This document shows, piece by piece, positions 1 through 32,000 of a stretch of 32,000 nt of DNA. The translations under genes and the position numbers were made by a program. Within the stretch, counting starts at the first letter, position 1, and every line of letters starts with the position of its first letter. The notes beneath the pieces are model-generated. The model was not told where the DNA came from. It saw only the letters and a program-made list of their open reading frames with translations, and did not search any database. Source of the stretch: Candidatus Saccharimonadota bacterium (GTDB lineage Bacteria; Patescibacteriota; Microgenomatia; UBA1406; GWC2-37-13); the NCBI GenBank assembly GCA_016432445.1, contig CP066689.1, forward strand, positions 1-32,000, in the 5' to 3' direction.

Positions 1-1
1 C

Positions 2-3000
2 AGTACTGGTCGGATGTGGTATCTGGGAAGCACTGGCGGCTCAGATAAAAAAATATACTTATACAATCACCTAGCCGATGATTTACTTCTTGGCACAAAT
101 GGAGCTACAAATGTCACCATCCAAAATGGCGGCAATGTCGGCATCGGGACGACGAGTCCGGGGGCACAGCTTCAAGTTACTTCCGGAGCTGCTGGCACTA
201 CGGGGCTAATTATCAGAGGAGCAGCCTCTCAAACAGGTAACTTTTTGGGTTTTCAAAGATCTAATGGAGATTCATATCTGACCAGTGAACCTAATTCAGG
301 CACAGATTATAGAATGAAAACCAAAATTTATAACACGGTAGGCGCAAATGCTGACTATGCAGTTCTGGCTTGGTCTTATTTAGTAACCGGCGCTTTTAGT
401 ATAGGAACATACGCGGATGGCGCCGGTACTGCCCAACCACTTGTATTGGGTGTAGGAGCACAGGCTATGAGGATTGCCTCTGGCAATAATATAGGTATTG
501 GAGCCGAGTTTTCTACAGATAATGTGCCGGGTGAGGCACTTACTATTAGGGACAGTGGCCGTAATTTTGCTATCAACATGAACAAAATCTATAGCGACCT
601 GACTGCTACGGCATCCTCAGGAGGCAGTTTGACAGCAAATACATATTACTTTGTGGTAGTTGCCGTGGACGGGGCAGGAGGAACTACTGCTAAAAATACT
701 GAAAGATCAGCCACAGTTGATGGAGCAACAACCGATAGGGTAGCACTTAGTTGGAATGCAGTACAAGGAGCGGTTTCCTACAGGATTTATAAAGGAACCG
801 CTGCTGGTGAGGAGGATAGATATCAAACTTCCACCACTAATTCCTATAATTATGACTCTGATACAGGAGCTACTCTTGGGACTCCCCCAGTTACTACTAC
901 AGCTTATGTAGCTAAAATAGCCAACAATGGCAACAACTCATGGTTTAATGGAGGGAATGTAGGCATTGGGACAGCCAACCCCCTCGGATCTTTACATGTT
1001 GGAACAACATCTTTCTTTGTCGCTACAAATGGTAATGTGGGGATTGGGACAACAAATCCAAGTCAAAAACTAGAAGTGGCTTATAACGGTGGTAGTAGCG
1101 GCGATTTTGTAAGGATAACTGCGGCAAGCAGTATTGTAAATAAAGCAGAAATAAGGGGATATAGCTCAGGAGGAACAGTCACTGCACCAACAATTACAGC
1201 TACAGATGATGAGCTAGTTAACTTAGCAGGATATGGGTACGATACAACCGGAGCAAGTGATTACAAATTTGGTGGAGCAATAGACATTAATAGAGATAGT
1301 GGCGTAGGAAACTCAGCTCGTATTCCAGGCTATATCAGATTTAGAACTTCACAATCAAACGATTCAACAATCTATGAAAGAATGAGAATAACCAGCACAG
1401 GCAATGTTGGCATTGGGACAACTAATCCAACTGTACCTTTACACATCCGTAGCTCTGTCGCTGAAGTTAGAGTTGATGATGGCGGCGGTGATGTGGGAGC
1501 TTTACAGATTTCCAGCGGTAATGTCCGCATGGGTACTATTAGCGGTCACCCCCTTTGGCTAATGACCAACAGCACTTCAAGAGGTTCGCTCAGCGCCAAT
1601 GGCGGGTTTGCCTGGGGTAATACCTTTGCGTCATATGATCCGGGATCAACGAATATGATTGTTCAAGGCAATGTCGGTATTGGTATATCCAGTCCAGGAC
1701 AACAAAAACTGGAAGTAGCAGGGAATATCCAGATTGCCGCCAGCGGTACCCTCACAGCCGGAGCTAATGATTTAAACCTTGGCGCCGCAAGTTCAACAGA
1801 AACTAAAACCCTACAGATGTTTTACCGGACGTGGAGAGGACCTGACGATCTTGCTCTTTACACCGGAAGTACAGCCGGAGATTTCCGTGTCTATACTAAA
1901 AATTCCGGAGGCACAGATACAGAAAGACTCTGGATTACTGATGGCGACACCTCTAATATTATTTTCAGTAACGGCAATGTGGGTATTGGTACCACTTCTC
2001 CATTCGGCATGCTTCAGGTTGGCTCAACTAGCTCACCTTATGCCCCTGCTTTTTTTGTCTCGATTGGCAGTAACGTCGGGATCGGGACAACTGGTCCAGA
2101 TGCAAAACTCCGCGTGAGCGGATCTCTTATTGTTGGTGATTTAGCTAATGGATCACGTCAAGCATTTGAAGTCAATAAAGACAACGGTACTGTTTCCATC
2201 GGAAGCGCAAGCCAAGATGGTGAGTTATCTATCCGAAATACTGCAGGAAATAGAAACACATATTTTGAGAGTGTAGAAACGGAAACATCGTGGATAAATG
2301 TACTAGGAAGCGGCAAATTGGGCGTCGGGACAACTGCACCGTCTTCTAAACTTCAGGTTGCTGGTAATGTATCTATCGGTTATGCCGGTTCAAACAGTCC
2401 CGCTCCATCCAACAGTCTGGCTGTGTCAGGCAGCATCGGCATCGGGACAACTAGCCCCAATACTGCAACCCGCAGTTATACCCTAAATGTTCAAGGTGAC
2501 ATGATTGCTCAAACTTTTTACGACCTTAATGATGAAAGATATGTTATCGATCCAGCCGGAACAAGCTATATAAACGATTTAACTATCTGGGGAAATAACA
2601 CGATAAAAGGTCTTCCTACCGGCAGTACCGGTACTAACTACTCACCTCTCGTTCTCATAGGCTCCGGCAGTACAGCTACCACCTCCGTTTGTATTGATAC
2701 CGGCGGCGGCAATTGTGACGGTAAACTTGATGCCGGGACTATTGATCCTCCCTACACTATCAATGGTAAAAAGTATGCCACTTACCTGTCCTCAATGATA
2801 GGAATAAAGGAAGAAACCACCGGCGCAATTCAAACTTCTCAGTATATTACTGATACTGGGTACCAGTATGTTGTTGATTTTAATGATCTGGTAGAAGGCT
2901 CAGATTTATGGCTTTTCTCAAAGACGACTAATCTTAAAAAAAATCTTGATAAATTAGTGGCTCTTTTGACTCCGTCAGACAATACCCGTACCTGGTACAA

Positions 3001-4987
3001 AATAGATAAAGAAAATCTAAGATTAACTATCTTTAGTTCCCGCCCGACCACTATCTCTTATCGTCTGACTGCCCCAAGATTTGATCATGAAATATGGACA
3101 AACAGCCGTGAAGACGGAGGAAGCGGATTTATTATTGATGATCCGGATGTAGTCAGTAATCTTGCCCTAAATAATGACGGCAACGTCAGCTCTGTTTCGT
3201 ATACAATTGAAAAATCTTCGACATCCGACATTCGATCTTCGAATATCGAAAATCTAACATCGAATATCTACTCTCTCAAAGATTCCTTCGGTAATCTTAT
3301 CACCGAGGCCGCCGCCTACTCCAAAGCCACTATTGCAAACCTAACAGCAGGGATTATCACAGCCGAGGAAGTTCGTAGTTCGTCGTTCGTGGTTCGTAGC
3401 ATGGAAGCCATAACATCGAATATCGAAAATCTAACATCGAAGATTTTAAGCGCTACTGACGCCACCATCGCCCGCCTTATCGTTCAGGAAAAAATTATCT
3501 CCCCAGTTGTGGAAACTAAAGACCTAACCGTAACCGAAACAGCCAATTTGAACGAGATCAAACCAGTAGATAAAGATATCACAATCAATCTAGATAGTTC
3601 TGGGTCATGGGTTATGGGTGATGGGTCAAATCAAAACCCAGAACTCACAACCCAAAACCCACAACCATCAGATTCTGGTCCTCTTGCAAAATTAATCATC
3701 AAAGGCTTGGAGGGTAAAACCGCCGCCTCAATTGACGCTGCCGGCAACGCCACATTCTCAGGCACATTAACAGCTGAGGAAGTTCGTAGTTCGTCGTTCG
3801 TAGTTCGTAGCATGGAAGCCATAACATCGAATATCGAAAATCTAAAATCGAAAGAAGCAACGATATCCGGTACGCTAACCGCTAAAGAAGTAAAGGCAGA
3901 AAACATTGATAATCTTGAATCAAATGTCCAAAATTTATCATCGACTATCGAAGATCGAACATCGAATATCGATCAGATGAGCAATGACATCAATGACATT
4001 CAAGCCACCCTCGCCAAGATCAAGAGTGAACCTCTTCCTGATGCCCAGTATTATCAAAACATTAACAATAGTTCTGAGTTATGGGTTATGAGTGATGGGT
4101 CAAGTGCAACTGAATCAGCCCAAATTAATTCTGAACTCATAACCCAAAACCCACAACCCATAACCGATCTCACCGTCACCGGTTCCTCCAACCTCTACGA
4201 TGCCACCATTACCAACACGGCTGTTATCGGCAGTCTGTTTATGAAAGATAACTCTATCTTGGCTCTTTCCAGCGAGCTCAAACTTTCCTCACTCTCAATC
4301 ATTAATCTTTTTGACGGCGCCGTGGTCATCGCCAAAGATGGAACAATAACAACCAAAGGCACGTTAGTTGCTGAAGGCGGAATAAAGACTAATGAGATTA
4401 AACCAATAAATGAAGGGGAGGATGTAAGTGTCATCCTGAAGACGAAGTCTGAAGGATCTCTCGCGAATGCGAGTAATGCTGAAACAAGTTCAGAGATTCT
4501 TCGCTCCGCTCAGAATGACAATGCTAAATTCCAAATTCAAAATGAATTGGGTGAAAATGTTGCTTCAATCGACGCCTCAGGCTCGGCAAAATTCAACAGT
4601 CTCTCACTTAACAAATATATGGAAGCTACATCATCTGCCGCCATAATCGCCGCTCCTGATAACTTTGATAAAAATGGACTTTACGCTCCAGCTATTGAAA
4701 CCACTGTTGAAACCGCCGGAGTCGGTATAGTTCCTCAAAACCAAACTGAGGTAGTTATATATAATAATACTATTAAAGAAGATTCCCTCATCTATCTCAC
4801 CCCAACATCGAATATCGAAAATCGAACATCGGCAAGCCTAACTATAACCAAAAAACAATCTTGCCCCAGTCAAGAATCTAAGATCGAAGATCTAACATCT
4901 AAGATCTCGTGTAAGCCATACTTTAAAGTCGCCATACCTTCTCCAACTGTAGCACCAGTTAACTTCAACTGGCTCATTATTAATTAA
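2..4987 (+). CDS. giant GNVGIGT-repeat surface/adhesin-like protein (tail-fibre-like), probably 5' partial
   Basis: Longest ORF in the window (track 14..4987). The frame is open from nt 2, and there is no N-terminal signal or TM segment, unlike the paralog at 5124, so the start probably lies upstream of the window. About ten G-N-V-G-I-G-T-T-x-P motifs and an FN3-like segment (ALSWNAVQGAVSYRIYKG). The C-terminal third is built from short repeat modules. Function is inferred from motif resemblance only. Confidence 0.8.
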   Translation, partial: STGRMWYLGSTGGSDKKIYLYNHLADDLLLGTNGATNVTIQNGGNVGIGTTSPGAQLQVTSGAAGTTGLIIRGAASQTGNFLGFQRSNGDSYLTSEPNSGTDYRMKTKIYNTVGANADYAVLAWSYLVTGAFSIGTYADGAGTAQPLVLGVGAQAMRIASGNNIGIGAEFSTDNVPGEALTIRDSGRNFAINMNKIYSDLTATASSGGSLTANTYYFVVVAVDGAGGTTAKNTERSATVDGATTDRVALSWNAVQGAVSYRIYKGTAAGEEDRYQTSTTNSYNYDSDTGATLGTPPVTTTAYVAKIANNGNNSWFNGGNVGIGTANPLGSLHVGTTSFFVATNGNVGIGTTNPSQKLEVAYNGGSSGDFVRITAASSIVNKAEIRGYSSGGTVTAPTITATDDELVNLAGYGYDTTGASDYKFGGAIDINRDSGVGNSARIPGYIRFRTSQSNDSTIYERMRITSTGNVGIGTTNPTVPLHIRSSVAEVRVDDGGGDVGALQISSGNVRMGTISGHPLWLMTNSTSRGSLSANGGFAWGNTFASYDPGSTNMIVQGNVGIGISSPGQQKLEVAGNIQIAASGTLTAGANDLNLGAASSTETKTLQMFYRTWRGPDDLALYTGSTAGDFRVYTKNSGGTDTERLWITDGDTSNIIFSNGNVGIGTTSPFGMLQVGSTSSPYAPAFFVSIGSNVGIGTTGPDAKLRVSGSLIVGDLANGSRQAFEVNKDNGTVSIGSASQDGELSIRNTAGNRNTYFESVETETSWINVLGSGKLGVGTTAPSSKLQVAGNVSIGYAGSNSPAPSNSLAVSGSIGIGTTSPNTATRSYTLNVQGDMIAQTFYDLNDERYVIDPAGTSYINDLTIWGNNTIKGLPTGSTGTNYSPLVLIGSGSTATTSVCIDTGGGNCDGKLDAGTIDPPYTINGKKYATYLSSMIGIKEETTGAIQTSQYITDTGYQYVVDFNDLVEGSDLWLFSKTTNLKKNLDKLVALLTPSDNTRTWYKIDKENLRLTIFSSRPTTISYRLTAPRFDHEIWTNSREDGGSGFIIDDPDVVSNLALNNDGNVSSVSYTIEKSSTSDIRSSNIENLTSNIYSLKDSFGNLITEAAAYSKATIANLTAGIITAEEVRSSSFVVRSMEAITSNIENLTSKILSATDATIARLIVQEKIISPVVETKDLTVTETANLNEIKPVDKDITINLDSSGSWVMGDGSNQNPELTTQNPQPSDSGPLAKLIIKGLEGKTAASIDAAGNATFSGTLTAEEVRSSSFVVRSMEAITSNIENLKSKEATISGTLTAKEVKAENIDNLESNVQNLSSTIEDRTSNIDQMSNDINDIQATLAKIKSEPLPDAQYYQNINNSSELWVMSDGSSATESAQINSELITQNPQPITDLTVTGSSNLYDATITNTAVIGSLFMKDNSILALSSELKLSSLSIINLFDGAVVIAKDGTITTKGTLVAEGGIKTNEIKPINEGEDVSVILKTKSEGSLANASNAETSSEILRSAQNDNAKFQIQNELGENVASIDASGSAKFNSLSLNKYMEATSSAAIIAAPDNFDKNGLYAPAIETTVETAGVGIVPQNQTEVVIYNNTIKEDSLIYLTPTSNIENRTSASLTITKKQSCPSQESKIEDLTSKISCKPYFKVAIPSPTVAPVNFNWLIIN
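3214..3271 (+). repeat. heptamer array family D (ATCGAAN / ATCTTCG units), in-frame
   Basis: atcttcg acatccg acattcg atcttcg aatatcg aaaatct aacatcg aatatct, encoding SSTSDIRSSNIENLTSNIY. Confidence 0.85.
3359..3441 (+). repeat. 83-nt duplicated module, copy 1 (family F GTTCGTN array plus family D array)
   Basis: gaagttcgtagttcgtcgttcgtggttcgtagcatggaagccataacatcgaatatcgaaaatctaacatcgaa. Differs at 3 of 83 positions from 3770..3852. Encodes TAEEVRSSSFVVRSMEAITSNIENLTSK. Confidence 0.9.
3597..3666 (+). repeat. family E inverted heptamer array (GGGTNAT units then AACCCAN units), in-frame
   Basis: gttctgggtcatgggttatgggtgatgggtc ... aaaacccagaactcacaacccaaaacccacaacc, encoding SGSWVMGDGSNQNPELTTQNPQP. 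Confidence 0.8.
3770..3852 (+). repeat. 83-nt duplicated module, copy 2
   Basis: Direct repeat of 3359..3441 at an offset of 411 nt, with 3 mismatches. Confidence 0.9.
3941..3975 (+). repeat. heptamer array family D, in-frame
   Basis: Five units: tcgacta tcgaaga tcgaaca tcgaata tcgatca, encoding STIEDRTSNIDQ. Confidence 0.85.
4071..4165 (+). repeat. family E inverted heptamer array, in-frame
   Basis: gttctgagttatgggttatgagtgatgggtc ... tctgaactcataacccaaaacccacaacccataacc. The right arm is nearly identical to intergenic 13282..13310. Confidence 0.85.
4430..4519 (+). repeat. 90-nt palindromic element with GTCATCCTGA...TCAGAATGAC termini, in-frame (30 codons)
   Basis: Terminal inverted repeats gtcatcctgaagacgaag / cttcgctccgctcagaatgac, with internal hairpins ctcgc-gaat-gcgag and ctgaa-acaag-ttcag. 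Encodes VILKTKSEGSLANASNAETSSEILRSAQND. Confidence 0.8.
4807..4831 (+). repeat. heptamer array family D, in-frame
   Basis: atcgaat atcgaaa atcgaac atcg, encoding TSNIENRTS. Confidence 0.8.
4876..4909 (+). repeat. heptamer array family C (ATCTAAG units), in-frame
   Basis: atctaag atcgaag atctaac atctaag atctcg, encoding SKIEDLTSKIS. Confidence 0.8.
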
Positions 4988-5078
4988 ATAAATCCAAATT
5001 ACAAATTTCAAATGTCAAATCAAATCTAAAATCTAAATGAAATGATTTGAAATTTGACATTTGGATTTTTGACATTTT
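4988..5078. repeat. family A heptamer hairpin array (AAATGTC/AAATCCA versus TTTGACA/TGGATTT), likely terminator of the upstream gene
   Basis: aaatccaaattacaaatttcaaatgtcaaatc ... gatttgaaatttgacatttggattttt. Inverted arms followed by a T-run, directly after the stop at 4987. Confidence 0.75.
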
Positions 5079-5083
5079 AACTC

Positions 5084-5112
5084 TTGACATCTCTCTTTTT
5101 TTTCCTTACATT
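5084..5112 (+). promoter_or_regulatory. sigma70-like promoter for the 5124 gene
   Basis: TTGACA (5084-5089), a 17-nt spacer, then TACATT (5107-5112). The ATG is 11 nt downstream with no Shine-Dalgarno between them. Confidence 0.45.
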
Positions 5113-5123
5113 GTAATTAGTTC

Positions 5124-7898
5124 ATGAAAAAAACTACTCCTAAAAACCGCCATGTTCTTTTTATTGTCTTTTCTATTATCTTTATCGCTTCTACTTTTTA
5201 TCTTAACAGCAACAATGTAAAGCCTTACGTTAAAAGTATTGTCCCGAATCTAACCGAAGGTATCATACCTGATGCCTACGGAATAGGCGGATCATTAAAC
5301 ATCACCCAAACCGCAGGCACCTTTAACCCTACAACGCTCTCAGCCACCGGAAATATCACTACTTCAGGAGGCAACGTCGGCATCGGGACGGCCAACCCCC
5401 TCGGATCTTTACATGTTGGCAGCAGTGCCTTATTTGTCTCATCAACCAATGGCAATGTCGGGATCGGCACCACTGCTCCTGGAGCTTCGCTTCATATAAA
5501 TAATAGCGGTGGAATGTGGGTAGGCGCCTCAAGTAAACGCGTCTCAATTTTTACAAGTGGAGCAGGAGAAGATATTTCCTCTTCTAATACCTTGCACCTA
5601 AATTATAATAATGATAAAAGTGTTTCCATTGGCGAAGGTGGGACAAGTAATTTATATACCTCTGGCAACGTCGGCATCGGGACAGCTAATCCTGGGGCAA
5701 AGCTAGAATTAGGAAGTGGACAAATATTTGTTCCTACAGGTTCATCTACAGCGCCTAGTTATTCCTTCACTGGCGACTCTAATACTGGTATTTTTAGCCC
5801 AACAGGCGGAGGTGTTTCAATTGCCAGTGATGGCACAGAAACCTTTAGATTCCACAATGACGCTCTTAATTTGAAAGTTACTCAGGGTATAAGCTGGGTA
5901 GATTTACCAAGCGGCGGCGGGTATCTCTCATTAGTTTGGGGCGGTAATTATATTTTAGACCAAAGAGCTTCAACTAATGCTAACGCCTATAGAATATATA
6001 ACACTTATACGGATGGTTCAAATTATGAACGGGCGGAATTAAATTGGCAAGCCAACTCCAATGTTTTTACTATCCAAACCGCAGCAGGAGGCACAGGCAC
6101 AGTCAGGAATATTGCTTTAATGGGTGGCAATGTTGGCATCGGGACAACCTCTCCGACAACAATTTTAGGACAAAGTGGCAGCACTATGAATGCGAAAGCG
6201 ATGATTTCCGGTCCTGGAGGAGTGAGCACGCCAATTTTACAATTAACCGAAAATTCTGCTTATTCTTCCGGAACAGATAAATCGGCAGGAATATATTTTG
6301 GAGCAATGGATTCTGCAAGCAGTGTGCAAGCCTCATCCTCAATATTAGGTATTTCAAACTTTACAGCTTCTCAAGCTGGGACAGGCGCTATTGCTTTTAG
6401 AACTAAAGGTACTCATAATATTGATGACACAGATGTTGAGAGAATGAGAATTACAAGTACCGGCAATCTTGGCATTGGCACCACTAATCCGGGCGCAAAA
6501 CTTGAACTCACATATAATCCTGCTGCCGCAGCAATGATCGGCTTGGGAATTGGTGCCAGCGCTGGCGGATCAACTACAGGCAACGCCACCATCAATTTAC
6601 AAGCTGATGTTGCTAACGCAGATATTTCCATGGCCAGAAGCGGTCTTACTCATTTTGGAAACAACTTAATTCTAAGAAACAACGGAACTTCTACAAATGC
6701 TGGGATTACTTTTCAAACTAACGGTTCAAACGGACGGATGACCATCACAAATAGCGGCAACGTCGGCATCGGCACCACTAATCCTTATGCATCAGTTTAC
6801 GTTGCCAACTCTGGTTTAACAAAGGGTTACGGCTTAGAGTACGGTATGATTCTTAGCAGCGCCGATGATAGAGGAATTCAACTAAGAAGTAATTATGATC
6901 CTCGCGATGATGGCCTCGTAGACTCAAGTTATGGTTCATGGGTAATAGGTATGCTTGGAAGAATGGGCACGGGATCAACAACCCCAATGTTAGGTTTTTG
7001 GTGGTCACCTCCCAATACTGAACCCGTTGCGAACGGCGCTAAATATTATTTTAAAAGCGATGGCAATGGCCAAGCCGCTAGTTCATGGACAAGCGGTTTA
7101 GGTGACTTGGCAGAAATTTATAAAGTCACCGGATCATACGAAAAAGGAGACTTGGTCGTATCTGATAAATCAACTCCTAATGCTATGATAAAAAGCGCTG
7201 GCAAGCCTTATGATCCAGACATCATGGGTATCATCTCTGCTGCTCCCGGTTTAGTCATCGGAGCTGGCAATTTAGATGATCCAAACCAAGGAGAACCGAT
7301 TGCCCTTACCGGAAAAGTATCAACTAAAGCTTCTTTGGAAAACGGAGCCATTAATATCGGTGATCCTCTTACTTCTTCTTCAACTCCCGGTACAGTCATG
7401 AAAGCCACAAAATATGGGAAAATTATAGGAAGAGCTTTGGAGTTTTTTGACGGCAGTGTTAAGGTAAGTAAAGGTACAATTGATATTTTAAACCAAAAAG
7501 CTAAGGCAGAGGATAAACCCAAAATTCCTTATGAGGAAACAAAAGCTCCCAACACGTATAATCATGGAAAAATTTTGGTTTTCGTTGATGTTTCCTTGTA
7601 TGACCCTGATCTCTACCTTACCTCAACCGGAGACCTTAAACTCTTAAGCTCTAATCCCTCTAATCCTTCTTCTTCCTCCTACTCCCTCTCTGACAAAAAC
7701 GGTATTATTGACCGGATAGGAGCGTTTGCTCAAATCGTCGTCGCTAAACTCCAGGCCGGCATTATAGAAACAAAAAAACTGATTGTCAGTGGAGTTGATA
7801 TACTGGAAAAACTCAATGATTTGTCCAAAAAAGTTGATCAACAGCAAAAAGAAATCCAGATTTTAAAACAAGAAATTAACTCTCTCAAAGCAAACTAA
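5124..7898 (+). CDS. GNVGIGT-repeat surface protein, paralog of the upstream giant gene
   Basis: 924-aa ORF with an N-terminal signal-anchor (VLFIVFSIIFIASTFYL) and six GNVGIGT motifs. Shares the blocks GGNVGIGTANPLGSLHVG (29 nt identical at DNA level) and ERMRITSTGN(V/L)GIGTTNP with gene 1. Coiled-coil-like C-terminus (QQQKEIQILKQEINSLK). Confidence 0.85.
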   Translation: MKKTTPKNRHVLFIVFSIIFIASTFYLNSNNVKPYVKSIVPNLTEGIIPDAYGIGGSLNITQTAGTFNPTTLSATGNITTSGGNVGIGTANPLGSLHVGSSALFVSSTNGNVGIGTTAPGASLHINNSGGMWVGASSKRVSIFTSGAGEDISSSNTLHLNYNNDKSVSIGEGGTSNLYTSGNVGIGTANPGAKLELGSGQIFVPTGSSTAPSYSFTGDSNTGIFSPTGGGVSIASDGTETFRFHNDALNLKVTQGISWVDLPSGGGYLSLVWGGNYILDQRASTNANAYRIYNTYTDGSNYERAELNWQANSNVFTIQTAAGGTGTVRNIALMGGNVGIGTTSPTTILGQSGSTMNAKAMISGPGGVSTPILQLTENSAYSSGTDKSAGIYFGAMDSASSVQASSSILGISNFTASQAGTGAIAFRTKGTHNIDDTDVERMRITSTGNLGIGTTNPGAKLELTYNPAAAAMIGLGIGASAGGSTTGNATINLQADVANADISMARSGLTHFGNNLILRNNGTSTNAGITFQTNGSNGRMTITNSGNVGIGTTNPYASVYVANSGLTKGYGLEYGMILSSADDRGIQLRSNYDPRDDGLVDSSYGSWVIGMLGRMGTGSTTPMLGFWWSPPNTEPVANGAKYYFKSDGNGQAASSWTSGLGDLAEIYKVTGSYEKGDLVVSDKSTPNAMIKSAGKPYDPDIMGIISAAPGLVIGAGNLDDPNQGEPIALTGKVSTKASLENGAINIGDPLTSSSTPGTVMKATKYGKIIGRALEFFDGSVKVSKGTIDILNQKAKAEDKPKIPYEETKAPNTYNHGKILVFVDVSLYDPDLYLTSTGDLKLLSSNPSNPSSSSYSLSDKNGIIDRIGAFAQIVVAKLQAGIIETKKLIVSGVDILEKLNDLSKKVDQQQKEIQILKQEINSLKAN

Positions 7899-7915
7899 TA
7901 ATTGACAATACGTCT

Positions 7916-8407
7916 GTGAAAAAGATTAAAAGGCATAAAAATTATAAAATGCATCATAAATCTAAAAACATGTCTAAAAAAACTATCGTTGTTTGGACAA
8001 TTGTAGCAGTTCTGGCTTTAGCAGTAATTTATACTTTTAATAATTCTTTTTTTTCACTTAAGAAATCTGTATCTCTCTCTCCCAATATTCTCTATGTTAC
8101 TCAACCAGTTAACTCAATTTCCGGAAAACTTGAGAAAATTGAAAAAGACAATATCATAATAAGCCGACAGATTGACTCAACTGCGTCAATACCAGGAAAA
8201 ACAATAAGCTATAAGGTATTAACTACCGATAAAACAATTTTTATTAGACTGTCTGCCCCTAATATTAAATCTATCACCCTTAAAGAACTTACATTGGGAA
8301 AAACTGTAGATGTTGTTTCAAAAGTTGATCTTCGTATTTTAAAAGATAATCAGTTTGAAGCTTTATCTATATCTGAAATACCGGAAAAAAATTACATTCT
8401 GTATTAA
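7916..8407 (+). CDS. hypothetical membrane-anchored protein
   Basis: ORF with one TM segment (TIVVWTIVAVLALAVIY). The start is uncertain: GTG at 7916, or ATG at 7949 or 7970. No recognisable motifs. Confidence 0.55.
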   Translation: MKKIKRHKNYKMHHKSKNMSKKTIVVWTIVAVLALAVIYTFNNSFFSLKKSVSLSPNILYVTQPVNSISGKLEKIEKDNIIISRQIDSTASIPGKTISYKVLTTDKTIFIRLSAPNIKSITLKELTLGKTVDVVSKVDLRILKDNQFEALSISEIPEKNYILY

Positions 8408-8441
8408 TTATCTCTCCCCTTTTTAATAAATTATTATATAA

Positions 8442-8477
8442 CCGTTATAATTGTTATAATCGTTATAACTGTTATAA
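8442..8477 (+). repeat. four tandem 9-bp units NNGTTATAA directly upstream of the pilin-like gene
   Basis: ccgttataa ttgttataa tcgttataa ctgttataa, then actt ATG. The junctions create two exact TATAAT hexamers. Confidence 0.85.
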
Positions 8478-8481
8478 ACTT

Positions 8482-9345
8482 ATGAAAAAAGGTTTTACCC
8501 TGCTTGAAATCACTATAGTTGTGGCTCTTCTGGCTGTCGTGGCCGCTGTTATTTTAGTTATTCTTAATCCTTGGGCACAGATAGCCAAATCTCATGACGC
8601 CAAAAGAAAAGCTGATCTTGCCGCTTTGCAAAAAGCCCTTGAAGAATGGTACAACGATAAAGGCTGCTACCCCAAACCAGATGAGATCTGCTATAATGAC
8701 CCGGTTAAGGTTTGTCAAACTAACCTTGGAGCTCTTAACACTAGATCTTTTGTTTCACAGATCTGCAATATCTGCGGAAATGAAAATACTCCCCCAAATC
8801 AATCTCCTTCTTTCTCTCCTTATCTATCCCAACTTCCCTGCGATCCCAAGCACCCAAATAAAAAATATCTTTATGAAGTAGAGTCTGACCCCGCAAAAAA
8901 TAAAGACGCTAATCCGCCTGTAACCTGTAATGATAATAACGCAGATATAACTAACCCCTGCCCTTCCTGGTATCGGATTTACTCAGAATTAGGAAGTTTA
9001 ACAGGAGGCAAGCTTTCCCAAGATGATAATTATTGCGGTATCAATGGATGCGGATTGCCATTAAGATCTTTGCCAACTCCCACCATTTCTCCCTATCCTT
9101 TTGGTTTTGGTTATGGCATAAGCAGTCCAAATAAACGCCCTTTTAGTTATAGAGATACTACTGACCCAGATATTTATTGTCTTAATAACTCACAAATGTG
9201 TAATTCTTGCGGCGCCGACTATAATATATGTTGGGATAAAACACAAAATAATGGCCCATGCTCTACCTATAAACAAATATATTCCTCAAAATGTAGCTGC
9301 TGTAAAACTACTGGCACGTGTCCACTCCCACTTGGTTGCATATAG
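8482..9345 (+). CDS. type IV pilin-like (prepilin N-terminal cleavage/methylation motif) Cys-rich protein
   Basis: The N-terminus MKKG/FTLLEITIVVALLAVVAAVIL has the class III signal peptide (G-F-T-L-L-E) followed by a hydrophobic helix. The 287-aa protein has about 20 Cys, clustered at the C-terminus (CSCCKTTGTCPLPLGC). Confidence 0.8.
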   Translation: MKKGFTLLEITIVVALLAVVAAVILVILNPWAQIAKSHDAKRKADLAALQKALEEWYNDKGCYPKPDEICYNDPVKVCQTNLGALNTRSFVSQICNICGNENTPPNQSPSFSPYLSQLPCDPKHPNKKYLYEVESDPAKNKDANPPVTCNDNNADITNPCPSWYRIYSELGSLTGGKLSQDDNYCGINGCGLPLRSLPTPTISPYPFGFGYGISSPNKRPFSYRDTTDPDIYCLNNSQMCNSCGADYNICWDKTQNNGPCSTYKQIYSSKCSCCKTTGTCPLPLGCI

Positions 9346-9356
9346 TTTATATAATC

Positions 9357-10415
9357 TTATTTCAAAAAACTTTGCGGGTTAAGAAGTGTTCCACCCAGTC
9401 TTATCTCAAAATGAAGATGCGTGCCGGTTGATCTTCCAGTTGAACCCATATTGCCGACCTTTTGTCCTTGAGAAACAACCTGTCCGGCCGACACGTCAAA
9501 GGAAGATAAATGTCCATAAAGAGTTTGGTAACCATTGCCATGATCAACAGTAATGTAACACCCATATCCCCAGCTAATACATCCGGCATAAGTTACAGTA
9601 CCAGTATCTGAAGCTATAATGGCAGGCGCTGACGGATTGGCAATATCAAGCGCCATATGGTACCAAACAGGATATTGAGTAATTATGCCTGAGGTCGGCC
9701 AGATAAAGTTTGATGACCCTTTAACTCCAGCTTGAATAGTCGCTATAAATTGCTGGTAACGCGGCTGCTCTTCCTCTACTACTCCATCAGGTACATAAAG
9801 AACTTGACCGGCTGTCAAGCTGAAATTTTCAAGATCGCTAAACTCATTAAATGGAAAGTTGACAATTTTCTGGGCATCAGTTTTGTATTTTTTGGCAATG
9901 CTGTAAATATTATCGCCGGAGTTTACTTTGTGGACTACCCCCGTGATCGGAGGGATTTTCAGTTTTTGACCTGGTTTTATATCATCAGTTTTTAAATCAT
10001 TAGCCCATTTGATTGTATCAACTGAAACGTCAAATTTATTAGCTACCCCACTTAAAGTATCGCCGCCTAGCACCTCGTACTCAACGACTTTGTCGCGCGG
10101 CTTGGCTGAGATAACTGTTGAAAGTGAGTTTTCTGATGGATTATATGCAACAACTAAAGCTTGATATTTCCCGGTTGATTGATCAAGTGAGTTGATAAAT
10201 GGATTATTTTCCGCTATGGCAGGACCTCCGATTATGGCTGCTGCCACTAACACAAAAAAAGAAGTATTTAAAAAAGATGTTGAGTATTTGCCGCGCTTAA
10301 CAATAAGAAAAGCCACCACTACATCTTTAAACTGCTCAAATCTCTGACCAAAGTCCCACACCCTTGACTTGAGATAGTCTTTAAAAAATAACAGGAATAA
10401 CCGCAGCTCATCCAT
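9357..10415 (-). CDS. LysM-domain M23 family metallopeptidase
   Basis: N-terminal TM segment and two LysM-like repeats (GDTLSGVANKFDVSVDTIKWAN; GDNIYSIAKKYKTDAQKIV). C-terminal M23 motifs HMALDIA and GSTGRSTGTHLHFEI. Confidence 0.85.
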   Translation of the reverse strand: MDELRLFLLFFKDYLKSRVWDFGQRFEQFKDVVVAFLIVKRGKYSTSFLNTSFFVLVAAAIIGGPAIAENNPFINSLDQSTGKYQALVVAYNPSENSLSTVISAKPRDKVVEYEVLGGDTLSGVANKFDVSVDTIKWANDLKTDDIKPGQKLKIPPITGVVHKVNSGDNIYSIAKKYKTDAQKIVNFPFNEFSDLENFSLTAGQVLYVPDGVVEEEQPRYQQFIATIQAGVKGSSNFIWPTSGIITQYPVWYHMALDIANPSAPAIIASDTGTVTYAGCISWGYGCYITVDHGNGYQTLYGHLSSFDVSAGQVVSQGQKVGNMGSTGRSTGTHLHFEIRLGGTLLNPQSFLK

Positions 10416-10506
10416 AAAGTATGGTTATATTATACTAAATAACTTCACTTTCCTCACGATTGTTGAATATAATCCATTGCTTACTCACTTACTAATCGTC
10501 ATAATT

Positions 10507-10540
10507 TGATTCATGATTCACGATTCAGGATTCATGAATA
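10507..10540. repeat. family B heptamer array (NGATTCA units)
   Basis: tgattca tgattca cgattca ggattca tgaata. Overlaps the 5' end of the four-helix-bundle ORF. Confidence 0.85.
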
Positions 10541-10955
10541 TTATGAATAATACTAATAATTTGCCTACCACTACGAAAATTCGAGAGTTTACGGATTTAA
10601 AAGCTTGGCAAGAAAGCCATAAATTAGTAATTTTAATTTATAAAGTTACAAGAGACTTCCCAGAAAATGAAAAATATTCTCTTGTTGATCAAATGAGAAG
10701 ATCGTGTCAATTACAAGTAATATTGTTGAAGGATTTGGACGACAAACCTATAAAGATAAGATTCATTTTTACTATCAAGCACAAGGATCTTTAACAGAGC
10801 TTAAAAATCAACTTCTACTTGCAAAAGATATCAATTATCTTAAAGAACCTCATGTTCACCAATCTTTTAAACAAATCACATCAGCTCATCAATTACTTCA
10901 AGGCCTTATCAGGAAATCTAAATCTTTTTTAAAACTCGTGAATCATGAATCTTAA
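10513..10955 (+). pseudogene. four-helix-bundle protein (23S rRNA intervening-sequence protein family), frameshifted
   Basis: Two overlapping ORFs in different frames (10513..10794 and 10704..10955) together give the family pattern: FTDLKAWQESHKLVILIYKVTRDFP...EKYSLVDQMRRS / SITSNIVEGFGRQTYKDKIHFYYQAQGSLTELKNQL. The frame breaks near 10702-10706. It could also be a sequencing error. Confidence 0.7.
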
Positions 10956-10967
10956 ATCATGAATCGC
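10937..10967. repeat. family B heptamer array, complementary orientation (CATGAAT units)
   Basis: cgtgaat catgaat cttaaat catgaat cgc. Inverted relative to 10507..10540. Contains the stop codon of the four-helix ORF, and 23 nt are identical to part of 13116..13185. Confidence 0.85.
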
Positions 10968-10976
10968 TAATTTATT

Positions 10977-13088
10977 TTACGGGCTGACCTCTTTAGGCAA
11001 TTTCACCTTTGGCTCTACTGTGGCCACAGGCGGAGTCGGCAGACTTAACTGCTGAGCCGCATTAACTTCACTGCTTTTAGTGGCTGATTCTTCTTCTTTT
11101 GGCAGTTTCTTTTTAAACTCATCTATCTCACTTTGAGCTCGTTTATAATCTGCCTCATCTTTTTTAGGGTTAAGGAGTGACAGAACACTTTGCATCTCGT
11201 TTACGGCTCGCTGGTAATCTCCTTTTTGATAAGCCGCCCAAGCTAAGTTATAGTGAGCGTTACTCCAATCAGGCTTTAAGGCTGTAGATTGCTCAAAAAT
11301 TTTAAGGGCTTCATCAAAATTATTTAGTGAATAAAATACTCCTCCTAAGTTTAAGCGATAAATCGGGTTTTGAGGATCAAGAACTATGGCTCTTTGATAA
11401 GCCGAGATCGTCCAGACATCAGCCCCTTGGGCAACAAAAAGAATATTTCTGTAAATATTAGCCAAGTTTTCCCAGTTGCTGGCTTTTTGTGGATTTAACG
11501 CAGCCGCAGCCTTAGCCTCAGCAATGGCGGCTTGAATGGCTTGGGAGATAGTCTGTCTATCCTGATCGCTTAATTGTGGTTTTTCAGCCGGCTTGCCCGC
11601 CGTAGCTTCAGCGGAAGGGGATGCTTTTGCAGCAATATTATTAGCAAATAAAAGATTAGTCTGGGAAAAATTAATTCTATATCTTTCAATATATGGATTG
11701 AGGATAATGGCTGTTCTCTGATTCTCATACAAATCTTTCATGTTATTGGCTACAATCCCATCAATTGATTTTTTAAAGTTATATTCAGCCGCATAAGTAC
11801 GAAGGAGTCCATAGATTGAAAAGCCGACAAAAATAAAAGCTATGGCAGCCATACCTAAATACACCGGCAGGAATTGGTAAAGATTAACATCAGTAACGCC
11901 AGTATGACCCTCCTGCTTGTGGCTGTTTAAAGTAATAATCATCATGAAAAATAAAAACACAATCGCTAAAGAGGGCGGGAAAATAAAAACTACAGCCATT
12001 AGATAAACTAATGGCAACCAGTTAACAACAGACTGGCCTTGATGTTTTACTTTCTGTACCATCTCACGAATTAAAGCTAAGATAATCAATCCAAAAGCCA
12101 CTAGCCCGAATACCCCTAATTCCGTGAAAACATGAAGCAAGGTTGAACGGCTGGCATTAAATGATTGTATCTGCCATGAAGATGAGGCATTGTAAAAAAT
12201 ATCTTTTGACTGGGTAAATATAGATGAAAAATTATCAACACCTATGCCAAAAAGAGCAGTCATCGGGTTTTTCAATACCTCAACAGCTGCATACCAGGAA
12301 ATGGAAAGAGGAGGAAACAACAGCTGATTATTAGCTATCGGTTTTACAATATTGAAAACCGAAAGAGCAAAAGCCGAAGCAATGATAAGTAAAGATAAAA
12401 CTGTTGGAAACAGTTTTGGTAAAGCGCGGTTAGAATCGGAAACACTTTTTCTTGAGAGTATGCGAACTGCGAGTAAAACTGTGAAAAAACCAAGAAAAAT
12501 ACTTAAGTCAAGCAAAGAACCAAAGGTATTAAAATTTTCCGCTTTTAAAAACTGCAAAGCTGCCGGCAGACTGGCTGATTTTAAAGGCTGAAAAAAAGAA
12601 ATGATAGTTATAATCGAAACAATAACTGTTGATAGCGACAAAAGATCCAAAAGTCTATTGCCTTTTGAAAACTTGTCCTGCGCCGAGTCGAAGGATTCTT
12701 TTAAGATGTTAGTTACTCCGCTTCTTGATAAGTAAAAATAAAGGATGGTAAAAGATAATATGGCTACTAAACCCAAATTAGGATTAAGAAGAGCCTGAAT
12801 TTTATTGGGAGAAGATAAAAGGGTTGAAAGGATAACTGTGAGCAAAAAAAGCAAAACCGTATTGTCAAATGTGCCTTTGCTCCAAACAAACCGCTTGGTA
12901 ATTATAAACTCAACTGCTGATACGGCCACTAAAATAATCGCTCCAAATGCCAATAAATAAAGTTTATTGGTCACAAAAAAATCCTGAGTTATGGGCAGAA
13001 AGAATAAGGGAAAAAGAAAAACTATTGCCAATAATACAAAGGATTTTATTGATTGGAAAACAGACGAATCTTTAGCGGCATTTGACAT
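10977..13088 (-). CDS. O-antigen ligase-like polytopic membrane protein with C-terminal TPR repeats
   Basis: About 10 or more TM segments with a Wzy_C-like segment (LLHVFTELGVFGLVAFG). C-terminal TPR-like repeats (AISAYQRAIVLDPQNP..., ALKIFEQSTALKPDWSNAHYNLAWAAYQKGDYQRA). Carries one in-frame repeat-derived segment, ESFDSAQDKFSKG (about 12668-12700). Confidence 0.65.
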   Translation of the reverse strand: MSNAAKDSSVFQSIKSFVLLAIVFLFPLFFLPITQDFFVTNKLYLLAFGAIILVAVSAVEFIITKRFVWSKGTFDNTVLLFLLTVILSTLLSSPNKIQALLNPNLGLVAILSFTILYFYLSRSGVTNILKESFDSAQDKFSKGNRLLDLLSLSTVIVSIITIISFFQPLKSASLPAALQFLKAENFNTFGSLLDLSIFLGFFTVLLAVRILSRKSVSDSNRALPKLFPTVLSLLIIASAFALSVFNIVKPIANNQLLFPPLSISWYAAVEVLKNPMTALFGIGVDNFSSIFTQSKDIFYNASSSWQIQSFNASRSTLLHVFTELGVFGLVAFGLIILALIREMVQKVKHQGQSVVNWLPLVYLMAVVFIFPPSLAIVFLFFMMIITLNSHKQEGHTGVTDVNLYQFLPVYLGMAAIAFIFVGFSIYGLLRTYAAEYNFKKSIDGIVANNMKDLYENQRTAIILNPYIERYRINFSQTNLLFANNIAAKASPSAEATAGKPAEKPQLSDQDRQTISQAIQAAIAEAKAAAALNPQKASNWENLANIYRNILFVAQGADVWTISAYQRAIVLDPQNPIYRLNLGGVFYSLNNFDEALKIFEQSTALKPDWSNAHYNLAWAAYQKGDYQRAVNEMQSVLSLLNPKKDEADYKRAQSEIDEFKKKLPKEEESATKSSEVNAAQQLSLPTPPVATVEPKVKLPKEVSP

Positions 13089-13115
13089 ATATTTTATAAA
13101 TAAAAACTTTTAATC

Positions 13116-13185
13116 TGATTCAGGATTCAAGATCCATGATTCACGAACGTAAAATTCATGAATCTTAAATCATGAATCGTGAATC
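13116..13185. repeat. family B heptamer hairpin array
   Basis: tgattca ggattca agatcca tgattca cgaacgt aaaattc atgaatc ttaaatc atgaatc gtgaatc. The arms gattcacg / cgtgaatc pair. Confidence 0.85.
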
Positions 13186-13206
13186 TTTTTCTAATATGGT
13201 TCATTC

Positions 13207-13235
13207 AGTTTAGACTGTGAAAAAAATAATGTCAA
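13207..13235 (-). promoter_or_regulatory. candidate sigma70-like promoter (minus strand) upstream of the O-antigen-ligase-like gene
   Basis: Minus strand reads TTGACA (13235-13230), 17 nt, then TAAACT (13212-13207). This would give a ~110-nt leader containing the family B hairpin. Confidence 0.3.
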
Positions 13236-13310
13236 GAACAAAAATCAGTTATGAGTTTTGAGTTATGAGTTCTGGGCTATCCCCACAACCCAAAACCCAC
13301 AACCCATAAC
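13236..13310 (-). terminator. intrinsic terminator of trxB, built from a family E heptamer hairpin
   Basis: The two 29-nt arms (13248-13276 and 13282-13310) have a 5-nt loop and start 6 nt after the trxB stop. On the minus-strand RNA I count 23 Watson-Crick and 3 G-U pairs, followed by UGAUUUUUGUUCUU. Confidence 0.6.
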
Positions 13311-13316
13311 CAGTTA

Positions 13317-14402
13317 TTAAGAACTCATCTCCAGCCATTTCTCAATCTCAAGTGCCGCGGCCGCTCCCATGCCTGCGGCAGTTATAGCCTGACTGTAAAT
13401 ATGATCAACACAATCACCGGCCGCAAAAACACCTTCAACCGAAGTCATTGAAGGTGAGTGGAAATTAAATTTTTTAATCCCGTCGGTATCATGGGTAAGA
13501 ACATTTTCTTTCGAAGACCTTGCCTGCCGGCAGGCAGGTCTAAGATCTAAGATCGATGATCCAATTTTTTTTGCCATCTCCTCTGCCTTTTTAGCGGCTG
13601 TCACAATATAGCCATGTTCATCAAGTACGGGCGTATTGCCATACGCCCCTACATTAAGAAAATCCGTATCCGGTTTGTGACCAATGGCAATAAATAAGCC
13701 ATCAAGCTTTAGCTCTTTTTCTCCTTCTGCAGTAACTAACCTTACCCCTTCAACCTTTTTCTCCCCTATGACATCAGCCACCACCGCATTGTAAATAATC
13801 TCAATCTTAGGATTAGCCGTGACTCTTTCCTGCATAATCTTTGAAGCTTTAAATTTATCTCTTCGGTGAATAAGATAAACTTTGGCAGCAAACTTTGTCA
13901 AGGTTAGCGCCTCCTCCATAGCCGCATCCCCGCCGCCAACAACTCCTACAGTTTTTCCTTTGAAAAAAAATCCGTCGCAGGTCGCACAGGCCGAGATACC
14001 GTATCCACGAAGTCTTGTCTCTGCTTCCAAACCCAACCACATGGCTCTGGCGCCGGTAGCAATTAATATTGATTTGGCTAAGATCTTAGATCTAAGATCT
14101 TGGATCTGAGAAGGATATATTTCAAACGGCCTTTTGGAAAAATCAACCTTAACTATATTCTCATTTACAATTCTTGTTCCTAATTTTTCCGCCTGACTTC
14201 TCATTTTCTCAACCAATTCAGGTCCTGGAATCCGTTCAAAACCCGCATAATTTTCAACATCCGAAGTAAGCATCAGCTGACCGCCTGGAGGAGAACCGGC
14301 AAACAAAAGAGGATCAAGATTGGCCCGGGCAGTATAAATAGCCGCTGAAAGTCCGGCCGGCCCCCCACCTATTATTACAACATCCTCAATTTTGTTTGTC
14401 AT
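13317..14402 (-). CDS. trxB: thioredoxin-disulfide reductase
   Basis: VVIIGGGPAGLSAAIY (FAD), CATC redox centre in ISACATCDGFFF, GGGDAAMEEA (NADPH), HRRDKFKAS, GVFAAGDCVDHIYSQAITAAGMG. The ATG at 14402 (MTNKIED) is preferred over the track TTG at 14414, which lies in the repeat. Contains two repeat-derived inserts. Confidence 0.9.
   Translation of the reverse strand: MTNKIEDVVIIGGGPAGLSAAIYTARANLDPLLFAGSPPGGQLMLTSDVENYAGFERIPGPELVEKMRSQAEKLGTRIVNENIVKVDFSKRPFEIYPSQIQDLRSKILAKSILIATGARAMWLGLEAETRLRGYGISACATCDGFFFKGKTVGVVGGGDAAMEEALTLTKFAAKVYLIHRRDKFKASKIMQERVTANPKIEIIYNAVVADVIGEKKVEGVRLVTAEGEKELKLDGLFIAIGHKPDTDFLNVGAYGNTPVLDEHGYIVTAAKKAEEMAKKIGSSILDLRPACRQARSSKENVLTHDTDGIKKFNFHSPSMTSVEGVFAAGDCVDHIYSQAITAAGMGAAAALEIEKWLEMSS
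13517..13562. repeat. 25-nt palindrome plus family C units, in-frame in trxB
   Basis: gaccttgcctgcc|ggcaggcaggtc (1-nt bulge) followed by taagatctaagatcgatga. Encodes SSILDLRPACRQARSS within a ~40-aa segment absent from E. coli TrxB. Confidence 0.8.
14079..14110. repeat. family C heptamer array in-frame in trxB
   Basis: taagatc ttagatc taagatc ttggatc tgag, which on the coding strand gives QIQDLRSKILA. Confidence 0.85.
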
Positions 14403-14406
14403 ATTT

Positions 14407-14486
14407 TGATTCAAGATTTATGATTCACGATTCATGAATAAAATATCTAATTATTTCTTGAATCATGAATCCTGAATCGTGAATCG
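14407..14486. repeat. family B heptamer hairpin array
   Basis: Left arm tgattca agattta tgattca cgattca tgaata, right arm cttgaat catgaat cctgaat cgtgaat cg. Lies between the trxB start and the upstream gene's stop. Confidence 0.85.
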
Positions 14487-14492
14487 ATTGTA

Positions 14493-14720
14493 TTATAAAT
14501 TAATTGCTCTTTCAATCATCTTCATTATTTTTTTACTGCTTTTTTCGGGAAGGTGGGCAGAGATATCATTAATGACAATTTCTTTGGAGAGTCCGTCTAT
14601 GGCTTTTTTAACTGCCGAGACTTGCTGAAGAATATCTGATACTTCTCTTTTGCTTTGAGTCATCTTCTGAATTCCCTTAAGCTGACCAATAATCCTATTT
14701 ATTCTTTGAGTCAAGTCCAT
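14493..14720 (-). CDS. CsoR/RcnR/FrmR-family (DUF156) transcriptional repressor, Cys-less variant
   Basis: MDLTQRINRIIGQLKGIQKM...DILQQVSAVKKAIDGL...HL fits the family helix pattern. The start at 14720 is preferred: TATAAT (14733-14728 on the minus strand) lies 7 nt upstream, and the track start at 14762 lies inside the family A repeat. Confidence 0.7.
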   Translation of the reverse strand: MDLTQRINRIIGQLKGIQKMTQSKREVSDILQQVSAVKKAIDGLSKEIVINDISAHLPEKSSKKIMKMIERAINL

Positions 14721-14740
14721 GAAAACCATTATATAACAAT

Positions 14741-14808
14741 AAATCCAAAATCTAAATTTCAAATGTCAAATGATTTTTTTGAAATTTGACATTTGGATTT
14801 TTACATTT
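14741..14808. repeat. family A heptamer hairpin array, likely rho terminator
   Basis: aaatccaaaatctaaatttcaaatgtcaaatg attttttt gaaatttgacatttggattttt. The core aatgtcaaat/atttgacatt is a perfect 10-bp stem. Confidence 0.8.
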
Positions 14809-14819
14809 GTTATTTGGAG

Positions 14820-16100
14820 TTAAGTCTTGAGGGTATCTAAAAAATCCTTATTAGTTTTAGTTTTCCCCAGCTTATCAATAAGAGCTGTTAATCTTTCTTC
14901 AGAGTTTAAAAGCCCAAGCATTCGGTGTAAGGTATTAATCTTTTTTTGTATGTCCTTATCAAATAAAAGCTCTTCATGGCGAGTGCCTGACTTTTCAACA
15001 TCAATGGCCGGAAAAATCCGCCTGTCGGCAAACTTTCGGTCAAGGTGTACTTCCATATTTCCAGTACCTTTAAACTCTTCATAAATAAGATCATCCATTC
15101 GTGATTCTGTGCCAACCAAAGCTGTCCCAATGATTGTCAAACTTCCACCTTCTTCACAATTTCGGGCCGCGCCCAAAAATTTTTTAGCGGGAAATAAAGC
15201 TGAAGGATCAAACCCTCCGCTTAAGGTTCTTCCTGATCCTGTCACTGACAAGTTAAAAGCTCGGGCCAAACGGGTGACTGAATCAAGAAGAACAATCACA
15301 TCATGGCCGAATTCAACTAGTCTTTTTGCCCGCTCTAAAGCCAGGTTAGCTACCTTAACCTGCTGACGGGGAGACTCATCAAAATTGGAAGCGGCTGTTT
15401 CACCCTTAATGAATCTTTTAATTTCTGTTACTTCTTCAGGCCGCTCACCAATTAAAATAGCCATTAATTTTGCCTCTGGATAATTTTGGGTAATACCCGA
15501 AGCCATTTCTTTTAAGAAGGTTGTTTTACCGGCTTTTGGCTGAGAAACAATAAGAGCTCTTTGACCAAAACCAACCGGAGCCACCAAATCAATTATTCTT
15601 GTTGATAAAATGTCTTGTTCAGTCTCAAGTTTGATTTGTTTGTTGGGATGAAGAGAGGTAAGCTGATCGAAGTTTTTTCTTTTGCGGCTTTCCTCCTCAG
15701 TCATTTCAACACCATTAATCTTTTTGATTAAAAGCAGACTATGAAAACGCTCTCCTTCTTTTGGAGGTCTAGCTAAACCTTCAACTTCATCCCCCCGTCT
15801 TAACCAAAATCTTCTAATTTGGGACGTTGAAACATAAATATCGCGGTCTGGGTTGATAACATAATCTTGACGCAGGAAACCATAACCTCCAAAAGTGATA
15901 TCAAGTATTCCTTTAGCCTGATAACTCATCTTTAAATCCTCTTTTAGCCTATCGTCAAAAGAGGAACTTTGTCCACCATCACTTGGGCTTAGAGAAAGTT
16001 CTTTTTTATCAACAGCTATAATTGGCTTTTCTTCATATTTATCTAATACTGAATCCACATCAAAGGACTCGTCATTAACATTTTTTTTAGTAGGTGACAT
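14820..16100 (-). CDS. rho: transcription termination factor Rho
   Basis: RNA-binding domain (GILDITFGGYGFLR, IYVSTSQIRRFWLRRGDEV), Walker A (SQPKAGKTTFL), LIGERPEEV, VLLDSVTRLARA, GSLTIIGTALV, EFKGTGNMEVHLDR. The ATG at 16100 (MSPTKK) is preferred because the track start at 16151 is repeat-encoded. Confidence 0.93.
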   Translation of the reverse strand: MSPTKKNVNDESFDVDSVLDKYEEKPIIAVDKKELSLSPSDGGQSSSFDDRLKEDLKMSYQAKGILDITFGGYGFLRQDYVINPDRDIYVSTSQIRRFWLRRGDEVEGLARPPKEGERFHSLLLIKKINGVEMTEEESRKRKNFDQLTSLHPNKQIKLETEQDILSTRIIDLVAPVGFGQRALIVSQPKAGKTTFLKEMASGITQNYPEAKLMAILIGERPEEVTEIKRFIKGETAASNFDESPRQQVKVANLALERAKRLVEFGHDVIVLLDSVTRLARAFNLSVTGSGRTLSGGFDPSALFPAKKFLGAARNCEEGGSLTIIGTALVGTESRMDDLIYEEFKGTGNMEVHLDRKFADRRIFPAIDVEKSGTRHEELLFDKDIQKKINTLHRMLGLLNSEERLTALIDKLGKTKTNKDFLDTLKT

Positions 16101-16136
16101 ATTATTTAAAATTTTTAATACGTAAATTACAAGAAA

Positions 16137-16223
16137 AAATCCAAATGTCAAAATCCAAATATCAAATTAATCCAAAATCCAAAACCTTTATCATTTGACA
16201 TTTGAGCTTTGTCATTTGGATTT
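16137..16223. repeat. family A heptamer hairpin array
   Basis: aaatccaaatgtcaaaatccaaatatcaaat ... tcatttgacatttgagctttgtcatttggattt. Confidence 0.8.
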
Positions 16224-16225
16224 AA

Positions 16226-16543
16226 TTTAAATGAATAATAGATATTAAGGATAAGCTTTGCGTGATCTTATGCTTTTGGATGTGTTTTAAGTTAAAGGAT
16301 TAAAGAGAAGATCCTCCAAGACGGGGCAAAATGAAACTTTTTCCCTAACTTAAACGGGTAGATGTGACCCGTATGCTTAATGCATCGGAGTACAACATCT
16401 CATTTCCACGTTCCGACTACGCCGAGAACGGGATTACCCTTAGGGGTGAATCGTATAAAGAAAAAGTTTTCAATTTACTTCCTCATTAGGAGGATCACCT
16501 CTATTTTACTAAAGCCTATTTCACTTTGTCAAGCGACAATTGG
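16226..16543. other. repeat-free, relatively GC-richer non-coding stretch: candidate structured RNA or long rho leader
   Basis: No credible ORF. Local hairpins include acgggt-agatgtg-acccgt (about 16354-16372). An 8-bp long-range complement joins gatcctcc (16310-16317) and ggaggatc (16489-16496). No match that I can see to the RNase P, tmRNA or SRP cores. Confidence 0.25.
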
Positions 16544-16613
16544 ATATTCGATCTTGAATCTGAGATCTTAGGTCTTAGATTATCGAAGATCAAAAATCTA
16601 ACATCTTAAGATC
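16544..16613. repeat. family C/D heptamer array (exactly ten 7-nt units)
   Basis: atattcg atcttga atctgag atcttag gtcttag attatcg aagatca aaaatct aacatct taagatc. Confidence 0.85.
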
Positions 16614-16621
16614 AATTAGTA

Positions 16622-16627
16622 TATAAT
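16622..16627 (+). promoter_or_regulatory. -10 box (TATAAT) 6 nt upstream of the ATG: leaderless-type start
   Basis: tataat ttactt ATG(16634), with no Shine-Dalgarno. Confidence 0.4.
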
Positions 16628-16633
16628 TTACTT

Positions 16634-16873
16634 ATGATGACTCGTAAACTTCCTTATCTTTTTTTATTCTCATTAATTGTTATTTTAACTTTTATCTTAG
16701 GTGTAAAATACGGTAAAAAAGTCGAACAAGCCAATAAAATTAATTCTTATCTTTTAAAAATCACCCCCTCTGCCTCGCCGAAGCCTAGCGAAGGCGGGTC
16801 AATCTCCCTAGCTCCTACAAAAGTCAGCACTCCCTCCGCCACCGTGAGTCCAAAACCAACAAAAACCCAATAA
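16634..16873 (+). CDS. small membrane-anchored Pro/Ser/Thr-rich protein (hypothetical)
   Basis: 79-aa ORF with an N-terminal TM segment (LPYLFLFSLIVILTFILGV). Contains a 30-nt GC-rich element (16771-16800) shared with thyA. The TATAAT-N6-ATG context supports expression. Confidence 0.5.
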   Translation: MMTRKLPYLFLFSLIVILTFILGVKYGKKVEQANKINSYLLKITPSASPKPSEGGSISLAPTKVSTPSATVSPKPTKTQ

Positions 16874-16881
16874 GCAAGTAT

Positions 16882-16921
16882 GTCATTTCGACCCTGAGCG
16901 AAATCGAAGGGGAGAAATGAC
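16882..16921. repeat. 40-nt palindromic element GTCATTTC...GAAATGAC
   Basis: gtcatttcg accctgag cgaaatcgaaggggagaaatgac, with 8-bp terminal inverted repeats and the inner stem tttcg/cgaaa. The termini resemble the 90-nt element at 4430. Confidence 0.7.
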
Positions 16922-16935
16922 TGAAACGGATGAAT

Positions 16936-16941
16936 TATAAT
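16936..16941 (+). promoter_or_regulatory. -10 box (TATAAT) 6 nt upstream of the fmt ATG
   Basis: tataat tactct ATG(16948). Confidence 0.4.
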
Positions 16942-16947
16942 TACTCT

Positions 16948-17961
16948 ATGAAGAAACTGAAAATTGCTTATTTTGGAACGCCTTATTTCTCAGCTGATTT
17001 TCTTGAAAAAATTTTAACTGACAATGAACTGCCAGTTGAAGTTAAGTTTATCATCACTCAGCCTGACCAACCCGCTGGTAGAAAACAAACTCTTACCCCT
17101 ACACCTGTTAAAGAAATGGCAAAAAAATATGGAATTGATGTTTATGGGCATTTGGCAGGTGGCGCGAATTTAGGGATCCCATCAGCGCGCAGGTTTAAAC
17201 GAGCACTGATGGGAAAAAATGAGCGACAGAATCTGCCAAATGCATTGAAAAATATTGACATCGCTCTCCTTTACGCTTACGGAAAAATCATTCCCTCCAA
17301 TCTTCTAACTATTCCTAAACTGGGATTTTGGAACATCCATCCCTCGCTTTTGCCTAAATATCGCGGCCCTTCGCCCATGGCTACCCCTTTAATTTTAGGA
17401 GATAAAGAAACAGGAGTTACCTTAATCAAGATGGATGAACAAATGGATCATGGACCAATTATCGCTCAGGAAAAGTATGAGATAAAACCTGATGACAGGC
17501 GCCCGGATCTGGAAAAAAAATTAACAGATTTGGGATATGAAATATTTAAAAAAACAATCATTAATTGTAGGCACAGGTCGCGACCTGTCCCTACCCGCGA
17601 ACAAGACCACATCCACGCCACCTACACTCACCTTCTTAACAAAAACGATGGCTTCATTCCTTTTGAAATTCTAAACTCGATCATCAATAATCGATCTTCG
17701 AAAGTCGAAAGTCGAATATCTAAAATCAAAGATCAAAGATCTAAGATCTACAACCTTTTCCGCGGTCTCTATCCCTGGCCAGGCATCTGGACAAAAGTCA
17801 ATATTAACGGCCAGGAAAAACGGTTAAAGATTACAGACATGGAATGTAGGGACAACCCTAGGGTTGTCCCTAGTTGTGAATTAATCATCAAAAAAGTCCA
17901 ACTCGAAGACAAAAAAGAAGTCGATTTTAAAATCTTCCAAAAAGCCTATTTATTGTTTTAA
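16948..17961 (+). CDS. fmt: methionyl-tRNA formyltransferase
   Basis: MKKLKIAYFGTPYFS..., ITQPDQPAGRK, FWNIHPSLLPKYRGPSPM, TGVTLIKMDEQMDHGPII. The ATG at 16948 is preferred over the track start at 16930. Four repeat-derived in-frame inserts. Confidence 0.85.
   Translation: MKKLKIAYFGTPYFSADFLEKILTDNELPVEVKFIITQPDQPAGRKQTLTPTPVKEMAKKYGIDVYGHLAGGANLGIPSARRFKRALMGKNERQNLPNALKNIDIALLYAYGKIIPSNLLTIPKLGFWNIHPSLLPKYRGPSPMATPLILGDKETGVTLIKMDEQMDHGPIIAQEKYEIKPDDRRPDLEKKLTDLGYEIFKKTIINCRHRSRPVPTREQDHIHATYTHLLNKNDGFIPFEILNSIINNRSSKVESRISKIKDQRSKIYNLFRGLYPWPGIWTKVNINGQEKRLKITDMECRDNPRVVPSCELIIKKVQLEDKKEVDFKIFQKAYLLF
17148..17243 (+). repeat. 96-nt hairpin element, copy 1 (in-frame in fmt, 32 codons)
   Basis: The termini gcatttggcag ... 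ctgccaaatgc form a perfect 11-bp inverted repeat, with an inner stem cccatcag/ctgatggg. 86 of 96 positions are identical to 25722..25817. Encodes HLAGGANLGIPSARRFKRALMGKNERQNLPNA. Confidence 0.9.
17567..17594. repeat. 28-nt near-perfect palindrome in-frame in fmt
   Basis: gtaggcacaggtcg|cgacctgtccctac, with 13 of 14 positions pairing. Encodes CRHRSRPVPT. Confidence 0.85.
17677..17751 (+). repeat. family D/C heptamer array (10-11 units) in-frame in fmt
   Basis: tcgatca tcaataa tcgatct tcgaaag tcgaaag tcgaata tctaaaa tcaaaga tcaaaga tctaaga tctac, encoding SIINNRSSKVESRISKIKDQRSKIY. Confidence 0.9.
17847..17872. repeat. 26-nt perfect palindrome in-frame in fmt
   Basis: tagggacaaccctagggttgtcccta is its own reverse complement. 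Its arms are shared with 17567..17594. Encodes CRDNPRVVPS. Confidence 0.9.
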
Positions 17962-19227
17962 CAATTCTTCATAATTATACATCGCAGTTGTTCTTCCTGA
18001 TCTCACTACCCCTACAAAAATATCTCTTGGTTTTCCATCTTTTTTCTGTCTATACCAGGCTTTAAACCACTCTTCATCCATAGCGGCATCAGCTAATTCT
18101 TTCGCTAGATAAAAAAGATTGCTTTCAAATACCACTACTGATGTTTGATCAAAGGCTTCTCCTGGTTTGGCTTTTAATCCTTCAATAATAGGATACTGAA
18201 GTTGTGACAAAACAGTTTCTAGATCTTCTTGAGTCCTCGTTATATAAACTCCTCCATTAATGTTTCTCTCTTTATGATAAGGAGCAAAAATACTAAAAGC
18301 CTTATTCATTCCTCCCATTAAATTGGGATATCTTAATCTGGCGCCAATAATTGAGTCTCTTACCACCACAAAGCAGGGTCTTTGAGTTCCCATTTTTTCT
18401 CTGAAAGTAGGATCTTCTTTTAATTTTCTTTTAACTTTATTTTGATTATCGATAAGAGCGGGACGAAATATCTCTGGTATTTCTTCTAGCTTTAAGCTTT
18501 GAGGGTAACCATCCGGATACATTAACTTAGTATCTCTAATATCATGAAGAGGCACAGATGTATAAGCTCCTTTGCCCCCAGCCCAGACATAACCCATGGG
18601 GATGATAAGTCCGGTTCGGTGATCTACTGTCCCAACAAGAATATGTTTATCAGGAGCGTATTTGGCTATTAATTTTGCTCTTTCCCAAGGCTGCAAAAAA
18701 ACATCCGAACTAATAACATTACTATCTACGTATTTCATAATTGGTAAATCTCTTTCTTCTTCAGATACTGATCCATGAGACAGATGTTTTTTGACAGTCC
18801 TGCCTCCACAACCTTCAGGACTTTCATCAGGAGTTAAGGCTTGGCTATCAAAATGAGAAAGAACAAATATTTGCCCTACTCCTTCATGGTTTAAAACATA
18901 AGCAGTCCTTTCAATTGGAGCTGAGCCGGCCACTGAGTTTAAACTGGCAACTTGTGGCCCCATAGTATCAAACAATGGTTCAGCTGCGCTTCGTGCATCA
19001 CTGCAAACATCAACTACAATTCTTGCATGCAATGATTTTGCTTCCAAAGCTCTACGAATATTATTTTGTGCTTCGGGAGATTGATTATCTTTTAAGAATA
19101 AATCAGCGGTAAAAGGAAGCTCTTTGAATTTACTTCTCTCAGGCTCAGGTAAAGATTTTTCCATATAATGATAACGATAGGAAGCTCCAATTCTACCAAA
19201 ATAAGTATTTTTTTCAACGTAAGACAC
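17950..19227 (-). CDS. uncharacterised protein with a beta-carbonic-anhydrase-like CxDxR / H...GCG motif set
   Basis: 425-aa ORF with a GTG start at 19227. Motifs VDVCSDARSAAEPLFD, IFVLSHFDSQALTPDESPEGCGG and ILVGTVDHRTGLII. Its 3' end overlaps fmt convergently by 12 nt. The function call is tentative. Confidence 0.7.
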   Translation of the reverse strand: MSYVEKNTYFGRIGASYRYHYMEKSLPEPERSKFKELPFTADLFLKDNQSPEAQNNIRRALEAKSLHARIVVDVCSDARSAAEPLFDTMGPQVASLNSVAGSAPIERTAYVLNHEGVGQIFVLSHFDSQALTPDESPEGCGGRTVKKHLSHGSVSEEERDLPIMKYVDSNVISSDVFLQPWERAKLIAKYAPDKHILVGTVDHRTGLIIPMGYVWAGGKGAYTSVPLHDIRDTKLMYPDGYPQSLKLEEIPEIFRPALIDNQNKVKRKLKEDPTFREKMGTQRPCFVVVRDSIIGARLRYPNLMGGMNKAFSIFAPYHKERNINGGVYITRTQEDLETVLSQLQYPIIEGLKAKPGEAFDQTSVVVFESNLFYLAKELADAAMDEEWFKAWYRQKKDGKPRDIFVGVVRSGRTTAMYNYEELLKQ

Positions 19228-19280
19228 CGCGGGAGTGTACTAGAGTATCTTGACAATCTAAGATAAAACTCGATCAATTA

Positions 19281-20033
19281 CTACAGCCTAAAAAGGCTGC
19301 CGATAAAGTAGGCGACAATGGCCGCCACTCCCCCAAGCAATATAGTCTCCCCCACCGACCTTAACCAGCTTTCTGTTGACAATCTCCATCTCAAAACGCC
19401 AAGAATAATCAATGCTAAAAAAGTGGAAATAGCAGAAAACATAAAAATATTTGGATCATTTCTGAAAAATAAATAAGGAATTAAAGGAATTAAACCAAAG
19501 ACGATAAAAGAGGTAAAAGTAGCTAGAGCCATAAAAACAGGTTTGTCGCGCCCTGGATCTGCCATCTCAAGCTCCTGGCTCATCATAAAATTTAGCCAGT
19601 ATTTTTCGTTAGTCGCATATATACTAACCAATTTTTCAGCCTGAGCTTTTGAAAAACCTTTTTGCATTAATATCTCAATGCTTTCTGCTTTTTCAGCTTC
19701 AGGATTATTGCGGATTTCATAACGTTCTTTTTTTTCTTCGGAAAAGTAGACATTCTGATGTGATCTAGTTGATAAAAAATTACCTAAAGCCATTGAGACA
19801 CCATCAGCAAATAAGTTGGCCAACCCAAAAAGAAGTACCAACAATAGTGAAATCTTTTCAAAATTCTGAGTCTGGGCGCCGGCAAAACCGGCAACAACAG
19901 CAAATGTCGTTACGATCCCATCATTGCCTCCATAAACAATCTCTCTTAAATAAATTGACAAAGGAGATAACCTGTGCTCTAATGCCAAATGTTTTTTTAG
20001 GTCAAAACCGGTATGCTGCTTTTTTAATTTCAT
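19281..20033 (-). CDS. VIT1/CCC1-family (iron/manganese transporter-like) membrane protein
   Basis: REIVYGGNDGIVTTFAVVAGFAGA is followed by TM helices and a C-terminal TM bundle. The ATG at 20033 (MKLKKQ) is preferred because the track start at 20048 is in the repeat. Confidence 0.7.
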   Translation of the reverse strand: MKLKKQHTGFDLKKHLALEHRLSPLSIYLREIVYGGNDGIVTTFAVVAGFAGAQTQNFEKISLLLVLLFGLANLFADGVSMALGNFLSTRSHQNVYFSEEKKERYEIRNNPEAEKAESIEILMQKGFSKAQAEKLVSIYATNEKYWLNFMMSQELEMADPGRDKPVFMALATFTSFIVFGLIPLIPYLFFRNDPNIFMFSAISTFLALIILGVLRWRLSTESWLRSVGETILLGGVAAIVAYFIGSLFRL

Positions 20034-20039
20034 AAACTT

Positions 20040-20106
20040 CAAATTCAAATGTCAAAGCTCAAATTTTGGATTTGTTTTGACATTTGTCATTTGAAATTTG
20101 GATTTA
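20040..20106. repeat. family A heptamer hairpin array
   Basis: caaattcaaatgtcaaagctcaaat ... ttgttttgacatttgtcatttgaaatttggattt, between the tgt stop and the VIT-like start. Confidence 0.8.
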
Positions 20107-21222
20107 AATCTCATTTCTCCTAATTGACTCCCTAACACTCTCCATAAATCTCTTCATTACCCATAAATTATGGTAAGTTGCTAAAGTATAACCCAAAAGT
20201 TCTTTCTGTTTAAACAGATGATAAAGATAAGCTTTAGTAAAGTTTTGGCAAACATAACACTCACAGTTCTCATCCACCCTTTCTAAATTATCTTTATATA
20301 TAGTCTTATTAATATCAATCTTCTCCCATCTTTGAAATTTGAAATTTGAAATTTGGATTTGATAGATAGTCCCCATTCTCGCCAGTCTGGTGGGTTCAAC
20401 ACAGTCAAAAGTATCAATACCATAGCCCACCAAATCTAAAATGTCATCAGCATGCCCCACTCCCAAAAGATGCACGGGTTTATCTTCAGGCAAATACTCT
20501 GAAACCCAGGAAACCTGCTGTCTCATCTCCTCTTTTGTCTCCCCCACTGACACACCACCTATTGCCACACCATCAGTGTTTTGAGAAACAACAAATTTAG
20601 CTGACTCCTTTCTCAAATTCTCATATTTCCCTCCCTGAATGATCCCATAAAGGAATTGAAATTTTTGATTTTTGATATTCGATATTCGAAAATCGATTGT
20701 CGAAGATCGAATGCACCTTTTTAGCCATTCATGCGTTCTCTCCATTGACTTTTTTGCATAAACGTGATCAGCTCCGCAGTCTAAACACTCATCAAAAGCC
20801 ATGATTAAATCCGCCCCAATCTTTTTCTGATACTCAATTGATTTTTCAGGAGTAAACTCAACCAAAGTGCCATCATAAGTTGACCTGAACTTGACTCCAT
20901 CTTCGGAAATTTTTTCCACCAATGGTTCTTCTTCCCCAAAAACCTTAGCTTTACGCTTGCCGGTAGCTAAAGAAAAAACCTGAAATCCGCCTGAATCAGA
21001 CATTAAAGGAACTTCAAGTTTAGAAAATCCATGAATGCCGCCGGCTTTTTCAATAATTTCAACTCCCGGATGAGTAACTAAATGGTAGCAGTTAACAAAA
21101 GCTACCTTAACCCCGACCTCTTTAACTTGTTTGGGAGTTAAAGACTTTAAAGTTCCTTTTGTAGCCACAGGCACAAAAGCCGGAGTTTCAATCTCACCAT
21201 GAAAAGTTGCAATTTTGCCCAA
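20104..21222 (-). CDS. tgt: tRNA-guanine transglycosylase (queuine tRNA-ribosyltransferase)
   Basis: HGEIETPAFVPVATKGTLK, MSDSGGFQVFSL, IMAFDEC, YGIIQGG, AIGGVSVGE, LLGVGH, FDCVEPTRLAR, CECYVCQNFTKAYLYHL (zinc site). The first canonical start is TTG at 21222, but homology continues upstream to about 21270 (see findings). Two heptamer inserts. Confidence 0.9.
   Translation of the reverse strand: MGKIATFHGEIETPAFVPVATKGTLKSLTPKQVKEVGVKVAFVNCYHLVTHPGVEIIEKAGGIHGFSKLEVPLMSDSGGFQVFSLATGKRKAKVFGEEEPLVEKISEDGVKFRSTYDGTLVEFTPEKSIEYQKKIGADLIMAFDECLDCGADHVYAKKSMERTHEWLKRCIRSSTIDFRISNIKNQKFQFLYGIIQGGKYENLRKESAKFVVSQNTDGVAIGGVSVGETKEEMRQQVSWVSEYLPEDKPVHLLGVGHADDILDLVGYGIDTFDCVEPTRLARMGTIYQIQISNFKFQRWEKIDINKTIYKDNLERVDENCECYVCQNFTKAYLYHLFKQKELLGYTLATYHNLWVMKRFMESVRESIRRNEI
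20331..20363. repeat. heptamer array (TTTGAAA units) in-frame in tgt
   Basis: tttgaaa tttgaaa tttgaaa tttggat ttgat, which on the coding strand gives QIQISNFKFQR. Confidence 0.85.
20655..20710. repeat. family D heptamer array (8 units) in-frame in tgt
   Basis: The coding strand tcgatcttcgacaatcgattttcgaatatcgaatatcaaaaatcaaaaatttcaat encodes RSSTIDFRISNIKNQKFQ. A 19-nt stretch is identical to the glycosyltransferase copy. Confidence 0.9.
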
Positions 21223-21269
21223 TCGCGCCCTTGATTTTCCCGATTTATGTTCTACCTGAAAAAATTTTA

Positions 21270-21821
21270 CTATTTTTCCAAATCTACAAACTTATACGTA
21301 TATTTTCCCGACTTGCCCTTTTTCTCAAAGACTTTTTTCTTAAACTCGCAGTAATCTGGGAAAAAGGTGTCAGCCTTATATTTCCCTTCAACTATGGTTA
21401 GATAAAGTTTATCTGTGTACTTCATTGCTTCATTGTAAATTTGACCCCCGCCAATTATAAAGATCTCTTTTTTATCGGGAAGCCTTTCTTTTGCAACTTT
21501 AATAGCATCCTCTAATGAATTACAAACAATAGTATGACCATGGCGAAGATATCCGTTTTGAAGTGTCGCTTGGGTTCTCCCGAAGGGTGAAGCGCACGAA
21601 AAACGAGGTATCGAGCCACTTCGAGTAACAATAATGTTTAAGCGATTTGGTAATGGCCTTCCAATAGATTCGTATGTCTTTCTCCCCATCACAACCGCAT
21701 GGCCTTTGGTTATTTTTCTGAATCTTTCCAAATCCTCAGGAATATCCCACAAAAGCTTATTATCCTTCCCTAAAGCCCTATGTTCATCAATAATGGCAAT
21801 CATGCTAATCTTTGGTTTCAT
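21270..21821 (-). CDS. folA: dihydrofolate reductase
   Basis: ISMIAIIDEHRALGKDNKLLW, VVMGRKTYESIGRPLPNRLNIIVTR, IFIIGGGQIYNE, LYLTIVEG...DTFFP. The ATG at 21821 (MKPKIS) is preferred, with TATCAT 7 nt upstream. Carries an extra segment of roughly 22 aa relative to E. coli FolA. Confidence 0.85.
   Translation of the reverse strand: MKPKISMIAIIDEHRALGKDNKLLWDIPEDLERFRKITKGHAVVMGRKTYESIGRPLPNRLNIIVTRSGSIPRFSCASPFGRTQATLQNGYLRHGHTIVCNSLEDAIKVAKERLPDKKEIFIIGGGQIYNEAMKYTDKLYLTIVEGKYKADTFFPDYCEFKKKVFEKKGKSGKYTYKFVDLEK
21554..21605. repeat. imperfect palindromic element in-frame in folA
   Basis: cgttttgaagtgtcgctt ... aagcgcacgaaaaacg, with outer stem cgtttt/aaaacg and inner stem gtg(t)cgctt/aagcgcac. 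Encodes part of PRFSCASPFGRTQATLQNG. Confidence 0.55.
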
Positions 21822-21947
21822 GTGATGAATGATATCTGAATCCGCTTTAAAAATCAAGAAAGTGGAAATTTGGGGAAAATATTATATAATATAGTTATAA
21901 AAATGGTCGACAGCAAAGGAATCTCATTTAGAAGATTGTTTTGCGGT

Positions 21948-21985
21948 AAACCAGCATGATCTTAACAAAGACTGCTGGTTTTTTT
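21948..21985 (+). terminator. intrinsic terminator-like hairpin upstream of the DUF2294 gene
   Basis: A 9-bp stem aaaccagca (21948-21956) / tgctggttt (21973-21981) with a 16-nt loop and a run of seven T. No CDS lies upstream on this strand. Confidence 0.5.
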
Positions 21986-22004
21986 AGTTTATAGACTTAA
22001 ATTT

Positions 22005-22385
22005 ATGAACCCCACAAAAACAAAAGGACAAATAGAAGATGATATCTCCAAAAAAACTACGAAGTTTTACTTTGATCATTTGGGCGTTGGCCCCAAAGAA
22101 ACCCGCGTTTATATCATTCATGACATGATTATTGTCCGCCTTAAAGGTAATCTTCTACCTATTGAAAAAAAACTTCTTGAGGCTGAAGGCGGCATAGAAC
22201 TGGTTAAAAATATAAGACAAGCTCTCCATGAGATCACCACCAAACACTTAGGCACAATTATTGAAGAAGTAACAAATCACAAAGTGATAAGTTCTCATAG
22301 CGATATAAGCACCAAAACGGGTGAAAGACTTGAGGTGTTTATACTTGACAGCGATTACGAACAACTTTTAAAAAAAACAGCTTAA
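22005..22385 (+). CDS. DUF2294 / MpsC-like family protein
   Basis: KGQIEDDISKKTTKFYFDHLGVGPKETRVYIIHDMIIVRLKGNLLPIEKKL...HSDISTKTGERLEVFILD matches the pattern I recall for this family. Confidence 0.7.
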   Translation: MNPTKTKGQIEDDISKKTTKFYFDHLGVGPKETRVYIIHDMIIVRLKGNLLPIEKKLLEAEGGIELVKNIRQALHEITTKHLGTIIEEVTNHKVISSHSDISTKTGERLEVFILDSDYEQLLKKTA

Positions 22386-22468
22386 GAAAACTGTAGAAAG
22401 GGCTCAAACTTCTTAAAAAAGGGGCCGGTTAGACAGTAATCTTCTTTAAATTTTTTCCGGACCCTATC

Positions 22469-22672
22469 ATGACCAACAAACACTGGGAGTATTTTGCGTA
22501 CAGATATCTTTATATTAATACTGTATGTATCGTCATCCTTTTGGAGCTGATCATCTTTAACAGCTATTATTTATCTGTATTTATAATAATTTTAGCATTC
22601 AGACTTCTAGCCAATTTTACTAAGTCTAAAAAGATAACCCCTCAAGCTAAAAGTATTGTTGCGAAGATTTAA
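22469..22672 (+). CDS. hypothetical small membrane protein (weak)
   Basis: 67-aa ORF with two hydrophobic segments and no motif support. Its stop overlaps the thyA stop. Confidence 0.3.
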   Translation: MTNKHWEYFAYRYLYINTVCIVILLELIIFNSYYLSVFIIILAFRLLANFTKSKKITPQAKSIVAKI

Positions 22673-23652
22673 ACTTTATTCTTACTCTTTTCATAGTATC
22701 CGCCAACAACCGAAAGTTCTCCTTTTATAGGCGGGTGGGGATTGTAATTTTCAAGTATAACGTGCTCAGGCCTGAAATCATCAATATCTTTAACTGAAGA
22801 GTCAATCTTAATTGTAGGAAAAGACCTTGGCTCTCTTTTTATCTGCTCTTTTACTTGGGTCAAATGATTTTCATAAATATGAACATCGCCAAAAGTATGA
22901 ACAAACTCTCCAGGCTCATAACCTGTAACTTTCGCAATGATAAAAGTAAGCAAAGCGTAACTGGCAATATTAAAAGGAACACCTAAGAAAACATCAGCAC
23001 TGCGCTGATAAAGCTGAAGATTCAATTTGCCTTTTTTCATATTGATTTGGTACATATTGTGACAGATTGGGAAGTAAGAAGTATCCTCAGGTTGAGCCAT
23101 GGTGTATAAATACTCAGGGTTCCATGAATTAACAATAGTATTGTGAGCATAAGGATCCTCTTTTATCTCATTGACCACCCATAATAACTGATCTATTGTT
23201 CTTGCGGGCTTGCCTCGCCGAAGCCCAGCGTAGGCGGGCCATTTTCTCCACATCTCGCCATAAATTCTAGGAAGTTCTCCATGTTTTCTAGCAAACTTAT
23301 CATCCGTCTTTATCTTTTCAATAAACTCCTCTTTATCTAAGATCTTAGATCTTAGATCTTGGATCTTAGATTTGTAAATTTTATAAGGGTAATCGTCCCA
23401 AATGTGAACATTATTATCAACTAGATATTTAATGTTAGTTTGGCCGGACATAAACCAATAAAGTTCATGTAAAACTCCTTTCCAGTAAACACGCTTTGTT
23501 GTTAAAAGAGGCAGTCCTTTAGATAAATCAAAACGGATCTGACGGCCAAAAACTCCATAGGAGTAAACATCGGCTCCCCGGTCATGGTTTTTATCACCGT
23601 TTTTCAAAATATCCTTAAGTAGATTTAGATATTGGTATTCTGGATGATCCAT
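22669..23652 (-). CDS. thyA: thymidylate synthase (ThyA)
   Basis: RFDLSKGLPLLTTKRV, HELYWFMSGQTN, IVNSWNP, catalytic Cys in FPICHNMYQ, LYQRSADVFLGVPFNIASYALL, FGDVHIYENH. The ATG at 23652 (MDHPEYQYL) is preferred. Two repeat-derived inserts. Confidence 0.92.
   Translation of the reverse strand: MDHPEYQYLNLLKDILKNGDKNHDRGADVYSYGVFGRQIRFDLSKGLPLLTTKRVYWKGVLHELYWFMSGQTNIKYLVDNNVHIWDDYPYKIYKSKIQDLRSKILDKEEFIEKIKTDDKFARKHGELPRIYGEMWRKWPAYAGLRRGKPARTIDQLLWVVNEIKEDPYAHNTIVNSWNPEYLYTMAQPEDTSYFPICHNMYQINMKKGKLNLQLYQRSADVFLGVPFNIASYALLTFIIAKVTGYEPGEFVHTFGDVHIYENHLTQVKEQIKREPRSFPTIKIDSSVKDIDDFRPEHVILENYNPHPPIKGELSVVGGYYEKSKNKV
23211..23240. repeat. 30-nt GC-rich element in-frame in thyA, second copy at 16771..16800
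   Basis: tgcctcgccgaagcccagcgtaggcgggcc versus tgcctcgccgaagcctagcgaaggcgggtc (27 of 30 identical). Read on opposite strands in the two genes: PAYAGLRRGK versus SASPKPSEGGS. Confidence 0.85.
23335..23373. repeat. family C heptamer array in-frame in thyA
   Basis: atctaag atcttag atcttag atcttgg atcttag attt, which on the coding strand gives KSKIQDLRSKILD. Confidence 0.9.
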
Positions 23653-23656
23653 AATT

Positions 23657-23743
23657 AAATCCAAAGTTCAAATGTCAAATGTCAAAACAAATCCAAAAAA
23701 AAATTATAAATTATTTGATATTTGACATTTGGATTTTGACATT
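23657..23743. repeat. family A heptamer hairpin array between dcd-like and thyA
   Basis: aaatccaaagttcaaatgtcaaatgtcaaaacaaatcc ... atttgatatttgacatttggattttgacatt. Confidence 0.8.
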
Positions 23744-23747
23744 ACAT

Positions 23748-24290
23748 TTATACTTGCGTTTCCTTTTTCTTCGTCGTTACTCTTCCTCCCTGCCATTGCC
23801 CGCGGTACATATTACCTCCTCCGTCAACCCAGTAAAACTGGGCATGAACAATCCTGGCGCCAAGTTCAACGGTAACGGGAAGTGGCCCTTCATTTTTTAA
23901 AGCAAAAGTAAGTTTTCCGCTGTAACCCGGAGCCACATTACCTGTACGTAAAAATAATCCGCTGCGGAAAGTTGTAGTCCGCGGCTTCATATTACAGGTT
24001 ATGTCTTGGGGAAGATTAACCTCTTCGATAGTGGAAACGAGATAATATTTTCCCGGTTCAAAAGTAAAACTTTTTTGTTTTTTATTTTGATAACTAACTA
24101 AAGTTTTAATCTGCGGAGTTTCCCGTTCAGTCACTCCCAAAAAAGCCCGGCCACCAGAAATCTCATGAACTTCACCCAGTCGCAGGTCAAAACCGGCTCC
24201 TTCCGGATTAGTCAGTTCCCGCTCACTTAAATTAGAAACGAGCTTATTTTCTTTAACTAATTCCAGTAATTTTTTTGGCCCAATAATCAT
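23748..24290 (-). CDS. dcd: dCTP deaminase / dUTPase-superfamily protein (Dcd-like, catalytic residues apparently substituted)
   Basis: Aligns by eye with E. coli Dcd: GAGFDLRLG, FEPGKYYLVSTIEEVNLPQDI, PRTTTFRSGLFL, VAPGYSGKLTFALKNEG. However, Ala sits where E. coli has E138 (VLEFYN) and where it has the Asp of IDPGWSG. The start overlaps the upstream stop (ATGA). Confidence 0.75.
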   Translation of the reverse strand: MIIGPKKLLELVKENKLVSNLSERELTNPEGAGFDLRLGEVHEISGGRAFLGVTERETPQIKTLVSYQNKKQKSFTFEPGKYYLVSTIEEVNLPQDITCNMKPRTTTFRSGLFLRTGNVAPGYSGKLTFALKNEGPLPVTVELGARIVHAQFYWVDGGGNMYRGQWQGGRVTTKKKETQV

Positions 24291-25074
24291 ACTATTCCCA
24301 CCTCCTTAACTTCATATTCTCCATTATTTTTAAAGTTTACCTCAAAAATACGTAAATTTTTGGCTAAGTGCCTTGCGGTTTCAAATAAATGGTTATCGGT
24401 TTCTTCAGATAATACTTCATAAAGATACTCAGCATCCTGGTTTTCGAAAAGTTTAACAGCCTTATTCTCAATTAATTTTTGGGAGAGTTCTTTATGGCGG
24501 CTATCAACCAATGTCCGGTGAAAAATAAAAACCTGAACTTTTTTGATTCCTCCTTCATCGGTTTGCAGTTCATACTGAGGCTTAATTCCATAATCTCCGC
24601 GGACGACAAGCACAGCTCCTTCCATGTGATCTCCATGCAAAACTACCTCATTGGCTCCTTTCTCTTTTAGCTCTTGAGCGGTTTTTTTAATTGATTCTGC
24701 CTGTTCTTTGGTTACTTTATAAGCCTCATTCTCCGTGGTTATCAGTTTGATGTGTCCACAGCCTCCGGCAGCTAAATTTTTAACCGCATGGGAGTCCGTA
24801 TGAAAACTAAAGTTTCCAACGCCACCAACAAACTCAATTAATGTATCAGAAGTTTTTTGCAGATTAACCTCAAAACCAAACTCATTGCCTGCAGCTGCAA
24901 TTATAGCCAGATCCCCCAGATCACCGCCGGGAATTCCAAGAGCCGGCAAGTCAGAAGAGTTTTCATATCTACCATCAATACAGCGGCTTAAGAATTTTTG
25001 TTTTTCACTTACTGTGTAGCTATTGTGAGCCACCAACTCCTGAACTTCAGCTAAATTTAAAATGAATTTTTTCA
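24287..25074 (-). CDS. uncharacterised protein, paralog-like to the 17950..19227 product (CxDGR / HTDSH...GCGH motifs)
   Basis: The ATG at 25074 (MKKFILNL) is preferred, with TATAAT 7 nt upstream. Motifs SRCIDGRY, FSFHTDSHAVKNLAAGGCGH and VVLHGDHMEGAVLVV. Translationally coupled to the dcd-like gene. Confidence 0.7.
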
Positions 25075-25089
25075 TGTTAAAATTATACC
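25075..25089. promoter_or_regulatory. 15-bp divergent spacer with back-to-back -10 boxes (leaderless divergent pair)
   Basis: Plus strand reads cat gttaaaaattatacc atg. Minus strand reads ggTATAATttttaacATG. The plus strand has the A/T-rich TAAAAATTATA 2-7 nt before ATG 25090. Confidence 0.45.
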
Positions 25090-26238
25090 ATGACCCCCGT
25101 TTACGTTTTTGATCCAACGGCTAGTGACCTTTTAAGCCGAGTCCGCGGCATCGGCCGCTATCTCCAACTCCTTAAAGAAAACTTTAGCAACGAATTCATT
25201 TTCTCAGATAAACTACCCTCAACTCACAACTCACAACCCATAACCTTCATCAACCCTTTCTTTGACCCTCTTAAAACACCCTTACTGATGAAAAGAATCG
25301 CGCAAAAACAAATTGCCGTCATCCATGACCTTATTCCCCTTAAATATCCTTTTCATTTTCCTGTTGGCATTCGGGGAAAATTGAATATATTTCTAAATAA
25401 ACTAGCTCTCAAAAATTATGATTTAATCATCACCGATTCGCAAACCAGTAAAAAAGATATCGTTAATATTTTAAAAGTGAAAAGTGAAAAGTTAAAAGTT
25501 ATCTACCCCACTCTCACTGGCATTTTTTTTGATAGTCGATCTTCGACAATCGATCTTCGAACATCAAATATCGAAAATCGAAAATCTAAGATCAAAGATC
25601 TAAGATCAAACTATCTTATTTACGTAGGGGACGCCACCTGGAATAAAAATCTGGTAAATCTTACGAAAGCAATTAAATTCGCCAATGTCACCTGCATTTT
25701 CGTCGGAAAAATATTTACAAATTATTTGACAGGTGGCGCGAATTTAGGGATCCCGTCAGCGCGCAGTTTTGGACGAGCACTGATGGGAAAAAATGAGCGA
25801 CAGAATCTGTCAAATAACCAACTCGACCATCCCTGGCAAAAAGACCTTAAAGAATTTCTAGAAATCACTCAAAACGACAAGCACTTTATTTTCCCAGGAT
25901 TTGTTAAAGATGAGGAATTAATCTCACTTTACAAAAATGCCGTTGCTAACATTCTTGTTTCCCGCGACGAAGGCTTTGGCTTCTCTTACTTTGAAGCTGC
26001 TTCCCAAGGGACCCCTTCAATTTTAAGCGATATTTCAATATTTCACGAAACTGCCGCTGATGCAGCTTTATTTGCCGATCCCAATAACCCTCAAGATATT
26101 GCCGATAAGATCAATGAACTTTTTACTAATAAGGAATTTGCCCAAAAACTGGGAAATAAGGCCAAACACCGAACTCTAAGCTTTTCTCCAAAAAAATTTA
26201 AGGAAGATTTATTGAAGATAATAAATGATAACTGGTAA
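25090..26238 (+). CDS. glycosyltransferase family 1 (GT4-type)
   Basis: The C-terminal half has the GT1 E-x7-E region (VSRDEGFGFSYFEAASQGTPSI) and LYKNAVANILVS. Carries a family E half-array, a TKAAAAG array, a D/C array and the 96-nt element, all in-frame. Confidence 0.85.
   Translation: MTPVYVFDPTASDLLSRVRGIGRYLQLLKENFSNEFIFSDKLPSTHNSQPITFINPFFDPLKTPLLMKRIAQKQIAVIHDLIPLKYPFHFPVGIRGKLNIFLNKLALKNYDLIITDSQTSKKDIVNILKVKSEKLKVIYPTLTGIFFDSRSSTIDLRTSNIENRKSKIKDLRSNYLIYVGDATWNKNLVNLTKAIKFANVTCIFVGKIFTNYLTGGANLGIPSARSFGRALMGKNERQNLSNNQLDHPWQKDLKEFLEITQNDKHFIFPGFVKDEELISLYKNAVANILVSRDEGFGFSYFEAASQGTPSILSDISIFHETAADAALFADPNNPQDIADKINELFTNKEFAQKLGNKAKHRTLSFSPKKFKEDLLKIINDNW
25218..25245 (+). repeat. 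family E half-array (C-rich arm only) in-frame in the GT gene
   Basis: ctcaactcacaactcacaacccataacc, encoding STHNSQPIT. Confidence 0.75.
25471..25498 (+). repeat. four tandem 7-nt units TKAAAAG in-frame
   Basis: ttaaaag tgaaaag tgaaaag ttaaaag, encoding LKVKSEKLKV. May be partly native sequence. Confidence 0.6.
25536..25610 (+). repeat. family D/C heptamer array (10-11 units) in-frame in the GT gene
   Basis: tcgatct tcgacaa tcgatct tcgaaca tcaaata tcgaaaa tcgaaaa tctaaga tcaaaga tctaaga tcaaa. Same unit order as the fmt array. Encodes SRSSTIDLRTSNIENRKSKIKDLRSN. Confidence 0.9.
25722..25817 (+). repeat. 96-nt hairpin element, copy 2 (in-frame in the GT gene)
   Basis: The termini ttatttgacag ... 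ctgtcaaataa form a perfect 11-bp inverted repeat. Encodes YLTGGANLGIPSARSFGRALMGKNERQNLSNN. Confidence 0.9.
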
Positions 26239-26253
26239 ACTCAAGTATTGGAA

Positions 26254-28011
26254 ATGAAAAAATTTATAATCTTTATAATTATTATAGCCGTTATAACGGT
26301 TATACATGTAAACGAAATATATGCCTCAGGAATTCAGGGTGATGCTGACGGTAATGGCGTCGTTAACAGCGTTGATTATTTTTATTATGTTGCCTCTGTT
26401 AATGGAGGTCACGTTCCAAGTTCTGTTAATCTTGATTTTAATGAAGATGGCGAGGTTGGACTTTTCGACCGTGCGATTATTATCAGCCACATCAGTAACC
26501 CAACTCCGACGCCAACATCTGCGTTAGGGAAAACAAATTTACCTCCCGGCATTTACGTTTATTACGACTGGGAAAGCCTTGATCCTGCAGTTTATCCCTG
26601 GATTAAAGGCGGAGAAATCGCAACCCGGTGGAACCTTATCGAACCTGAAGAAGGAACAATGAGCTGGACTGATCTTGAAAAATGGATTGATAATAATGCC
26701 AGAAAAAATAAAGGCATTACTCTAAAAATTACGGCTCACGACCGCGACTACAGCGGCATCCCCAACTGGATTTATGCAAGACATAATGTGCCGAAAATAA
26801 AAATCGGTGATCAAAACTGCAGTTATAATTCCAACTGTTTTTATCCCAAATGGTGGGATACTAATTTTATAAACAAATATACCAATATGATTAAACGGGT
26901 CGGAGAAAAATATAATAATGATCCCAGAATTGGAGCCATCATTGTGGCTATTGGTGAATATGGAGAAGCTTTTCCAGGCTATGGCAATCTAAGTTGGGAT
27001 ACCACACCCAAAAATCATGATCAATATTGGGAGGAAGCAGGCCTTACTCCTGATATTTGGATAAACTACAGCAAAAAAATAATTGATGCTTATGTAAAAG
27101 CTTTTCCCAATAAACTGCTTTTTCTTTTGGAGCAGGCATTTGAAGGCAAAAATAATGACGCCCTTACTGATTATGCCGCCTCTTCTGGAGTCAATATGGG
27201 ATTTGCCGGATTAACCGCTGACAATGACCACAATAGCCGGTGGTACACTCCTTTTTCTAAATATGTTGAAACTGGCACTCTTTTGGGCAGACTTGAACAA
27301 GGTTATGGCGGAAGTATAAGTCCGCGTTTAGTTTACTGGTCAGCTTTGAATGCTTTACGCAATCACGCTTATATTATCTCTTTTTATGGACAACCCAACA
27401 AAGATCAAGCAAACTCTGAAACTCTCAACTTCGCCAATAAATATGCCGGCACGAAAATAAAAGATACTCCGGGCGCCTGGATTGCTTTTAAAGGCAAGCC
27501 GGGTGATGATGTGATTTGGCAAGGTCATGAGGGAAATTATGAGTTTTGGATTAAACAGATTAACCCGGAAACAACTACCTTGCCTGTTTTTGATTGGGAT
27601 AAACCCAACCAGACTTTAAAAAATGCAGGAACAAAAGAAGGTATGTACTCAAGAAAAACTGATCTCTCAACCGGTAAGAATACTTTTTACCTTAATATTT
27701 ATGATCAATATGTTTCTGCTTTAAATAATGCCCGATTTAATACTTTAGTTATTGGTAAACAGGCAAAAATTACAGTTAAATATTTGAATAATAACAATGG
27801 CCAGATAGTAGTAAAATACGATAGTTTTTCAGGAGCAAAAACAGCCGGAATAGTAACCAAGACAAATACAAATACCTGGGAATCAGTGAGCTTTACAGTC
27901 ACTGATGCTTATTTTAATAACCGCCTGAATAATAATTCTGATATTACCATAACTGCTTCAGGCGAAAATGCCACCCTTCACATGGTTGAAGTCGAGATTG
28001 AACAGCCGTAG
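26254..28011 (+). CDS. secreted dockerin-repeat protein with a putative glycoside-hydrolase-like (TIM-barrel) domain
   Basis: Signal peptide (FIIFIIIIAVITVIHVNEIYA), dockerin/EF-hand-like repeats (DADGNGVVNSVD, DFNEDGEVGLFD) and a PTPTPT linker. This is followed by WNLIEPEEGTMSWTDLEKWID, which resembles GH5/GH42-type N-terminal strands. ATG 26254 is preferred over TTG 26248. The catalytic assignment is tentative. Confidence 0.7.
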   Translation: MKKFIIFIIIIAVITVIHVNEIYASGIQGDADGNGVVNSVDYFYYVASVNGGHVPSSVNLDFNEDGEVGLFDRAIIISHISNPTPTPTSALGKTNLPPGIYVYYDWESLDPAVYPWIKGGEIATRWNLIEPEEGTMSWTDLEKWIDNNARKNKGITLKITAHDRDYSGIPNWIYARHNVPKIKIGDQNCSYNSNCFYPKWWDTNFINKYTNMIKRVGEKYNNDPRIGAIIVAIGEYGEAFPGYGNLSWDTTPKNHDQYWEEAGLTPDIWINYSKKIIDAYVKAFPNKLLFLLEQAFEGKNNDALTDYAASSGVNMGFAGLTADNDHNSRWYTPFSKYVETGTLLGRLEQGYGGSISPRLVYWSALNALRNHAYIISFYGQPNKDQANSETLNFANKYAGTKIKDTPGAWIAFKGKPGDDVIWQGHEGNYEFWIKQINPETTTLPVFDWDKPNQTLKNAGTKEGMYSRKTDLSTGKNTFYLNIYDQYVSALNNARFNTLVIGKQAKITVKYLNNNNGQIVVKYDSFSGAKTAGIVTKTNTNTWESVSFTVTDAYFNNRLNNNSDITITASGENATLHMVEVEIEQP

Positions 28012-28812
28012 ACTATTTTCTACAGTAATTTTAGTTAATTTATCAAAATCAACTTTAATAATATCGGCTATAAATTTTCCAATCAATAATAAATTTGAAG
28101 GAGTGTTAGGATATTTTTTTTGAGTTCTTAAAGGTTCAGGCAGTAAAAATGGCGCATCAGTTTCTAAAACTAACTGATCTAAAGGAATTTTTTTAATAAA
28201 ACTTTGTTTTTCTTTTGAGTAAGTAATGTCACCGTCAACGCCAATGTAAATTTTGTGTTCCACTGCAAACTTTAAAAGCTCGCCATCAGGTTCACAGCAA
28301 TGAAAAACTGTTTTACCTTCTAACTTAGGATCCCATTTCTCCTTTAAAATTTTAAGCACATCTTCTTTAGCCTCACGGTTATGAATGATTAAACTTTTAT
28401 CATATTTTATGGCTAAATCTAACTGCTTTTTAAATAACTCTTTTTGCAGATCAATAAATTTTTCATCAACTTCATAATCCGAATACTTCGTCTTGCCGTA
28501 TGAATGCCTGTCTATTCCCACTTCGCCCACCGCCACCACCCTATCATTTTTTAATGATTGCTCTAATTCTTCTAAATTAATTTGAAATTTAAAATTTGAA
28601 ATTTGAAATTCATAGATGTGATGCGGATGTATGCCTACGGCTGCATAAACTCCTTCATGTTCGCCGGCTATCTCCACGGCTTTTCTTGAAGAAACAATGT
28701 CTGTCCCCGGGATAAGAATATAATCCACACCCGACGTTTTAGCTTGTATTAAAACTTCATCAATCTTGTTTTTGAAAGCATCAAAATTTAAATGGCAGTG
28801 AGTATCAAACAT
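27958..28812 (-). CDS. tatD: TatD-family metal-dependent DNase/hydrolase
   Basis: MFDTHCHLNF, GIHPHH, VAVGEVGIDRH, LIIHNREA, FHCC and LETDAPFL motifs. The 3' end overlaps the convergent upstream gene by 54 nt. One heptamer insert. Confidence 0.88.
   Translation of the reverse strand: MFDTHCHLNFDAFKNKIDEVLIQAKTSGVDYILIPGTDIVSSRKAVEIAGEHEGVYAAVGIHPHHIYEFQISNFKFQINLEELEQSLKNDRVVAVGEVGIDRHSYGKTKYSDYEVDEKFIDLQKELFKKQLDLAIKYDKSLIIHNREAKEDVLKILKEKWDPKLEGKTVFHCCEPDGELLKFAVEHKIYIGVDGDITYSKEKQSFIKKIPLDQLVLETDAPFLLPEPLRTQKKYPNTPSNLLLIGKFIADIIKVDFDKLTKITVENSLRLFNLDFNHVKGGIFA
28579..28611. repeat. heptamer array (AATTTGA units) in-frame in tatD
   Basis: aatttga aatttaa aatttga aatttga aattc, which on the coding strand gives EFQISNFKFQIN. 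The peptide core is the same as in tgt. Confidence 0.85.
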
Positions 28813-28828
28813 TGTTAAATACTTTGGC

Positions 28829-29725
28829 CTAAAGGAAAAGGGTTGGATAAACTGGTTTATTAAGCATCTGCTGTAGTAAGGTAGGTAAAAGATTAGAACT
28901 CATAATGGCTGACATTGCAAAGAACAATCCGATAACCAATAATATTCCTCCTATAATCGACAAAATAATCCAAATCATAGGTCTCTTAACCTTATCAGGA
29001 ACTGAAAGATTTTTGTATATCTCATAAATATAGGCAATTATAAAAGGTCCGGCAATAAAAGAAATAACTGTTGAAATTAAGCGTAAAGAATTATTTTCAT
29101 TAAAAGAAAATGAAAGCTGAATAAACCAAACAACTCCATAAACTAGAGCCAGTCTTCCCAAAATACCCCAGAATCTTTGACTAACCATCTGTTTGCTTAC
29201 CCATAAATTATCCAACCCCTTTCTTTTTTGTTTAAGATAAACAAAAACCCCAAATACCCCCCATACTCCCCATACTATCCAAACTACCCCTAAACTTAAA
29301 AATCCATAAATTGAAAGCCCAAATGAAAACAAAATCAGTAATATTGTGTAACGGAAATATCCCCAAACCAAGGGTCTGACTTTTTTTATAGTCTCGATTG
29401 AACCTAGCTTTGGATCATGGATTAATGATTCGTTTATGGCCAGCTGTCCCCAGCTGGCAATATAAATTACAGAAATTACAAAAATAACCAAAACTACTAC
29501 GCCCAGAAAAAAGACTAAAACAGTTAATTTTGTTAAGGAATAGATTAAAAAAACTATTCCTGTCAATAATGCTCCCCCAAATAGTACTACTAATGTTGAG
29601 AAAAAAGTAATAAACAAAATCAGGAAATAAGTAAGAAATCTTTCCTTTGTTCTTATGAAGGCCTGTTTAAATAAACTCTCTATCTGCCAGCCTGAACTTA
29701 CAGATGCGGATATATCCTTTTCCAT
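28829..29725 (-). CDS. polytopic membrane protein (hypothetical)
   Basis: 298-aa ORF with about 7 hydrophobic helices and no recognisable motif. Confidence 0.65.
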   Translation of the reverse strand: MEKDISASVSSGWQIESLFKQAFIRTKERFLTYFLILFITFFSTLVVLFGGALLTGIVFLIYSLTKLTVLVFFLGVVVLVIFVISVIYIASWGQLAINESLIHDPKLGSIETIKKVRPLVWGYFRYTILLILFSFGLSIYGFLSLGVVWIVWGVWGVFGVFVYLKQKRKGLDNLWVSKQMVSQRFWGILGRLALVYGVVWFIQLSFSFNENNSLRLISTVISFIAGPFIIAYIYEIYKNLSVPDKVKRPMIWIILSIIGGILLVIGLFFAMSAIMSSNLLPTLLQQMLNKPVYPTLFL

Positions 29726-29767
29726 AAGATTAATGTAAATTATCTTTCCCCGGATGTCAAGTAATAT

Positions 29768-29840
29768 GAGATCTTAGATGTTAGATCTTTGATCTTAGAA
29801 AGAATAATATCTAAGATCTGAGATCTCAGATCCGAGATCT
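29768..29840. repeat. family C heptamer hairpin element
   Basis: Left arm gagatcttagatgttagatctttgatcttaga (32 nt, identical to 30314-30345), right arm tctaagatctgagatctcagatccgagatct. Confidence 0.9.
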
Positions 29841-29865
29841 TGACATATCTAAAATGTGCTATACT
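29840..29865 (+). promoter_or_regulatory. candidate rpiB promoter (extended -10), leaderless-type
   Basis: TTGACA (29840-29845), 14 nt ending in tgc, then TATACT (29860-29865), then 7 nt and ATG 29873. Confidence 0.4.
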
Positions 29866-29872
29866 AAAGATC

Positions 29873-30310
29873 ATGACCATCTTCATCGGTACCGACCACC
29901 GTGGATTTGAGCTTAAAAATAAACTACTGGATTATCTTCAGGATAAAAATATCCGGGTTGAGGACATGGGTAATTATGAGTACGATGCCGAAGACGATAA
30001 CCCAGATTATGCCAAAAAAGTAGCTCAAGCTGTTCTTCAGAATCCTTCAGAGTTTTTAGGCATTGTTATCTGCGGATCAGGAATAGGAGTCAGTATGGCC
30101 GCTAACCGCTTTAAAGGCATCCGCTGTGCTTTAGGTTTTGATATTTCACAAGTTAAACACGGCCGGGAGAATGATCATATTAATGTTCTGGCCATACCTG
30201 CAGAGTATACAGATTTTGAGACTGCCACTCAAATGATAGACACGTTTATCCAAACTCCAATTATCAAAAAAGAAAAATATTTAAGAAGATCAAGAAAGCT
30301 AGATGAATAA
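29873..30310 (+). CDS. rpiB: ribose-5-phosphate isomerase B (RpiB/LacA/LacB family)
   Basis: MTIFIGTDHRGFELK, VICGSGIGVSMAANRFKGIRCA and NVLAIPAEY. ATG 29873 is preferred over the track TTG at 29840, which lies inside the repeat/promoter. Confidence 0.9.
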   Translation: MTIFIGTDHRGFELKNKLLDYLQDKNIRVEDMGNYEYDAEDDNPDYAKKVAQAVLQNPSEFLGIVICGSGIGVSMAANRFKGIRCALGFDISQVKHGRENDHINVLAIPAEYTDFETATQMIDTFIQTPIIKKEKYLRRSRKLDE

Positions 30311-30313
30311 AAT

Positions 30314-30398
30314 GAGATCTTAGATGTTAGATCTTTGATCTTAGATCAAATTACAAAAATATATAATATCGAATATCCAAGATCTAAGATCTCAGATC
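30314..30398. repeat. family C heptamer hairpin element between convergent rpiB and dprA
   Basis: Left arm gagatcttagatgttagatctttgatcttagatc, right arm atcgaatatccaagatctaagatctcagatc. T-rich tract after the stem on the minus strand (dprA side). Confidence 0.9.
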
Positions 30399-31485
30399 AA
30401 AAATCTCTTAACTGGAACTTCCCCTCTTCATTTCTGTCAATTATTTTTTTCACTTCCATAATTGACAACAATGGCAGTAAGTTATGAATTTGAGTTTTAC
30501 ATTCCAAAGCTAGATCATCAGCATTAAGCGGCTGAAAACTTAAACAGTCATATATTTTTTTCTCATCTGCAGTTAAGGTAAGATTAACTTCTTTTTTTGA
30601 AGGCGCCGCTTTAAGATTAAACTCATTTAAGATATCCTCAACTGAAGTTGCTAAAACCGCGCCTTGTTTTAGTAGAATATTTGGCGCTTCAGAAAGTTCA
30701 GAGGTTAAAGGCACAGGGGGCGCAAAAACCTCTTTTCCCTGCAAAGCCGCATACTTGGCTGTTATCAAAGCTCCGGATTTATTAGTTCCCTCAACTACTA
30801 AAACTCCCTTAGATAAACCTGAAATTAGTCTGTTCCGGGCAATAAAAAGTCCCGGCAAAACTGTCCTTCCCGGAGGAAATTCGGAGATAACTAATCCATT
30901 CTCTTTAATTATCTGCTCATATAATTTTCTATTACCAGGAGGATAAACAATATCAACGCCACACCCTAAAAAAGCTACCGTTTTTCCATGGCAGTTTAAA
31001 GCTGATTGATGAGCGATCGTATCAATTCCTTGCGCCAAACCCGACACAATGGTGGCCCCGGTTTCGGCAAGCTTAAGAGAAAACATTTTGGTTATTTGCT
31101 GACCATAAGGACTGGGTTTTCTTGTTCCAACAACTGCAAAATAAAATCCCTCATCAAAATTATATTTTTTAATATCTCCCTTAACATAAAGGCATATTGG
31201 CGGATCTGGGATATTAATGATGGATGAAGGATAAAAAGAATCTTCTTGAGTAATAATCATTATCTCTTTTTCTACAATTTCCTGGTATTTTTTTTGAGCA
31301 TCAAACTTATTTTTAAAATCAATAAAATCTGCGGCTGTTTTTTCTCCAATTAATGGTTTTATTTCGGAAAAAGAAGCTTCATAGGCTTGTTTTACATCAC
31401 CAAAAGTATCTAATAATTTTCTAAATTTCATCGGCCCAATCCCTAAGAAATGGGAAAAGGCGAGGTAATAATAAATATTCTTCAT
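30397..31485 (-). CDS. dprA: DNA-processing protein DprA (Smf)
   Basis: AVVGTRKPSPYG, VSGLAQGIDTIAHQSAL, VAFLGCGVDIVYP, FIARNRLISGLS and GALITAKYAALQGKEVFA. ATG 31485 (MKNIYYY) is preferred over the repeat-encoded track start at 31500. Confidence 0.9.
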   Translation of the reverse strand: MKNIYYYLAFSHFLGIGPMKFRKLLDTFGDVKQAYEASFSEIKPLIGEKTAADFIDFKNKFDAQKKYQEIVEKEIMIITQEDSFYPSSIINIPDPPICLYVKGDIKKYNFDEGFYFAVVGTRKPSPYGQQITKMFSLKLAETGATIVSGLAQGIDTIAHQSALNCHGKTVAFLGCGVDIVYPPGNRKLYEQIIKENGLVISEFPPGRTVLPGLFIARNRLISGLSKGVLVVEGTNKSGALITAKYAALQGKEVFAPPVPLTSELSEAPNILLKQGAVLATSVEDILNEFNLKAAPSKKEVNLTLTADEKKIYDCLSFQPLNADDLALECKTQIHNLLPLLSIMEVKKIIDRNEEGKFQLRDF

Positions 31486-31517
31486 AAATCCAAATGACAA
31501 ATTTCAAATGTCAAATT
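31486..31517. repeat. family A heptamer array (single arm)
   Basis: aaatccaaatgacaaatttcaaatgtcaaatt. The inverted partner is at 31861..31913, on the other side of the four-helix-bundle gene. Confidence 0.85.
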
Positions 31518-31890
31518 ACTTACAACTTCTAATAATGGAGGAAAATATTAAGGATAATTCATGAGCCTCTTGAGAAAATTTTCTACACTGAATTCCCAAA
31601 TCAGGGCGAGCTATTAATAACATACGTACCCAATAAACAGATTCTTTTGCCTCTTTCTTGCATAACCCAATTTTGTGAATAAAATCTTTTTTTGATTCAG
31701 CACCATCGGCTTCCGCATAATTAGCGCCTATACTAGTAGCCGATCTTACAAGCTGGCTTTTTATTGGTGTAATTATAGGGTTATCAGATAACCTCATTAA
31801 GAATGTGATAACCTCTTCACCATATTTTGCAGTTCTCTCTATTAAATCGTATTTTCTTTGTAAATTTGGATTTTGGATTTGATTTGGCAT
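31516..31890 (-). CDS. four-helix-bundle protein (23S rRNA intervening-sequence protein family)
   Basis: YDLIERTAKYGEEVITFL, QLVRSATSIGANYAEADGAESKKDFIHKIGLCKKEAKESVYWVRML. The start codon and the first ~10 residues (MPNQIQNPNLQ) are encoded by the family A array. Confidence 0.85.
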   Translation of the reverse strand: MPNQIQNPNLQRKYDLIERTAKYGEEVITFLMRLSDNPIITPIKSQLVRSATSIGANYAEADGAESKKDFIHKIGLCKKEAKESVYWVRMLLIARPDLGIQCRKFSQEAHELSLIFSSIIRSCK

Positions 31891-31913
31891 TTGACATTTG
31901 AAATTTGGATTTT
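31861..31913. repeat. family A heptamer array, complementary orientation
   Basis: taaatttggattttggatttgatttggcatttgacatttgaaatttggatttt. Confidence 0.85.
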
Positions 31914-32000
31914 CCTAAACTGTATTACCTTCCATACAGAAAGTCTAGAGACTATATACAACAATATTAAGTAAAGCAGAAGTTAATTTAGGCAGAATAT

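What the first reader, a model, noticed from the sequence alone, without database searches (positions are those of the whole stretch)
3214..4909. The C-terminal third of the giant surface protein is a mosaic of repeat elements, including a 96%-identical 83-nt duplication
Between 3214 and 4909 I count at least ten modules from families C, D, E and F plus the 90-nt element, separated by short unique linkers. The segments 3359-3441 and 3770-3852 are direct repeats differing at 3 of 83 positions. Two complete family E inverted arrays (3597-3666 and 4071-4165) are translated as ...WVMGDGS...TQNPQPS... and ...WVMSDGS...TQNPQPIT.... The exposed part of a likely adhesin therefore appears to be assembled from the same mobile or expandable units that litter the spacers. 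That makes it a candidate for rapid length and sequence variation by recombination or slippage between modules. Changes of one or two 7-nt units would switch the distal domain off (contingency-locus logic). This is inference, and the units are degenerate, which lowers the slippage rate.
Basis: partly seen in the sequence, partly recalled or inferred. Interest (0 to 1): 0.62.

Follow-up and report, generated by a model that had tools for sequence, protein, structure and literature searches.

The report
Repeat-colonised linkers in a fibre protein
The far end of a giant fibre-like surface protein in a tiny Roizmanbacteria (CPR) genome carries 13 in-frame copies of the genome's small hairpin and 7-base repeats. 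All of them sit in the floppy linkers between conserved parts, so this looks like tolerated selfish or repeat DNA and not a genetic on/off switch.

Summary
The 83-nt duplication differs at 3 of 83 positions. I count 12 heptamer arrays plus one 93-nt palindrome in 3214-4909, all read in frame.

This segment has the densest heptamer arrays of any coding stretch in the 1.10-Mb genome: 17.5% of its bases, against 0.40% for coding DNA overall. "Mosaic" overstates it, though. The modules make up 34% of the DNA. The rest is a conserved ~620-aa C-terminal module, 40-50% identical in many Microgenomates fibre proteins.

The modules lie exactly in the non-conserved, indel-rich linkers. Module residues show identity 0.10 and gap fraction 0.42, against 0.48 and 0.05 for the scaffold. 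In 12 other lineages, 21 of 23 arrays fall in the same linkers, and where checked (two lineages) they are built from that lineage's own genome-wide heptamer family.

The contingency-locus reading is not supported. No array has more than 2.1 perfect units, MutS and MutL are present, and the arrays lie in the 3' third of the gene. Recombination between the two direct-repeat pairs (spacings 411 and 474 nt, both in frame) remains possible but untested.

This scan had already found the genome-wide phenomenon elsewhere in this genome. This locus is its extreme coding case.

The parts
2..4987 (+). Giant fibre-like ORF of 1661 aa. Its 5' end is cut by the assembly gap at the contig junction.
   Evidence: The stalk repeats match Bdellovibrio MAT fibre 8oml at E=1.4e-10.
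3101..4984 (+). Conserved ~620-aa C-terminal module (P0002). It has two long helices (residues 96-124 and 267-308) and a beta-rich end domain (residues ~475-628).
   Evidence: Homologs at 40-50% identity in 62 of 201 genomes of the order (counting G000; threshold E<=1e-40) and in over 100 database proteins. AF2 model.
3214..3270 (+). Site S1: TTCGANN/TCGAANN heptamer arrays, read as SDIRSSNIENLTSNIY.
   Evidence: Identity to homologs 0.10, gap fraction 0.36.
3359..3441 (+). 83-nt repeat, copy 1. It comprises 12 nt of host-like TAEE codons, a left arm (AGTTCGT)x4 at 3370-3399, a loop, and a right arm (ATCGAAN)x4 at 3412-3441.
   Evidence: Weak hairpin, -21.1 kcal/mol, z=-1.9.
3597..3666 (+). 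Family E hairpin 1: GGGTNAT x4 facing ACCCNNA x4. Its left arm is the only canonical G-quadruplex motif in the gene.
   Evidence: Folds at -32.8 kcal/mol, z=-5.2. Matches intergenic copies. G4 motif.
3770..3852 (+). 83-nt repeat, copy 2, lying 411 nt (137 codons) after copy 1.
   Evidence: It sits between two SGTLTA[EK]EV host motifs.
3937..3972 (+). Site S6: TCGAANN array inside the long helix, with no length change relative to homologs.
4071..4165 (+). Family E hairpin 2, with arms at 4071-4100 and 4133-4165 and a 41-nt loop. It lies 474 nt (158 codons) after E1.
   Evidence: -26.5 kcal/mol, z=-2.7. 27/27 identity to 936326-936352.
4430..4522 (+). It is single-copy in this genome.
   Evidence: Folds at -33.7 kcal/mol, z=-3.0. 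No second copy here. Matches, often several per genome, in 72 of 200 other genomes of the order, up to 94% identical.
4804..4831 (+). Site S9: TCGAANN array in a loop that is 3 aa longer than in homologs.
4873..4907 (+). Site S10: ATCTAAG-family array inside a Cys-Cys loop of variable length.
   Evidence: The 31-mer is shared with 9 or more dispersed loci. Loop alignment.
4990..5068 (+). Intergenic heptamer hairpin (CAAATNN family) directly after the stop codon.
   Evidence: I3, 24-nt arms, 92% complementary.

Best explanation
The last ~620 residues are a conserved C-terminal module of a fibre-like surface protein whose stalk is related to Bdellovibrio MAT fibres. The inter-domain linkers and loops of this module are structurally permissive. 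They have accumulated copies of the genome's small hairpin repeats: opposed arrays of degenerate 7-nt units, plus one 93-nt palindrome.

Shown:
- The units belong to dispersed, genome-wide families.
- They occupy only the non-conserved, indel-rich positions.
- Other lineages carry their own heptamer families in the same linkers.

Inferred:
- The copies arrive by copy-and-paste or gene conversion from other copies. Inside the gene they spread by local duplication; the 83-nt pair carries 12 nt of host flank, and the two E copies are sisters.
- Only copies that fall in the one open frame and in a tolerant loop survive. Because 7 x 3 = 21 nt = 7 aa, an array reads as a 7-residue periodic peptide. 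Six arrays give the pattern S-[NK]-I-[EQ]-[ND]-[LR]-T, an I-x-x-L-x-x-x spacing compatible with the surrounding helical stalk.
- The result is slow, lineage-specific diversification of linker length and sequence, not rapid switching.
For: - Genome-wide specificity for period 7: 7285 nt flagged, at most 1175 nt for periods 5-11, and 0 nt in a Markov control. Non-coding DNA is 2.8% flagged, coding DNA 0.40%, and this segment 17.5%. It is the top coding segment; the next has 129 nt.
- Dispersed identical copies.
- Module residues show identity 0.10 and gap fraction 0.42, against 0.48 and 0.05 for scaffold residues across 31 homologs.
- 21 of 23 arrays in 12 other lineages map to the same sites.
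- The units in those lineages are genome-wide families of their own: G004 CTACCAR has 127 hits against 0 in the control, and G161 CCTAAC has 14 against 1.
- The 93-nt element is found, often in several copies, in related genomes.
- AF2 gives pLDDT below 50 for most module positions and 75-89 for the end domain.
- RecA is present.
Against: - No enzyme that moves the repeats has been identified. The three Y1_Tnp-like ORFs are not flanked by arrays.
- No target-site duplications or clean empty sites can be defined, because the linkers vary in every homolog.
- The composite 83-nt element and its TTCGTNN arm are nearly private to this gene: only 4 such arrays exist in the genome. That fits local origin as well as import.
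- The AF2 model is a low-confidence monomer (mean pLDDT 56), so 'disordered linker' is only indicative.
- MAFFT tends to stack insertions in the same columns, which inflates the apparent coincidence of sites.
Confidence: 0.6

Rival explanations
1. Contingency locus. Slippage by one or two 7-nt units toggles production of the distal domain at a useful rate.
For: Any change of 7 or 14 nt gives a stop within 31 aa. The gene is a surface fibre.
Against: The longest perfect tract in every array is 13-15 nt, at most 2.1 units. The genome maximum is 4.7 units. The known heptanucleotide switch hmw1A was studied with 13-24 units (PMC8262952). MutS and MutL are present. The arrays lie in the 3' third, ahead of the best-conserved domain.
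Confidence: 0.04
2. Arrays are born in place. They arise by slippage or duplication of short proto-repeats in unconstrained linker DNA and are homogenised locally, not imported from elsewhere.
For: TTCGTNN arrays are almost confined to this gene. The 83-nt pair includes host codons. G000 and its closest relative G161 both start an AGT-core array right after TAEE at the same site, with different units. Units differ between lineages.
Against: Identical 27-31-mers, with the same order of degenerate units, are shared with distant loci. Each lineage's arrays belong to its genome-wide family. The 93-nt palindrome is clearly an imported family member.
Confidence: 0.18
3. The modules are selected features. 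They could be spacers or coiled-coil extensions that tune fibre length, or mRNA hairpins at domain boundaries that pace translation of a giant protein.
For: The arrays sit at domain boundaries. Six arrays encode I-x-x-L heptads, and two of those lie in predicted long helices. The same linkers are filled again and again in other lineages. E1 folds at -32.8 kcal/mol.
Against: The same repeats occur in enzyme genes and in spacers. Their sequences are not conserved between lineages. The pattern is equally expected from passive tolerance.
Confidence: 0.12
4. The 83-nt pair is a template/variable repeat pair of a diversity-generating retroelement.
For: Two near-identical repeats lie in the C-terminal part of a CPR surface protein.
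Against: No reverse transcriptase is found in the genome. One of the three mismatches is C/T, not at an adenine. Both copies lie in the same ORF.
Confidence: 0.01

Closest known systems
Rickettsia palindromic elements (RPE; as summarised in PMC10969869)
   Same: Both are small hairpin-forming repeats that are dispersed through a reduced genome. Both are found between genes and, in frame, inside intact genes. Both add lineage-specific peptide segments compatible with the fold.
   Different: These elements are much shorter (28-95 nt, against ~150 bp) and are built from degenerate 7-nt units, not a unique sequence. There is no sequence relationship. Here 13 copies pile up in one gene segment.
Bacterial heptanucleotide repeats (Xanthomonas/Nostoc GGGNATC, PMC4692102; Beggiatoaceae/cyanobacterial TAACTGA, PMC4679880)
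   Same: Both have a 7-nt unit, about four units per array, hundreds of arrays per genome, and over-representation outside coding DNA. Family E (GGGTNAT) resembles GGGNATC, and one arm is a G-quadruplex motif.
   Different: Here the arrays are usually paired as opposed, complementary arms that form hairpins. Several unrelated unit families coexist, and many arrays are translated.
Phase-variable simple-sequence-repeat (contingency) loci, e.g. H. influenzae hmw1A (ATCTTTC)n (PMC8262952)
   Same: Both involve a heptanucleotide unit, a surface adhesin gene, and the arithmetic of frame disruption.
   Different: Those tracts are long and perfect (13-24 units in the constructs studied) and lie in the promoter or 5' region. 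Here the tracts are degenerate, have at most 2.1 perfect units, and lie in the 3' third.
Bdellovibrio mosaic adhesive trimer (MAT) fibres (PMC10769870; PDB 8oml, 8ond)
   Same: The GNVGIGTT-type stalk repeats are homologous (E=1.4e-10). Both are large surface fibres, with S74 or other autoproteolytic domains in some relatives.
   Different: In MAT fibres the C-terminal tip is the variable part. Here the C-terminal ~620 aa is the conserved part, and only its linkers vary.

Membership tests
Contingency (phase-variable SSR) locus | Long tract of perfect tandem units that slips at high rate | tested here: not met
   Longest perfect tract is 13-15 nt (at most 2.1 units) in all 12 arrays.
Contingency (phase-variable SSR) locus | A change in unit number switches the product off | tested here: met
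   A simulated change of 7 or 14 nt gives a stop within 31 aa at every array.
Contingency (phase-variable SSR) locus | Tract length polymorphic within populations or between strains | not testable with these tools
The closest relative is about 50% identical.
RPE-like in-frame palindromic repeats | Hairpin-forming repeat with dispersed copies in the genome | tested here: met
   Folds of E1, E2 and the 93-nt element have z=-5.2, -2.7 and -3.0. Dispersed copies.
RPE-like in-frame palindromic repeats | Present in frame in intact genes and absent from homologs | tested here: met
   The ORF is open. Module residues show identity 0.10 and gap fraction 0.42 against homologs.
RPE-like in-frame palindromic repeats | Sequence homology to the Rickettsia RPE families, ~150 bp in length | not tested
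   Lengths here are 28-95 nt. No comparison with RPE sequences was run, so I claim an analogy and not membership.
Heptanucleotide SSR class (GGGNATC / TAACTGA / STRR type) | Tandem 7-nt units, abundant genome-wide, enriched outside genes | tested here: met
   366 TRF rows of period 7. Non-coding DNA is 2.8% flagged against 0.40% for coding.
MITE | Terminal inverted repeats plus a target-site duplication | tested here: inconclusive
   Inverted arms are present. No duplication or empty site can be defined because the linkers vary in all homologs.
MAT fibre superfamily | Sequence homology to the trimeric stalk repeats | tested here: met
   phmmer of P0001 against 8oml gives E=1.4e-10. The profile against 8ond gives E=6e-15.
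MAT fibre superfamily | Trimeric assembly and surface display | not testable with these tools
   Only a monomer AF2 model is available. The Foldseek top hits are tail fibres but are not significant (E>=0.07).
DGR variable region | Nearby reverse transcriptase and adenine-specific mismatches | tested here: not met
   No RVT_1 match in the genome. The mismatches are C/T, G/A and C/A.

The most novel reading that the evidence does not exclude
Heptamer-hairpin repeats may be a standing source of new protein sequence in Roizmanbacteria fibres. The same inter-domain linkers would be refilled lineage after lineage and the arrays homogenised in concert. Some arrays may already have been recruited as structure: the conserved KLKIxN strand at the start of the end domain is encoded by heptamer arrays in 8 lineages. 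In addition, the two in-frame direct-repeat pairs could let populations carry fibres that differ by 137 or 158 residues.
Probability: 0.15. Interest if true: 0.7.

Novelty: new variant of a known kind. Interest (0 to 1): 0.45.

Why it matters
CPR bacteria live attached to host cells, and their giant surface fibres are prime candidates for host recognition. This locus shows how repeat DNA that normally fills gene spacers is read through as protein, and where a large fibre tolerates it. It also shows that relatives use the same tolerant sites with different repeats. That gives a map of permissive linkers and a natural experiment in how non-coding repeats become coding sequence. It also removes a tempting but unsupported phase-variation story.

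Tried and rejected
- **Close strains:** none were found in metagenome contigs (best 43%), in 241 genomes of the order (best 50%), or in the 5.8-billion-protein collection with either the full-length or the 628-aa query (best 46-47%, and P0001 is alone in its 90% cluster).
- **Segmental duplication as the cause of the A-E-A-E order:** rejected. The stretches between the copies are unrelated, and each aligns to its own homologous segment.
- **DGR:** rejected, no reverse transcriptase.
- **Rfam:** only sub-threshold miRNA noise.
- **Pfam on the protein:** only weak coiled-coil hits.
- **Foldseek against PDB:** nothing significant.
- **Stop-avoidance hypothesis for the G in ATCGAAG at 4886:** rejected. 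Intergenic copies also carry a non-T base there.
- **Orthology of the G000 and G161 arrays at site S2:** doubtful, because they align to different arms.
- **Y1_Tnp-like ORFs as the mobilising enzyme:** they have no arrays at their flanks.
Full report
**Context.** The window is the first 32 kb of a single-contig, 1,103,789-bp genome with 35% GC. Earlier notes of this scan place it in Roizmanbacteria (CPR), and the named database relatives of the protein agree. The finding lies in one ORF, 2..4987 (+), of 1661 aa. Its 5' end is cut by the 100-N gap at the contig junction.

**Observation.**
- The two 83-nt segments differ at 3 of 83 positions: GCC/GCT, GTG/GTA and ACA/AAA. The longest identical run is 43 nt, against a maximum of 17 in 200 shuffles.
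- TRF and the repeat finder show twelve period-7 arrays between 3214 and 4907, plus a 93-nt palindrome at 4430-4522.
- Both family E units fold as periodic hairpins, E1 at -32.8 kcal/mol (z=-5.2) and E2 at -26.5 (z=-2.7). The palindrome folds at -33.7 (z=-3.0). The 83-nt units fold only weakly.

**Is it more than chance, and is it special?** I used a strict test: at least 17 of 21 matches at lag 7 within 28 nt.
- The genome has 7285 flagged nt for period 7, at most 1175 for periods 5-11, and 0 in a Markov control.
- Non-coding DNA is 2.8% flagged and coding DNA 0.40%.
- The C-terminal third (3101-4984) is 17.5% flagged (330 nt). It is the densest coding segment of the genome; the next has 129 nt. 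The N-terminal 3.1 kb of the same ORF has none.

**What the protein is.**
- The N-terminal GNVGIGTT repeats match the stalk of Bdellovibrio mosaic adhesive trimer (MAT) fibres. P0001 against 8oml gives E=1.4e-10, and the family profile against 8ond gives E=6e-15. These are surface-displayed trimeric fibres (PMC10769870).
- The last ~620 aa form a module conserved at 40-50% identity. It is found in 62 of 201 sampled genomes of the order (counting G000; threshold E<=1e-40) and in more than 100 database proteins with very different N-terminal parts.
- A monomer AF2 model is poor overall (mean pLDDT 56). It predicts two long helices (residues 96-124 and 267-308 of the module) and a confident beta-rich end domain (pLDDT 75-89). 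Most module positions score below 50.
- Foldseek finds nothing significant. Its top, non-significant hits are tail fibres.

**Where the modules sit.**
- I aligned 31 independent homologs. Module residues average identity 0.10 and gap fraction 0.42. The remaining residues of 3214-4909 average 0.48 and 0.05.
- The modules cover 576 of 1696 nt (34%). The segment is therefore a conserved scaffold with colonised linkers, not a mosaic built from repeats.
- The E units, the palindrome and the 4873-4907 array (inside a Cys-Cys loop) fill linkers whose length varies in every homolog. The 3937-3972 array overlays a helix without any length change.

**The same sites in other lineages.**
- Twelve of 31 other lineages carry heptamer arrays in this module, and 21 of their 23 arrays map to G000's sites.
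- Their units are different: CTACCAR in G004, CCTCSAA in G011, and AGTTAGG/CCTAACA in G161.
- In the two lineages checked, the units belong to a genome-wide family of that genome. CTACCAR gives 127 hits against 0 in the control, and CCTAAC gives 14 against 1.
- The site that holds the palindrome in G000 holds heptamer arrays in eight other lineages.
- Caveat: the aligner stacks insertions in the same columns, so "same linker" is safe but "same nucleotide" is not.

**Origin of the copies.**
- *Import is supported.* The 31-mer TCTAAGATCNAAGATCTAACATCTAAGATCT is shared by the gene and at least 9 dispersed loci, with the same order of degenerate units. There are 27/27 and 33/35 matches between the E arms and one intergenic hairpin at 936287-936352. 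The palindrome is single-copy here but has matches, often several per genome, in 72 of 200 related genomes, up to 94% identical.
- *Local spread is also evident.* The composite 83-nt unit exists only in this gene, and only four TTCGTNN arrays exist in the genome. The duplicated block includes 12 nt of host-type TAEE codons. E1 and E2 are each other's closest relatives.
- *No mover is known.* Three Y1_Tnp-like ORFs exist but are not flanked by arrays.

**Reading frame and peptide.** Because 3 x 7 = 21 nt, all three frames of a strand give the same 7-residue periodic peptide. For the ATCTAAG 31-mer only one of three frames is open, so survival inside a gene is a filter. Six arrays read as S-[NK]-I-[EQ]-[ND]-[LR]-T. 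That is an I-x-x-L-x-x-x spacing, and two of these arrays lie in the predicted long helices.

**The switch hypothesis.**
- The arithmetic is right: any change of 7 or 14 nt truncates the protein within 31 aa.
- The premise fails. Every array has at most 2.1 perfect units, and the genome maximum is 4.7.
- The known heptanucleotide switch in H. influenzae hmw1A was studied with 13-24 units, located in the promoter region (PMC8262952).
- MutS and MutL are present.
- A frameshift would remove the best-conserved domain.

I put this reading at about 4%.

**Recombination.**
- The two direct-repeat pairs are spaced by 411 and 474 nt, both multiples of three.
- The pairs have 43-nt and ~20-nt identical cores, and RecA is present.
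- In-frame loss or gain of 137 or 158 residues is therefore mechanistically possible.
- It could not be tested.

**Other rivals.**
- A DGR is excluded: there is no reverse transcriptase, and one mismatch is not at an adenine.
- In-place birth of arrays remains a partial alternative (about 0.18).
- A selected role, as spacer, coiled-coil extension or translational pacing signal, cannot be excluded (about 0.12).

**Comparison and novelty.**
- The behaviour matches Rickettsia palindromic elements, which are in-frame, lineage-specific and fold-compatible (PMC10969869).
- The building blocks resemble bacterial heptanucleotide repeats (PMC4692102 and PMC4679880).
- This is a new variant of those known kinds.
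- This scan had already described the genome-wide phenomenon at other places in this same genome.
- What this locus adds is the extreme density in one fibre gene, the recurrent use of the same linkers by different repeats in relatives, and a tested rejection of the phase-variation reading.

Noticed in passing
window 4517-4550, and homolog loci L008, L009, L017, L018, L032, L034, L036, L010: The conserved beta-strand that opens the end domain (KFQIQ in G000, KLKIxN in relatives) is encoded by CAAATNN-type heptamer arrays in eight lineages and by a weak 4-unit array in G000. Repeat DNA may have been recruited as structure here, or this A-rich strand may attract conversion.
   Followed up: partly
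G000 genome 1084450-1088229 (outside the window); homologs P0013, P0119, P0134 and others: A second GNVGIGTT fibre paralog, and many database homologs, begin with a phage-integrase SAM-like N-terminal domain (PF02899, E=1.5e-8 in P0013). This is an odd fusion for a fibre protein. The paralog is also the second most array-rich ORF.
   Followed up: no
homologs of window 3101-4984: In many relatives the conserved C-terminal module follows an autoproteolytic or splicing-type domain (Peptidase_S74 PF13884, Peptidase_G2 PF11962, Intein/Hint PF14890). The module may therefore be cleaved off or act as a separate unit.
   Followed up: no
window 4493-4521 (right arm of the 93-nt palindrome): A 27-29-nt stretch (TTCTTCGCTCCGCTCAGAATGAC and flanks) is 100% identical in genomes of different families of the order, whose proteins are only ~45% identical. 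This implies strong constraint or recent horizontal spread of the element.
   Followed up: partly
window 3602-3625: The left arm of E1 (GGGTCATGGGTTATGGGTGATGGG) is a canonical G-quadruplex motif on the sense strand. It is one of 23 in the genome and recalls the GGGNATC repeats of Xanthomonas and Nostoc (PMC4692102).
   Followed up: no
G000 genome 932572-932599, in ORF 931193-933520: A P-type (copper-type) ATPase carries a family E insertion read as GSGSWVMGSKKTQNSQLITHN, nearly the same peptide as in the fibre.
   Followed up: no
G000 genome 467221-467895, 954257-954946, 515912-516424: There are three Y1_Tnp (IS200/RAYT-like) ORFs with HxH and Tyr motifs. They are candidate movers of hairpin repeats, but no arrays lie within 500 nt of them.
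   Followed up: partly
window 5124-7898: The next gene is a 924-aa GNVGIGTT paralog with a Peptidase_G2/S74-like motif and a C-terminal coiled coil. It carries period-9 and period-13 repeats but no heptamer arrays.
   Followed up: no

What the first reader, a model, noticed from the sequence alone, without database searches (positions are those of the whole stretch)
4988..31913. Multi-family heptanucleotide hairpin arrays occupy most intergenic spacers
The spacers are not random AT-rich DNA. Each is built from tandem 7-nt units followed by the complementary units, so it can fold into a long imperfect hairpin. The families I can read are listed here. A = AAATGTC/AAATCCA versus TTTGACA/TGGATTT (4988-5078, 14741-14808, 16137-16223, 20040-20106, 23657-23743, 31486-31517, 31861-31913). 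B = NGATTCA versus TGAATCN (10507-10540, 10937-10967, 13116-13185, 14407-14486). C = AGATCTN (16544-16613, 29768-29840, 30314-30398). D = ATCGAAN. E = GTTATGR/GGGTTNT versus CCCANAA (13248-13310). F = GTTCGTN. By my count 13 of about 17 spacers longer than 50 bp carry one. Copies share long identical stretches: 32 nt between 29768 and 30314, and 23 nt between 10944 and 13158. That pattern indicates dispersed copies of element families rather than independent slippage. Tandem heptamers (STRR) are established in heterocystous cyanobacteria, and REP/BIME hairpins in enterics. I cannot place a system with this many 7-nt families in a small AT-rich genome. The window has no transposase or integrase that could explain the dispersal.
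Basis: partly seen in the sequence, partly recalled or inferred. Interest (0 to 1): 0.78.

Follow-up and report, generated by a model that had tools for sequence, protein, structure and literature searches.

The report
Heptamer hairpin elements carrying IVP genes
This small Roizmanbacteria (CPR) genome is peppered, between genes and in frame inside them, with hairpin-forming runs of 7-base repeats; these runs are the arms of an element found in several phyla, whose full-length copies carry a small four-helix-bundle gene so far known from ribosomal-RNA intervening sequences.

Summary
The window has 25 strong period-7 runs, against 0 in shuffles and 0 at neighbouring periods. The spacer arrays fold into long imperfect hairpins (z -2 to -7.7). 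Independent assemblies are 100% identical across the arrays they cover.

1. More array DNA lies inside ORFs than in spacers. There it forms lineage-specific in-frame insertions in Tgt, TrxB, Fmt, ThyA, TatD, a glycosyltransferase and a surface protein. Only stop-free orientations occur in ORFs.

2. Both PF05635/TIGR02436 genes in the window sit exactly between inverted heptamer arms (family A at 31486-31913, family B at 10507-10967). These genes encode the "23S rRNA intervening-sequence protein", which is Avd-like. The arms are 81-93% identical to those of the short gene-less hairpins.

The same gene-between-arms layout recurs in other CPR lineages (65 non-redundant cassettes, lag-7 match 0.49 against 0.25 background). 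It also recurs in 4 of 4 Acidobacteriota IVP genes, each with other heptamers.

Best reading: these are IVS-like, REPIN/RAYT-like hairpin elements with short derivatives, and ORF insertions like those of RPEs. How they move, and what the protein does, is inferred and not shown. I rate this a new variant of a known kind. I found no published description.

The parts
4988..5078 (.). Family A hairpin (CAAATNN arm, then NNATTTG arm), starting right after the ORF1 stop codon. A TTGACA unit supplies a -35-like box upstream of ORF2.
   Evidence: (z -3.6/-3.3)
10507..10540 (.). Family B (NGATTCA) 5' arm of the IVP2 cassette. It contains the ORF's ATG.
10513..10955 (+). Frameshifted PF05635/TIGR02436 four-helix-bundle gene (IVP2), lying in the loop between the family B arms.
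10937..10967 (.). Family B (TGAATCN) 3' arm of the IVP2 cassette. It encodes the C-terminal ...VNHES and supplies the stop codon.
   Evidence: (D19)
13116..13185 (.). Family B hairpin without a gene.
   Evidence: (z -4.0/-6.1)
13244..13311 (.). Family E hairpin (GAGTTNT/GGGTNAT against CCCANAA), abutting the TrxB stop codon.
   Evidence: z -4.6/-7.7
14403..14487 (.). Family B hairpin filling the spacer between the CsoR-like gene and TrxB.
   Evidence: z -4.9/-6.1. Orthologous genes overlap, with no spacer, in L007.
14741..14818 (.). Family A hairpin between Rho and the CsoR-like gene.
   Evidence: (z -2.4/-2.7)
16136..16223 (.). Family A hairpin upstream of Rho.
   Evidence: z -4.6/-5.4
16544..16613 (.). 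Mixed family C/D array. Only a weak hairpin.
   Evidence: z -2.1/-1.1
20038..20106 (.). Family A hairpin between Tgt and VIT1. Its right arm is 93% identical to the right arm of the IVP1 cassette.
   Evidence: z -3.5/-5.4; D7
23657..23743 (.). Family A hairpin between Dcd and ThyA.
   Evidence: z -7.6/-3.6
29768..29840 (.). Family C (AGATCTN) hairpin in a divergent spacer upstream of RpiB.
   Evidence: z -4.8/-4.4; D6
30314..30407 (.). Family C/D hairpin in the convergent spacer after RpiB. Its left arm is 97% identical to 29762-29799.
   Evidence: (z -4.1/-5.5)
31486..31517 (.). Family A arm of the IVP1 cassette, on the 3' side of the gene.
   Evidence: (D10)
31516..31890 (-). Intact PF05635/TIGR02436 four-helix-bundle gene (IVP1). 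Its N-terminus MPNQIQNPN is encoded by the array.
31861..31913 (.). Family A arm of the IVP1 cassette, on the 5' side of the gene and overlapping the start codon.
   Evidence: (arm-arm duplex -54.4 kcal/mol)
3239..4907 (+). In-ORF arrays in the C-terminal part of surface protein ORF1. They comprise D (3239-3268, 3415-3441, 3826-3853, 3939-3972, 4804-4831), F (3368-3399, 3779-3811), E hairpins (3597-3666, 4070-4168) and C (4876-4907). All are read through in frame.
   Evidence: E hairpin z -5.0/-6.9
13536..13561 (-). Family C array inside the roughly 40-aa TrxB insertion (...SSILDLRPACRQA...). The insertion is absent from solved TrxB structures and from the L007 ortholog.
14078..14111 (-). Family C array in TrxB (peptide QIQDLRSKIL).
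17669..17751 (+). Family D/C arrays in Fmt (peptide RSSKVESRISKIKDQRSKI), at a variable site.
20328..20360 (-). A single family A arm, in its stop-free orientation, inside Tgt (peptide IQISNFKFQ). It is an insertion relative to the solved Tgt structure.
   Evidence: D8, 91%
20661..20697 (-). Heptamer array in Tgt (peptide IDFRISNIKNQ), at an insertion hot spot.
23334..23371 (-). Family C array in ThyA (peptide KIQDLRSKILD), in the variable region of the protein.
25215..25615 (+). Three arrays in the glycosyltransferase gene (25215-25245, 25470-25502, 25557-25615), all in frame.
28579..28612 (-). A single family A arm, in its stop-free orientation, in TatD (peptide FQISNFKFQI).

Best explanation
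The arrays are the arms of a class of hairpin (palindromic) repeat elements. One arm is a run of 7-nt units with 5-6 fixed bases and 1-2 free bases. The other arm is a run of the complementary units. Because both arms are periodic, they can pair in any register.

Full-length copies carry a PF05635/TIGR02436 four-helix-bundle gene (IVP, Avd-like) in the loop. Its start codon lies in the 5' arm and its stop codon lies next to the 3' arm. This is the layout of the ORF-bearing 23S rRNA intervening sequences, here placed between ordinary genes. The short gene-less hairpins that fill the spacers are derivatives of those cassettes, in the way REPINs relate to RAYT genes or MITEs to insertion sequences.

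Arms or whole hairpins that are free of stop codons have also entered permissive loops of ORFs. There they are translated as peptides with a 7-aa period. Arrays change by slippage and by exchange between copies.

Shown: the periodicity, the hairpin potential, the homology between dispersed copies, the insertion status in ORFs, and the IVP-between-arms layout in several phyla.

Inferred: that the elements move or once moved, that IVP acts on its own arms, and that the transcribed stems are cut by RNase III as IVS stems are.
For: Reality of the arrays: period 7 only. The hairpins are far more stable than shuffles. Independent assemblies are identical.

Families with common termini and shared derived variants: D6 97%, D7 93%, D10 71-84%, D13 81%, D19 89%. 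Arms of the two IVP-bearing copies are 81-93% identical to the arms of the gene-less hairpins.

IVP layout in the window: both IVP genes (2 of 2) lie between inverted arms.

IVP1 subfamily:
- 2301 homologs at E<=1e-5.
- All 40 N-termini printed read M[SPT]NQ.QN.N or an array-coded extension of it, which is CAAATNN sequence in translation.
- Loci from Gottesmanbacteria, Moranbacteria and GCA_965231095.1 have both arms.
- In 78 metagenome loci the arm-arm duplex has median -41.9 kcal/mol against -24.5 for shuffles, and 49 of 78 have z<-3.
- In 65 non-redundant cassettes the lag-7 match is 0.49 (upstream) and 0.48 (downstream), against 0.24-0.26 in the gene body and in distal DNA.
- Own arm partners pair better than swapped partners (-38.0 against -34.0 kcal/mol, p=0.009).

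IVP2 subfamily: C-termini F[ILV]NHKS and N-termini MIHDS/MIQDS are array-coded. L217 and L218 have inverted GATTTAN/TAAATCN arms.

Acidobacteriota: 4 of 4 IVP genes found in unrelated loci are flanked by inverted heptamers. L018 and L059 have AGATCTC. L065 has TTTGGTC/GACCAAA. L105 has CTTTGTN/NACAAAG.

In-ORF arrays are insertions: Tgt homologs range from 349 to 471 aa with three hypervariable hot spots, and some homologs carry no insert. Solved Tgt and TrxB structures lack these residues. Orthologs in L006-L008 differ at exactly these sites. In L007 the CsoR-like gene and TrxB overlap where the window has a hairpin spacer.

Stop-codon filter: family B has TGA on both strands and is never found in an ORF. 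Family A occurs in ORFs only in its TGA-free orientation.

Precedent: the Coxiella and Leptospira IVS is a selfish element with an S23p ORF and terminal inverted repeats whose stem RNase III cuts (PMC4990558). RAYT genes are flanked by their own REPINs (PMC3337134).
Against: No transposase, integrase or HUH nuclease lies in the window. PF05635 proteins have no known catalytic activity, PADLOC gives no hit, and the closest solved structure (2rld) is uncharacterised.

No target-site duplication is visible at the family A termini.

No presence/absence polymorphism was seen. Six contigs from the same study are identical to the window.

IVP cassettes hold the same operon position in related Acidobacteriota (L065/L105, L018/L059). 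They therefore behave as long-term residents and not as active jumpers.

Only 4 of the 120 AGATCTN-selected loci contain an IVP gene within 8 kb, so most arrays are not next to one.

Close syntenic relatives carry few or no arrays: 3, 0 and 3 in 21 kb each.

RNA folding shows no consistent advantage for the transcribed strand, so an RNA-level role is not demonstrated.
Confidence: 0.55

Rival explanations
1. The hairpins are host regulatory structures kept by selection. They would act as transcription terminators or attenuators, 3'-end stabilisers, or intercistronic processing sites. The resemblance between copies would then reflect shared function and concerted evolution, not selfish spread.
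For: Seven hairpins lie in six spacers between co-directional genes, often starting within a few bases of a stop codon (4988, 13311/13317, 14487/14493). Some are followed by T runs (GGATTTTT, GAATCTTTTT). The stems are long and stable. REP/BIME elements have such roles.
Against: The hairpins also lie in divergent 5'-5' spacers (29768-29840; 16136-16223 and 16544-16613) and inside ORFs. The consensus terminator scan does not pick out the spacer hairpins. A conventional GC-stem plus T-run hairpin exists elsewhere in the window at 21948-21985. Syntenic relatives lack the hairpins, and their genes abut or overlap. This reading does not explain the IVP genes in the loops.
Confidence: 0.2
2. The arrays are cooperative binding sites for a DNA-binding protein, one dimer or subunit per 7-bp unit, in direct and inverted orientation. 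The model is the heptad arrays bound by omega/ParB of pSM19035. The IVP protein, or another factor, would bind them for auto-regulation or nucleoid organisation.
For: Contiguous 7-bp heptads in mixed orientation form a proven protein-binding architecture, and at least 4 units are needed there (PMC9499535). The fixed 5-6-nt core with a free 7th base looks like a recognition unit plus a spacer. Each of the four IVP subfamilies examined goes with one core type: CAAATNN; TGATTCN/GATTTAN; AGATCTC; CAAAGNN.
Against: At least six core families sit in one 32-kb window, which would require many specificities. Arrays inside ORFs and next to unrelated genes have no obvious regulatory logic. PF05635 proteins are helical-bundle pentamers with no demonstrated sequence-specific DNA binding (the Avd biology is from my own knowledge). 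The complementarity of the arms, as opposed to mere repetition, is conserved.
Confidence: 0.12
3. These are ordinary microsatellites. Each array arose on the spot by replication slippage of a chance heptamer, with no relation between loci.
For: Arrays drift from one unit to a neighbouring one (ATCGAAN to ATCTAAG; GGCGCAG to ATCTCAG in L086), as slippage would produce. Arm lengths differ between copies.
Against: Different loci share the same non-consensus units and the same termini over 22-54 nt. Period 7 is the only period present. Each array is paired with its complement. The same layout surrounds homologous genes in distant phyla.
Confidence: 0.05
4. The arrays are assembly or sequencing artefacts.
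For: Short-read contigs end inside the repeats.
Against: Five independent run assemblies are 100% identical over 6.2 kb that includes four arrays. Reading frames of conserved enzymes pass through the arrays intact. The same kind of array occurs in isolate genomes: Terrimonas rubra, Flaviaesturariibacter flavus and Ruminococcus flavefaciens.
Confidence: 0.01

Closest known systems
ORF-bearing 23S rRNA intervening sequences (Leptospira, Coxiella; S23p ORF)
   Same: A PF05635-family ORF lies in the loop of a long stem formed by terminal inverted repeats. These elements are regarded as selfish, with an ORF once proposed as a mobility factor (PMC4990558). The window's two cassettes have this layout.
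   Different: The cassettes here lie between protein-coding genes, and none of 20 IVP1 loci tested is in rRNA. Their stems are built from tandem heptamers. They are accompanied by many gene-less derivatives and by ORF insertions. RNase III cleavage was not tested.
REPIN-RAYT systems (REP/BIME)
   Same: A single gene is flanked by its own inverted repeats, and many short hairpin doublets of the same sequence are dispersed in spacers. There are several families per genome, with specificity between gene and repeat (PMC3337134; PMC3116915).
   Different: The gene is a roughly 125-aa four-helix bundle and not an HUH/Y1 transposase. The arms are periodic heptamers and not a 20-40-nt GTAG/CGTC-tagged palindrome. 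The elements also enter ORFs.
Rickettsia palindromic elements (RPE)
   Same: Palindromic repeats are inserted in frame in conserved protein-coding genes at permissive sites and are translated (my own knowledge: Ogata et al. 2000). Compare.
   Different: RPEs are 100-150-bp non-periodic elements in Rickettsia. Here the inserts are short heptamer runs, often a single arm, and no associated gene is known for RPEs.
Cyanobacterial STRR heptanucleotide repeats
   Same: Tandem 7-nt units occur in several families within one genome, mostly in spacers.
   Different: The units differ (STRR1-3 are CCCCAGT, TTGGTCA, CAACAGT, from my own knowledge) and so does the phylum. Here the units have a free position, are paired with complementary arrays, occur in ORFs, and flank IVP genes.
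MITEs
   Same: Short non-coding derivatives share terminal inverted repeats with a longer gene-bearing copy.
   Different: No transposase is present and no target-site duplication is seen.
Heptad-repeat parS/operator arrays of pSM19035 (omega protein)
   Same: Contiguous 7-bp units occur in direct and inverted orientation (PMC9499535).
   Different: Those are a few plasmid sites bound by a ribbon-helix-helix protein. Here there are dozens of chromosomal sites, six or more cores, and hairpin symmetry.

Membership tests
STRR (cyanobacterial short tandemly repeated repetitive sequences) | Tandem heptanucleotide units | tested here: met
   Only lag 7 is enriched.
STRR (cyanobacterial short tandemly repeated repetitive sequences) | STRR unit sequences, and a host among heterocystous cyanobacteria | tested here: not met
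   The units are AGATCTN, NGATTCA, CAAATNN, ATCGAAN, CCCANAA and GTTCGTN. The organism is Candidatus Roizmanbacteria.
REP/BIME/REPIN | Short imperfect palindromes dispersed in spacers, occurring as inverted doublets that form hairpins | tested here: met
REP/BIME/REPIN | Conserved GTAG or CGTC head on the REP unit (PMC3733652) | tested here: not met
   The arms begin AAATCC, TGATTCA or GAGATCT.
REP/BIME/REPIN | A cognate RAYT (HUH/Y1) gene flanked by the repeats | tested here: not met
   The flanked gene is PF05635 and not a RAYT. The rest of the genome was not searched.
23S rRNA IVS with S23p/IVP ORF | A PF05635 ORF enclosed by terminal inverted repeats that form a long stem | tested here: met
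   Arm-arm duplexes are -54.4 and -42.9 kcal/mol in the window, and the layout recurs in 78 further loci.
23S rRNA IVS with S23p/IVP ORF | Insertion in helix 25 or 45 of the 23S rRNA gene | tested here: not met
   There are no rRNA hits in the window or in 20 IVP1 loci. The cassettes lie between protein-coding genes.
23S rRNA IVS with S23p/IVP ORF | Excision from the transcript by RNase III | not testable with these tools
Rickettsia palindromic elements | In-frame insertion of palindromic repeats in conserved ORFs, absent from orthologs | tested here: met
Rickettsia palindromic elements | Sequence homology to RPE families | not tested
   No RPE library was on hand. The units here are 7-nt periodic, unlike RPEs (my own knowledge).
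MITE | Terminal inverted repeats shared with a longer copy | tested here: met
   (D7, D10, D13, D19).
MITE | Target-site duplication, and a transposase-encoding parent element | tested here: not met
   There are no direct duplications at six family A copies and no transposase in the window.
CRISPR / TIGR arrays | Repeats of about 25-40 nt interspaced with unique spacers | tested here: not met
   The units are contiguous 7-mers with no spacers.

The most novel reading that the evidence does not exclude
PF05635/TIGR02436 four-helix-bundle proteins may be the trans-acting partners of heptamer-armed hairpin elements. So far they are known only as "23S rRNA IVS proteins" and as the Avd cofactor of diversity-generating retroelements. 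Each IVP subfamily would recognise its own 7-nt repeat, as RNA or single-stranded DNA, and would maintain, process or mobilise a population of gene-less hairpins. That would be a REPIN-RAYT-like partnership built on a non-HUH protein. It would tie together rRNA intervening sequences, the long-noted excess of heptanucleotide repeats in bacteria, and the insertion-riddled proteins of CPR bacteria.
Probability: 0.3. Interest if true: 0.9.

Novelty: new variant of a known kind. Interest (0 to 1): 0.72.

Why it matters
1. It gives a testable context for a very large orphan protein family. One subfamily alone has 2301 homologs at E<=1e-5, and the family's only characterised member is the DGR cofactor Avd.
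2. It links three things so far treated separately: ORF-bearing rRNA intervening sequences, heptanucleotide tandem repeats, and palindromic insertions in coding sequences.
3. It explains why conserved CPR enzymes differ in length between close lineages (Tgt ranges from 349 to 471 aa). It also warns annotators that low-complexity peptides such as DLRSKI, ISNFKFQ and TSNIENLTS derive from repeats.
4. It explains why short-read assemblies of these genomes break where they do.
5. The 7-nt period, which excludes 6 and 8 across several phyla, points to a mechanistic constraint that is still unknown.

Tried and rejected
- Rfam. At gathering thresholds on the whole window, and at permissive E-values on 16150-16950 and 21850-22700, nothing credible appeared. 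No tRNA or tmRNA was found.
- Consensus terminator scan. It does not single out the spacer hairpins.
- Literature. Ten full-text searches found no description of heptamer hairpins in CPR and no link between PF05635 and heptamer repeats. This is absence from the held library only.
- Close relatives. Three syntenic Roizmanbacteria/Patescibacteria loci have 3, 0 and 3 arrays in 21 kb each. The closest Tgt homolog is only 70% identical, so presence or absence at orthologous sites could not be dated.
- Population variation. Contigs from other runs are identical to the window, so they are not informative.
- IVP in rRNA. None of 20 IVP1 loci lies in rRNA.
- PADLOC. No hit for either IVP.
- First IVP search. 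A phmmer search with IVP1 alone against the other-phylum loci found nothing. A broader HMM built from the IVP2 representatives was needed.
- Strand bias. I looked for a G-U advantage on the transcribed strand, to separate an RNA-level role from a DNA-level one. There was no consistent direction.
- DGR-type adenine mutagenesis as the source of the free base. I rejected it because only one of several adenines per unit varies. The free base also follows genome GC: it is mostly C or G in the other-phylum loci (GC 0.32-0.71, mostly above 0.5), and A or T here.
- Rest of the genome. The 1.10-Mb genome could not be fetched. Look-ups returned only short Logan contigs.
Full report
**Source and setting.** The window (GC about 38%) comes from a Candidatus Roizmanbacteria MAG. 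Its Tgt protein is 100% identical to an NCBI entry on a 1,103,789-bp contig. Gene content is typical of CPR: GNVGIGTTSP-repeat surface proteins, Rho, Fmt, Tgt, ThyA, DHFR, TrxB, TatD and DprA. There is no tRNA, no rRNA and no Rfam family at gathering score.

- Runs with at least 18 of 21 matches at lag 7 number 25. They number 0 in 50 dinucleotide-preserving shuffles and 0 at lags 3-6, 8, 10, 12, 13 and 15. TRF reports the same arrays.
- A unit has 5-6 fixed bases plus 1-2 free bases: AGATCTN, NGATTCA, ATCGAAN, GTTCGTN, CCCANAA, CAAATNN.
- The spacer arrays fold into long imperfect hairpins in which roughly 6-bp helices are separated by single mismatches at the free position. On the better strand z is -2.7 to -7.7 against dinucleotide shuffles for ten of eleven spacer hairpins.
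- The long identities claimed between copies are correct and stronger than stated. 29762-29799 and 30308-30345 are 97% identical over 38 nt and share two non-consensus units. 10943 and 13156 share 24 identical bases.
- By my ORF calls, 11 of 15 spacers longer than 50 bp carry an array.
- Logan contigs assembled independently from five other runs are 100% identical to window 17206-23368. A sixth contig covers 30317-32953. All of them end inside repeats, as de Bruijn assemblies do at dispersed repeats.

- At a threshold of 17 of 21 matches, period-7 runs cover 753 nt of coding DNA and 354 nt of non-coding DNA. The density is higher in spacers (11.9% against 2.6%).
- Arrays lie in frame in ORF1 (3239-4907), TrxB, Fmt, Tgt (two), ThyA, a glycosyltransferase (three) and TatD. 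They encode peptides such as TSNIENLTS, DLRSKI and ISNFKFQ.
- They are insertions. Against solved structures, Tgt carries extra residues exactly at IDFRISNIKNQ and IQISNFKFQ, and TrxB has a roughly 40-aa insert.
- Tgt homologs in the same search, several annotated as Roizmanbacteria, range from 349 to 471 aa. They show three hypervariable hot spots filled with different low-complexity peptides, and some homologs carry no insert.
- Syntenic orthologs in L006-L008 differ from the window at these same sites.
- A stop-codon filter is visible. Family B (TGATTCA/TGAATCA) has TGA on both strands, which closes all frames within three units, and it is never found in an ORF. Family A occurs in ORFs only in its TGA-free orientation, as a single arm. 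Families that are open in both arms (E, and F with D) occur in ORF1 as whole hairpins.
- This is the behaviour described for Rickettsia palindromic elements.

- The window holds two PF05635/TIGR02436 genes ("23S rRNA intervening-sequence protein", four-helix bundle, Avd-like). One is intact (31516-31890, minus strand). The other is frameshifted (10513-10955).
- Each lies exactly between inverted heptamer arms: family A at 31486-31517 and 31861-31913, and family B at 10507-10540 and 10937-10967. The predicted arm-arm duplexes are -54.4 and -42.9 kcal/mol.
- The start codon and first residues (MPNQIQNPN) are encoded by the 5' arm. The stop codon sits next to, or in, the 3' arm.
- The arms of these gene-bearing copies are 81-93% identical to the arms of the short gene-less hairpins elsewhere in the window (D7, D10, D13, D19). 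Family A copies share the termini AAATCCAAA...TTTGGATTT.

**The layout is general.**
- *IVP1 subfamily.* It has 2301 homologs at E<=1e-5, spread over Microgenomates and Parcubacteria lineages at about 60-67% identity. All 40 N-termini printed are array-coded. Loci from Gottesmanbacteria, Moranbacteria and a further 886-kb genome have both arms.
- *Metagenome loci.* In 78 loci the upstream-downstream duplex has median -41.9 kcal/mol, against -24.5 with a shuffled partner, and 49 of 78 have z<-3. In 65 non-redundant cassettes the match at lag 7 is 0.49 (upstream) and 0.48 (downstream), against 0.24-0.26 in the gene body and in distal DNA. Own partners pair better than swapped partners (p=0.009), with visible co-variation such as CCAAT with ATTGG in L149.
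- *IVP2 subfamily.* It shows array-coded termini (F[ILV]NHKS, MIHDS) and inverted GATTTAN/TAAATCN arms in two of three loci read.
By my own arithmetic, about 0.004 are expected by chance for 24 fixed bases. Hits were dominated by Pyrinomonadaceae and also came from Planctomycetota, Hydrogenedentes, Bacteroidota, Shapirobacteria, Saccharibacteria and isolate genomes. In those loci only lag 7 is enriched, and 43 of 103 non-palindromic arrays have the complementary array within 150 nt. An HMM search found four IVP genes there, and all four are flanked by inverted heptamers. Two have AGATCTC. Two have cores that were not the selection criterion: TTTGGTC/GACCAAA in L065 and CTTTGTN/NACAAAG in L105, both at the same position in an ABC-transporter operon.

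**How it most likely works.**
- The established precedent is the ORF-bearing 23S rRNA IVS. It is a selfish element bordered by inverted repeats, RNase III cuts its 28-bp stem, and its S23p ORF was once proposed as a mobility factor (PMC4990558).
- The closest organisational analogue is the REPIN-RAYT system: a gene flanked by its own repeats, plus many hairpin doublets in the spacers (PMC3337134).
- I therefore read the window as holding gene-bearing cassettes (families A and B) and their short derivatives. Families C to F presumably have parents elsewhere.
- Periodic arms can pair in any register, so each arm can slip independently without losing the hairpin. The free base sits opposite another free base and is unconstrained. 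It is mostly C or G in the other-phylum loci (GC 0.32-0.71, mostly above 0.5) and mostly A or T here.
- In a transcript the long-range stem would bury the IVP start codon and would present an RNase III substrate.
- Everything beyond the anatomy is inference: movement, the role of IVP, and RNA cleavage. Against active mobility, there is no transposase, no target duplication and no polymorphism, and cassette positions are conserved between related Acidobacteriota.

**Rival readings.**
- *Terminators or processing sites.* This is plausible for some copies that abut stop codons and are followed by T runs. It does not account for copies in divergent spacers, copies inside ORFs, the absence of hairpins in syntenic relatives whose genes overlap, or the enclosed genes. 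An ordinary terminator-like hairpin exists at 21948-21985.
- *Protein-binding heptad arrays.* Binding as in pSM19035 (PMC9499535) is compatible with the fixed-core-plus-free-base design and with the pairing of IVP subfamily and core type. It remains a live alternative, or a complement to the main reading.
- *Independent slippage and assembly artefact.* Both are contradicted.

**Novelty.** Ten full-text searches found no account of these arrays in CPR and no link between PF05635 and heptamer repeats. That absence covers the held library only. I file this as a new variant of known kinds (IVS, REPIN, RPE). The open possibility is that the IVP-heptamer partnership is a system in its own right.

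Noticed in passing
17150-17241 and 25724-25815: A 92-nt GC-rich hairpin element with 9-nt terminal inverted repeats is inserted in frame in two unrelated genes, Fmt and a glycosyltransferase (peptide GGANLGIPSAR.F.RALMGKNERQNL). The two copies are 93% identical. The terminal stem carries a compensatory change (ATTTGGCAG/CTGCCAAAT against ATTTGACAG/CTGTCAAAT). The element is absent from Fmt orthologs in L006-L008.
   Followed up: partly
4430-4519; 16882-16921: A GTCATCCTGA...TCAGAATGAC hairpin element lies inside ORF1 (peptide ...EILRSAQNDN; MFE -33 kcal/mol). A related short hairpin, GTCATTTCGACC...GAGAAATGAC, lies in the Rho/Fmt spacer. This is another, non-heptamer repeat family that also enters ORFs.
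   Followed up: partly
13523-13534: The GC palindrome CCTGCCGGCAGG lies inside the TrxB-specific insertion (peptide PACRQA). The same peptide motif appears in an inserted segment of a distant Tgt homolog (P0061).
   Followed up: no
8437-8477 and 26264-26304: A 9-nt tandem repeat, GTTATAAYN (TATAAT-like), occurs once just upstream of the pilin-like gene and once inside the signal-peptide coding region of the 587-aa protein.
   Followed up: no
21948-21985: A conventional GC-stem plus T-run terminator-like hairpin lies on the + strand just upstream of the MpsC-family gene. It could be a leader or attenuator. Rfam gives no hit.
   Followed up: partly
16230-16530: About 300 nt of GC-richer non-coding sequence lies between Rho and a small 79-aa membrane ORF (16634-16873). 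A strong promoter-like site on the - strand lies at 16532-16503. No Rfam family matches at E<=1.
   Followed up: partly
In-ORF arrays, e.g. 3412-3441, 23334-23371, 28579-28612: Three heptamers make 21 nt, which is 7 codons, so translated arrays give 7-aa periodic peptides (NIENLTS, DLRSKIQ, ISNFKFQ). Their hydrophobic residues are spaced 3-4 apart, like coiled-coil heptads. This may help proteins tolerate them.
   Followed up: no
L086 1349-1403; L021 2200-2260; L014 207-310: In other phyla one heptamer array runs directly into another with a different unit (GGCGCAG to ATCTCAG; CTCTTAG to ATCTTAG). Arrays also lie in long open frames there: L022 512 aa, L009 835 aa, L076 589 aa.
   Followed up: partly
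L219 1000-1060: An IVP2-type gene is followed by (CATATCT)x7 with no evident complementary upstream arm. It lies between two giant ORFs (7095 and 1779 aa). One-armed cassettes therefore exist, as also in L138-L140.
   Followed up: no
29762-29799 and 30308-30345: RpiB is bracketed by two family C hairpins. Their left arms are nearly identical (97% over 38 nt) while their right arms differ. This suggests recent gene conversion or duplication around the gene.
   Followed up: no

Follow-up and report, generated by a model that had tools for sequence, protein, structure and literature searches.

How two small genes of the four-helix-bundle family PF05635/TIGR02436 come to lie in ordinary spacers between inverted arrays of tandem heptamers, a layout that recalls the ORF-bearing intervening sequences (IVSs) of 23S rRNA, is the question raised by this locus. 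The window, by which we mean the whole stretch of DNA analyzed here, is the initial 32 kb (32,000 nucleotides) of a Candidatus Saccharimonadota genome that consists of a single contig of 1.10 Mb with 35% G+C and whose sole 23S rRNA gene (631068-633964, 2,897 nt) matches the 23S model end to end and carries no insert. An earlier note on this DNA had suggested either that the gene travels with, or is captured by, hairpin elements, or that its transcript is processed through the flanking stem. Our analysis leads us to regard it as probable that both loci represent an IVS-like hairpin cassette of 430-530 bp, in which a PF05635 gene occupies the loop and inverted arrays of about four units form the arms, and which relocates, usually rides host transcripts and has gene-less derivatives.

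The first cassette is placed between the stop codon of a TPR gene on one side and the promoter of an M23/LysM peptidase gene (9357-10415) on the other. Its 5′ arm (10507-10543, plus strand) is built from ~4.4 tandem NGATTCA units, which we assign to family B, and holds in-frame ATG codons at 10513, 10534 and 10543, while its 3′ arm (10930-10967, plus strand) is built from TGAATCA units inverted with respect to the 5′ arm and ends ~10 nt short of the TPR stop codon (10977). The leader and promoter region of the peptidase gene (10416-10506, minus strand) contains a conserved box, TATTATACT. Repeat arrays were called with Tandem Repeats Finder, which at this locus returned period-7 arrays at 10507-10537 (TGATTCA, 4.4 copies) and 10939-10965 (TGAATCA, 3.9 copies); together the arms constitute an inverted repeat of 36 nt that is 83% complementary, with a 16-nt perfect core at 10508-10523/10936-10951. 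The gene between them, copy 1 (10543-10955, plus strand), is antisense to both neighbors and apparently frameshifted, such that the PF05635 match changes frame (10594-10707 covers profile positions 2-39, and 10704-10901 covers 40-105; 44.7 and 64.3 bits for the two halves in the PF05635/TIGR02436 profile test) and two bases at ~10700-10704 replace a whole number of codons present in intact relatives. The stop codon (10953-10955) and the final residues LVNHES are 3′ array sequence. The sole frameshifted copy in the window is the antisense one, and because it is both antisense and frameshifted, this copy at least, among the four in the genome, may be dead.

The second cassette sits in a run of genes that all read from the minus strand in the order M20 peptidase, cassette, dprA. 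In gene orientation its 5′ arm (31861-31913, minus strand) consists of AAATCCA/AAATGTC units and its 3′ arm (31486-31517, minus strand) of the inverted GACATTT/TGGATTT units (family A), and the 3′ arm directly adjoins the start codon (31485) of dprA (30397-31485, minus strand), the host gene immediately downstream. The arrays were called at 31491-31517 and 31864-31912, and the inverted repeat (31486-31532/31866-31912) extends over 47 nt with 77% complementarity and a 19-nt perfect core. Copy 2 (31516-31890, minus strand, as for the M20 peptidase and dprA) is intact at 124 aa and scores 71.1 bits against TIGR02436 (cut-off 24) and 48.9 bits against PF05635 (cut-off 33.8); its ATG (31890) and first ~10 codons (MPNQIQNPNL) are array sequence. 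Upstream of the cassette today lies the ancestral dprA leader (31914-31958, minus strand), with TTAGGA at 31914-31919 and a box, TATATAGTCTCTAGAC, at 31943-31958 that is also kept at empty sites in four other genera. Since the box and TTAGGA lie upstream of the cassette and the 3′ arm abuts the ATG, 31486-31913 is extra sequence between a ribosome-binding-like TTAGGA and the dprA start codon. The family B and family A arrays that the earlier note had described in inverted orientation around copies 1 and 2 were therefore recovered together with their inverted repeats, as was the overlap of the arrays with the gene ends.

Heptamer arrays are common in this genome, with 383 merged arrays in 1.1 Mb and about 64 in the first 50 kb, and two short genes might simply have fallen between arrays of the same family because such arrays are so frequent in spacers. 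Some 15 genes do have same-family inverted arrays at both ends. These genes are flanked in this way because each of the flanking spacers holds a complete hairpin, and in the usual spacer both inverted arms stand side by side, unlike the split arms at PF05635 genes. To separate the two arrangements, ~1,143 crude ORFs were scored for inverted sequence at both ends and for any local partner of either arm. The genome contains four PF05635/TIGR02436 genes, copies 3 and 4 lying outside the window at ~76.0 kb and ~385.0 kb (131 and 102 bits in the profile test), and all four are placed between single inverted arms, neither of which has a partner nearby. Hardly any other ORF is framed likewise, the exceptions being one spurious 56-aa ORF that is really a nested hairpin and one weak 14-nt match, or roughly 0.2%. 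Each of the four cassettes uses its own repeat family (copy 1, NGATTCA; copy 2, AAATGTC/AAATCCA; copy 3, TCGATAT; copy 4, GTTATGG/GGTTGTG), and the loops hold nothing beyond the small PF05635 gene, with no other ORF. The earlier note had cautioned that arrays are common in spacers anyway, so that copies might prove to be framed no oftener than random genes; with every four-helix-bundle gene in the genome now surveyed, the framing is instead confined almost entirely to this family.

The same specificity was found outside this genome. We sampled the 40 nearest genomes, every one from another genus, of which 25 carry PF05635 genes; a metagenome scan with DprA gave best relatives of at most 41% identity, and an exact-protein look-up returned one other assembly with the window locus, identical to the window. 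The arm test set comprised 88 near-full-length PF05635 genes with enough flank from 23 related genera, a gene being counted as framed when its flanking inverted arms scored at least 13, and controls were made by matching the zone upstream of a gene to the zone downstream of a different gene. Seventy of the 88 genes (80%) were framed, compared with 2.1% of the mismatched upstream/downstream pairs, and the array period in these relatives is mainly 7 and at times 8-10. Given this excess both here and in the related genera, chance placement of the two genes is scarcely credible.

Comparison of the syntenic loci in relatives, which the earlier note had recommended, revealed empty sites at both window loci. 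In four relatives (G005, G011, G001 and G010) the M20-dprA spacer is 55-100 nt long, has no arrays and retains a conserved promoter-like box, TATAGTCTACAGAC. The TPR-M23 spacer is likewise empty in three (G010, G012 and G030; 72-90 nt, array-free), contains gene-less heptamer hairpins in G036, has arms around what is left of the 3′ part of a four-helix-bundle gene in G039, and is filled by a complete cassette in G013, positioned 92 nt from the M23 start codon as compared with 91 nt for cassette 1 here. By lineage the G013 cassette goes with copy 2, to which it is 60% identical and with which it shares family-A arms and the array-encoded N-terminus MxNQIQNPN, and not with copy 1, so that one spot is occupied by different cassette lineages in two genera. 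Target-site duplications were absent from the filled/empty junctions and paralog boundaries (four junction sets), and neither a transposase nor a conserved end motif was seen for the cassettes.

Three further features of cassette sites in this genome and its relatives were recorded. A shared additional stretch of ~60 nt, with ...ATAATCCATT... as part of it, separates the cassette from the M23 promoter box both at window positions 10416-10506 and at positions 2138-2229 of locus L067 (G013), and it is missing from the empty sites of other genera; the TPR-M23 site was probably already occupied in the common ancestor of this genome and G013, with the cassette exchanged later. In several relatives (contigs C2 of G015, C33 of G013, C1 of G009 and C5 of G028) cassettes are spaced 1-3 kb apart, which suggests insertion hot spots. 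A second, longer ORF (174 aa), recognized by the NIAEG-type motif of the family (...QNIAEGSQ...), is found at 112-636 of locus L016 (G002, contig C36), 800 nt from an armed cassette.

We next consider what is carried from site to site. In a tree of the core domain, clades have arm units in common, and across genomes core-protein identity is correlated with 5′ arm similarity (Spearman 0.21; maximum of 1,000 permutations 0.096), a correlation that falls to 0.015 when one arm is reverse-complemented. Detectably homologous flanks were present in just 6 of 183 pairs with at least 45% protein identity, a count of limited power as the flanks are short (~330 nt). The nearest relatives of copy 1 are 57-62% identical to it and have arms of [T/A]GATTTA and [A/G]GATTTA units, compared with [T/C/G]GATTCA here, yet they are sited between comEC-like and comEA-like genes in G002 and between a pfkB-type kinase gene and gpmI in G009; NGATTYA arms accordingly run throughout the copy 1 clade across three different neighborhoods. 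Within the copy 2 clade, the array-encoded N-terminus MxNQIQNPN is kept.

The sharpest boundaries come from the genome G026, in which two paralogous cassettes 15 kb apart show homology bounded exactly by the outer arm ends, with arms 92-94% identical, genes 77% identical and flanks ~34% identical, a value equal to random. The differences between these two genes are distributed over the three codon positions as 12/9/56, which implies that purifying selection acts on the four-helix-bundle protein. Synonymous sites evolve far faster than the arms, which points either to constraint on arm sequence or to homogenization with gene-less copies; five gene-less copies of these arms are present in G026, some of them nearby, and one consists of both arms with a short loop. 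As far as such comparisons reach, they show that arm, gene and arm are passed on, duplicated and met at new places as one unit. The suggestion that the gene travels with hairpin elements thus drew support from three sides, namely shared arms at different sites, empty sites, and arm-to-arm homology between paralogs.

The opposite suggestion, capture, holds that the heptamer hairpins are independent host or selfish repeats and that a bare gene enters their pre-existing loops, as in helices 25 and 45 of 23S rRNA, so that the arms are landing pads. It would account for the fact that cassettes within one genome almost never have arms in common (7 of 156 pairs) and for a syntenic pair, copy 3 and locus L008 of G013, whose proteins are 65% identical and whose arms are unrelated. 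Even among pairs with at least 45% protein identity, arms are shared by just ~18-27%, and the tie between arms and protein is only a loose one. Capture is harder to reconcile with an arm unit that tracks the protein lineage across genera at non-syntenic sites, with the conservation of the array-encoded MxNQIQNPN in the copy 2 clade, and with empty sites in relatives that lack the arms as well as the gene.

The gene-less hairpins of this genome also bear on capture. Five families account for 192 of 209 period-7 arrays (A, 66; E, 41; D, 36; B, 34; C, 15), and each of these except E (AGATCTT) is represented by one of the four cassettes here. Median array length is 28 nt (~four units). Sequence outside ORF interiors makes up 14% of the genome and contains two thirds of the arrays; the remaining third (63 of 192, inside crude ORFs) is read in frame. 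Each of the 26 gene-less hairpins that were scored keeps the arm order of its family (A, 7/7; B, 7/7; D, 5/5; E, 7/7), and in the 19 hairpins of families A, B and D this order matches that of the family's cassette; many gene-less hairpins thus agree with the cassette arms in both family and arm order, as capture would have it. At 1022367-1022562, a complete second hairpin (CCAATAA/ACCAATT) is nested exactly in the 128-nt loop of a family-B hairpin, an indication that such loops can take up other hairpin elements. This part of the capture proposal, that loops accept inserts, stands.

Arrays and gene are, however, distributed among genomes in a way that capture does not predict. A 3.1-Mb sample from 20 genomes, with gene-present and gene-absent states both occurring in each of three taxonomic families, contained 4 period-7 arrays in 893 kb from the 11 genomes without PF05635, compared with 293 in 2,184 kb from the nine with PF05635, a density ~30-fold higher. 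Array density followed the number of PF05635 genes with a Spearman coefficient of 0.77 (0.09 for the period 5+6 control) across these 20 genomes, which are not phylogenetically independent. Some genomes (G032 and G036) have the gene but few arrays, whereas many arrays without the gene were not seen among the 20 genomes sampled, in which gene-less heptamer hairpins, too, were confined to those with the gene. This asymmetry is more easily understood if the arrays depend on the cassette than if the gene depends on pre-existing arrays. Capture of a bare gene is consequently unlikely in our judgment, and the cassette that moves with its arms remains the reading we prefer.

Two stricter forms of the relation between cassettes and arrays were tried and rejected. 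The share of arrays matching the arms of the genome's own cassettes is 64% here and 21-38% in G005, G026, G007 and G028, and a strict rule of one cassette to one family did not hold in the other genomes, where enrichment was just 2-5-fold and the own cassettes ranked 1st to 6th of 23. Clustering of each family around its cognate cassette was not found in this genome either, the families being dispersed and all enriched near the contig start.

Several observations on the arrays themselves are given here in their own right. Two of seven positions distinguish AGATCTT, the unit of family E, from CGATTTT, that of family C, and one E unit (75967-75975) caps the outer arm end of cassette 3; because the units are close in sequence and an E unit caps that arm, family E may be derived from family C. 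Single arms lie in frame within the housekeeping genes pth (1012036-1012069), rsmH (531798-531832) and gatB (582627-582657), and the array in the peptidyl-tRNA hydrolase gene is read as ...ISNFKLQISN.... In the window, about ten arrays (TCGAATA, AGTTCGT, ATCGAAA, GTTATGG and CAAAACC), including inverted pairs, occupy 3239-4165 inside a 1,657-aa ORF (14-4987), so that either these arrays are translated or the ORF is a fusion. Period-9 GTTATAACC arrays, a repeat family separate from the heptamers, are located at 8437-8477, directly before a pilin-like gene (8482), and at 26264-26304, at the start of the ORF 26248-28011.

At the RNA level, minimum-free-energy folding of the four whole cassettes, sense and antisense, closed the terminal stem in every case, with 26-49 pairs between the ends and arm duplex energies of −33 to −49 kcal/mol. 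RNase III is encoded in the genome (rnc). In relatives the cassette usually lies on the host coding strand, with 34 sense and 3 antisense among cassettes that have co-directional neighbor genes. Scans around both window cassettes yielded promoter sites no more numerous than in shuffled sequence and no intrinsic-terminator-like sites at the arms. Processing of the transcript through the flanking stem, the other possibility raised by the earlier note, is plausible on this modeling, given that the stems close in the folds, RNase III is encoded and the sense bias is strong. The sense bias, and the fact that copy 2 lies downstream of the dprA promoter, further suggest a cassette with no promoter of its own that is co-transcribed with its host and excised at the stem. 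In the mechanism we propose, the cassette would be transcribed by read-through from the host promoter, the arms would pair into a 20-45-bp RNA stem, and RNase III would cut this stem as it does in the 23S rRNA IVS, freeing a small mRNA that would thereby be uncoupled from the host message. Gene-less hairpins would be non-autonomous or gene-deleted derivatives of the cassette, and the arms within a genome would be kept alike through copying or gene conversion.

The closed stems, the encoded RNase III and the sense bias could equally be cited for a purely regulatory, immobile stem, that is, a vertically inherited RNA structure with a role in processing, stability or translation control, in which case the gene-less hairpins would be unrelated terminator-like or slippage repeats. 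Heptamer arrays can indeed grow by slippage, and their copy number differs among Coxiella strains (PMC4990558). An immobile stem would not, on the other hand, place one lineage with the same arms in different neighborhoods or different lineages at one spot in two genera, nor would it explain why paralog homology stops exactly at the arm ends. Moreover, the arms are free of intrinsic-terminator-like sites and arrays also occur in frame within genes, both of which weigh against it as well. We hold a stem of this immobile kind to be quite improbable and retain the mobile cassette, whose transcript may be processed in the same way.

The closest known counterpart is the helix-45 IVS of Coxiella burnetii, a 428-nt 23S rRNA insert that encodes S23p and has a 28-bp terminal stem cut by RNase III at mid-stem (Warrier et al. 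2016, PMC4990558). GACAGAT heptamers directly precede its ORF, which belongs to the PF05635 family and is apparently decaying, and the IVS has been suggested to be a former mobile element (PMC4990558); the Leptospira IVS is another ORF-bearing 23S IVS (Ralph and McClelland 1993, cited in PMC4990558). The cassettes agree with the 23S IVS in protein family, in size (428 nt as against 430-530 bp here), in carrying the ORF in the loop of a terminal-repeat stem, in the tandem heptamers beside that ORF, and in sense insertion within a host transcript. They differ in lying between protein-coding genes, in mRNA leaders and spacers and not in rRNA, which is the defining feature of an IVS, and in their number, since four copies occur here, each with its own repeat unit and accompanied by about a hundred gene-less hairpins. 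The ORFs here are also under purifying selection, whereas the Coxiella ORF appears to decay, and RNase III cleavage, shown for Coxiella, is what we infer for the cassettes.

A second parallel is the REP/RAYT (REPIN) system, reportedly described by Nunvar et al. in 2010 and by Bertels and Rainey in 2011, in which a gene is said to be flanked by an inverted short repeat that is also dispersed as gene-less doublets. In common with that system, a single-copy gene lies here between inverted repeats that are also scattered as gene-less hairpins, the repeats are absent where the gene is absent, and several gene/repeat-family pairs coexist in one genome (here four genes and four of five families). The protein, by contrast, is a ~120-aa four-helix bundle without a known catalytic motif that matches only PF05635/TIGR02436, and is no Y1 (HUH) transposase; tandem heptamer arrays take the place of a 20-30-nt imperfect palindrome; and the correspondence of one gene to one family holds only weakly in the other genomes examined, with family E lacking a gene here.

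Heptanucleotide repeats as such have been described as the cyanobacterial STRR and as the GGGAATC-type repeats of Xanthomonas and Nostoc (Rehm et al. 2015, PMC4692102), and the TAACTGA repeats of Beggiatoaceae are almost all direct (PMC4679880). Like the arrays studied here they comprise 2-6 tandem 7-nt units, are mostly intergenic and near start codons, and are lineage-specific. Here, however, they are paired as inverted arms and tied to PF05635, whereas PMC4692102 and PMC4679880 link the repeats to no gene family, PMC4679880 making no mention of a four-helix bundle or IVS protein; full-text searches turned up no publication that connects PF05635 outside rRNA with inverted heptamer arrays. 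Miniature inverted-repeat elements (MITEs) and Rickettsia palindromic elements resemble the gene-less hairpins as small non-coding palindromes located in spacers and in frame within genes, but at our loci there is no target-site duplication or cognate transposase, and the arms are tandem 7-mers with a slippable pairing register.

The four-helix bundle itself has a relative in Avd of the diversity-generating retroelements, which belongs to the same fold superfamily. Avd is pentameric, a small basic partner protein that binds nucleic acid. The closest solved structures to the family, 2GSC and 2RLD, are uncharacterized proteins each deposited with five chains, in line with pentameric Avd. In contrast to an Avd system, the genome has no template/variable repeats and no match to a reverse transcriptase (RVT_1) anywhere, and the Avd model NF033474 scores 41.6 bits against a cut-off of 80. 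The genome likewise has no PF13366 (GxxExxY nuclease) gene, so that neither this nuclease nor a reverse transcriptase is available as a partner for the cassette-less family E, and PADLOC defense-system models gave no family match at E ≤ 0.01. By analogy with Avd, recognition of the arms by the four-helix-bundle protein is possible. We accordingly offer, as a proposal that we consider possible but doubtful, that the protein could be a trans-acting factor of hairpin elements without a transposase, one that would recognize its own 7-nt arms, whether in DNA or in RNA, and help to copy or maintain them. A single element family would then comprise gene-less hairpins (STRR-type repeats) as its non-autonomous form, armed cassettes as its autonomous form and ORF-bearing rRNA IVSs as its rRNA-resident form.

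Three puzzles that have gone without explanation for decades, the ORF-bearing 23S IVS, the function of the four-helix bundle and the origin of bacterial heptanucleotide arrays, thus meet in one object, a small gene with its own repeat arms that relocates, has gene-less derivatives and whose presence predicts the repeats. If the protein binds its own arms, the cassette would represent a novel type of element, mobile or self-maintaining, that lacks a recognizable recombinase; if it does not, the cassette would still be an rRNA-type processing module inside the mRNAs of a minimal genome.

Follow-up and report, generated by a model that had tools for sequence, protein, structure and literature searches.

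Rickettsia palindromic elements (RPE), reportedly described by Ogata and co-workers in 2000, are said to be dispersed repeats that lie between genes and also, in frame, in housekeeping genes. They are mentioned in PMC1779305 and PMC10969869. Heptameric long SSRs have been described as STRR in cyanobacteria, (GGGANTN)n in Xanthomonas and GGGGA(C/T)T in Nostoc (PMC4692102, citing Mrazek 2007 and Mazel 1990). A coding 7-nt repeat is found in neuO of E. coli K1, where three units make seven codons and the frame is needed for the full-length product (PMC13001214). Borg aaTRs are genome-specific bursts of fast-evolving tandem repeats in intergenic DNA and ORFs, which vary from one relative to the next and supply proteins with new surface or disordered segments (PMC9879509), and PARCELs (PMC2996958) and REP/BIME (PMC3733652) are coding or extragenic repeats with dyad symmetry.

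The window analyzed here, a stretch of 32 kb from one Candidatus Roizmanbacteria MAG (CPR, small genome), was studied together with ~10 related loci and shares traits with each of these systems. Six conserved enzyme genes in the window hold at least 11 arrays of 7-nt units, and more are present in a giant surface-protein ORF. As with RPE, the repeat family is both intergenic and in frame within conserved genes without disruption of the ORF; RPE positions are expected on the protein surface, and the arrays are placed at loops and helix ends in structure models. The RPE analogy of the original prediction holds as a description of how the arrays behave. However, an RPE is an element of 100-150 bp with a family consensus, whereas the arrays consist of 26-75 nt of variable 7-nt units, show in situ unit turnover and reside in a CPR bacterium. 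With the heptameric long SSRs they share the period of 7, the combination of fixed and free positions, the mostly intergenic location, the array size (typically ~4 units for STRR-like repeats) and the occasional occurrence of inverted stem-loop pairs (PMC4692102); the tandem 7-nt excess, the intergenic bias and the inverted pairs were all found in the window. The published repeats are G-rich and reported from intergenic DNA, whereas those in the window are AT-rich with palindromic cores, are paired in hairpins as a rule, and for about half of the arrays lie in frame within genes including core enzymes. The window units match none of STRR1-3, GGGAATC and GGGGAYT. In neuO, one long perfect array (3-53 units) is carried by an accessory, phase-variable phage gene (PMC13001214), while the window has many short imperfect arrays in essential genes, with no variation detected in five assemblies. 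The genic unit of aaTRs is divisible by three (PMC9879509), unlike the imperfect 7-nt arrays. In PARCELs, too, the two strands of a palindromic sequence encode related peptides, but a PARCEL is a 25-residue domain of surface proteins (PMC2996958) and a REP a single extragenic palindrome of 20-40 bp (PMC3733652), and neither is a heptamer array in an enzyme.

Our own scan identified 40 period-7 arrays in the window, compared with a mean of 0.24 and a maximum of 3 in 50 block shuffles, and 0-8 arrays for each other period; TRF concurred with the period-7 result. The arrays have 3-11 units and are mostly imperfect and heterogeneous, with perfect sub-arrays at tgt 20331-20355 and in the ThyA loop of the related locus L216. 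Only 1-2 unit positions are variable in 29 of the 40 arrays, leaving 5-6 fixed bases, and the seventh base varies consistently with all four bases represented. Unit types in the window are AGATCTN, ATCGAAN, TGATTCN, AAATTTN, GTTNTGG and GTTCGTN. Judged from these 32 kb, the heptamer arrays are a heterogeneous microsatellite family pervading the genome. All arrays predicted in trxB, thyA, fmt, tgt, tatD and the glycosyltransferase gene GT1 were found, with intact ORFs and the expected peptides (Table 1), and SNIENLTSNI-type segments do recur in the giant protein. The identities of the host genes are backed by Pfam; the exact ThyA and Tgt proteins carry those names at NCBI, and the TrxB homolog is named 'FAD-dependent oxidoreductase'.

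Table 1. Heptamer arrays and hairpins, with positions counted from the first nucleotide of the window.
Feature	Position	Strand	Remarks
CAAATNN/ATTTGNN hairpin, intergenic	4995-5090		Families D7-D9
Further CAAATNN/ATTTGNN hairpins	14739-14818, 20038-20100, 23655-23743, 31864-31912
TGATTCA/TGAATCN hairpin, intergenic	13117-13185		Families D12, D17; similar at 14403-14486
Single TGATTCA/TGAATCN-type arrays	10507-10537, 10939-10965
GTTATGA array paired with CCCAAAAC array, intergenic	13244-13311		-36.8 kcal/mol, z = -8.4
AGATCTN hairpin, divergent spacer	29762-29845		Family D6
Second AGATCTN hairpin, convergent spacer	30308-30407		30308-30345 (38 nt) 97% identical to 29762-29799
Giant ORF, C-terminal part	3215-4907	+	At least 10 arrays; SNIENLTSNI-type segments
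trxB array 1	14078-14110	-	(AGATCTN)x4.4; QIQDLRSKIL
trxB array 2	13536-13561	-	Fused to GC palindrome CCTGCCTGCCGGCAGGCAGG in 13519-13561; both within ~45-aa insert
GC palindrome adjoining trxB array 2	13519-13541		SILDLRPACRQARSS
fmt array	17677-17751	+	TCGAAAG/TCTAAGA units; NRSSKVESRISKIKDQRSKI
tgt array 1	20655-20710	-	RSSTIDFRISNIKNQKF, residues 172-188
tgt array 2	20331-20363	-	Perfect (AAATTTC)x3.6; QISNFKFQ, residues 288-298
thyA array	23335-23373	-	(ATCTAAG)x5.3; KSKIQDLRSKIL
GT1 main array	25536-25610	+	~11 TC[GTA]ANNN units; RSSTIDLRTSNIENRKSKIKDLRS
GT1 second array	25473-25501	+	(AAAAGTK)x4; not in the original prediction
GT1 third array	25220-25245	+	Lone CAACYCA arm, GTTATGG/CCCAAAAC hairpin type; family D13; not in the original prediction
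tatD array	28579-28611	-	(AAATTTN)x4.6; QISNFKFQ

The explanation preferred here, with a probability of roughly 70%, is that these are heterogeneous heptanucleotide microsatellites, mainly forming intergenic hairpins, which are tolerated in genes as translated passengers and turn over by slippage. Their primary habitat is the DNA between genes, in which two arrays of inverted orientation fold into a long hairpin. Within a gene, an array would survive only if its length is frame-neutral, if it creates no stop and if it falls in a permissive surface loop or helix end, and it would then simply be translated. Turnover would proceed by slippage-type homogenization and occasional copying from site to site.

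The density of arrays is ~8-fold higher in intergenic DNA (19 arrays in 3.2 kb) than in coding DNA (21 in 28.8 kb). Intergenic arrays pair in inverted orientation, giving hairpins whose 6-bp helices are separated by single mismatches, one every seven bases, with fold z-scores of -2.8 to -8.4. In the giant ORF, complete hairpin elements lie in frame at 3370-3441, 3597-3666, 3781-3853 and 4070-4165. Such strong hairpins, and the genome-wide occurrence of a family in which cores of 5-6 bases are strictly conserved while the seventh base is free, could indicate functional nucleic-acid elements in mRNAs or genes (periodic binding sites of a lineage-specific protein, or structure-dependent regulatory or replication signals) whose peptides are incidental. 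Consistent with this, all three of the complete GTTATGG/CCCAAAAC hairpins, as well as a lone arm, have the same orientation on the + strand whatever the strand of the gene, and an array at the ThyA site is kept in genomes of low array density. A functional element is nevertheless unlikely. The hairpins occur alike in tandem, divergent and convergent spacers; most enzyme arrays have a single arm and fold no better than shuffles; and no folding advantage of the sense strand was found (differences of -17.6 to +16 kcal/mol). Moreover, unit sequences differ between related genomes, and the syntenic relative L094 has the same genes free of arrays.

The conserved orientation and reading frame of the genic arrays had been put forward as a special signal, which for the most part dissolves into the arithmetic of 7-nt units and palindromic cores. 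Three units amount to seven codons and, as 7 shares no factor with 3, every frame of an array yields the same cyclic heptapeptide; the anticipated 7-residue periodicity is borne out by the array translations. The palindromic cores (AGATCT, TCGA, AAATTT) extend this to the opposite strand, which encodes the same cyclic peptide. No selection for frame or orientation is therefore needed for the IQDLRSK, SNIENLT and QISNFKF peptides to recur, and the remaining five frames of the genic arrays read the same peptides, broken by stops. The 19-nt core TCGATCTTCGACAATCGAT is indeed identical in tgt (20692-20710, - strand) and GT1 (25536-25554, + strand), where none is expected by chance, but the frame that both share is nothing special.

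In AGATCT-type coding arrays, phase-0 units lack TAA in 9 of 9 cases, whereas 11 of 14 units in other phases retain it; TAA is swapped for CAA, TTA, AAA or GAA exactly in the unit whose phase would read it. (AAATTTC)n was seen solely in the orientation without TGA. The proposed persistence of stop-free placements thus reflects a real filter, but a weak one, since ~3/6 frames of the intergenic arrays are open. Judged from the sequence, translation of the housekeeping enzymes runs through the arrays in frame, and stop avoidance appears as the sole visible selection on them. That the segments are instead native coiled-coil-like heptads, selected at the protein level with the DNA periodicity as a secondary effect, is highly improbable. 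The spacing of Ile and Leu is heptad-like, ThyA residues 91-104 are predicted to be helical by AlphaFold2, and at ThyA and TrxB site 1 a native segment of comparable length is found in relatives. Yet the peptide also appears, interrupted by stops, in the other frames, the segments are either missing from relatives or unrelated in sequence, and the idea is largely refuted by a period of 7 nt rather than 21 nt and by intergenic spacers filled with the same units.

Insert status was assessed by PDB alignments with distant homologs and by comparison with the array-free L094, and both agree with the expectation that the arrays fall where other proteins have short loops or none. Compared with L094, the net gain from the arrays is 3-19 aa; TrxB as a whole measures 365 aa instead of 302 aa and Fmt 343 aa instead of 306 aa. 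The TatD array adds 6 aa relative to the solved TatD structures. The claim that the arrays are inserts absent from orthologs stood for most sites, but at thyA and trxB site 1 it applies only in part, as a native segment was recoded there with a net gain of 3-5 aa. At the latter site, the gain is 4-5 aa compared with L094 and 58 relatives, and the array is found in the window genome only. The site of TrxB array 2 is hypervariable among relatives, and its PACRQAG peptide is also found in P0269. The fmt array is missing in three relatives, L083 holds an unrelated insert at that site, and the unit of tgt array 2 recurs at the same Tgt site in L081. The array sites are loop hot spots, at which related genomes show other repeat-derived inserts or none. 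Structure prediction with AlphaFold2, suggested as a check of the original prediction, places the segments at helix ends, loops or a beta-hairpin. In the ThyA model the array covers a loop and the end of helix 91-104; Tgt array 1 is modeled as a helix extension followed by a loop, and Tgt array 2 as a beta-hairpin extension; pLDDT of the segments ranges from below 50 (Tgt residues 178-186, in the loop of array 1) up to the 80s.

The fmt and GT1 arrays (repeat family D2) are 85% identical over 72 nt, which together with the core shared by tgt and GT1 indicates copying between sites. These identities would also fit a mobile, RPE- or MITE-like element whose copy-and-paste insertion, and not in situ microsatellite dynamics, gave rise to the genic arrays. 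This is possible, although at clearly less than even odds, and is compatible with the preferred explanation. Palindromes that are clearly dispersed also occur in these genes, namely GC hairpins, GTAGG palindromes and, in fmt and GT1, a TIR element of 92 nt; they point in the same direction, as do the whole inserts that distinguish sister Tgt lineages. However, inspection of the array flanks by eye revealed neither of the MITE hallmarks (terminal inverted repeats and target-site duplications), array length is not constant, and no transposase was found within the 32-kb window. An array is largely uniform in its units, but the same site has different units in other genomes, and local expansion is suggested by the perfect sub-arrays. 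Unlike the arrays, the 92-nt repeat of fmt and GT1, which is separate from them, does qualify as a discrete palindromic element.

Passenger microsatellites that turn over in place are consistent with the ThyA loop, where heptamer arrays were found in five genomes. Four different units are involved, and any one array is largely uniform: the window has ATCTAAG, L216 a perfect (TCAAAGA)x4.7, L215 and L217 share AAGATTA, and L083 has AAAGTAN. Such differing, internally uniform units at one loop indicate in situ turnover. Array density at the L083, L215, L216 and L217 loci is low (0.14 per kb). The arrays are most likely tolerated passengers, neutral or slightly deleterious and without catalytic role, and replication slippage is the probable generating mechanism. 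Two observations are less easily accommodated. A consistently free seventh base with all four bases is not expected from simple slippage and subsequent random mutation, and pure neutrality can hardly explain the persistence of an array in the ThyA loop across proteins that are just 73-78% identical; selection at the DNA, RNA or protein level could account for it. A more speculative and rather doubtful proposal is that a DNA-level process of a Roizmanbacteria subclade, such as a polymerase or repair system working in a 7-nt register or a protein binding hairpins with periodic mismatches, continually makes and homogenizes 7-nt arrays, which are kept even at orthologous sites of essential genes across species. 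If true, the arrays would represent an undescribed class of 'coding microsatellite' under drive or selection at the nucleic-acid level, by which CPR proteomes are shaped and enzymes gain short surface heptad segments.

Essential genes are normally cleared of tandem repeats with a unit length not divisible by three, since a single slippage event shifts the frame, and the persistence of such repeats in core genes is unusual. The anticipated frameshift of the host gene upon gain or loss of one unit is supported by the parallel with neuO, in which coding heptanucleotide repeats are read through only if the frame is kept (PMC13001214). It is very unlikely that the arrays are neuO-type contingency loci in which such slippage toggles the host gene: perfect sub-arrays would suit phase variation, but the arrays lie in single-copy genes of housekeeping enzymes, are short (3-8 units) and heterogeneous, and showed no unit-number difference among five independent Logan assemblies. 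These are 100% identical to window positions 17206-23368, spanning the tgt arrays, and one contig is recorded in 13 samples; the arrays are thus not assembly artifacts. Short-read assemblies do break at the repeats, with Logan contigs ending inside the thyA array and the 92-nt element, but the reading frames are intact, conserved sequence borders the arrays on either side, and independent published MAGs contain heptamer arrays too, so that the chance of a sequencing or assembly error is close to negligible.

In practical terms, the repeats interrupt short-read assemblies and give rise to spurious 'conserved motifs' in CPR protein families. As a natural system, they give access to the birth, homogenization and tolerance of microsatellites within coding DNA and to the de novo origin of helical or loop segments from non-coding-type sequence. 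They also exemplify repeat-driven protein inflation in reduced CPR genomes, with lengths across relatives of 302 to 425 aa for TrxB and 349 to 471 aa for Tgt, in which sister pairs are separated by ~29-aa inserts, a sign of recent gain or loss. The heptamer arrays are one among several repeat classes inserted in frame in the same host genes, which the original prediction overlooked; the dispersed palindromic elements that share host genes with the arrays are the 92-nt TIR element, the GC hairpins and the GTAGG palindromes.

A period-7 self-match scan identified 40 arrays in the window, compared with a mean of 0.24 in block shuffles, and the results of TRF were concordant; the other periods between 4 and 15 gave 0-8 arrays each in the same scan. 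Arrays contained 2-8 units, and the array in the glycosyltransferase gene GT1 reached ∼11 once TCGANNN units were counted. In 29 of the 40 arrays, variation was confined to one or two positions of the 7-nt unit, where all four bases often occurred, as in TGATTCA/TGATTCA/CGATTCA/GGATTCA and AGTTCGT/AGTTCGT/CGTTCGT/GGTTCGT. Re-translation of the window showed that all array segments listed in the original prediction are present and translate as given, and the 19-nt core common to tgt and GT1 was also confirmed. The host genes were identified by Pfam (see table), likewise rho, folA, dcd and dprA, and the Tgt, ThyA and TrxB proteins are 100% identical to NCBI proteins; the window belongs to a Candidatus Roizmanbacteria MAG (CPR/Microgenomates). 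Five independent Logan assemblies (L087-L091), one contig of which is recorded in 13 samples, were 100% identical to the window over 17206-23368. Therefore, the arrays are not artefacts. No heterogeneity in unit number was found across these five assemblies. The Logan contigs terminate precisely within the thyA heptamer array (23368) and within a 92-nt element (17206), both of which fragment short-read assemblies.

Genes, arrays and other elements located in the window
Feature	Position	Strand	Identification or host
trxB	13317-14414	-	Pfam
fmt	16930-17961	+	Pfam
tgt	20104-21222	-	Pfam
thyA	22669-23664	-	Pfam
GT1 glycosyltransferase	25090-26238	+	Pfam
tatD	27958-28812	-	Pfam
Arrays of giant surface-protein ORF (at least 10)	3215-4907	+	giant ORF
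TrxB site 1 array	14078-14110		trxB
TrxB site 2 array	13536-13561		trxB
Tgt array 1	20655-20710		tgt
Tgt array 2	20331-20363		tgt
GT1 array	25536-25610		GT1
folA insert	21524-21611		folA
92-nt element	17150-17241		fmt
92-nt element	25724-25815		GT1
GC-rich hairpin repeat	23211-23246		thyA
GC-rich hairpin repeat	16771-16806		intergenic
GTAGG...CCTAC palindrome, first	17568-17595		fmt
GTAGG...CCTAC palindrome, second	17847-17872		fmt
CCTGCCTGCCGGCAGGCAGG palindrome	13519-13541		trxB
Palindromic element	4428-4522		giant ORF
GTTATGG-type element	3597-3666	+	
GTTATGG-type element	4070-4165	+	
GTTATGG-type element	13244-13311	+	
GTTATGG-type element	25220-25245	+	
Non-repetitive spacer	16240-16500		rho/fmt, divergent
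Period-9 array	8437-8477		
Period-9 array	26264-26304		start of GH/dockerin ORF
Region with ∼40-nt unit, giant ORF	130-2460		
Region with ∼40-nt unit, giant ORF	5370-6990		

Intergenic DNA is the main habitat of the array family: 19 arrays map to intergenic or gene-edge DNA, which totals 3.2 kb, and 21 to ORFs, which total 28.8 kb. This corresponds to an ∼8-fold intergenic enrichment, and 10 of the 21 genic arrays are found within the C-terminal third of a single giant ORF. An origin as a heptad at the protein level was rejected, since the period is 7 nt and copies occur in intergenic DNA. In most intergenic spacers longer than ∼50 nt, two inverted arrays form a long hairpin with a repeating pattern of six paired and one unpaired base (-16.6 to -36.8 kcal/mol; z -2.8 to -8.4). 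These hairpins were observed in tandem, divergent and convergent spacers. Apparent G.U pairing on the sense strand had first suggested a role as terminators or at the RNA level, but this was withdrawn as unsupported, because the 13 oriented hairpins showed no consistent sense-strand folding advantage and hairpins are also present in divergent spacers. Folds of the RNA of the enzyme arrays were mostly unremarkable (z +1.7 to -2.6), with the exception of the self-complementary thyA array (z = -3.8), and no known RNA families or tRNAs were detected in the window. A drive or function of the arrays at the nucleic-acid level is considered unlikely.

The long divergent rho/fmt spacer contains ∼260 nt of non-repetitive sequence, in which no ORF of at least 100 aa and no Rfam or tRNA match was found; it could harbor a candidate small gene or an undescribed RNA. 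Elements of the GTTATGG/CCCAAAAC type all have one orientation, which is constant even though their host genes lie on opposite strands. GC skew is negative across the whole window, and the orientation of these elements may track the direction of replication, for which four elements are too small a sample.

The original prediction regarded the reading frame and orientation of the arrays as conserved. This pattern is explained by the arithmetic of 7-nt units and by palindromic cores. Three units correspond to seven codons, and because 7 is coprime to 3, all three frames of a uniform array encode one cyclic heptapeptide, shifted in phase. As the cores AGATCT, TCGA and AAATTT are palindromic, arrays read on the complementary strand are members of the same family. 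This could be seen directly in the thyA array, which reads KSKIQDLRSKIL in the coding frame, NLRSKI*DLRS*I in another sense frame and KILDLRSWILDL* in one antisense frame. The sole visible sign of selection is the avoidance of stop codons. In the AGATCT-type coding arrays (thyA, trxB, fmt, GT1 and the giant ORF), TAA is missing from each of the nine phase-0 units (ATC-NNN-G), where CAA, TTA, AAA, GAA, TAC or TCG takes its place, whereas 11 of the 14 units in the remaining two phases retain it. For the (AAATTTC)n arrays of tgt and tatD, only the observed orientation is free of stops, as TGA occurs in the complement. The suggestion that only stop-free placements persist was thus correct in that stop avoidance is real, but the filter is weak, since a mean of 2.95 of the 6 frames is already open in intergenic arrays. 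A strong stop-codon filter as the cause of the pattern was rejected, as about half of the frames are open there anyway.

Alignment to solved structures showed that the Tgt arrays add 10 and 9 aa and the TatD array 6 aa, and located TrxB array 2 within a segment of ∼40 aa missing from all solved TrxRs and the ThyA array in a variable region of the small domain. Cleaner insert limits were given by the syntenic relative L094 (GC 44%), which has no arrays in 21 kb. Compared with L094, TrxB has 365 instead of 302 aa (site 1, +4 aa; site 2, +45 aa), ThyA has +3 aa at the array and +7 aa at a GC-rich hairpin, FolA is longer by ∼20 aa, and Fmt has four separate inserts, one of which is the heptamer array (+19 aa); the Rho core has no inserts. 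These alignments support the predicted status as inserts for Tgt, TatD, Fmt and TrxB site 2, but only in part for ThyA and TrxB site 1, because the array there mostly recodes a native segment (KLKGGRGKGKIETKEEF or SQSKYQAK in relatives). The FolA insert (SIPRFSCASPFGRTQATLQNGYLRHG) is missing from three relatives and has a weak RNA fold (z = -1.5). In AlphaFold2 models, Tgt array 1 (residues 172-188; pLDDT of the model 78.8) is predicted to lengthen helix 153-180 and to continue into a loop of pLDDT <50, array 2 (residues 288-298) to extend a beta-hairpin, and the ThyA array (residues 98-109; pLDDT 80.7) to form the end of helix 91-104 and a loop. These models thus agree in part with the suggestion that the arrays could be tolerated as short amphipathic helices.

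Among relatives, the same sites are variable. Tgt orthologues with 66-74% identity to the window protein vary in length between 349 and 471 aa and have three hypervariable sites, of which sites 2 and 3 are without insert in some relatives (P0014, P0025 and P0093), and inserts of ∼29 aa distinguish the sister pairs P0003/P0005 and P0019/P0028. The length of TrxB relatives varies between 302 and 425 aa, and their two hot spots are those also seen in the window. Array density was 1.25 per kb in both the window and locus L081, 0.66 in L083 (RIFOXYB2_FULL_38_10), ∼0.14 in L215, L216 and L217, 0.07 in L085, 0.05 in L002 (Roizmanbacteria) and 0 in L094. The median was 0 across 80 loci used as negative controls, which came from an unspecific contig scan with the Tgt alignment that returned mostly other phyla. 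Further arrays lie within thyA, queA, tgt and gdh of L083. The ThyA loop carries heptamer arrays in five genomes with four different units, and the units within any one array are largely alike. The window has (ATCTAAG)n, L216 a perfect (TCAAAGA)x4.7 encoding SKIKDQRSKIK, L215 and L217 have (AAGATTA)n encoding KIKDLR(L/I)K, and L083 has (AAAGTAN)n. Four of these five arrays have the core AAGAT, which also occurs in L094 as part of native Lys-Ile codons (AAG ATA), an overlap that hints at seeding in situ. At Tgt site 3, (AAATTTC)n is present in the window and L081 and in a decayed version in L083, and an equivalent pattern was seen at the Fmt site. Perfect or uniform arrays in genes whose products are only ∼75% identical imply that local expansion and contraction are still ongoing, limited to changes that keep the frame. 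Judged by the 85% identity of the fmt and GT1 arrays over 72 nt, arrays are also copied between sites. Most likely, with a probability of roughly 70%, the arrays are tolerated passenger microsatellites with slippage-driven turnover.

The AGATCTN unit type is not confined to this clade, since (AGATCTN)x5 was found in at least 120 JGI metagenome contigs, with a GC content of 37-70% among the 80 contigs listed (L095-L174). Some of these arrays lie within long ORFs and read RSQISDL, and in L170 an array in the inter-domain linker of DNA polymerase I (PolA) reads QISDLRSQISDLK. Literature searches retrieved no account of heptamer arrays from either CPR or Microgenomates. Among selfish repeats that are kept in frame, RPEs are the classic case, and the proposed likeness to them holds for the behavior of the arrays, which nevertheless lack features that define RPEs. 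In construction the arrays are like heptameric SSRs. An excess of these, with heterogeneous (GGGANTN)n units and inverted pairs, has been described for intergenic DNA of Xanthomonas, Nostoc and Calothrix (PMC4692102). The coding heptanucleotide repeat of neuO permits read-through only as long as the reading frame is maintained (PMC13001214), and every repeat unit in Borg ORFs is divisible by three (PMC9879509). Features that define contingency loci, Borg aaTRs and MITEs are absent from the arrays.

Other repeats are present in the same genes. The two copies of the 92-nt element are 93% identical, end in terminal inverted repeats (ATTTGGCAG...CTGCCAAAT), fold with -45 kcal/mol (z = -6) and are read in frame as GGANLGIPSARRFKRALMGKNERQNL; the element is missing from four Fmt relatives and resembles a MITE or RPE more closely than the heptamer arrays do. 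The copies of the GC-rich hairpin repeat are 86% identical, and the thyA copy encodes AGLRRGKPA, for which the gain of +7 aa also holds compared with solved structures; relatives have ARSGQA- or VGKPA-type inserts at this site. The two short fmt palindromes recall GTAG-tagged REPs (PMC3733652) and encode the peptides CRHRSRPVPT and CRDNPRVVPSC. The second one adds 5-7 aa compared with relatives, and its arms are perfectly complementary (TAGGGACAACCC TA GGGTTGTCCCTA). The trxB palindrome CCTGCCTGCCGGCAGGCAGG encodes PACRQA. Its DNA was not found in the 94 loci compared. The homolog P0269 has the peptide PACRQAG at the corresponding TrxB position, and P0061 has it at one of the Tgt hot spots, so that the palindrome represents a further dispersed element of the clade.

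A ∼40-nt unit (GGCAATGTCGGCATCGGGACNAC...) recurs in both giant ORFs, with 13-15 copies, and gives GNVGIGT-type repeats without a Pfam match. The palindromic element of the array-rich giant ORF (GTCATCCTGAAG...CTCAGAATGAC) is translated as ...SEILRSAQNDN and folds with -39 kcal/mol (z = -3.0). The period-9 arrays, GTTATAACN / TTATAACCG, form a family distinct from the heptamers.

What the first reader, a model, noticed from the sequence alone, without database searches (positions are those of the whole stretch)
17148..17243. 96-nt element inserted in-frame in two unrelated enzymes, with compensatory changes preserving its terminal stem
fmt (17148-17243) and the glycosyltransferase (25722-25817) each contain a 96-nt segment (exactly 32 codons). 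By my base-by-base comparison 86 of 96 positions are identical. Each copy ends in a perfect 11-bp inverted repeat: gcatttggcag/ctgccaaatgc in fmt and ttatttgacag/ctgtcaaataa in the GT gene. Six of the ten differences are three paired compensatory substitutions in that stem (positions 1/96, 2/95 and 8/89). One further difference converts an inner-stem pair (cccatcag/ctgatggg) into a G-T (G-U) pair. The remaining three lie in a loop. An additional gcgcg/cgcgc pairing interleaves with the inner stem, giving pseudoknot-like topology. Covariation of this kind argues that a folded nucleic acid is under selection, and because G-U is tolerated on the sense strand, probably an RNA. Yet the element is embedded in, and apparently translated with, two essential-type genes, giving HLAGGANLGIPSARRFKRALMGKNERQNLPNA and YLTGGANLGIPSARSFGRALMGKNERQNLSNN. 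Candidate explanations are a MITE-like mobile hairpin, a cis-regulatory RNA structure inside the CDS, or something excised. I cannot tell which from sequence alone.
Basis: seen in the sequence. Interest (0 to 1): 0.84.

Follow-up and report, generated by a model that had tools for sequence, protein, structure and literature searches.

The report
In-frame hairpin repeat in Roizmanbacteria genes
The 96-base segment shared by the two enzyme genes belongs to a previously undescribed family of small hairpin-forming repeats that have spread through the tiny genomes of Roizmanbacteria and survive inside essential genes because they keep the reading frame open, much as the palindromic elements of Rickettsia do.

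Summary
Two 96-nt copies (17148-17243 in fmt, 25722-25817 in a GT4 glycosyltransferase) are 86/96 identical, in the same frame, and fold into a long hairpin. The window comes from a Candidatus Roizmanbacteria MAG.

Box-pattern scans and a covariance model found 32 distinct relatives in Roizmanbacteria/Patescibacteria contigs. Sense copies lie in Fmt, GT4, transketolase (two sites), MiaB, a Zn-ADH and TatD. Antisense copies lie in Tgt, CysS, a PMT_2 protein and MiaB. Others are intergenic.

All copies share the boxes YAGGTGGCGCGA and GCGACAGAATCTR and four helices with strong covariation (85% paired against 31-47% in shifted controls). The outer ~9-bp stem is site-specific: kept between orthologous copies, different between paralogous ones.

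Core length is a multiple of three in 14 of 15 CDS copies and in 0 of 5 intergenic copies. Syntenic GT orthologues lack the segment. AlphaFold models normal Fmt with the element peptide as a low-confidence loop.

Best reading: a selfish, non-autonomous hairpin repeat that works like a Rickettsia palindromic element, translated and tolerated in permissive loops. Excision and a cis-regulatory mRNA role are disfavoured. The mobilising enzyme and the origin of the arms are unknown. I found no description of it.

The parts
17148..17243 (+). Element copy 1 (96 nt, 32 codons) inside fmt. It encodes HLAGGANLGIPSARRFKRALMGKNERQNLPNA.
   Evidence: CM R1 scores it 107.9 bits.
17148..17156 (+). Copy 1, 5' outer arm GCATTTGGC. 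It pairs with 17235-17243.
17157..17234 (+). Copy 1 core (78 nt). The 5' box AGGTGGCGCGA is at 17157-17167. The inner helix pairs 17177-17185 with 17206-17214. The 3' box GCGACAGAATCT is at 17223-17234.
17235..17243 (+). Copy 1, 3' outer arm GCCAAATGC.
25722..25817 (+). Element copy 2 (96 nt, 32 codons) inside the GT4 glycosyltransferase gene. It encodes YLTGGANLGIPSARSFGRALMGKNERQNLSNN. The arms are TTATTTGAC (25722-25730) and GTCAAATAA (25809-25817). The core is 25731-25808.
   Evidence: CM R1 scores it 103.2 bits. Syntenic orthologues lack it.
16930..17961 (+). Host gene 1: methionyl-tRNA formyltransferase. The database protein P0001 starts at 16948. The element sits in the hypervariable linker between 'KYGIDVYG' and 'LKNIDIALLYAYG'.
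25090..26238 (+). Host gene 2: family-4 glycosyltransferase (Glycos_transf_1).

Best explanation
The segment is one member of a dispersed family of small hairpin-forming repeats in Roizmanbacteria (CPR/Patescibacteria). Elements are about 93-115 nt long, and 96 nt in this window. The family is non-autonomous and behaves as selfish DNA.

**Anatomy.** Each element has a 75-95-nt core bounded by two conserved but asymmetric boxes, 5'-YAGGTGGCGCGA and GCGACAGAATCTR-3'. The core folds into nested helices. An outer stem of 2-11 bp, typically 9 bp, closes it, and the sequence of that stem is specific to each insertion site.

**What is shown.**
- Copies occur in many unrelated genes, in both orientations, and between genes.
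- Copies inside genes keep an open frame and have a length that is a multiple of three.
- Orthologues without the insert exist.
- The encoded peptide is not conserved as protein: frames and orientations differ between copies.
- Fmt is predicted to fold normally around the insert.

**What is inferred.**
- The element spreads as a folded single strand, ssDNA or RNA, recognised by an enzyme encoded elsewhere. This would explain why structure and unpaired boxes are conserved on the element's own strand regardless of host-gene direction.
- Insertions that break a frame or hit a structured part of a protein are purged. Survivors therefore pile up in permissive surface loops, such as the Fmt linker, and are translated as a passenger loop.
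- The outer stem is set at each insertion. Most likely one arm is native target sequence and the other an inverted copy of it, or the element enters the centre of a pre-existing short palindrome.
For: **Family and dispersal.**
- The box pattern found 8 genuine loci among 15 hits in genome contigs and 23 among 51 in metagenome contigs.
- CM R1 scores family members at 40-108 bits, and degenerate members at 23-27 bits. Chance pattern hits in high-GC genomes score 17 bits or less.
- Hosts were verified by Pfam or by locus gene tables. They are Fmt, GT4, transketolase at two sites, MiaB, Zn-ADH and TatD in sense, and Tgt, CysS, PMT_2 and MiaB in antisense.

**It is an insertion.**
- Syntenic GT orthologues at 62% and 59% identity lack 29 residues at the site.
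- The minimal Fmt linker is 29-30 aa against 58 aa here. Fmt proteins carrying the element are scattered in the Fmt tree among ones with short or heptamer-derived linkers.

**It is translated rather than excised.**
- Core length is a multiple of 3 in 14 of 15 CDS copies and in 0 of 5 intergenic copies.
- The frame read differs between copies, as in L008 and L012.
- AlphaFold gives Fmt a mean pLDDT of 89 and pTM of 0.87. The residue blocks that hold most of the element peptide score only 49-52.

**Structure.**
- P1 is 90.7% paired against 34-42% in slid controls on a structure-blind MAFFT alignment.
- The whole structure is 85% paired against 31-47% in controls. 25 of 31 pairs show double-sided changes.

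**The outer arm is site-specific**.

**Other points.**
- Element GC is 47-51% against 38% for the window.
- Pfam found no transposase or reverse-transcriptase domain in the ten window ORFs scanned.
Against: - No mobilising enzyme, autonomous parent element, target-site duplication or polymorphic empty site was found. Mobility is therefore inferred from distribution only.
- The source genome, a 1.1-Mb contig, could not be read outside the window. Its copy number is unknown, and the window holds only two copies.
- Conserved unpaired boxes together with covariation in every helix are also what a functional RNA would show.
- Many copies lie at the same Fmt site. Some of these are vertical inheritance, not independent insertions.
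- There is no transcript or peptide evidence that the insert is actually translated.
Confidence: 0.72

Rival explanations
1. It is a functional cis-acting structured RNA embedded in mRNAs, for example a binding or processing site that controls the stability or translation of the host messages. On this reading the structure is maintained by selection on the transcript.
For: Covariation is seen in all helices, and the unpaired boxes are nearly invariant. There is a modest excess of G.U over A.C on the box-bearing strand. Where the neighbouring gene could be read, type II copies lie just 3' of it in sense orientation.
Against: At least four independent CDS sites carry the element antisense to the host gene: Tgt, CysS, PMT_2 and MiaB in L054. 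MiaB orthologues carry it in opposite orientations at the same site. The hosts share no pathway. No Rfam family matches. The G.U bias follows the element strand, not the mRNA strand.
Confidence: 0.1
2. It is removed before the protein is made, as a small intron-like sequence cut out of the RNA or as a stretch that the ribosome bypasses.
For: The terminal stem brings the two flanks together, as an excision or bypass signal would. The host genes are essential-type enzymes.
Against: Every CDS copy is stop-free in the host frame. Core length is a multiple of 3 in 14 of 15 CDS copies against 0 of 5 intergenic copies, a filter that excision would make unnecessary. At 96 nt it is far below group I or group II intron size, and no ribozyme family matches. 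There is no stop codon or matched take-off and landing codons as in T4 gene 60 (from the sequence and my own knowledge).
Confidence: 0.03
3. The hairpin is a host-beneficial DNA-level signal, for example a cruciform or protein-binding site used in replication, recombination or DNA uptake, rather than a selfish mobile element.
For: Both orientations are allowed. The structure is conserved and the boxes are conserved. Copies recur at the same sites in orthologous genes (Fmt, Tgt, MiaB).
Against: Density is low and irregular, with about 4-5 additional copies in roughly 250 kb of non-redundant neighbouring DNA. There is no positional regularity. The asymmetric boxes and the G.U bias point to one strand rather than to duplex DNA. 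Related genomes have different repeat families at the same permissive loops.
Confidence: 0.1
4. It is an ordinary shared protein module or a product of gene conversion between the two genes, not an element.
For: Both copies are read in the same frame and give similar peptides.
Against: Similarity stops exactly at the stem ends. Orthologues lack the segment. Relatives are read in other frames and on the other strand. The peptide has no protein homologues in 5.8 billion sequences or 1.84 billion representatives.
Confidence: 0.02

Closest known systems
Rickettsia palindromic elements (RPE; Ogata et al. 2000, as summarised in PMC10969869 and PMC1779305)
   Same: Both are interspersed palindromic repeats of about 100 bp found in intergenic and protein-coding regions. 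Both insert in frame into unrelated housekeeping genes of a small-genome, host-dependent bacterium. Both proliferate in a lineage-specific way. Both include an old insert kept at one site across the clade (PheT in Rickettsia, the Fmt linker here). In both cases the mobilising enzyme is unknown.
   Different: The phylum is different (Patescibacteria) and no sequence relationship is expected. This family has asymmetric conserved boxes and a site-specific outer stem. Copies are read in several frames and in both orientations, so there is no conserved element peptide. It coexists with heptamer tandem repeats and several other in-frame repeat families.
Bacterial MITEs with intragenic copies (ERIC, BOX, Correia, QMITE1, Anabaena MITEs; review PMC10969869)
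   Same: Both are short, non-autonomous, hairpin-forming and dispersed, and both occasionally make in-frame fusions.
   Different: Classical MITEs have terminal inverted repeats that are constant across copies, direct target-site duplications, and a parent IS. Here the terminal inverted repeat changes with every site. The constant subterminal boxes are not inverted copies of each other. Type I copies have no direct duplication.
Small dispersed repeats (SDR) of Nostocaceae (Elhai et al. 2008, Genome Res 18:1484; cited from my own knowledge and from PMC5861425, as the paper was not readable here)
   Same: Both are very small dispersed elements with a shared secondary structure supported by compensatory changes. 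Both are associated with heptamer tandem repeats. SDR5 inserts within a palindrome (HIP1). Nested insertions occur in both.
   Different: SDRs are 21-27 nt, occur in cyanobacteria, and are mostly non-coding. The present core is 75-95 nt and is often inside genes.
IS200/IS605-type single-strand transposition and its miniature derivatives (PATEs), and REP/RAYT (own knowledge; REP review PMC3733652)
   Same: Both show strand-specific recognition of imperfect hairpins. Neither has terminal inverted repeats in the classical sense. Neither makes target duplications. Both can occur in either orientation in the genome.
   Different: No Y1 transposase or RAYT was seen near any copy. REPs are 20-40 nt and extragenic. 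IS200/IS605 elements insert next to a fixed tetra- or pentanucleotide, which is not seen here.

Membership tests
Rickettsia palindromic elements (RPE) | Interspersed repeats of about 100-150 bp present in both intergenic and coding regions. | tested here: met
   32 distinct copies of 93-149 nt were found in CDS and intergenic DNA.
Rickettsia palindromic elements (RPE) | Palindromic, folding into a stable hairpin. | tested here: met
   Fold z-score is about -6. 85% of cells are paired, with covariation.
Rickettsia palindromic elements (RPE) | In-frame insertion into unrelated genes, with orthologues lacking the insert. | tested here: met
Rickettsia palindromic elements (RPE) | Sequence similarity to the RPE-1 to RPE-10 consensus, and occurrence in Rickettsiales. 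| tested here: not met
   The host is Candidatus Roizmanbacteria. No RPE consensus was at hand for a direct sequence comparison, so only the taxon criterion was tested. It works like an RPE but is not a member.
Rickettsia palindromic elements (RPE) | Each family encodes a conserved peptide in one frame. | tested here: not met
   Frames and orientation vary between copies.
Classical MITE | Terminal inverted repeats that are constant across copies. | tested here: not met
   The outer arms differ in every site. The constant boxes AGGTGGCGCGA and GCGACAGAATCT are not reverse complements of each other.
Classical MITE | Direct target-site duplications that differ from site to site. | tested here: not met
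   Type I copies have no consistent direct repeats. Type II copies carry the same GGAAC on both sides in all copies.
Classical MITE | A parent insertion sequence with matching ends and a transposase. | not tested
   Neither the locus gene tables nor the flanking ORFs I scanned with Pfam show a transposase.
REP / BIME | 20-40-nt extragenic palindromes with a GTAG or CGTC tag, associated with a RAYT. | tested here: not met
   The element is 96 nt and frequently intragenic. No such tag is seen at the conserved ends.
Curated structured RNA family (Rfam 15) | Match to a family covariance model at the gathering score. | tested here: not met
   There were no hits in the window or in 10 related loci. 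Only noise hits with E above 0.5 appeared under the permissive threshold.
Cis-regulatory mRNA element | Fixed orientation relative to the transcript, and association with a functional class of genes. | tested here: not met
   Sense and antisense CDS copies both exist, in unrelated hosts. MiaB carries it in both orientations.
Intron, translational bypass or other excised insert | The insert need not preserve the frame, and carries a catalytic or recoding signature. | tested here: not met
   Frame and length filtering is seen in CDS copies only. There is no ribozyme match. Actual RNA or protein products cannot be tested with these tools.

The most novel reading that the evidence does not exclude
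The element is mobilised by a mechanism not yet described. A folded single strand, possibly an RNA copied back into DNA, enters the target and rebuilds its closing stem from the target sequence at each insertion, or it homes to the centre of short palindromes in either orientation. This would explain three observations: the site-specific complementary arms, the extra ~9-12 nt beyond the core at filled sites, and the opposite orientation of 92%-identical cores at the same MiaB codon. If so, it would be a new kind of target-templated hairpin transposition operating in CPR bacteria. Together with the heptamer and other in-frame repeats, it would be a major and overlooked shaper of their proteomes.
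Probability: 0.2. Interest if true: 0.85.

Novelty: new variant of a known kind. Interest (0 to 1): 0.62.

Why it matters
CPR/Patescibacteria have some of the smallest and most streamlined bacterial genomes. Here, essential enzymes (Fmt, Tgt, CysS, MiaB, transketolase, ThyA, TrxB) carry in-frame selfish repeats of several families at the same permissive loops.

- This second example, in a phylum far from Rickettsia, suggests that in-frame colonisation of housekeeping genes may be a wider feature of small-genome, host-dependent bacteria.
- It explains the length heterogeneity of CPR orthologues: Fmt ranges from 281 to 431 aa among the listed homologues.
- It warns against reading such inserts as lineage-specific domains.
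- It offers a well-defined RNA/DNA structure (conserved boxes plus a programmable outer stem) whose mobilising enzyme is unknown and could be a new recombinase or retro-element activity.

Tried and rejected
**Searches that led nowhere**

The two copies concatenated gave no hit.
- The full HMMER scan of 1.84 billion representatives, using the forward and reverse peptides, returned only two weak hits. Both proved to be unrelated tandem-repeat ORFs.
- An exact 19-mer from the 5' half gave zero hits in genome contigs and in metagenome contigs. The source genome is either absent from both collections or the window region is masked in them.
- I could not reach the rest of the 1.1-Mb source contig through exact-protein look-ups. 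Only a 2.6-kb Logan contig came back.
- Rfam was negative at the gathering threshold and at a permissive threshold.
- RNAalifold on a plain MAFFT alignment of all 19 copies recovered only the outer stem. The inner helices needed a subfamily alignment and a covariance model.
- The Elhai 2008 SDR paper could not be read.
- Literature searches for CPR or Roizmanbacteria intragenic repeats found nothing relevant.

**Ideas considered and rejected**

- Pseudoknot GCGCG/CGCGC: no covariation.
- Direct target-site duplications: the 5-nt direct repeats I saw by eye, GCATT around copy 1 and CAAAT around copy 2, lie in different registers and are probably chance.
- Diversity-generating retroelement template/variable repeat: the differences are not adenine-specific.
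- tRNA-like, attC or hammerhead resemblance: checked by eye only, and Rfam gave no support.
Full report
**1.

Window 17148-17243 and 25722-25817 are two 96-nt segments that differ at ten positions: 1, 2, 8, 34, 46, 50, 51, 89, 95 and 96. No third copy is found in the window by BLAST, by pattern search, or by a covariance model built later.

- Both copies fold into one long hairpin, at -43.6 and -38.5 kcal/mol. The z-score is about -6 against dinucleotide shuffles, and the reverse strands fold similarly.
- Six of the differences are three paired changes in the terminal stem. One makes a G.U pair in the inner stem. Three lie in the apical loop.
- Both copies lie in the same frame of two ORFs that Pfam assigns to methionyl-tRNA formyltransferase and to a family-4 glycosyltransferase.
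- Only one frame per strand is open.
- Element GC is 47-51% against 38% for the window.

**2. Organism, and proof that the segment is an insertion**

The Fmt protein is 100% identical to a GenBank protein from a Candidatus Roizmanbacteria MAG on a 1.10-Mb contig. The next-best homologue is 57% identical.

- I aligned 120 Fmt homologues. The element lies in a hypervariable linker whose minimal length is 29-30 residues, against 58 here.
- PDB Fmt sequences also align around the segment.
- Two syntenic loci from related genomes, L002 and L003, encode GT orthologues at 62% and 59% identity that lack the segment. The gap is 29 residues.
- AlphaFold2 with 56 homologues models the Fmt confidently, with mean pLDDT 89 and pTM 0.87. 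Only three stretches score low:
  - the blocks covering most of the element-encoded peptide, residues 71-90 of P0001 (pLDDT 49-52);
  - a heptamer-repeat-encoded peptide (56);
  - a 7-residue private insert (73).

**3. It is a family**

About 17 of the 120 Fmt homologues carry element-like peptides at the same site, for example DAIGGAKRGAPSSAQPKRALERAIEQQNLLHD. The DNA of four of them showed that the conservation is in nucleotides:

- a 5' box, YAGGTGGCGCGA;
- a 3' box, GCGACAGAATCTR;
- an outer stem around them that is different in each sequence but still complementary.

Scanning the public collections for AGGTGGCGCGA-N45-75-ACAGAATCT gave 15 loci in genome contigs and 51 in metagenome contigs. 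Of these, 8 and 23 come from low-GC contigs (31-43%). Those with record titles are named Roizmanbacteria or Patescibacteria, or carry an 'uncultured Gammaproteobacteria' label that I doubt. All 31 have the family architecture. The other 35 are chance hits in high-GC genomes.

A covariance model, R1, separates the two groups. Most family members score 40-108 bits, and a few degenerate ones 23-27 bits. Chance hits score 17 bits or less. The model also found copies that the exact pattern had missed, at L027:5200-5301, L004:12886-12987, L003:12657-12776 and L003:20849-21003.

**4. Where the copies sit**

Hosts were verified by Pfam or by the locus gene tables.

| Position | Hosts |
|---|---|
| Sense in CDS | Fmt linker (several genomes), GT4 (this window), transketolase at two different sites (L008, L040), MiaB-like radical-SAM enzyme (L059), Zn-dependent dehydrogenase (L070), TatD (L003) |
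| Antisense in CDS | Tgt (L003, L004, L027), CysS (L064), a PMT_2 membrane glycosyltransferase (L010), MiaB (L054) |
| Intergenic or 5' of a gene | L012, L016, L031 (checked against flanking ORFs); L044 and L052 have no long spanning ORF |

A second subfamily, type II, has the same boxes flanked by a constant direct repeat GGAAC. It comprises L006, L007, L019, L021, L039, L053, L069 and L071. These copies are intergenic. Where the neighbouring gene could be read, they lie just 3' of it in sense orientation. Their neighbours are unrelated genes, and none is a transposase.

**5. Translated, not excised**

- In CDS copies the host frame is always open.
- The frame in which the element is read is not constant. 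In L008 the 3' half is read in another frame, in L012 the 5' half is, and antisense copies are read as ...DSVAQQP....
- Core length is a multiple of three in 14 of 15 CDS copies (75, 78, 87, 90 or 93 nt). In the fifteenth, L008, the 8-nt arms restore the frame. Core length is a multiple of three in 0 of 5 intergenic copies (77, 79, 82, 88 and 95 nt).

An excised sequence would not need this length filter. The peptide has no protein homologues, so selection is not on the peptide.

**6. Structure**

On a structure-blind MAFFT alignment of 19 copies, the 13-bp outer helix is 90.7% paired against 34-42% when the partner is slid. Nine of its 13 pairs show double-sided changes.

On the model-fitted alignment of 32 distinct copies, all four helices covary:

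| Measure | Structure | Controls |
|---|---|---|
| Cells paired | 85% | 31-47% (slid) |
| Pairs with double-sided changes | 25 of 31 | - |
| Covariation score | 0.47 | 0.06-0.12 (slid) |
| Shuffles reaching the observed score | 0 of 500 | - |

The caveat is that this alignment was fitted to the structure.

- In diverged copies even the conserved AGGU/AUCU base of the stem changes in a compensatory way, as in GGGU/ACCC in L004.
- G.U exceeds A.C by 46 to 28 once the invariant G.U pair is excluded (p about 0.05). The excess stays on the element's own strand in copies that are antisense to their host gene.

The folded strand is therefore defined by the element, not by the host mRNA. The data do not distinguish RNA from single-stranded DNA.

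**7. The outer stem is site-specific**

- Orthologous copies keep their arms while their cores diverge. L002 and L027 both have ATGCAAT. L003, L020 and L023 all have GCGCAAT, yet their apical hairpins differ.
- Copies at different sites within one genome have similar cores but different arms. Examples are window fmt against GT (core 74/78 identical, arms 6/9), L027a against L027b, and L008 against L020.

So the three 'compensatory' changes in the window mark two different insertion sites, not slow co-evolution.

Length book-keeping against orthologues without the element gives the core plus about 9-12 extra nucleotides:

- GT: +29 residues;
- window Fmt: +28 to +29 residues;
- transketolase L040 against L008: +30 residues.

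This fits one arm being native target and the other an inverted copy of it. However, L005 Fmt fits 'both arms native', and arm length ranges from 2 to 11 bp, so this question stays open.

The window arms (ATTTGAC, ATTTGGC) belong to a heptamer family common in this genome's intergenic hairpin repeats.

Most striking, MiaB orthologues L059 and L054 carry 92%-identical 93-nt cores at the same codon position, between GGC and GCC, in opposite orientations. Either the core flips in place or it homes to this small palindrome in both orientations.

**8. Explanation and rivals**

The best-supported reading (about 0.72) is a selfish, non-autonomous hairpin repeat that spreads as a folded single strand. 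It survives in genes only where it keeps the frame and lands in a permissive loop. There it is translated as a passenger peptide.

The Fmt linker, a Tgt loop and a TatD loop are such sites. In different genomes they hold this element, heptamer-encoded peptides, or other repeat families.

| Rival | Weight | Main objection |
|---|---|---|
| Functional cis-acting RNA | about 0.10 | Both orientations, unrelated hosts |
| Host DNA signal | about 0.10 | Low and irregular density, strand asymmetry |
| Excision or ribosomal bypass | about 0.03 | The length and frame filter |
| Shared protein module | about 0.02 | Already refuted |

What is missing is the enzyme, an empty allele, and any expression data.

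**9. Comparison with what is known, and novelty**

The closest analogue in behaviour is the Rickettsia palindromic element: 100-150-bp palindromic repeats in intergenic and coding regions, inserted in frame into many unrelated genes, with one ancient insert kept in PheT across the genus (PMC10969869, PMC1779305).

This family is not an RPE by taxon. Unlike RPEs it has no conserved element peptide. It is not a classical MITE either, since it lacks constant terminal inverted repeats and variable direct duplications.

The link with heptamer repeats, and the conservation of structure but not sequence, recall the small dispersed repeats of Nostoc (Elhai 2008; cited from my own knowledge and from PMC5861425).

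I found no description of such elements in CPR bacteria in the searchable literature. I rate it a new variant of a known kind, with interest 0.62. The phenomenon is known in principle. The phylum, the asymmetric boxes, the site-specific closing stem, the orientation flip, and the sheer load of in-frame repeats in essential genes of a 1.1-Mb genome are new and testable.

**10. Caveats**

- Only 32 kb of the source genome could be read.
- Related loci were found through the element itself, which biases the sample.
- Several Fmt copies are probably vertical rather than independent insertions.
- The Fmt tree is a quick neighbour-joining tree.
- The inner-helix statistics rest on a model-fitted alignment.

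Noticed in passing
window-wide, e.g. 3230-3972, 4868-4907, 14068-14111, 16136-16184, 17686-17748, 20320-20358, 20653-20709, 23332-23373, 25531-25611, 28567-28611, 29762-29840, 30308-30407, 31864-31912: The window is full of 7-nt-period tandem repeats (AGATCTT, ATCGAAA, TTTGACA/TTTGGAT, TGATTCA, CCCACAA and others). They often occur as inverted pairs flanking genes. Many lie inside ORFs and are translated in frame: Fmt NNRSSKVESRISKIKDQRSKI, GT DSRSSTIDLRTSNIENRKSKIKDLRSN, TrxB SQIQDLRSKILAKS, ThyA KSKIQDLRSKILDK, Tgt RSSTIDFRISNIKNQKFQF and IQISNFKFQRWEK, TatD EFQISNFKFQINLEE.
   Followed up: partly
window 17566-17601 (fmt), 17854-17874 (fmt), 13479-13559 (trxB, - strand), 23197-23232 (thyA, - strand), 21537-17 region i.e. 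21537-21617 (folA, - strand): There are further small GC-rich palindromic inserts inside genes. Examples are ACAGGTCGCGACCTGT in fmt, CCCTAGGG..CCCTAG in fmt (absent from all 119 other Fmt homologues), CCTGCCTGCCGGCAGGCAAGG in trxB, and GGGCTTCGGCGAGGCAAGCCC in thyA. The trxB motif also occurs nested inside the element copy in L003 Tgt.
   Followed up: partly
L004:12668-14002 (Tgt), Fmt homologues P0098, P0046, P0052, P0115, P0067, P0071, P0095; L040 transketolase: Other in-frame repeat families recur in unrelated Roizmanbacteria proteins. 'KMGMETGQEDRKRKLDKKNPTSNFQLPNSLP' is in Tgt and Fmt. 'SFPRRRES...LDPLLRGDDKK' and 'GRDPVYNHN..DSRLRGNDK' are in Fmt and transketolase. 'SEDTKFFAVCCFPSKNFGIELK' and 'QQNFRRSQLSEQ...VGMRVDL' occupy the Fmt linker.
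   Followed up: no
L059:646-762 versus L054:24-140: MiaB orthologues carry 92%-identical 93-nt element cores at the same codon position in opposite orientation, both between GGC and GCC.
   Followed up: partly
L006:1594-1672, L007:1309-1387, L019:7652-7730, L021:567-642, L039:149-224, L053:5166-5241, L069:14353-14428, L071:2164-2241: A type II subfamily has the same conserved boxes but a constant direct repeat GGAAC on both sides. These copies are intergenic. Where the adjacent gene could be read, they lie 25-140 nt 3' of it in sense orientation. In three loci a second weak model hit lies immediately adjacent.
   Followed up: partly
L006, L007, L008, L019, L020 (genome contigs records titled 'uncultured Gammaproteobacteria bacterium'): These low-GC contigs (31-36%) carry the Roizmanbacteria-type element. 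L020 also holds an Fmt-site copy that differs by a single base in its 93-nt core from the one in L003. The 'Gammaproteobacteria' label on these MAGs looks wrong.
   Followed up: no
window 14-4987 and 5124-7898: Two very large ORFs (1657 and 924 aa) contain many copies of a GNVGIGT(T/A)NP-type repeat and have no Pfam match for the second ORF. The first also contains long heptamer-repeat stretches at about 3200-4170 and 4800-4910.
   Followed up: no
window 31519-31890 (- strand): A gene for a 23S rRNA intervening-sequence protein (PF05635) lies next to dprA. An identical protein is on a 2.6-kb Logan contig from SRR12113428 that is seen in 10 samples. That run is therefore a source of reads for this organism.
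   Followed up: no
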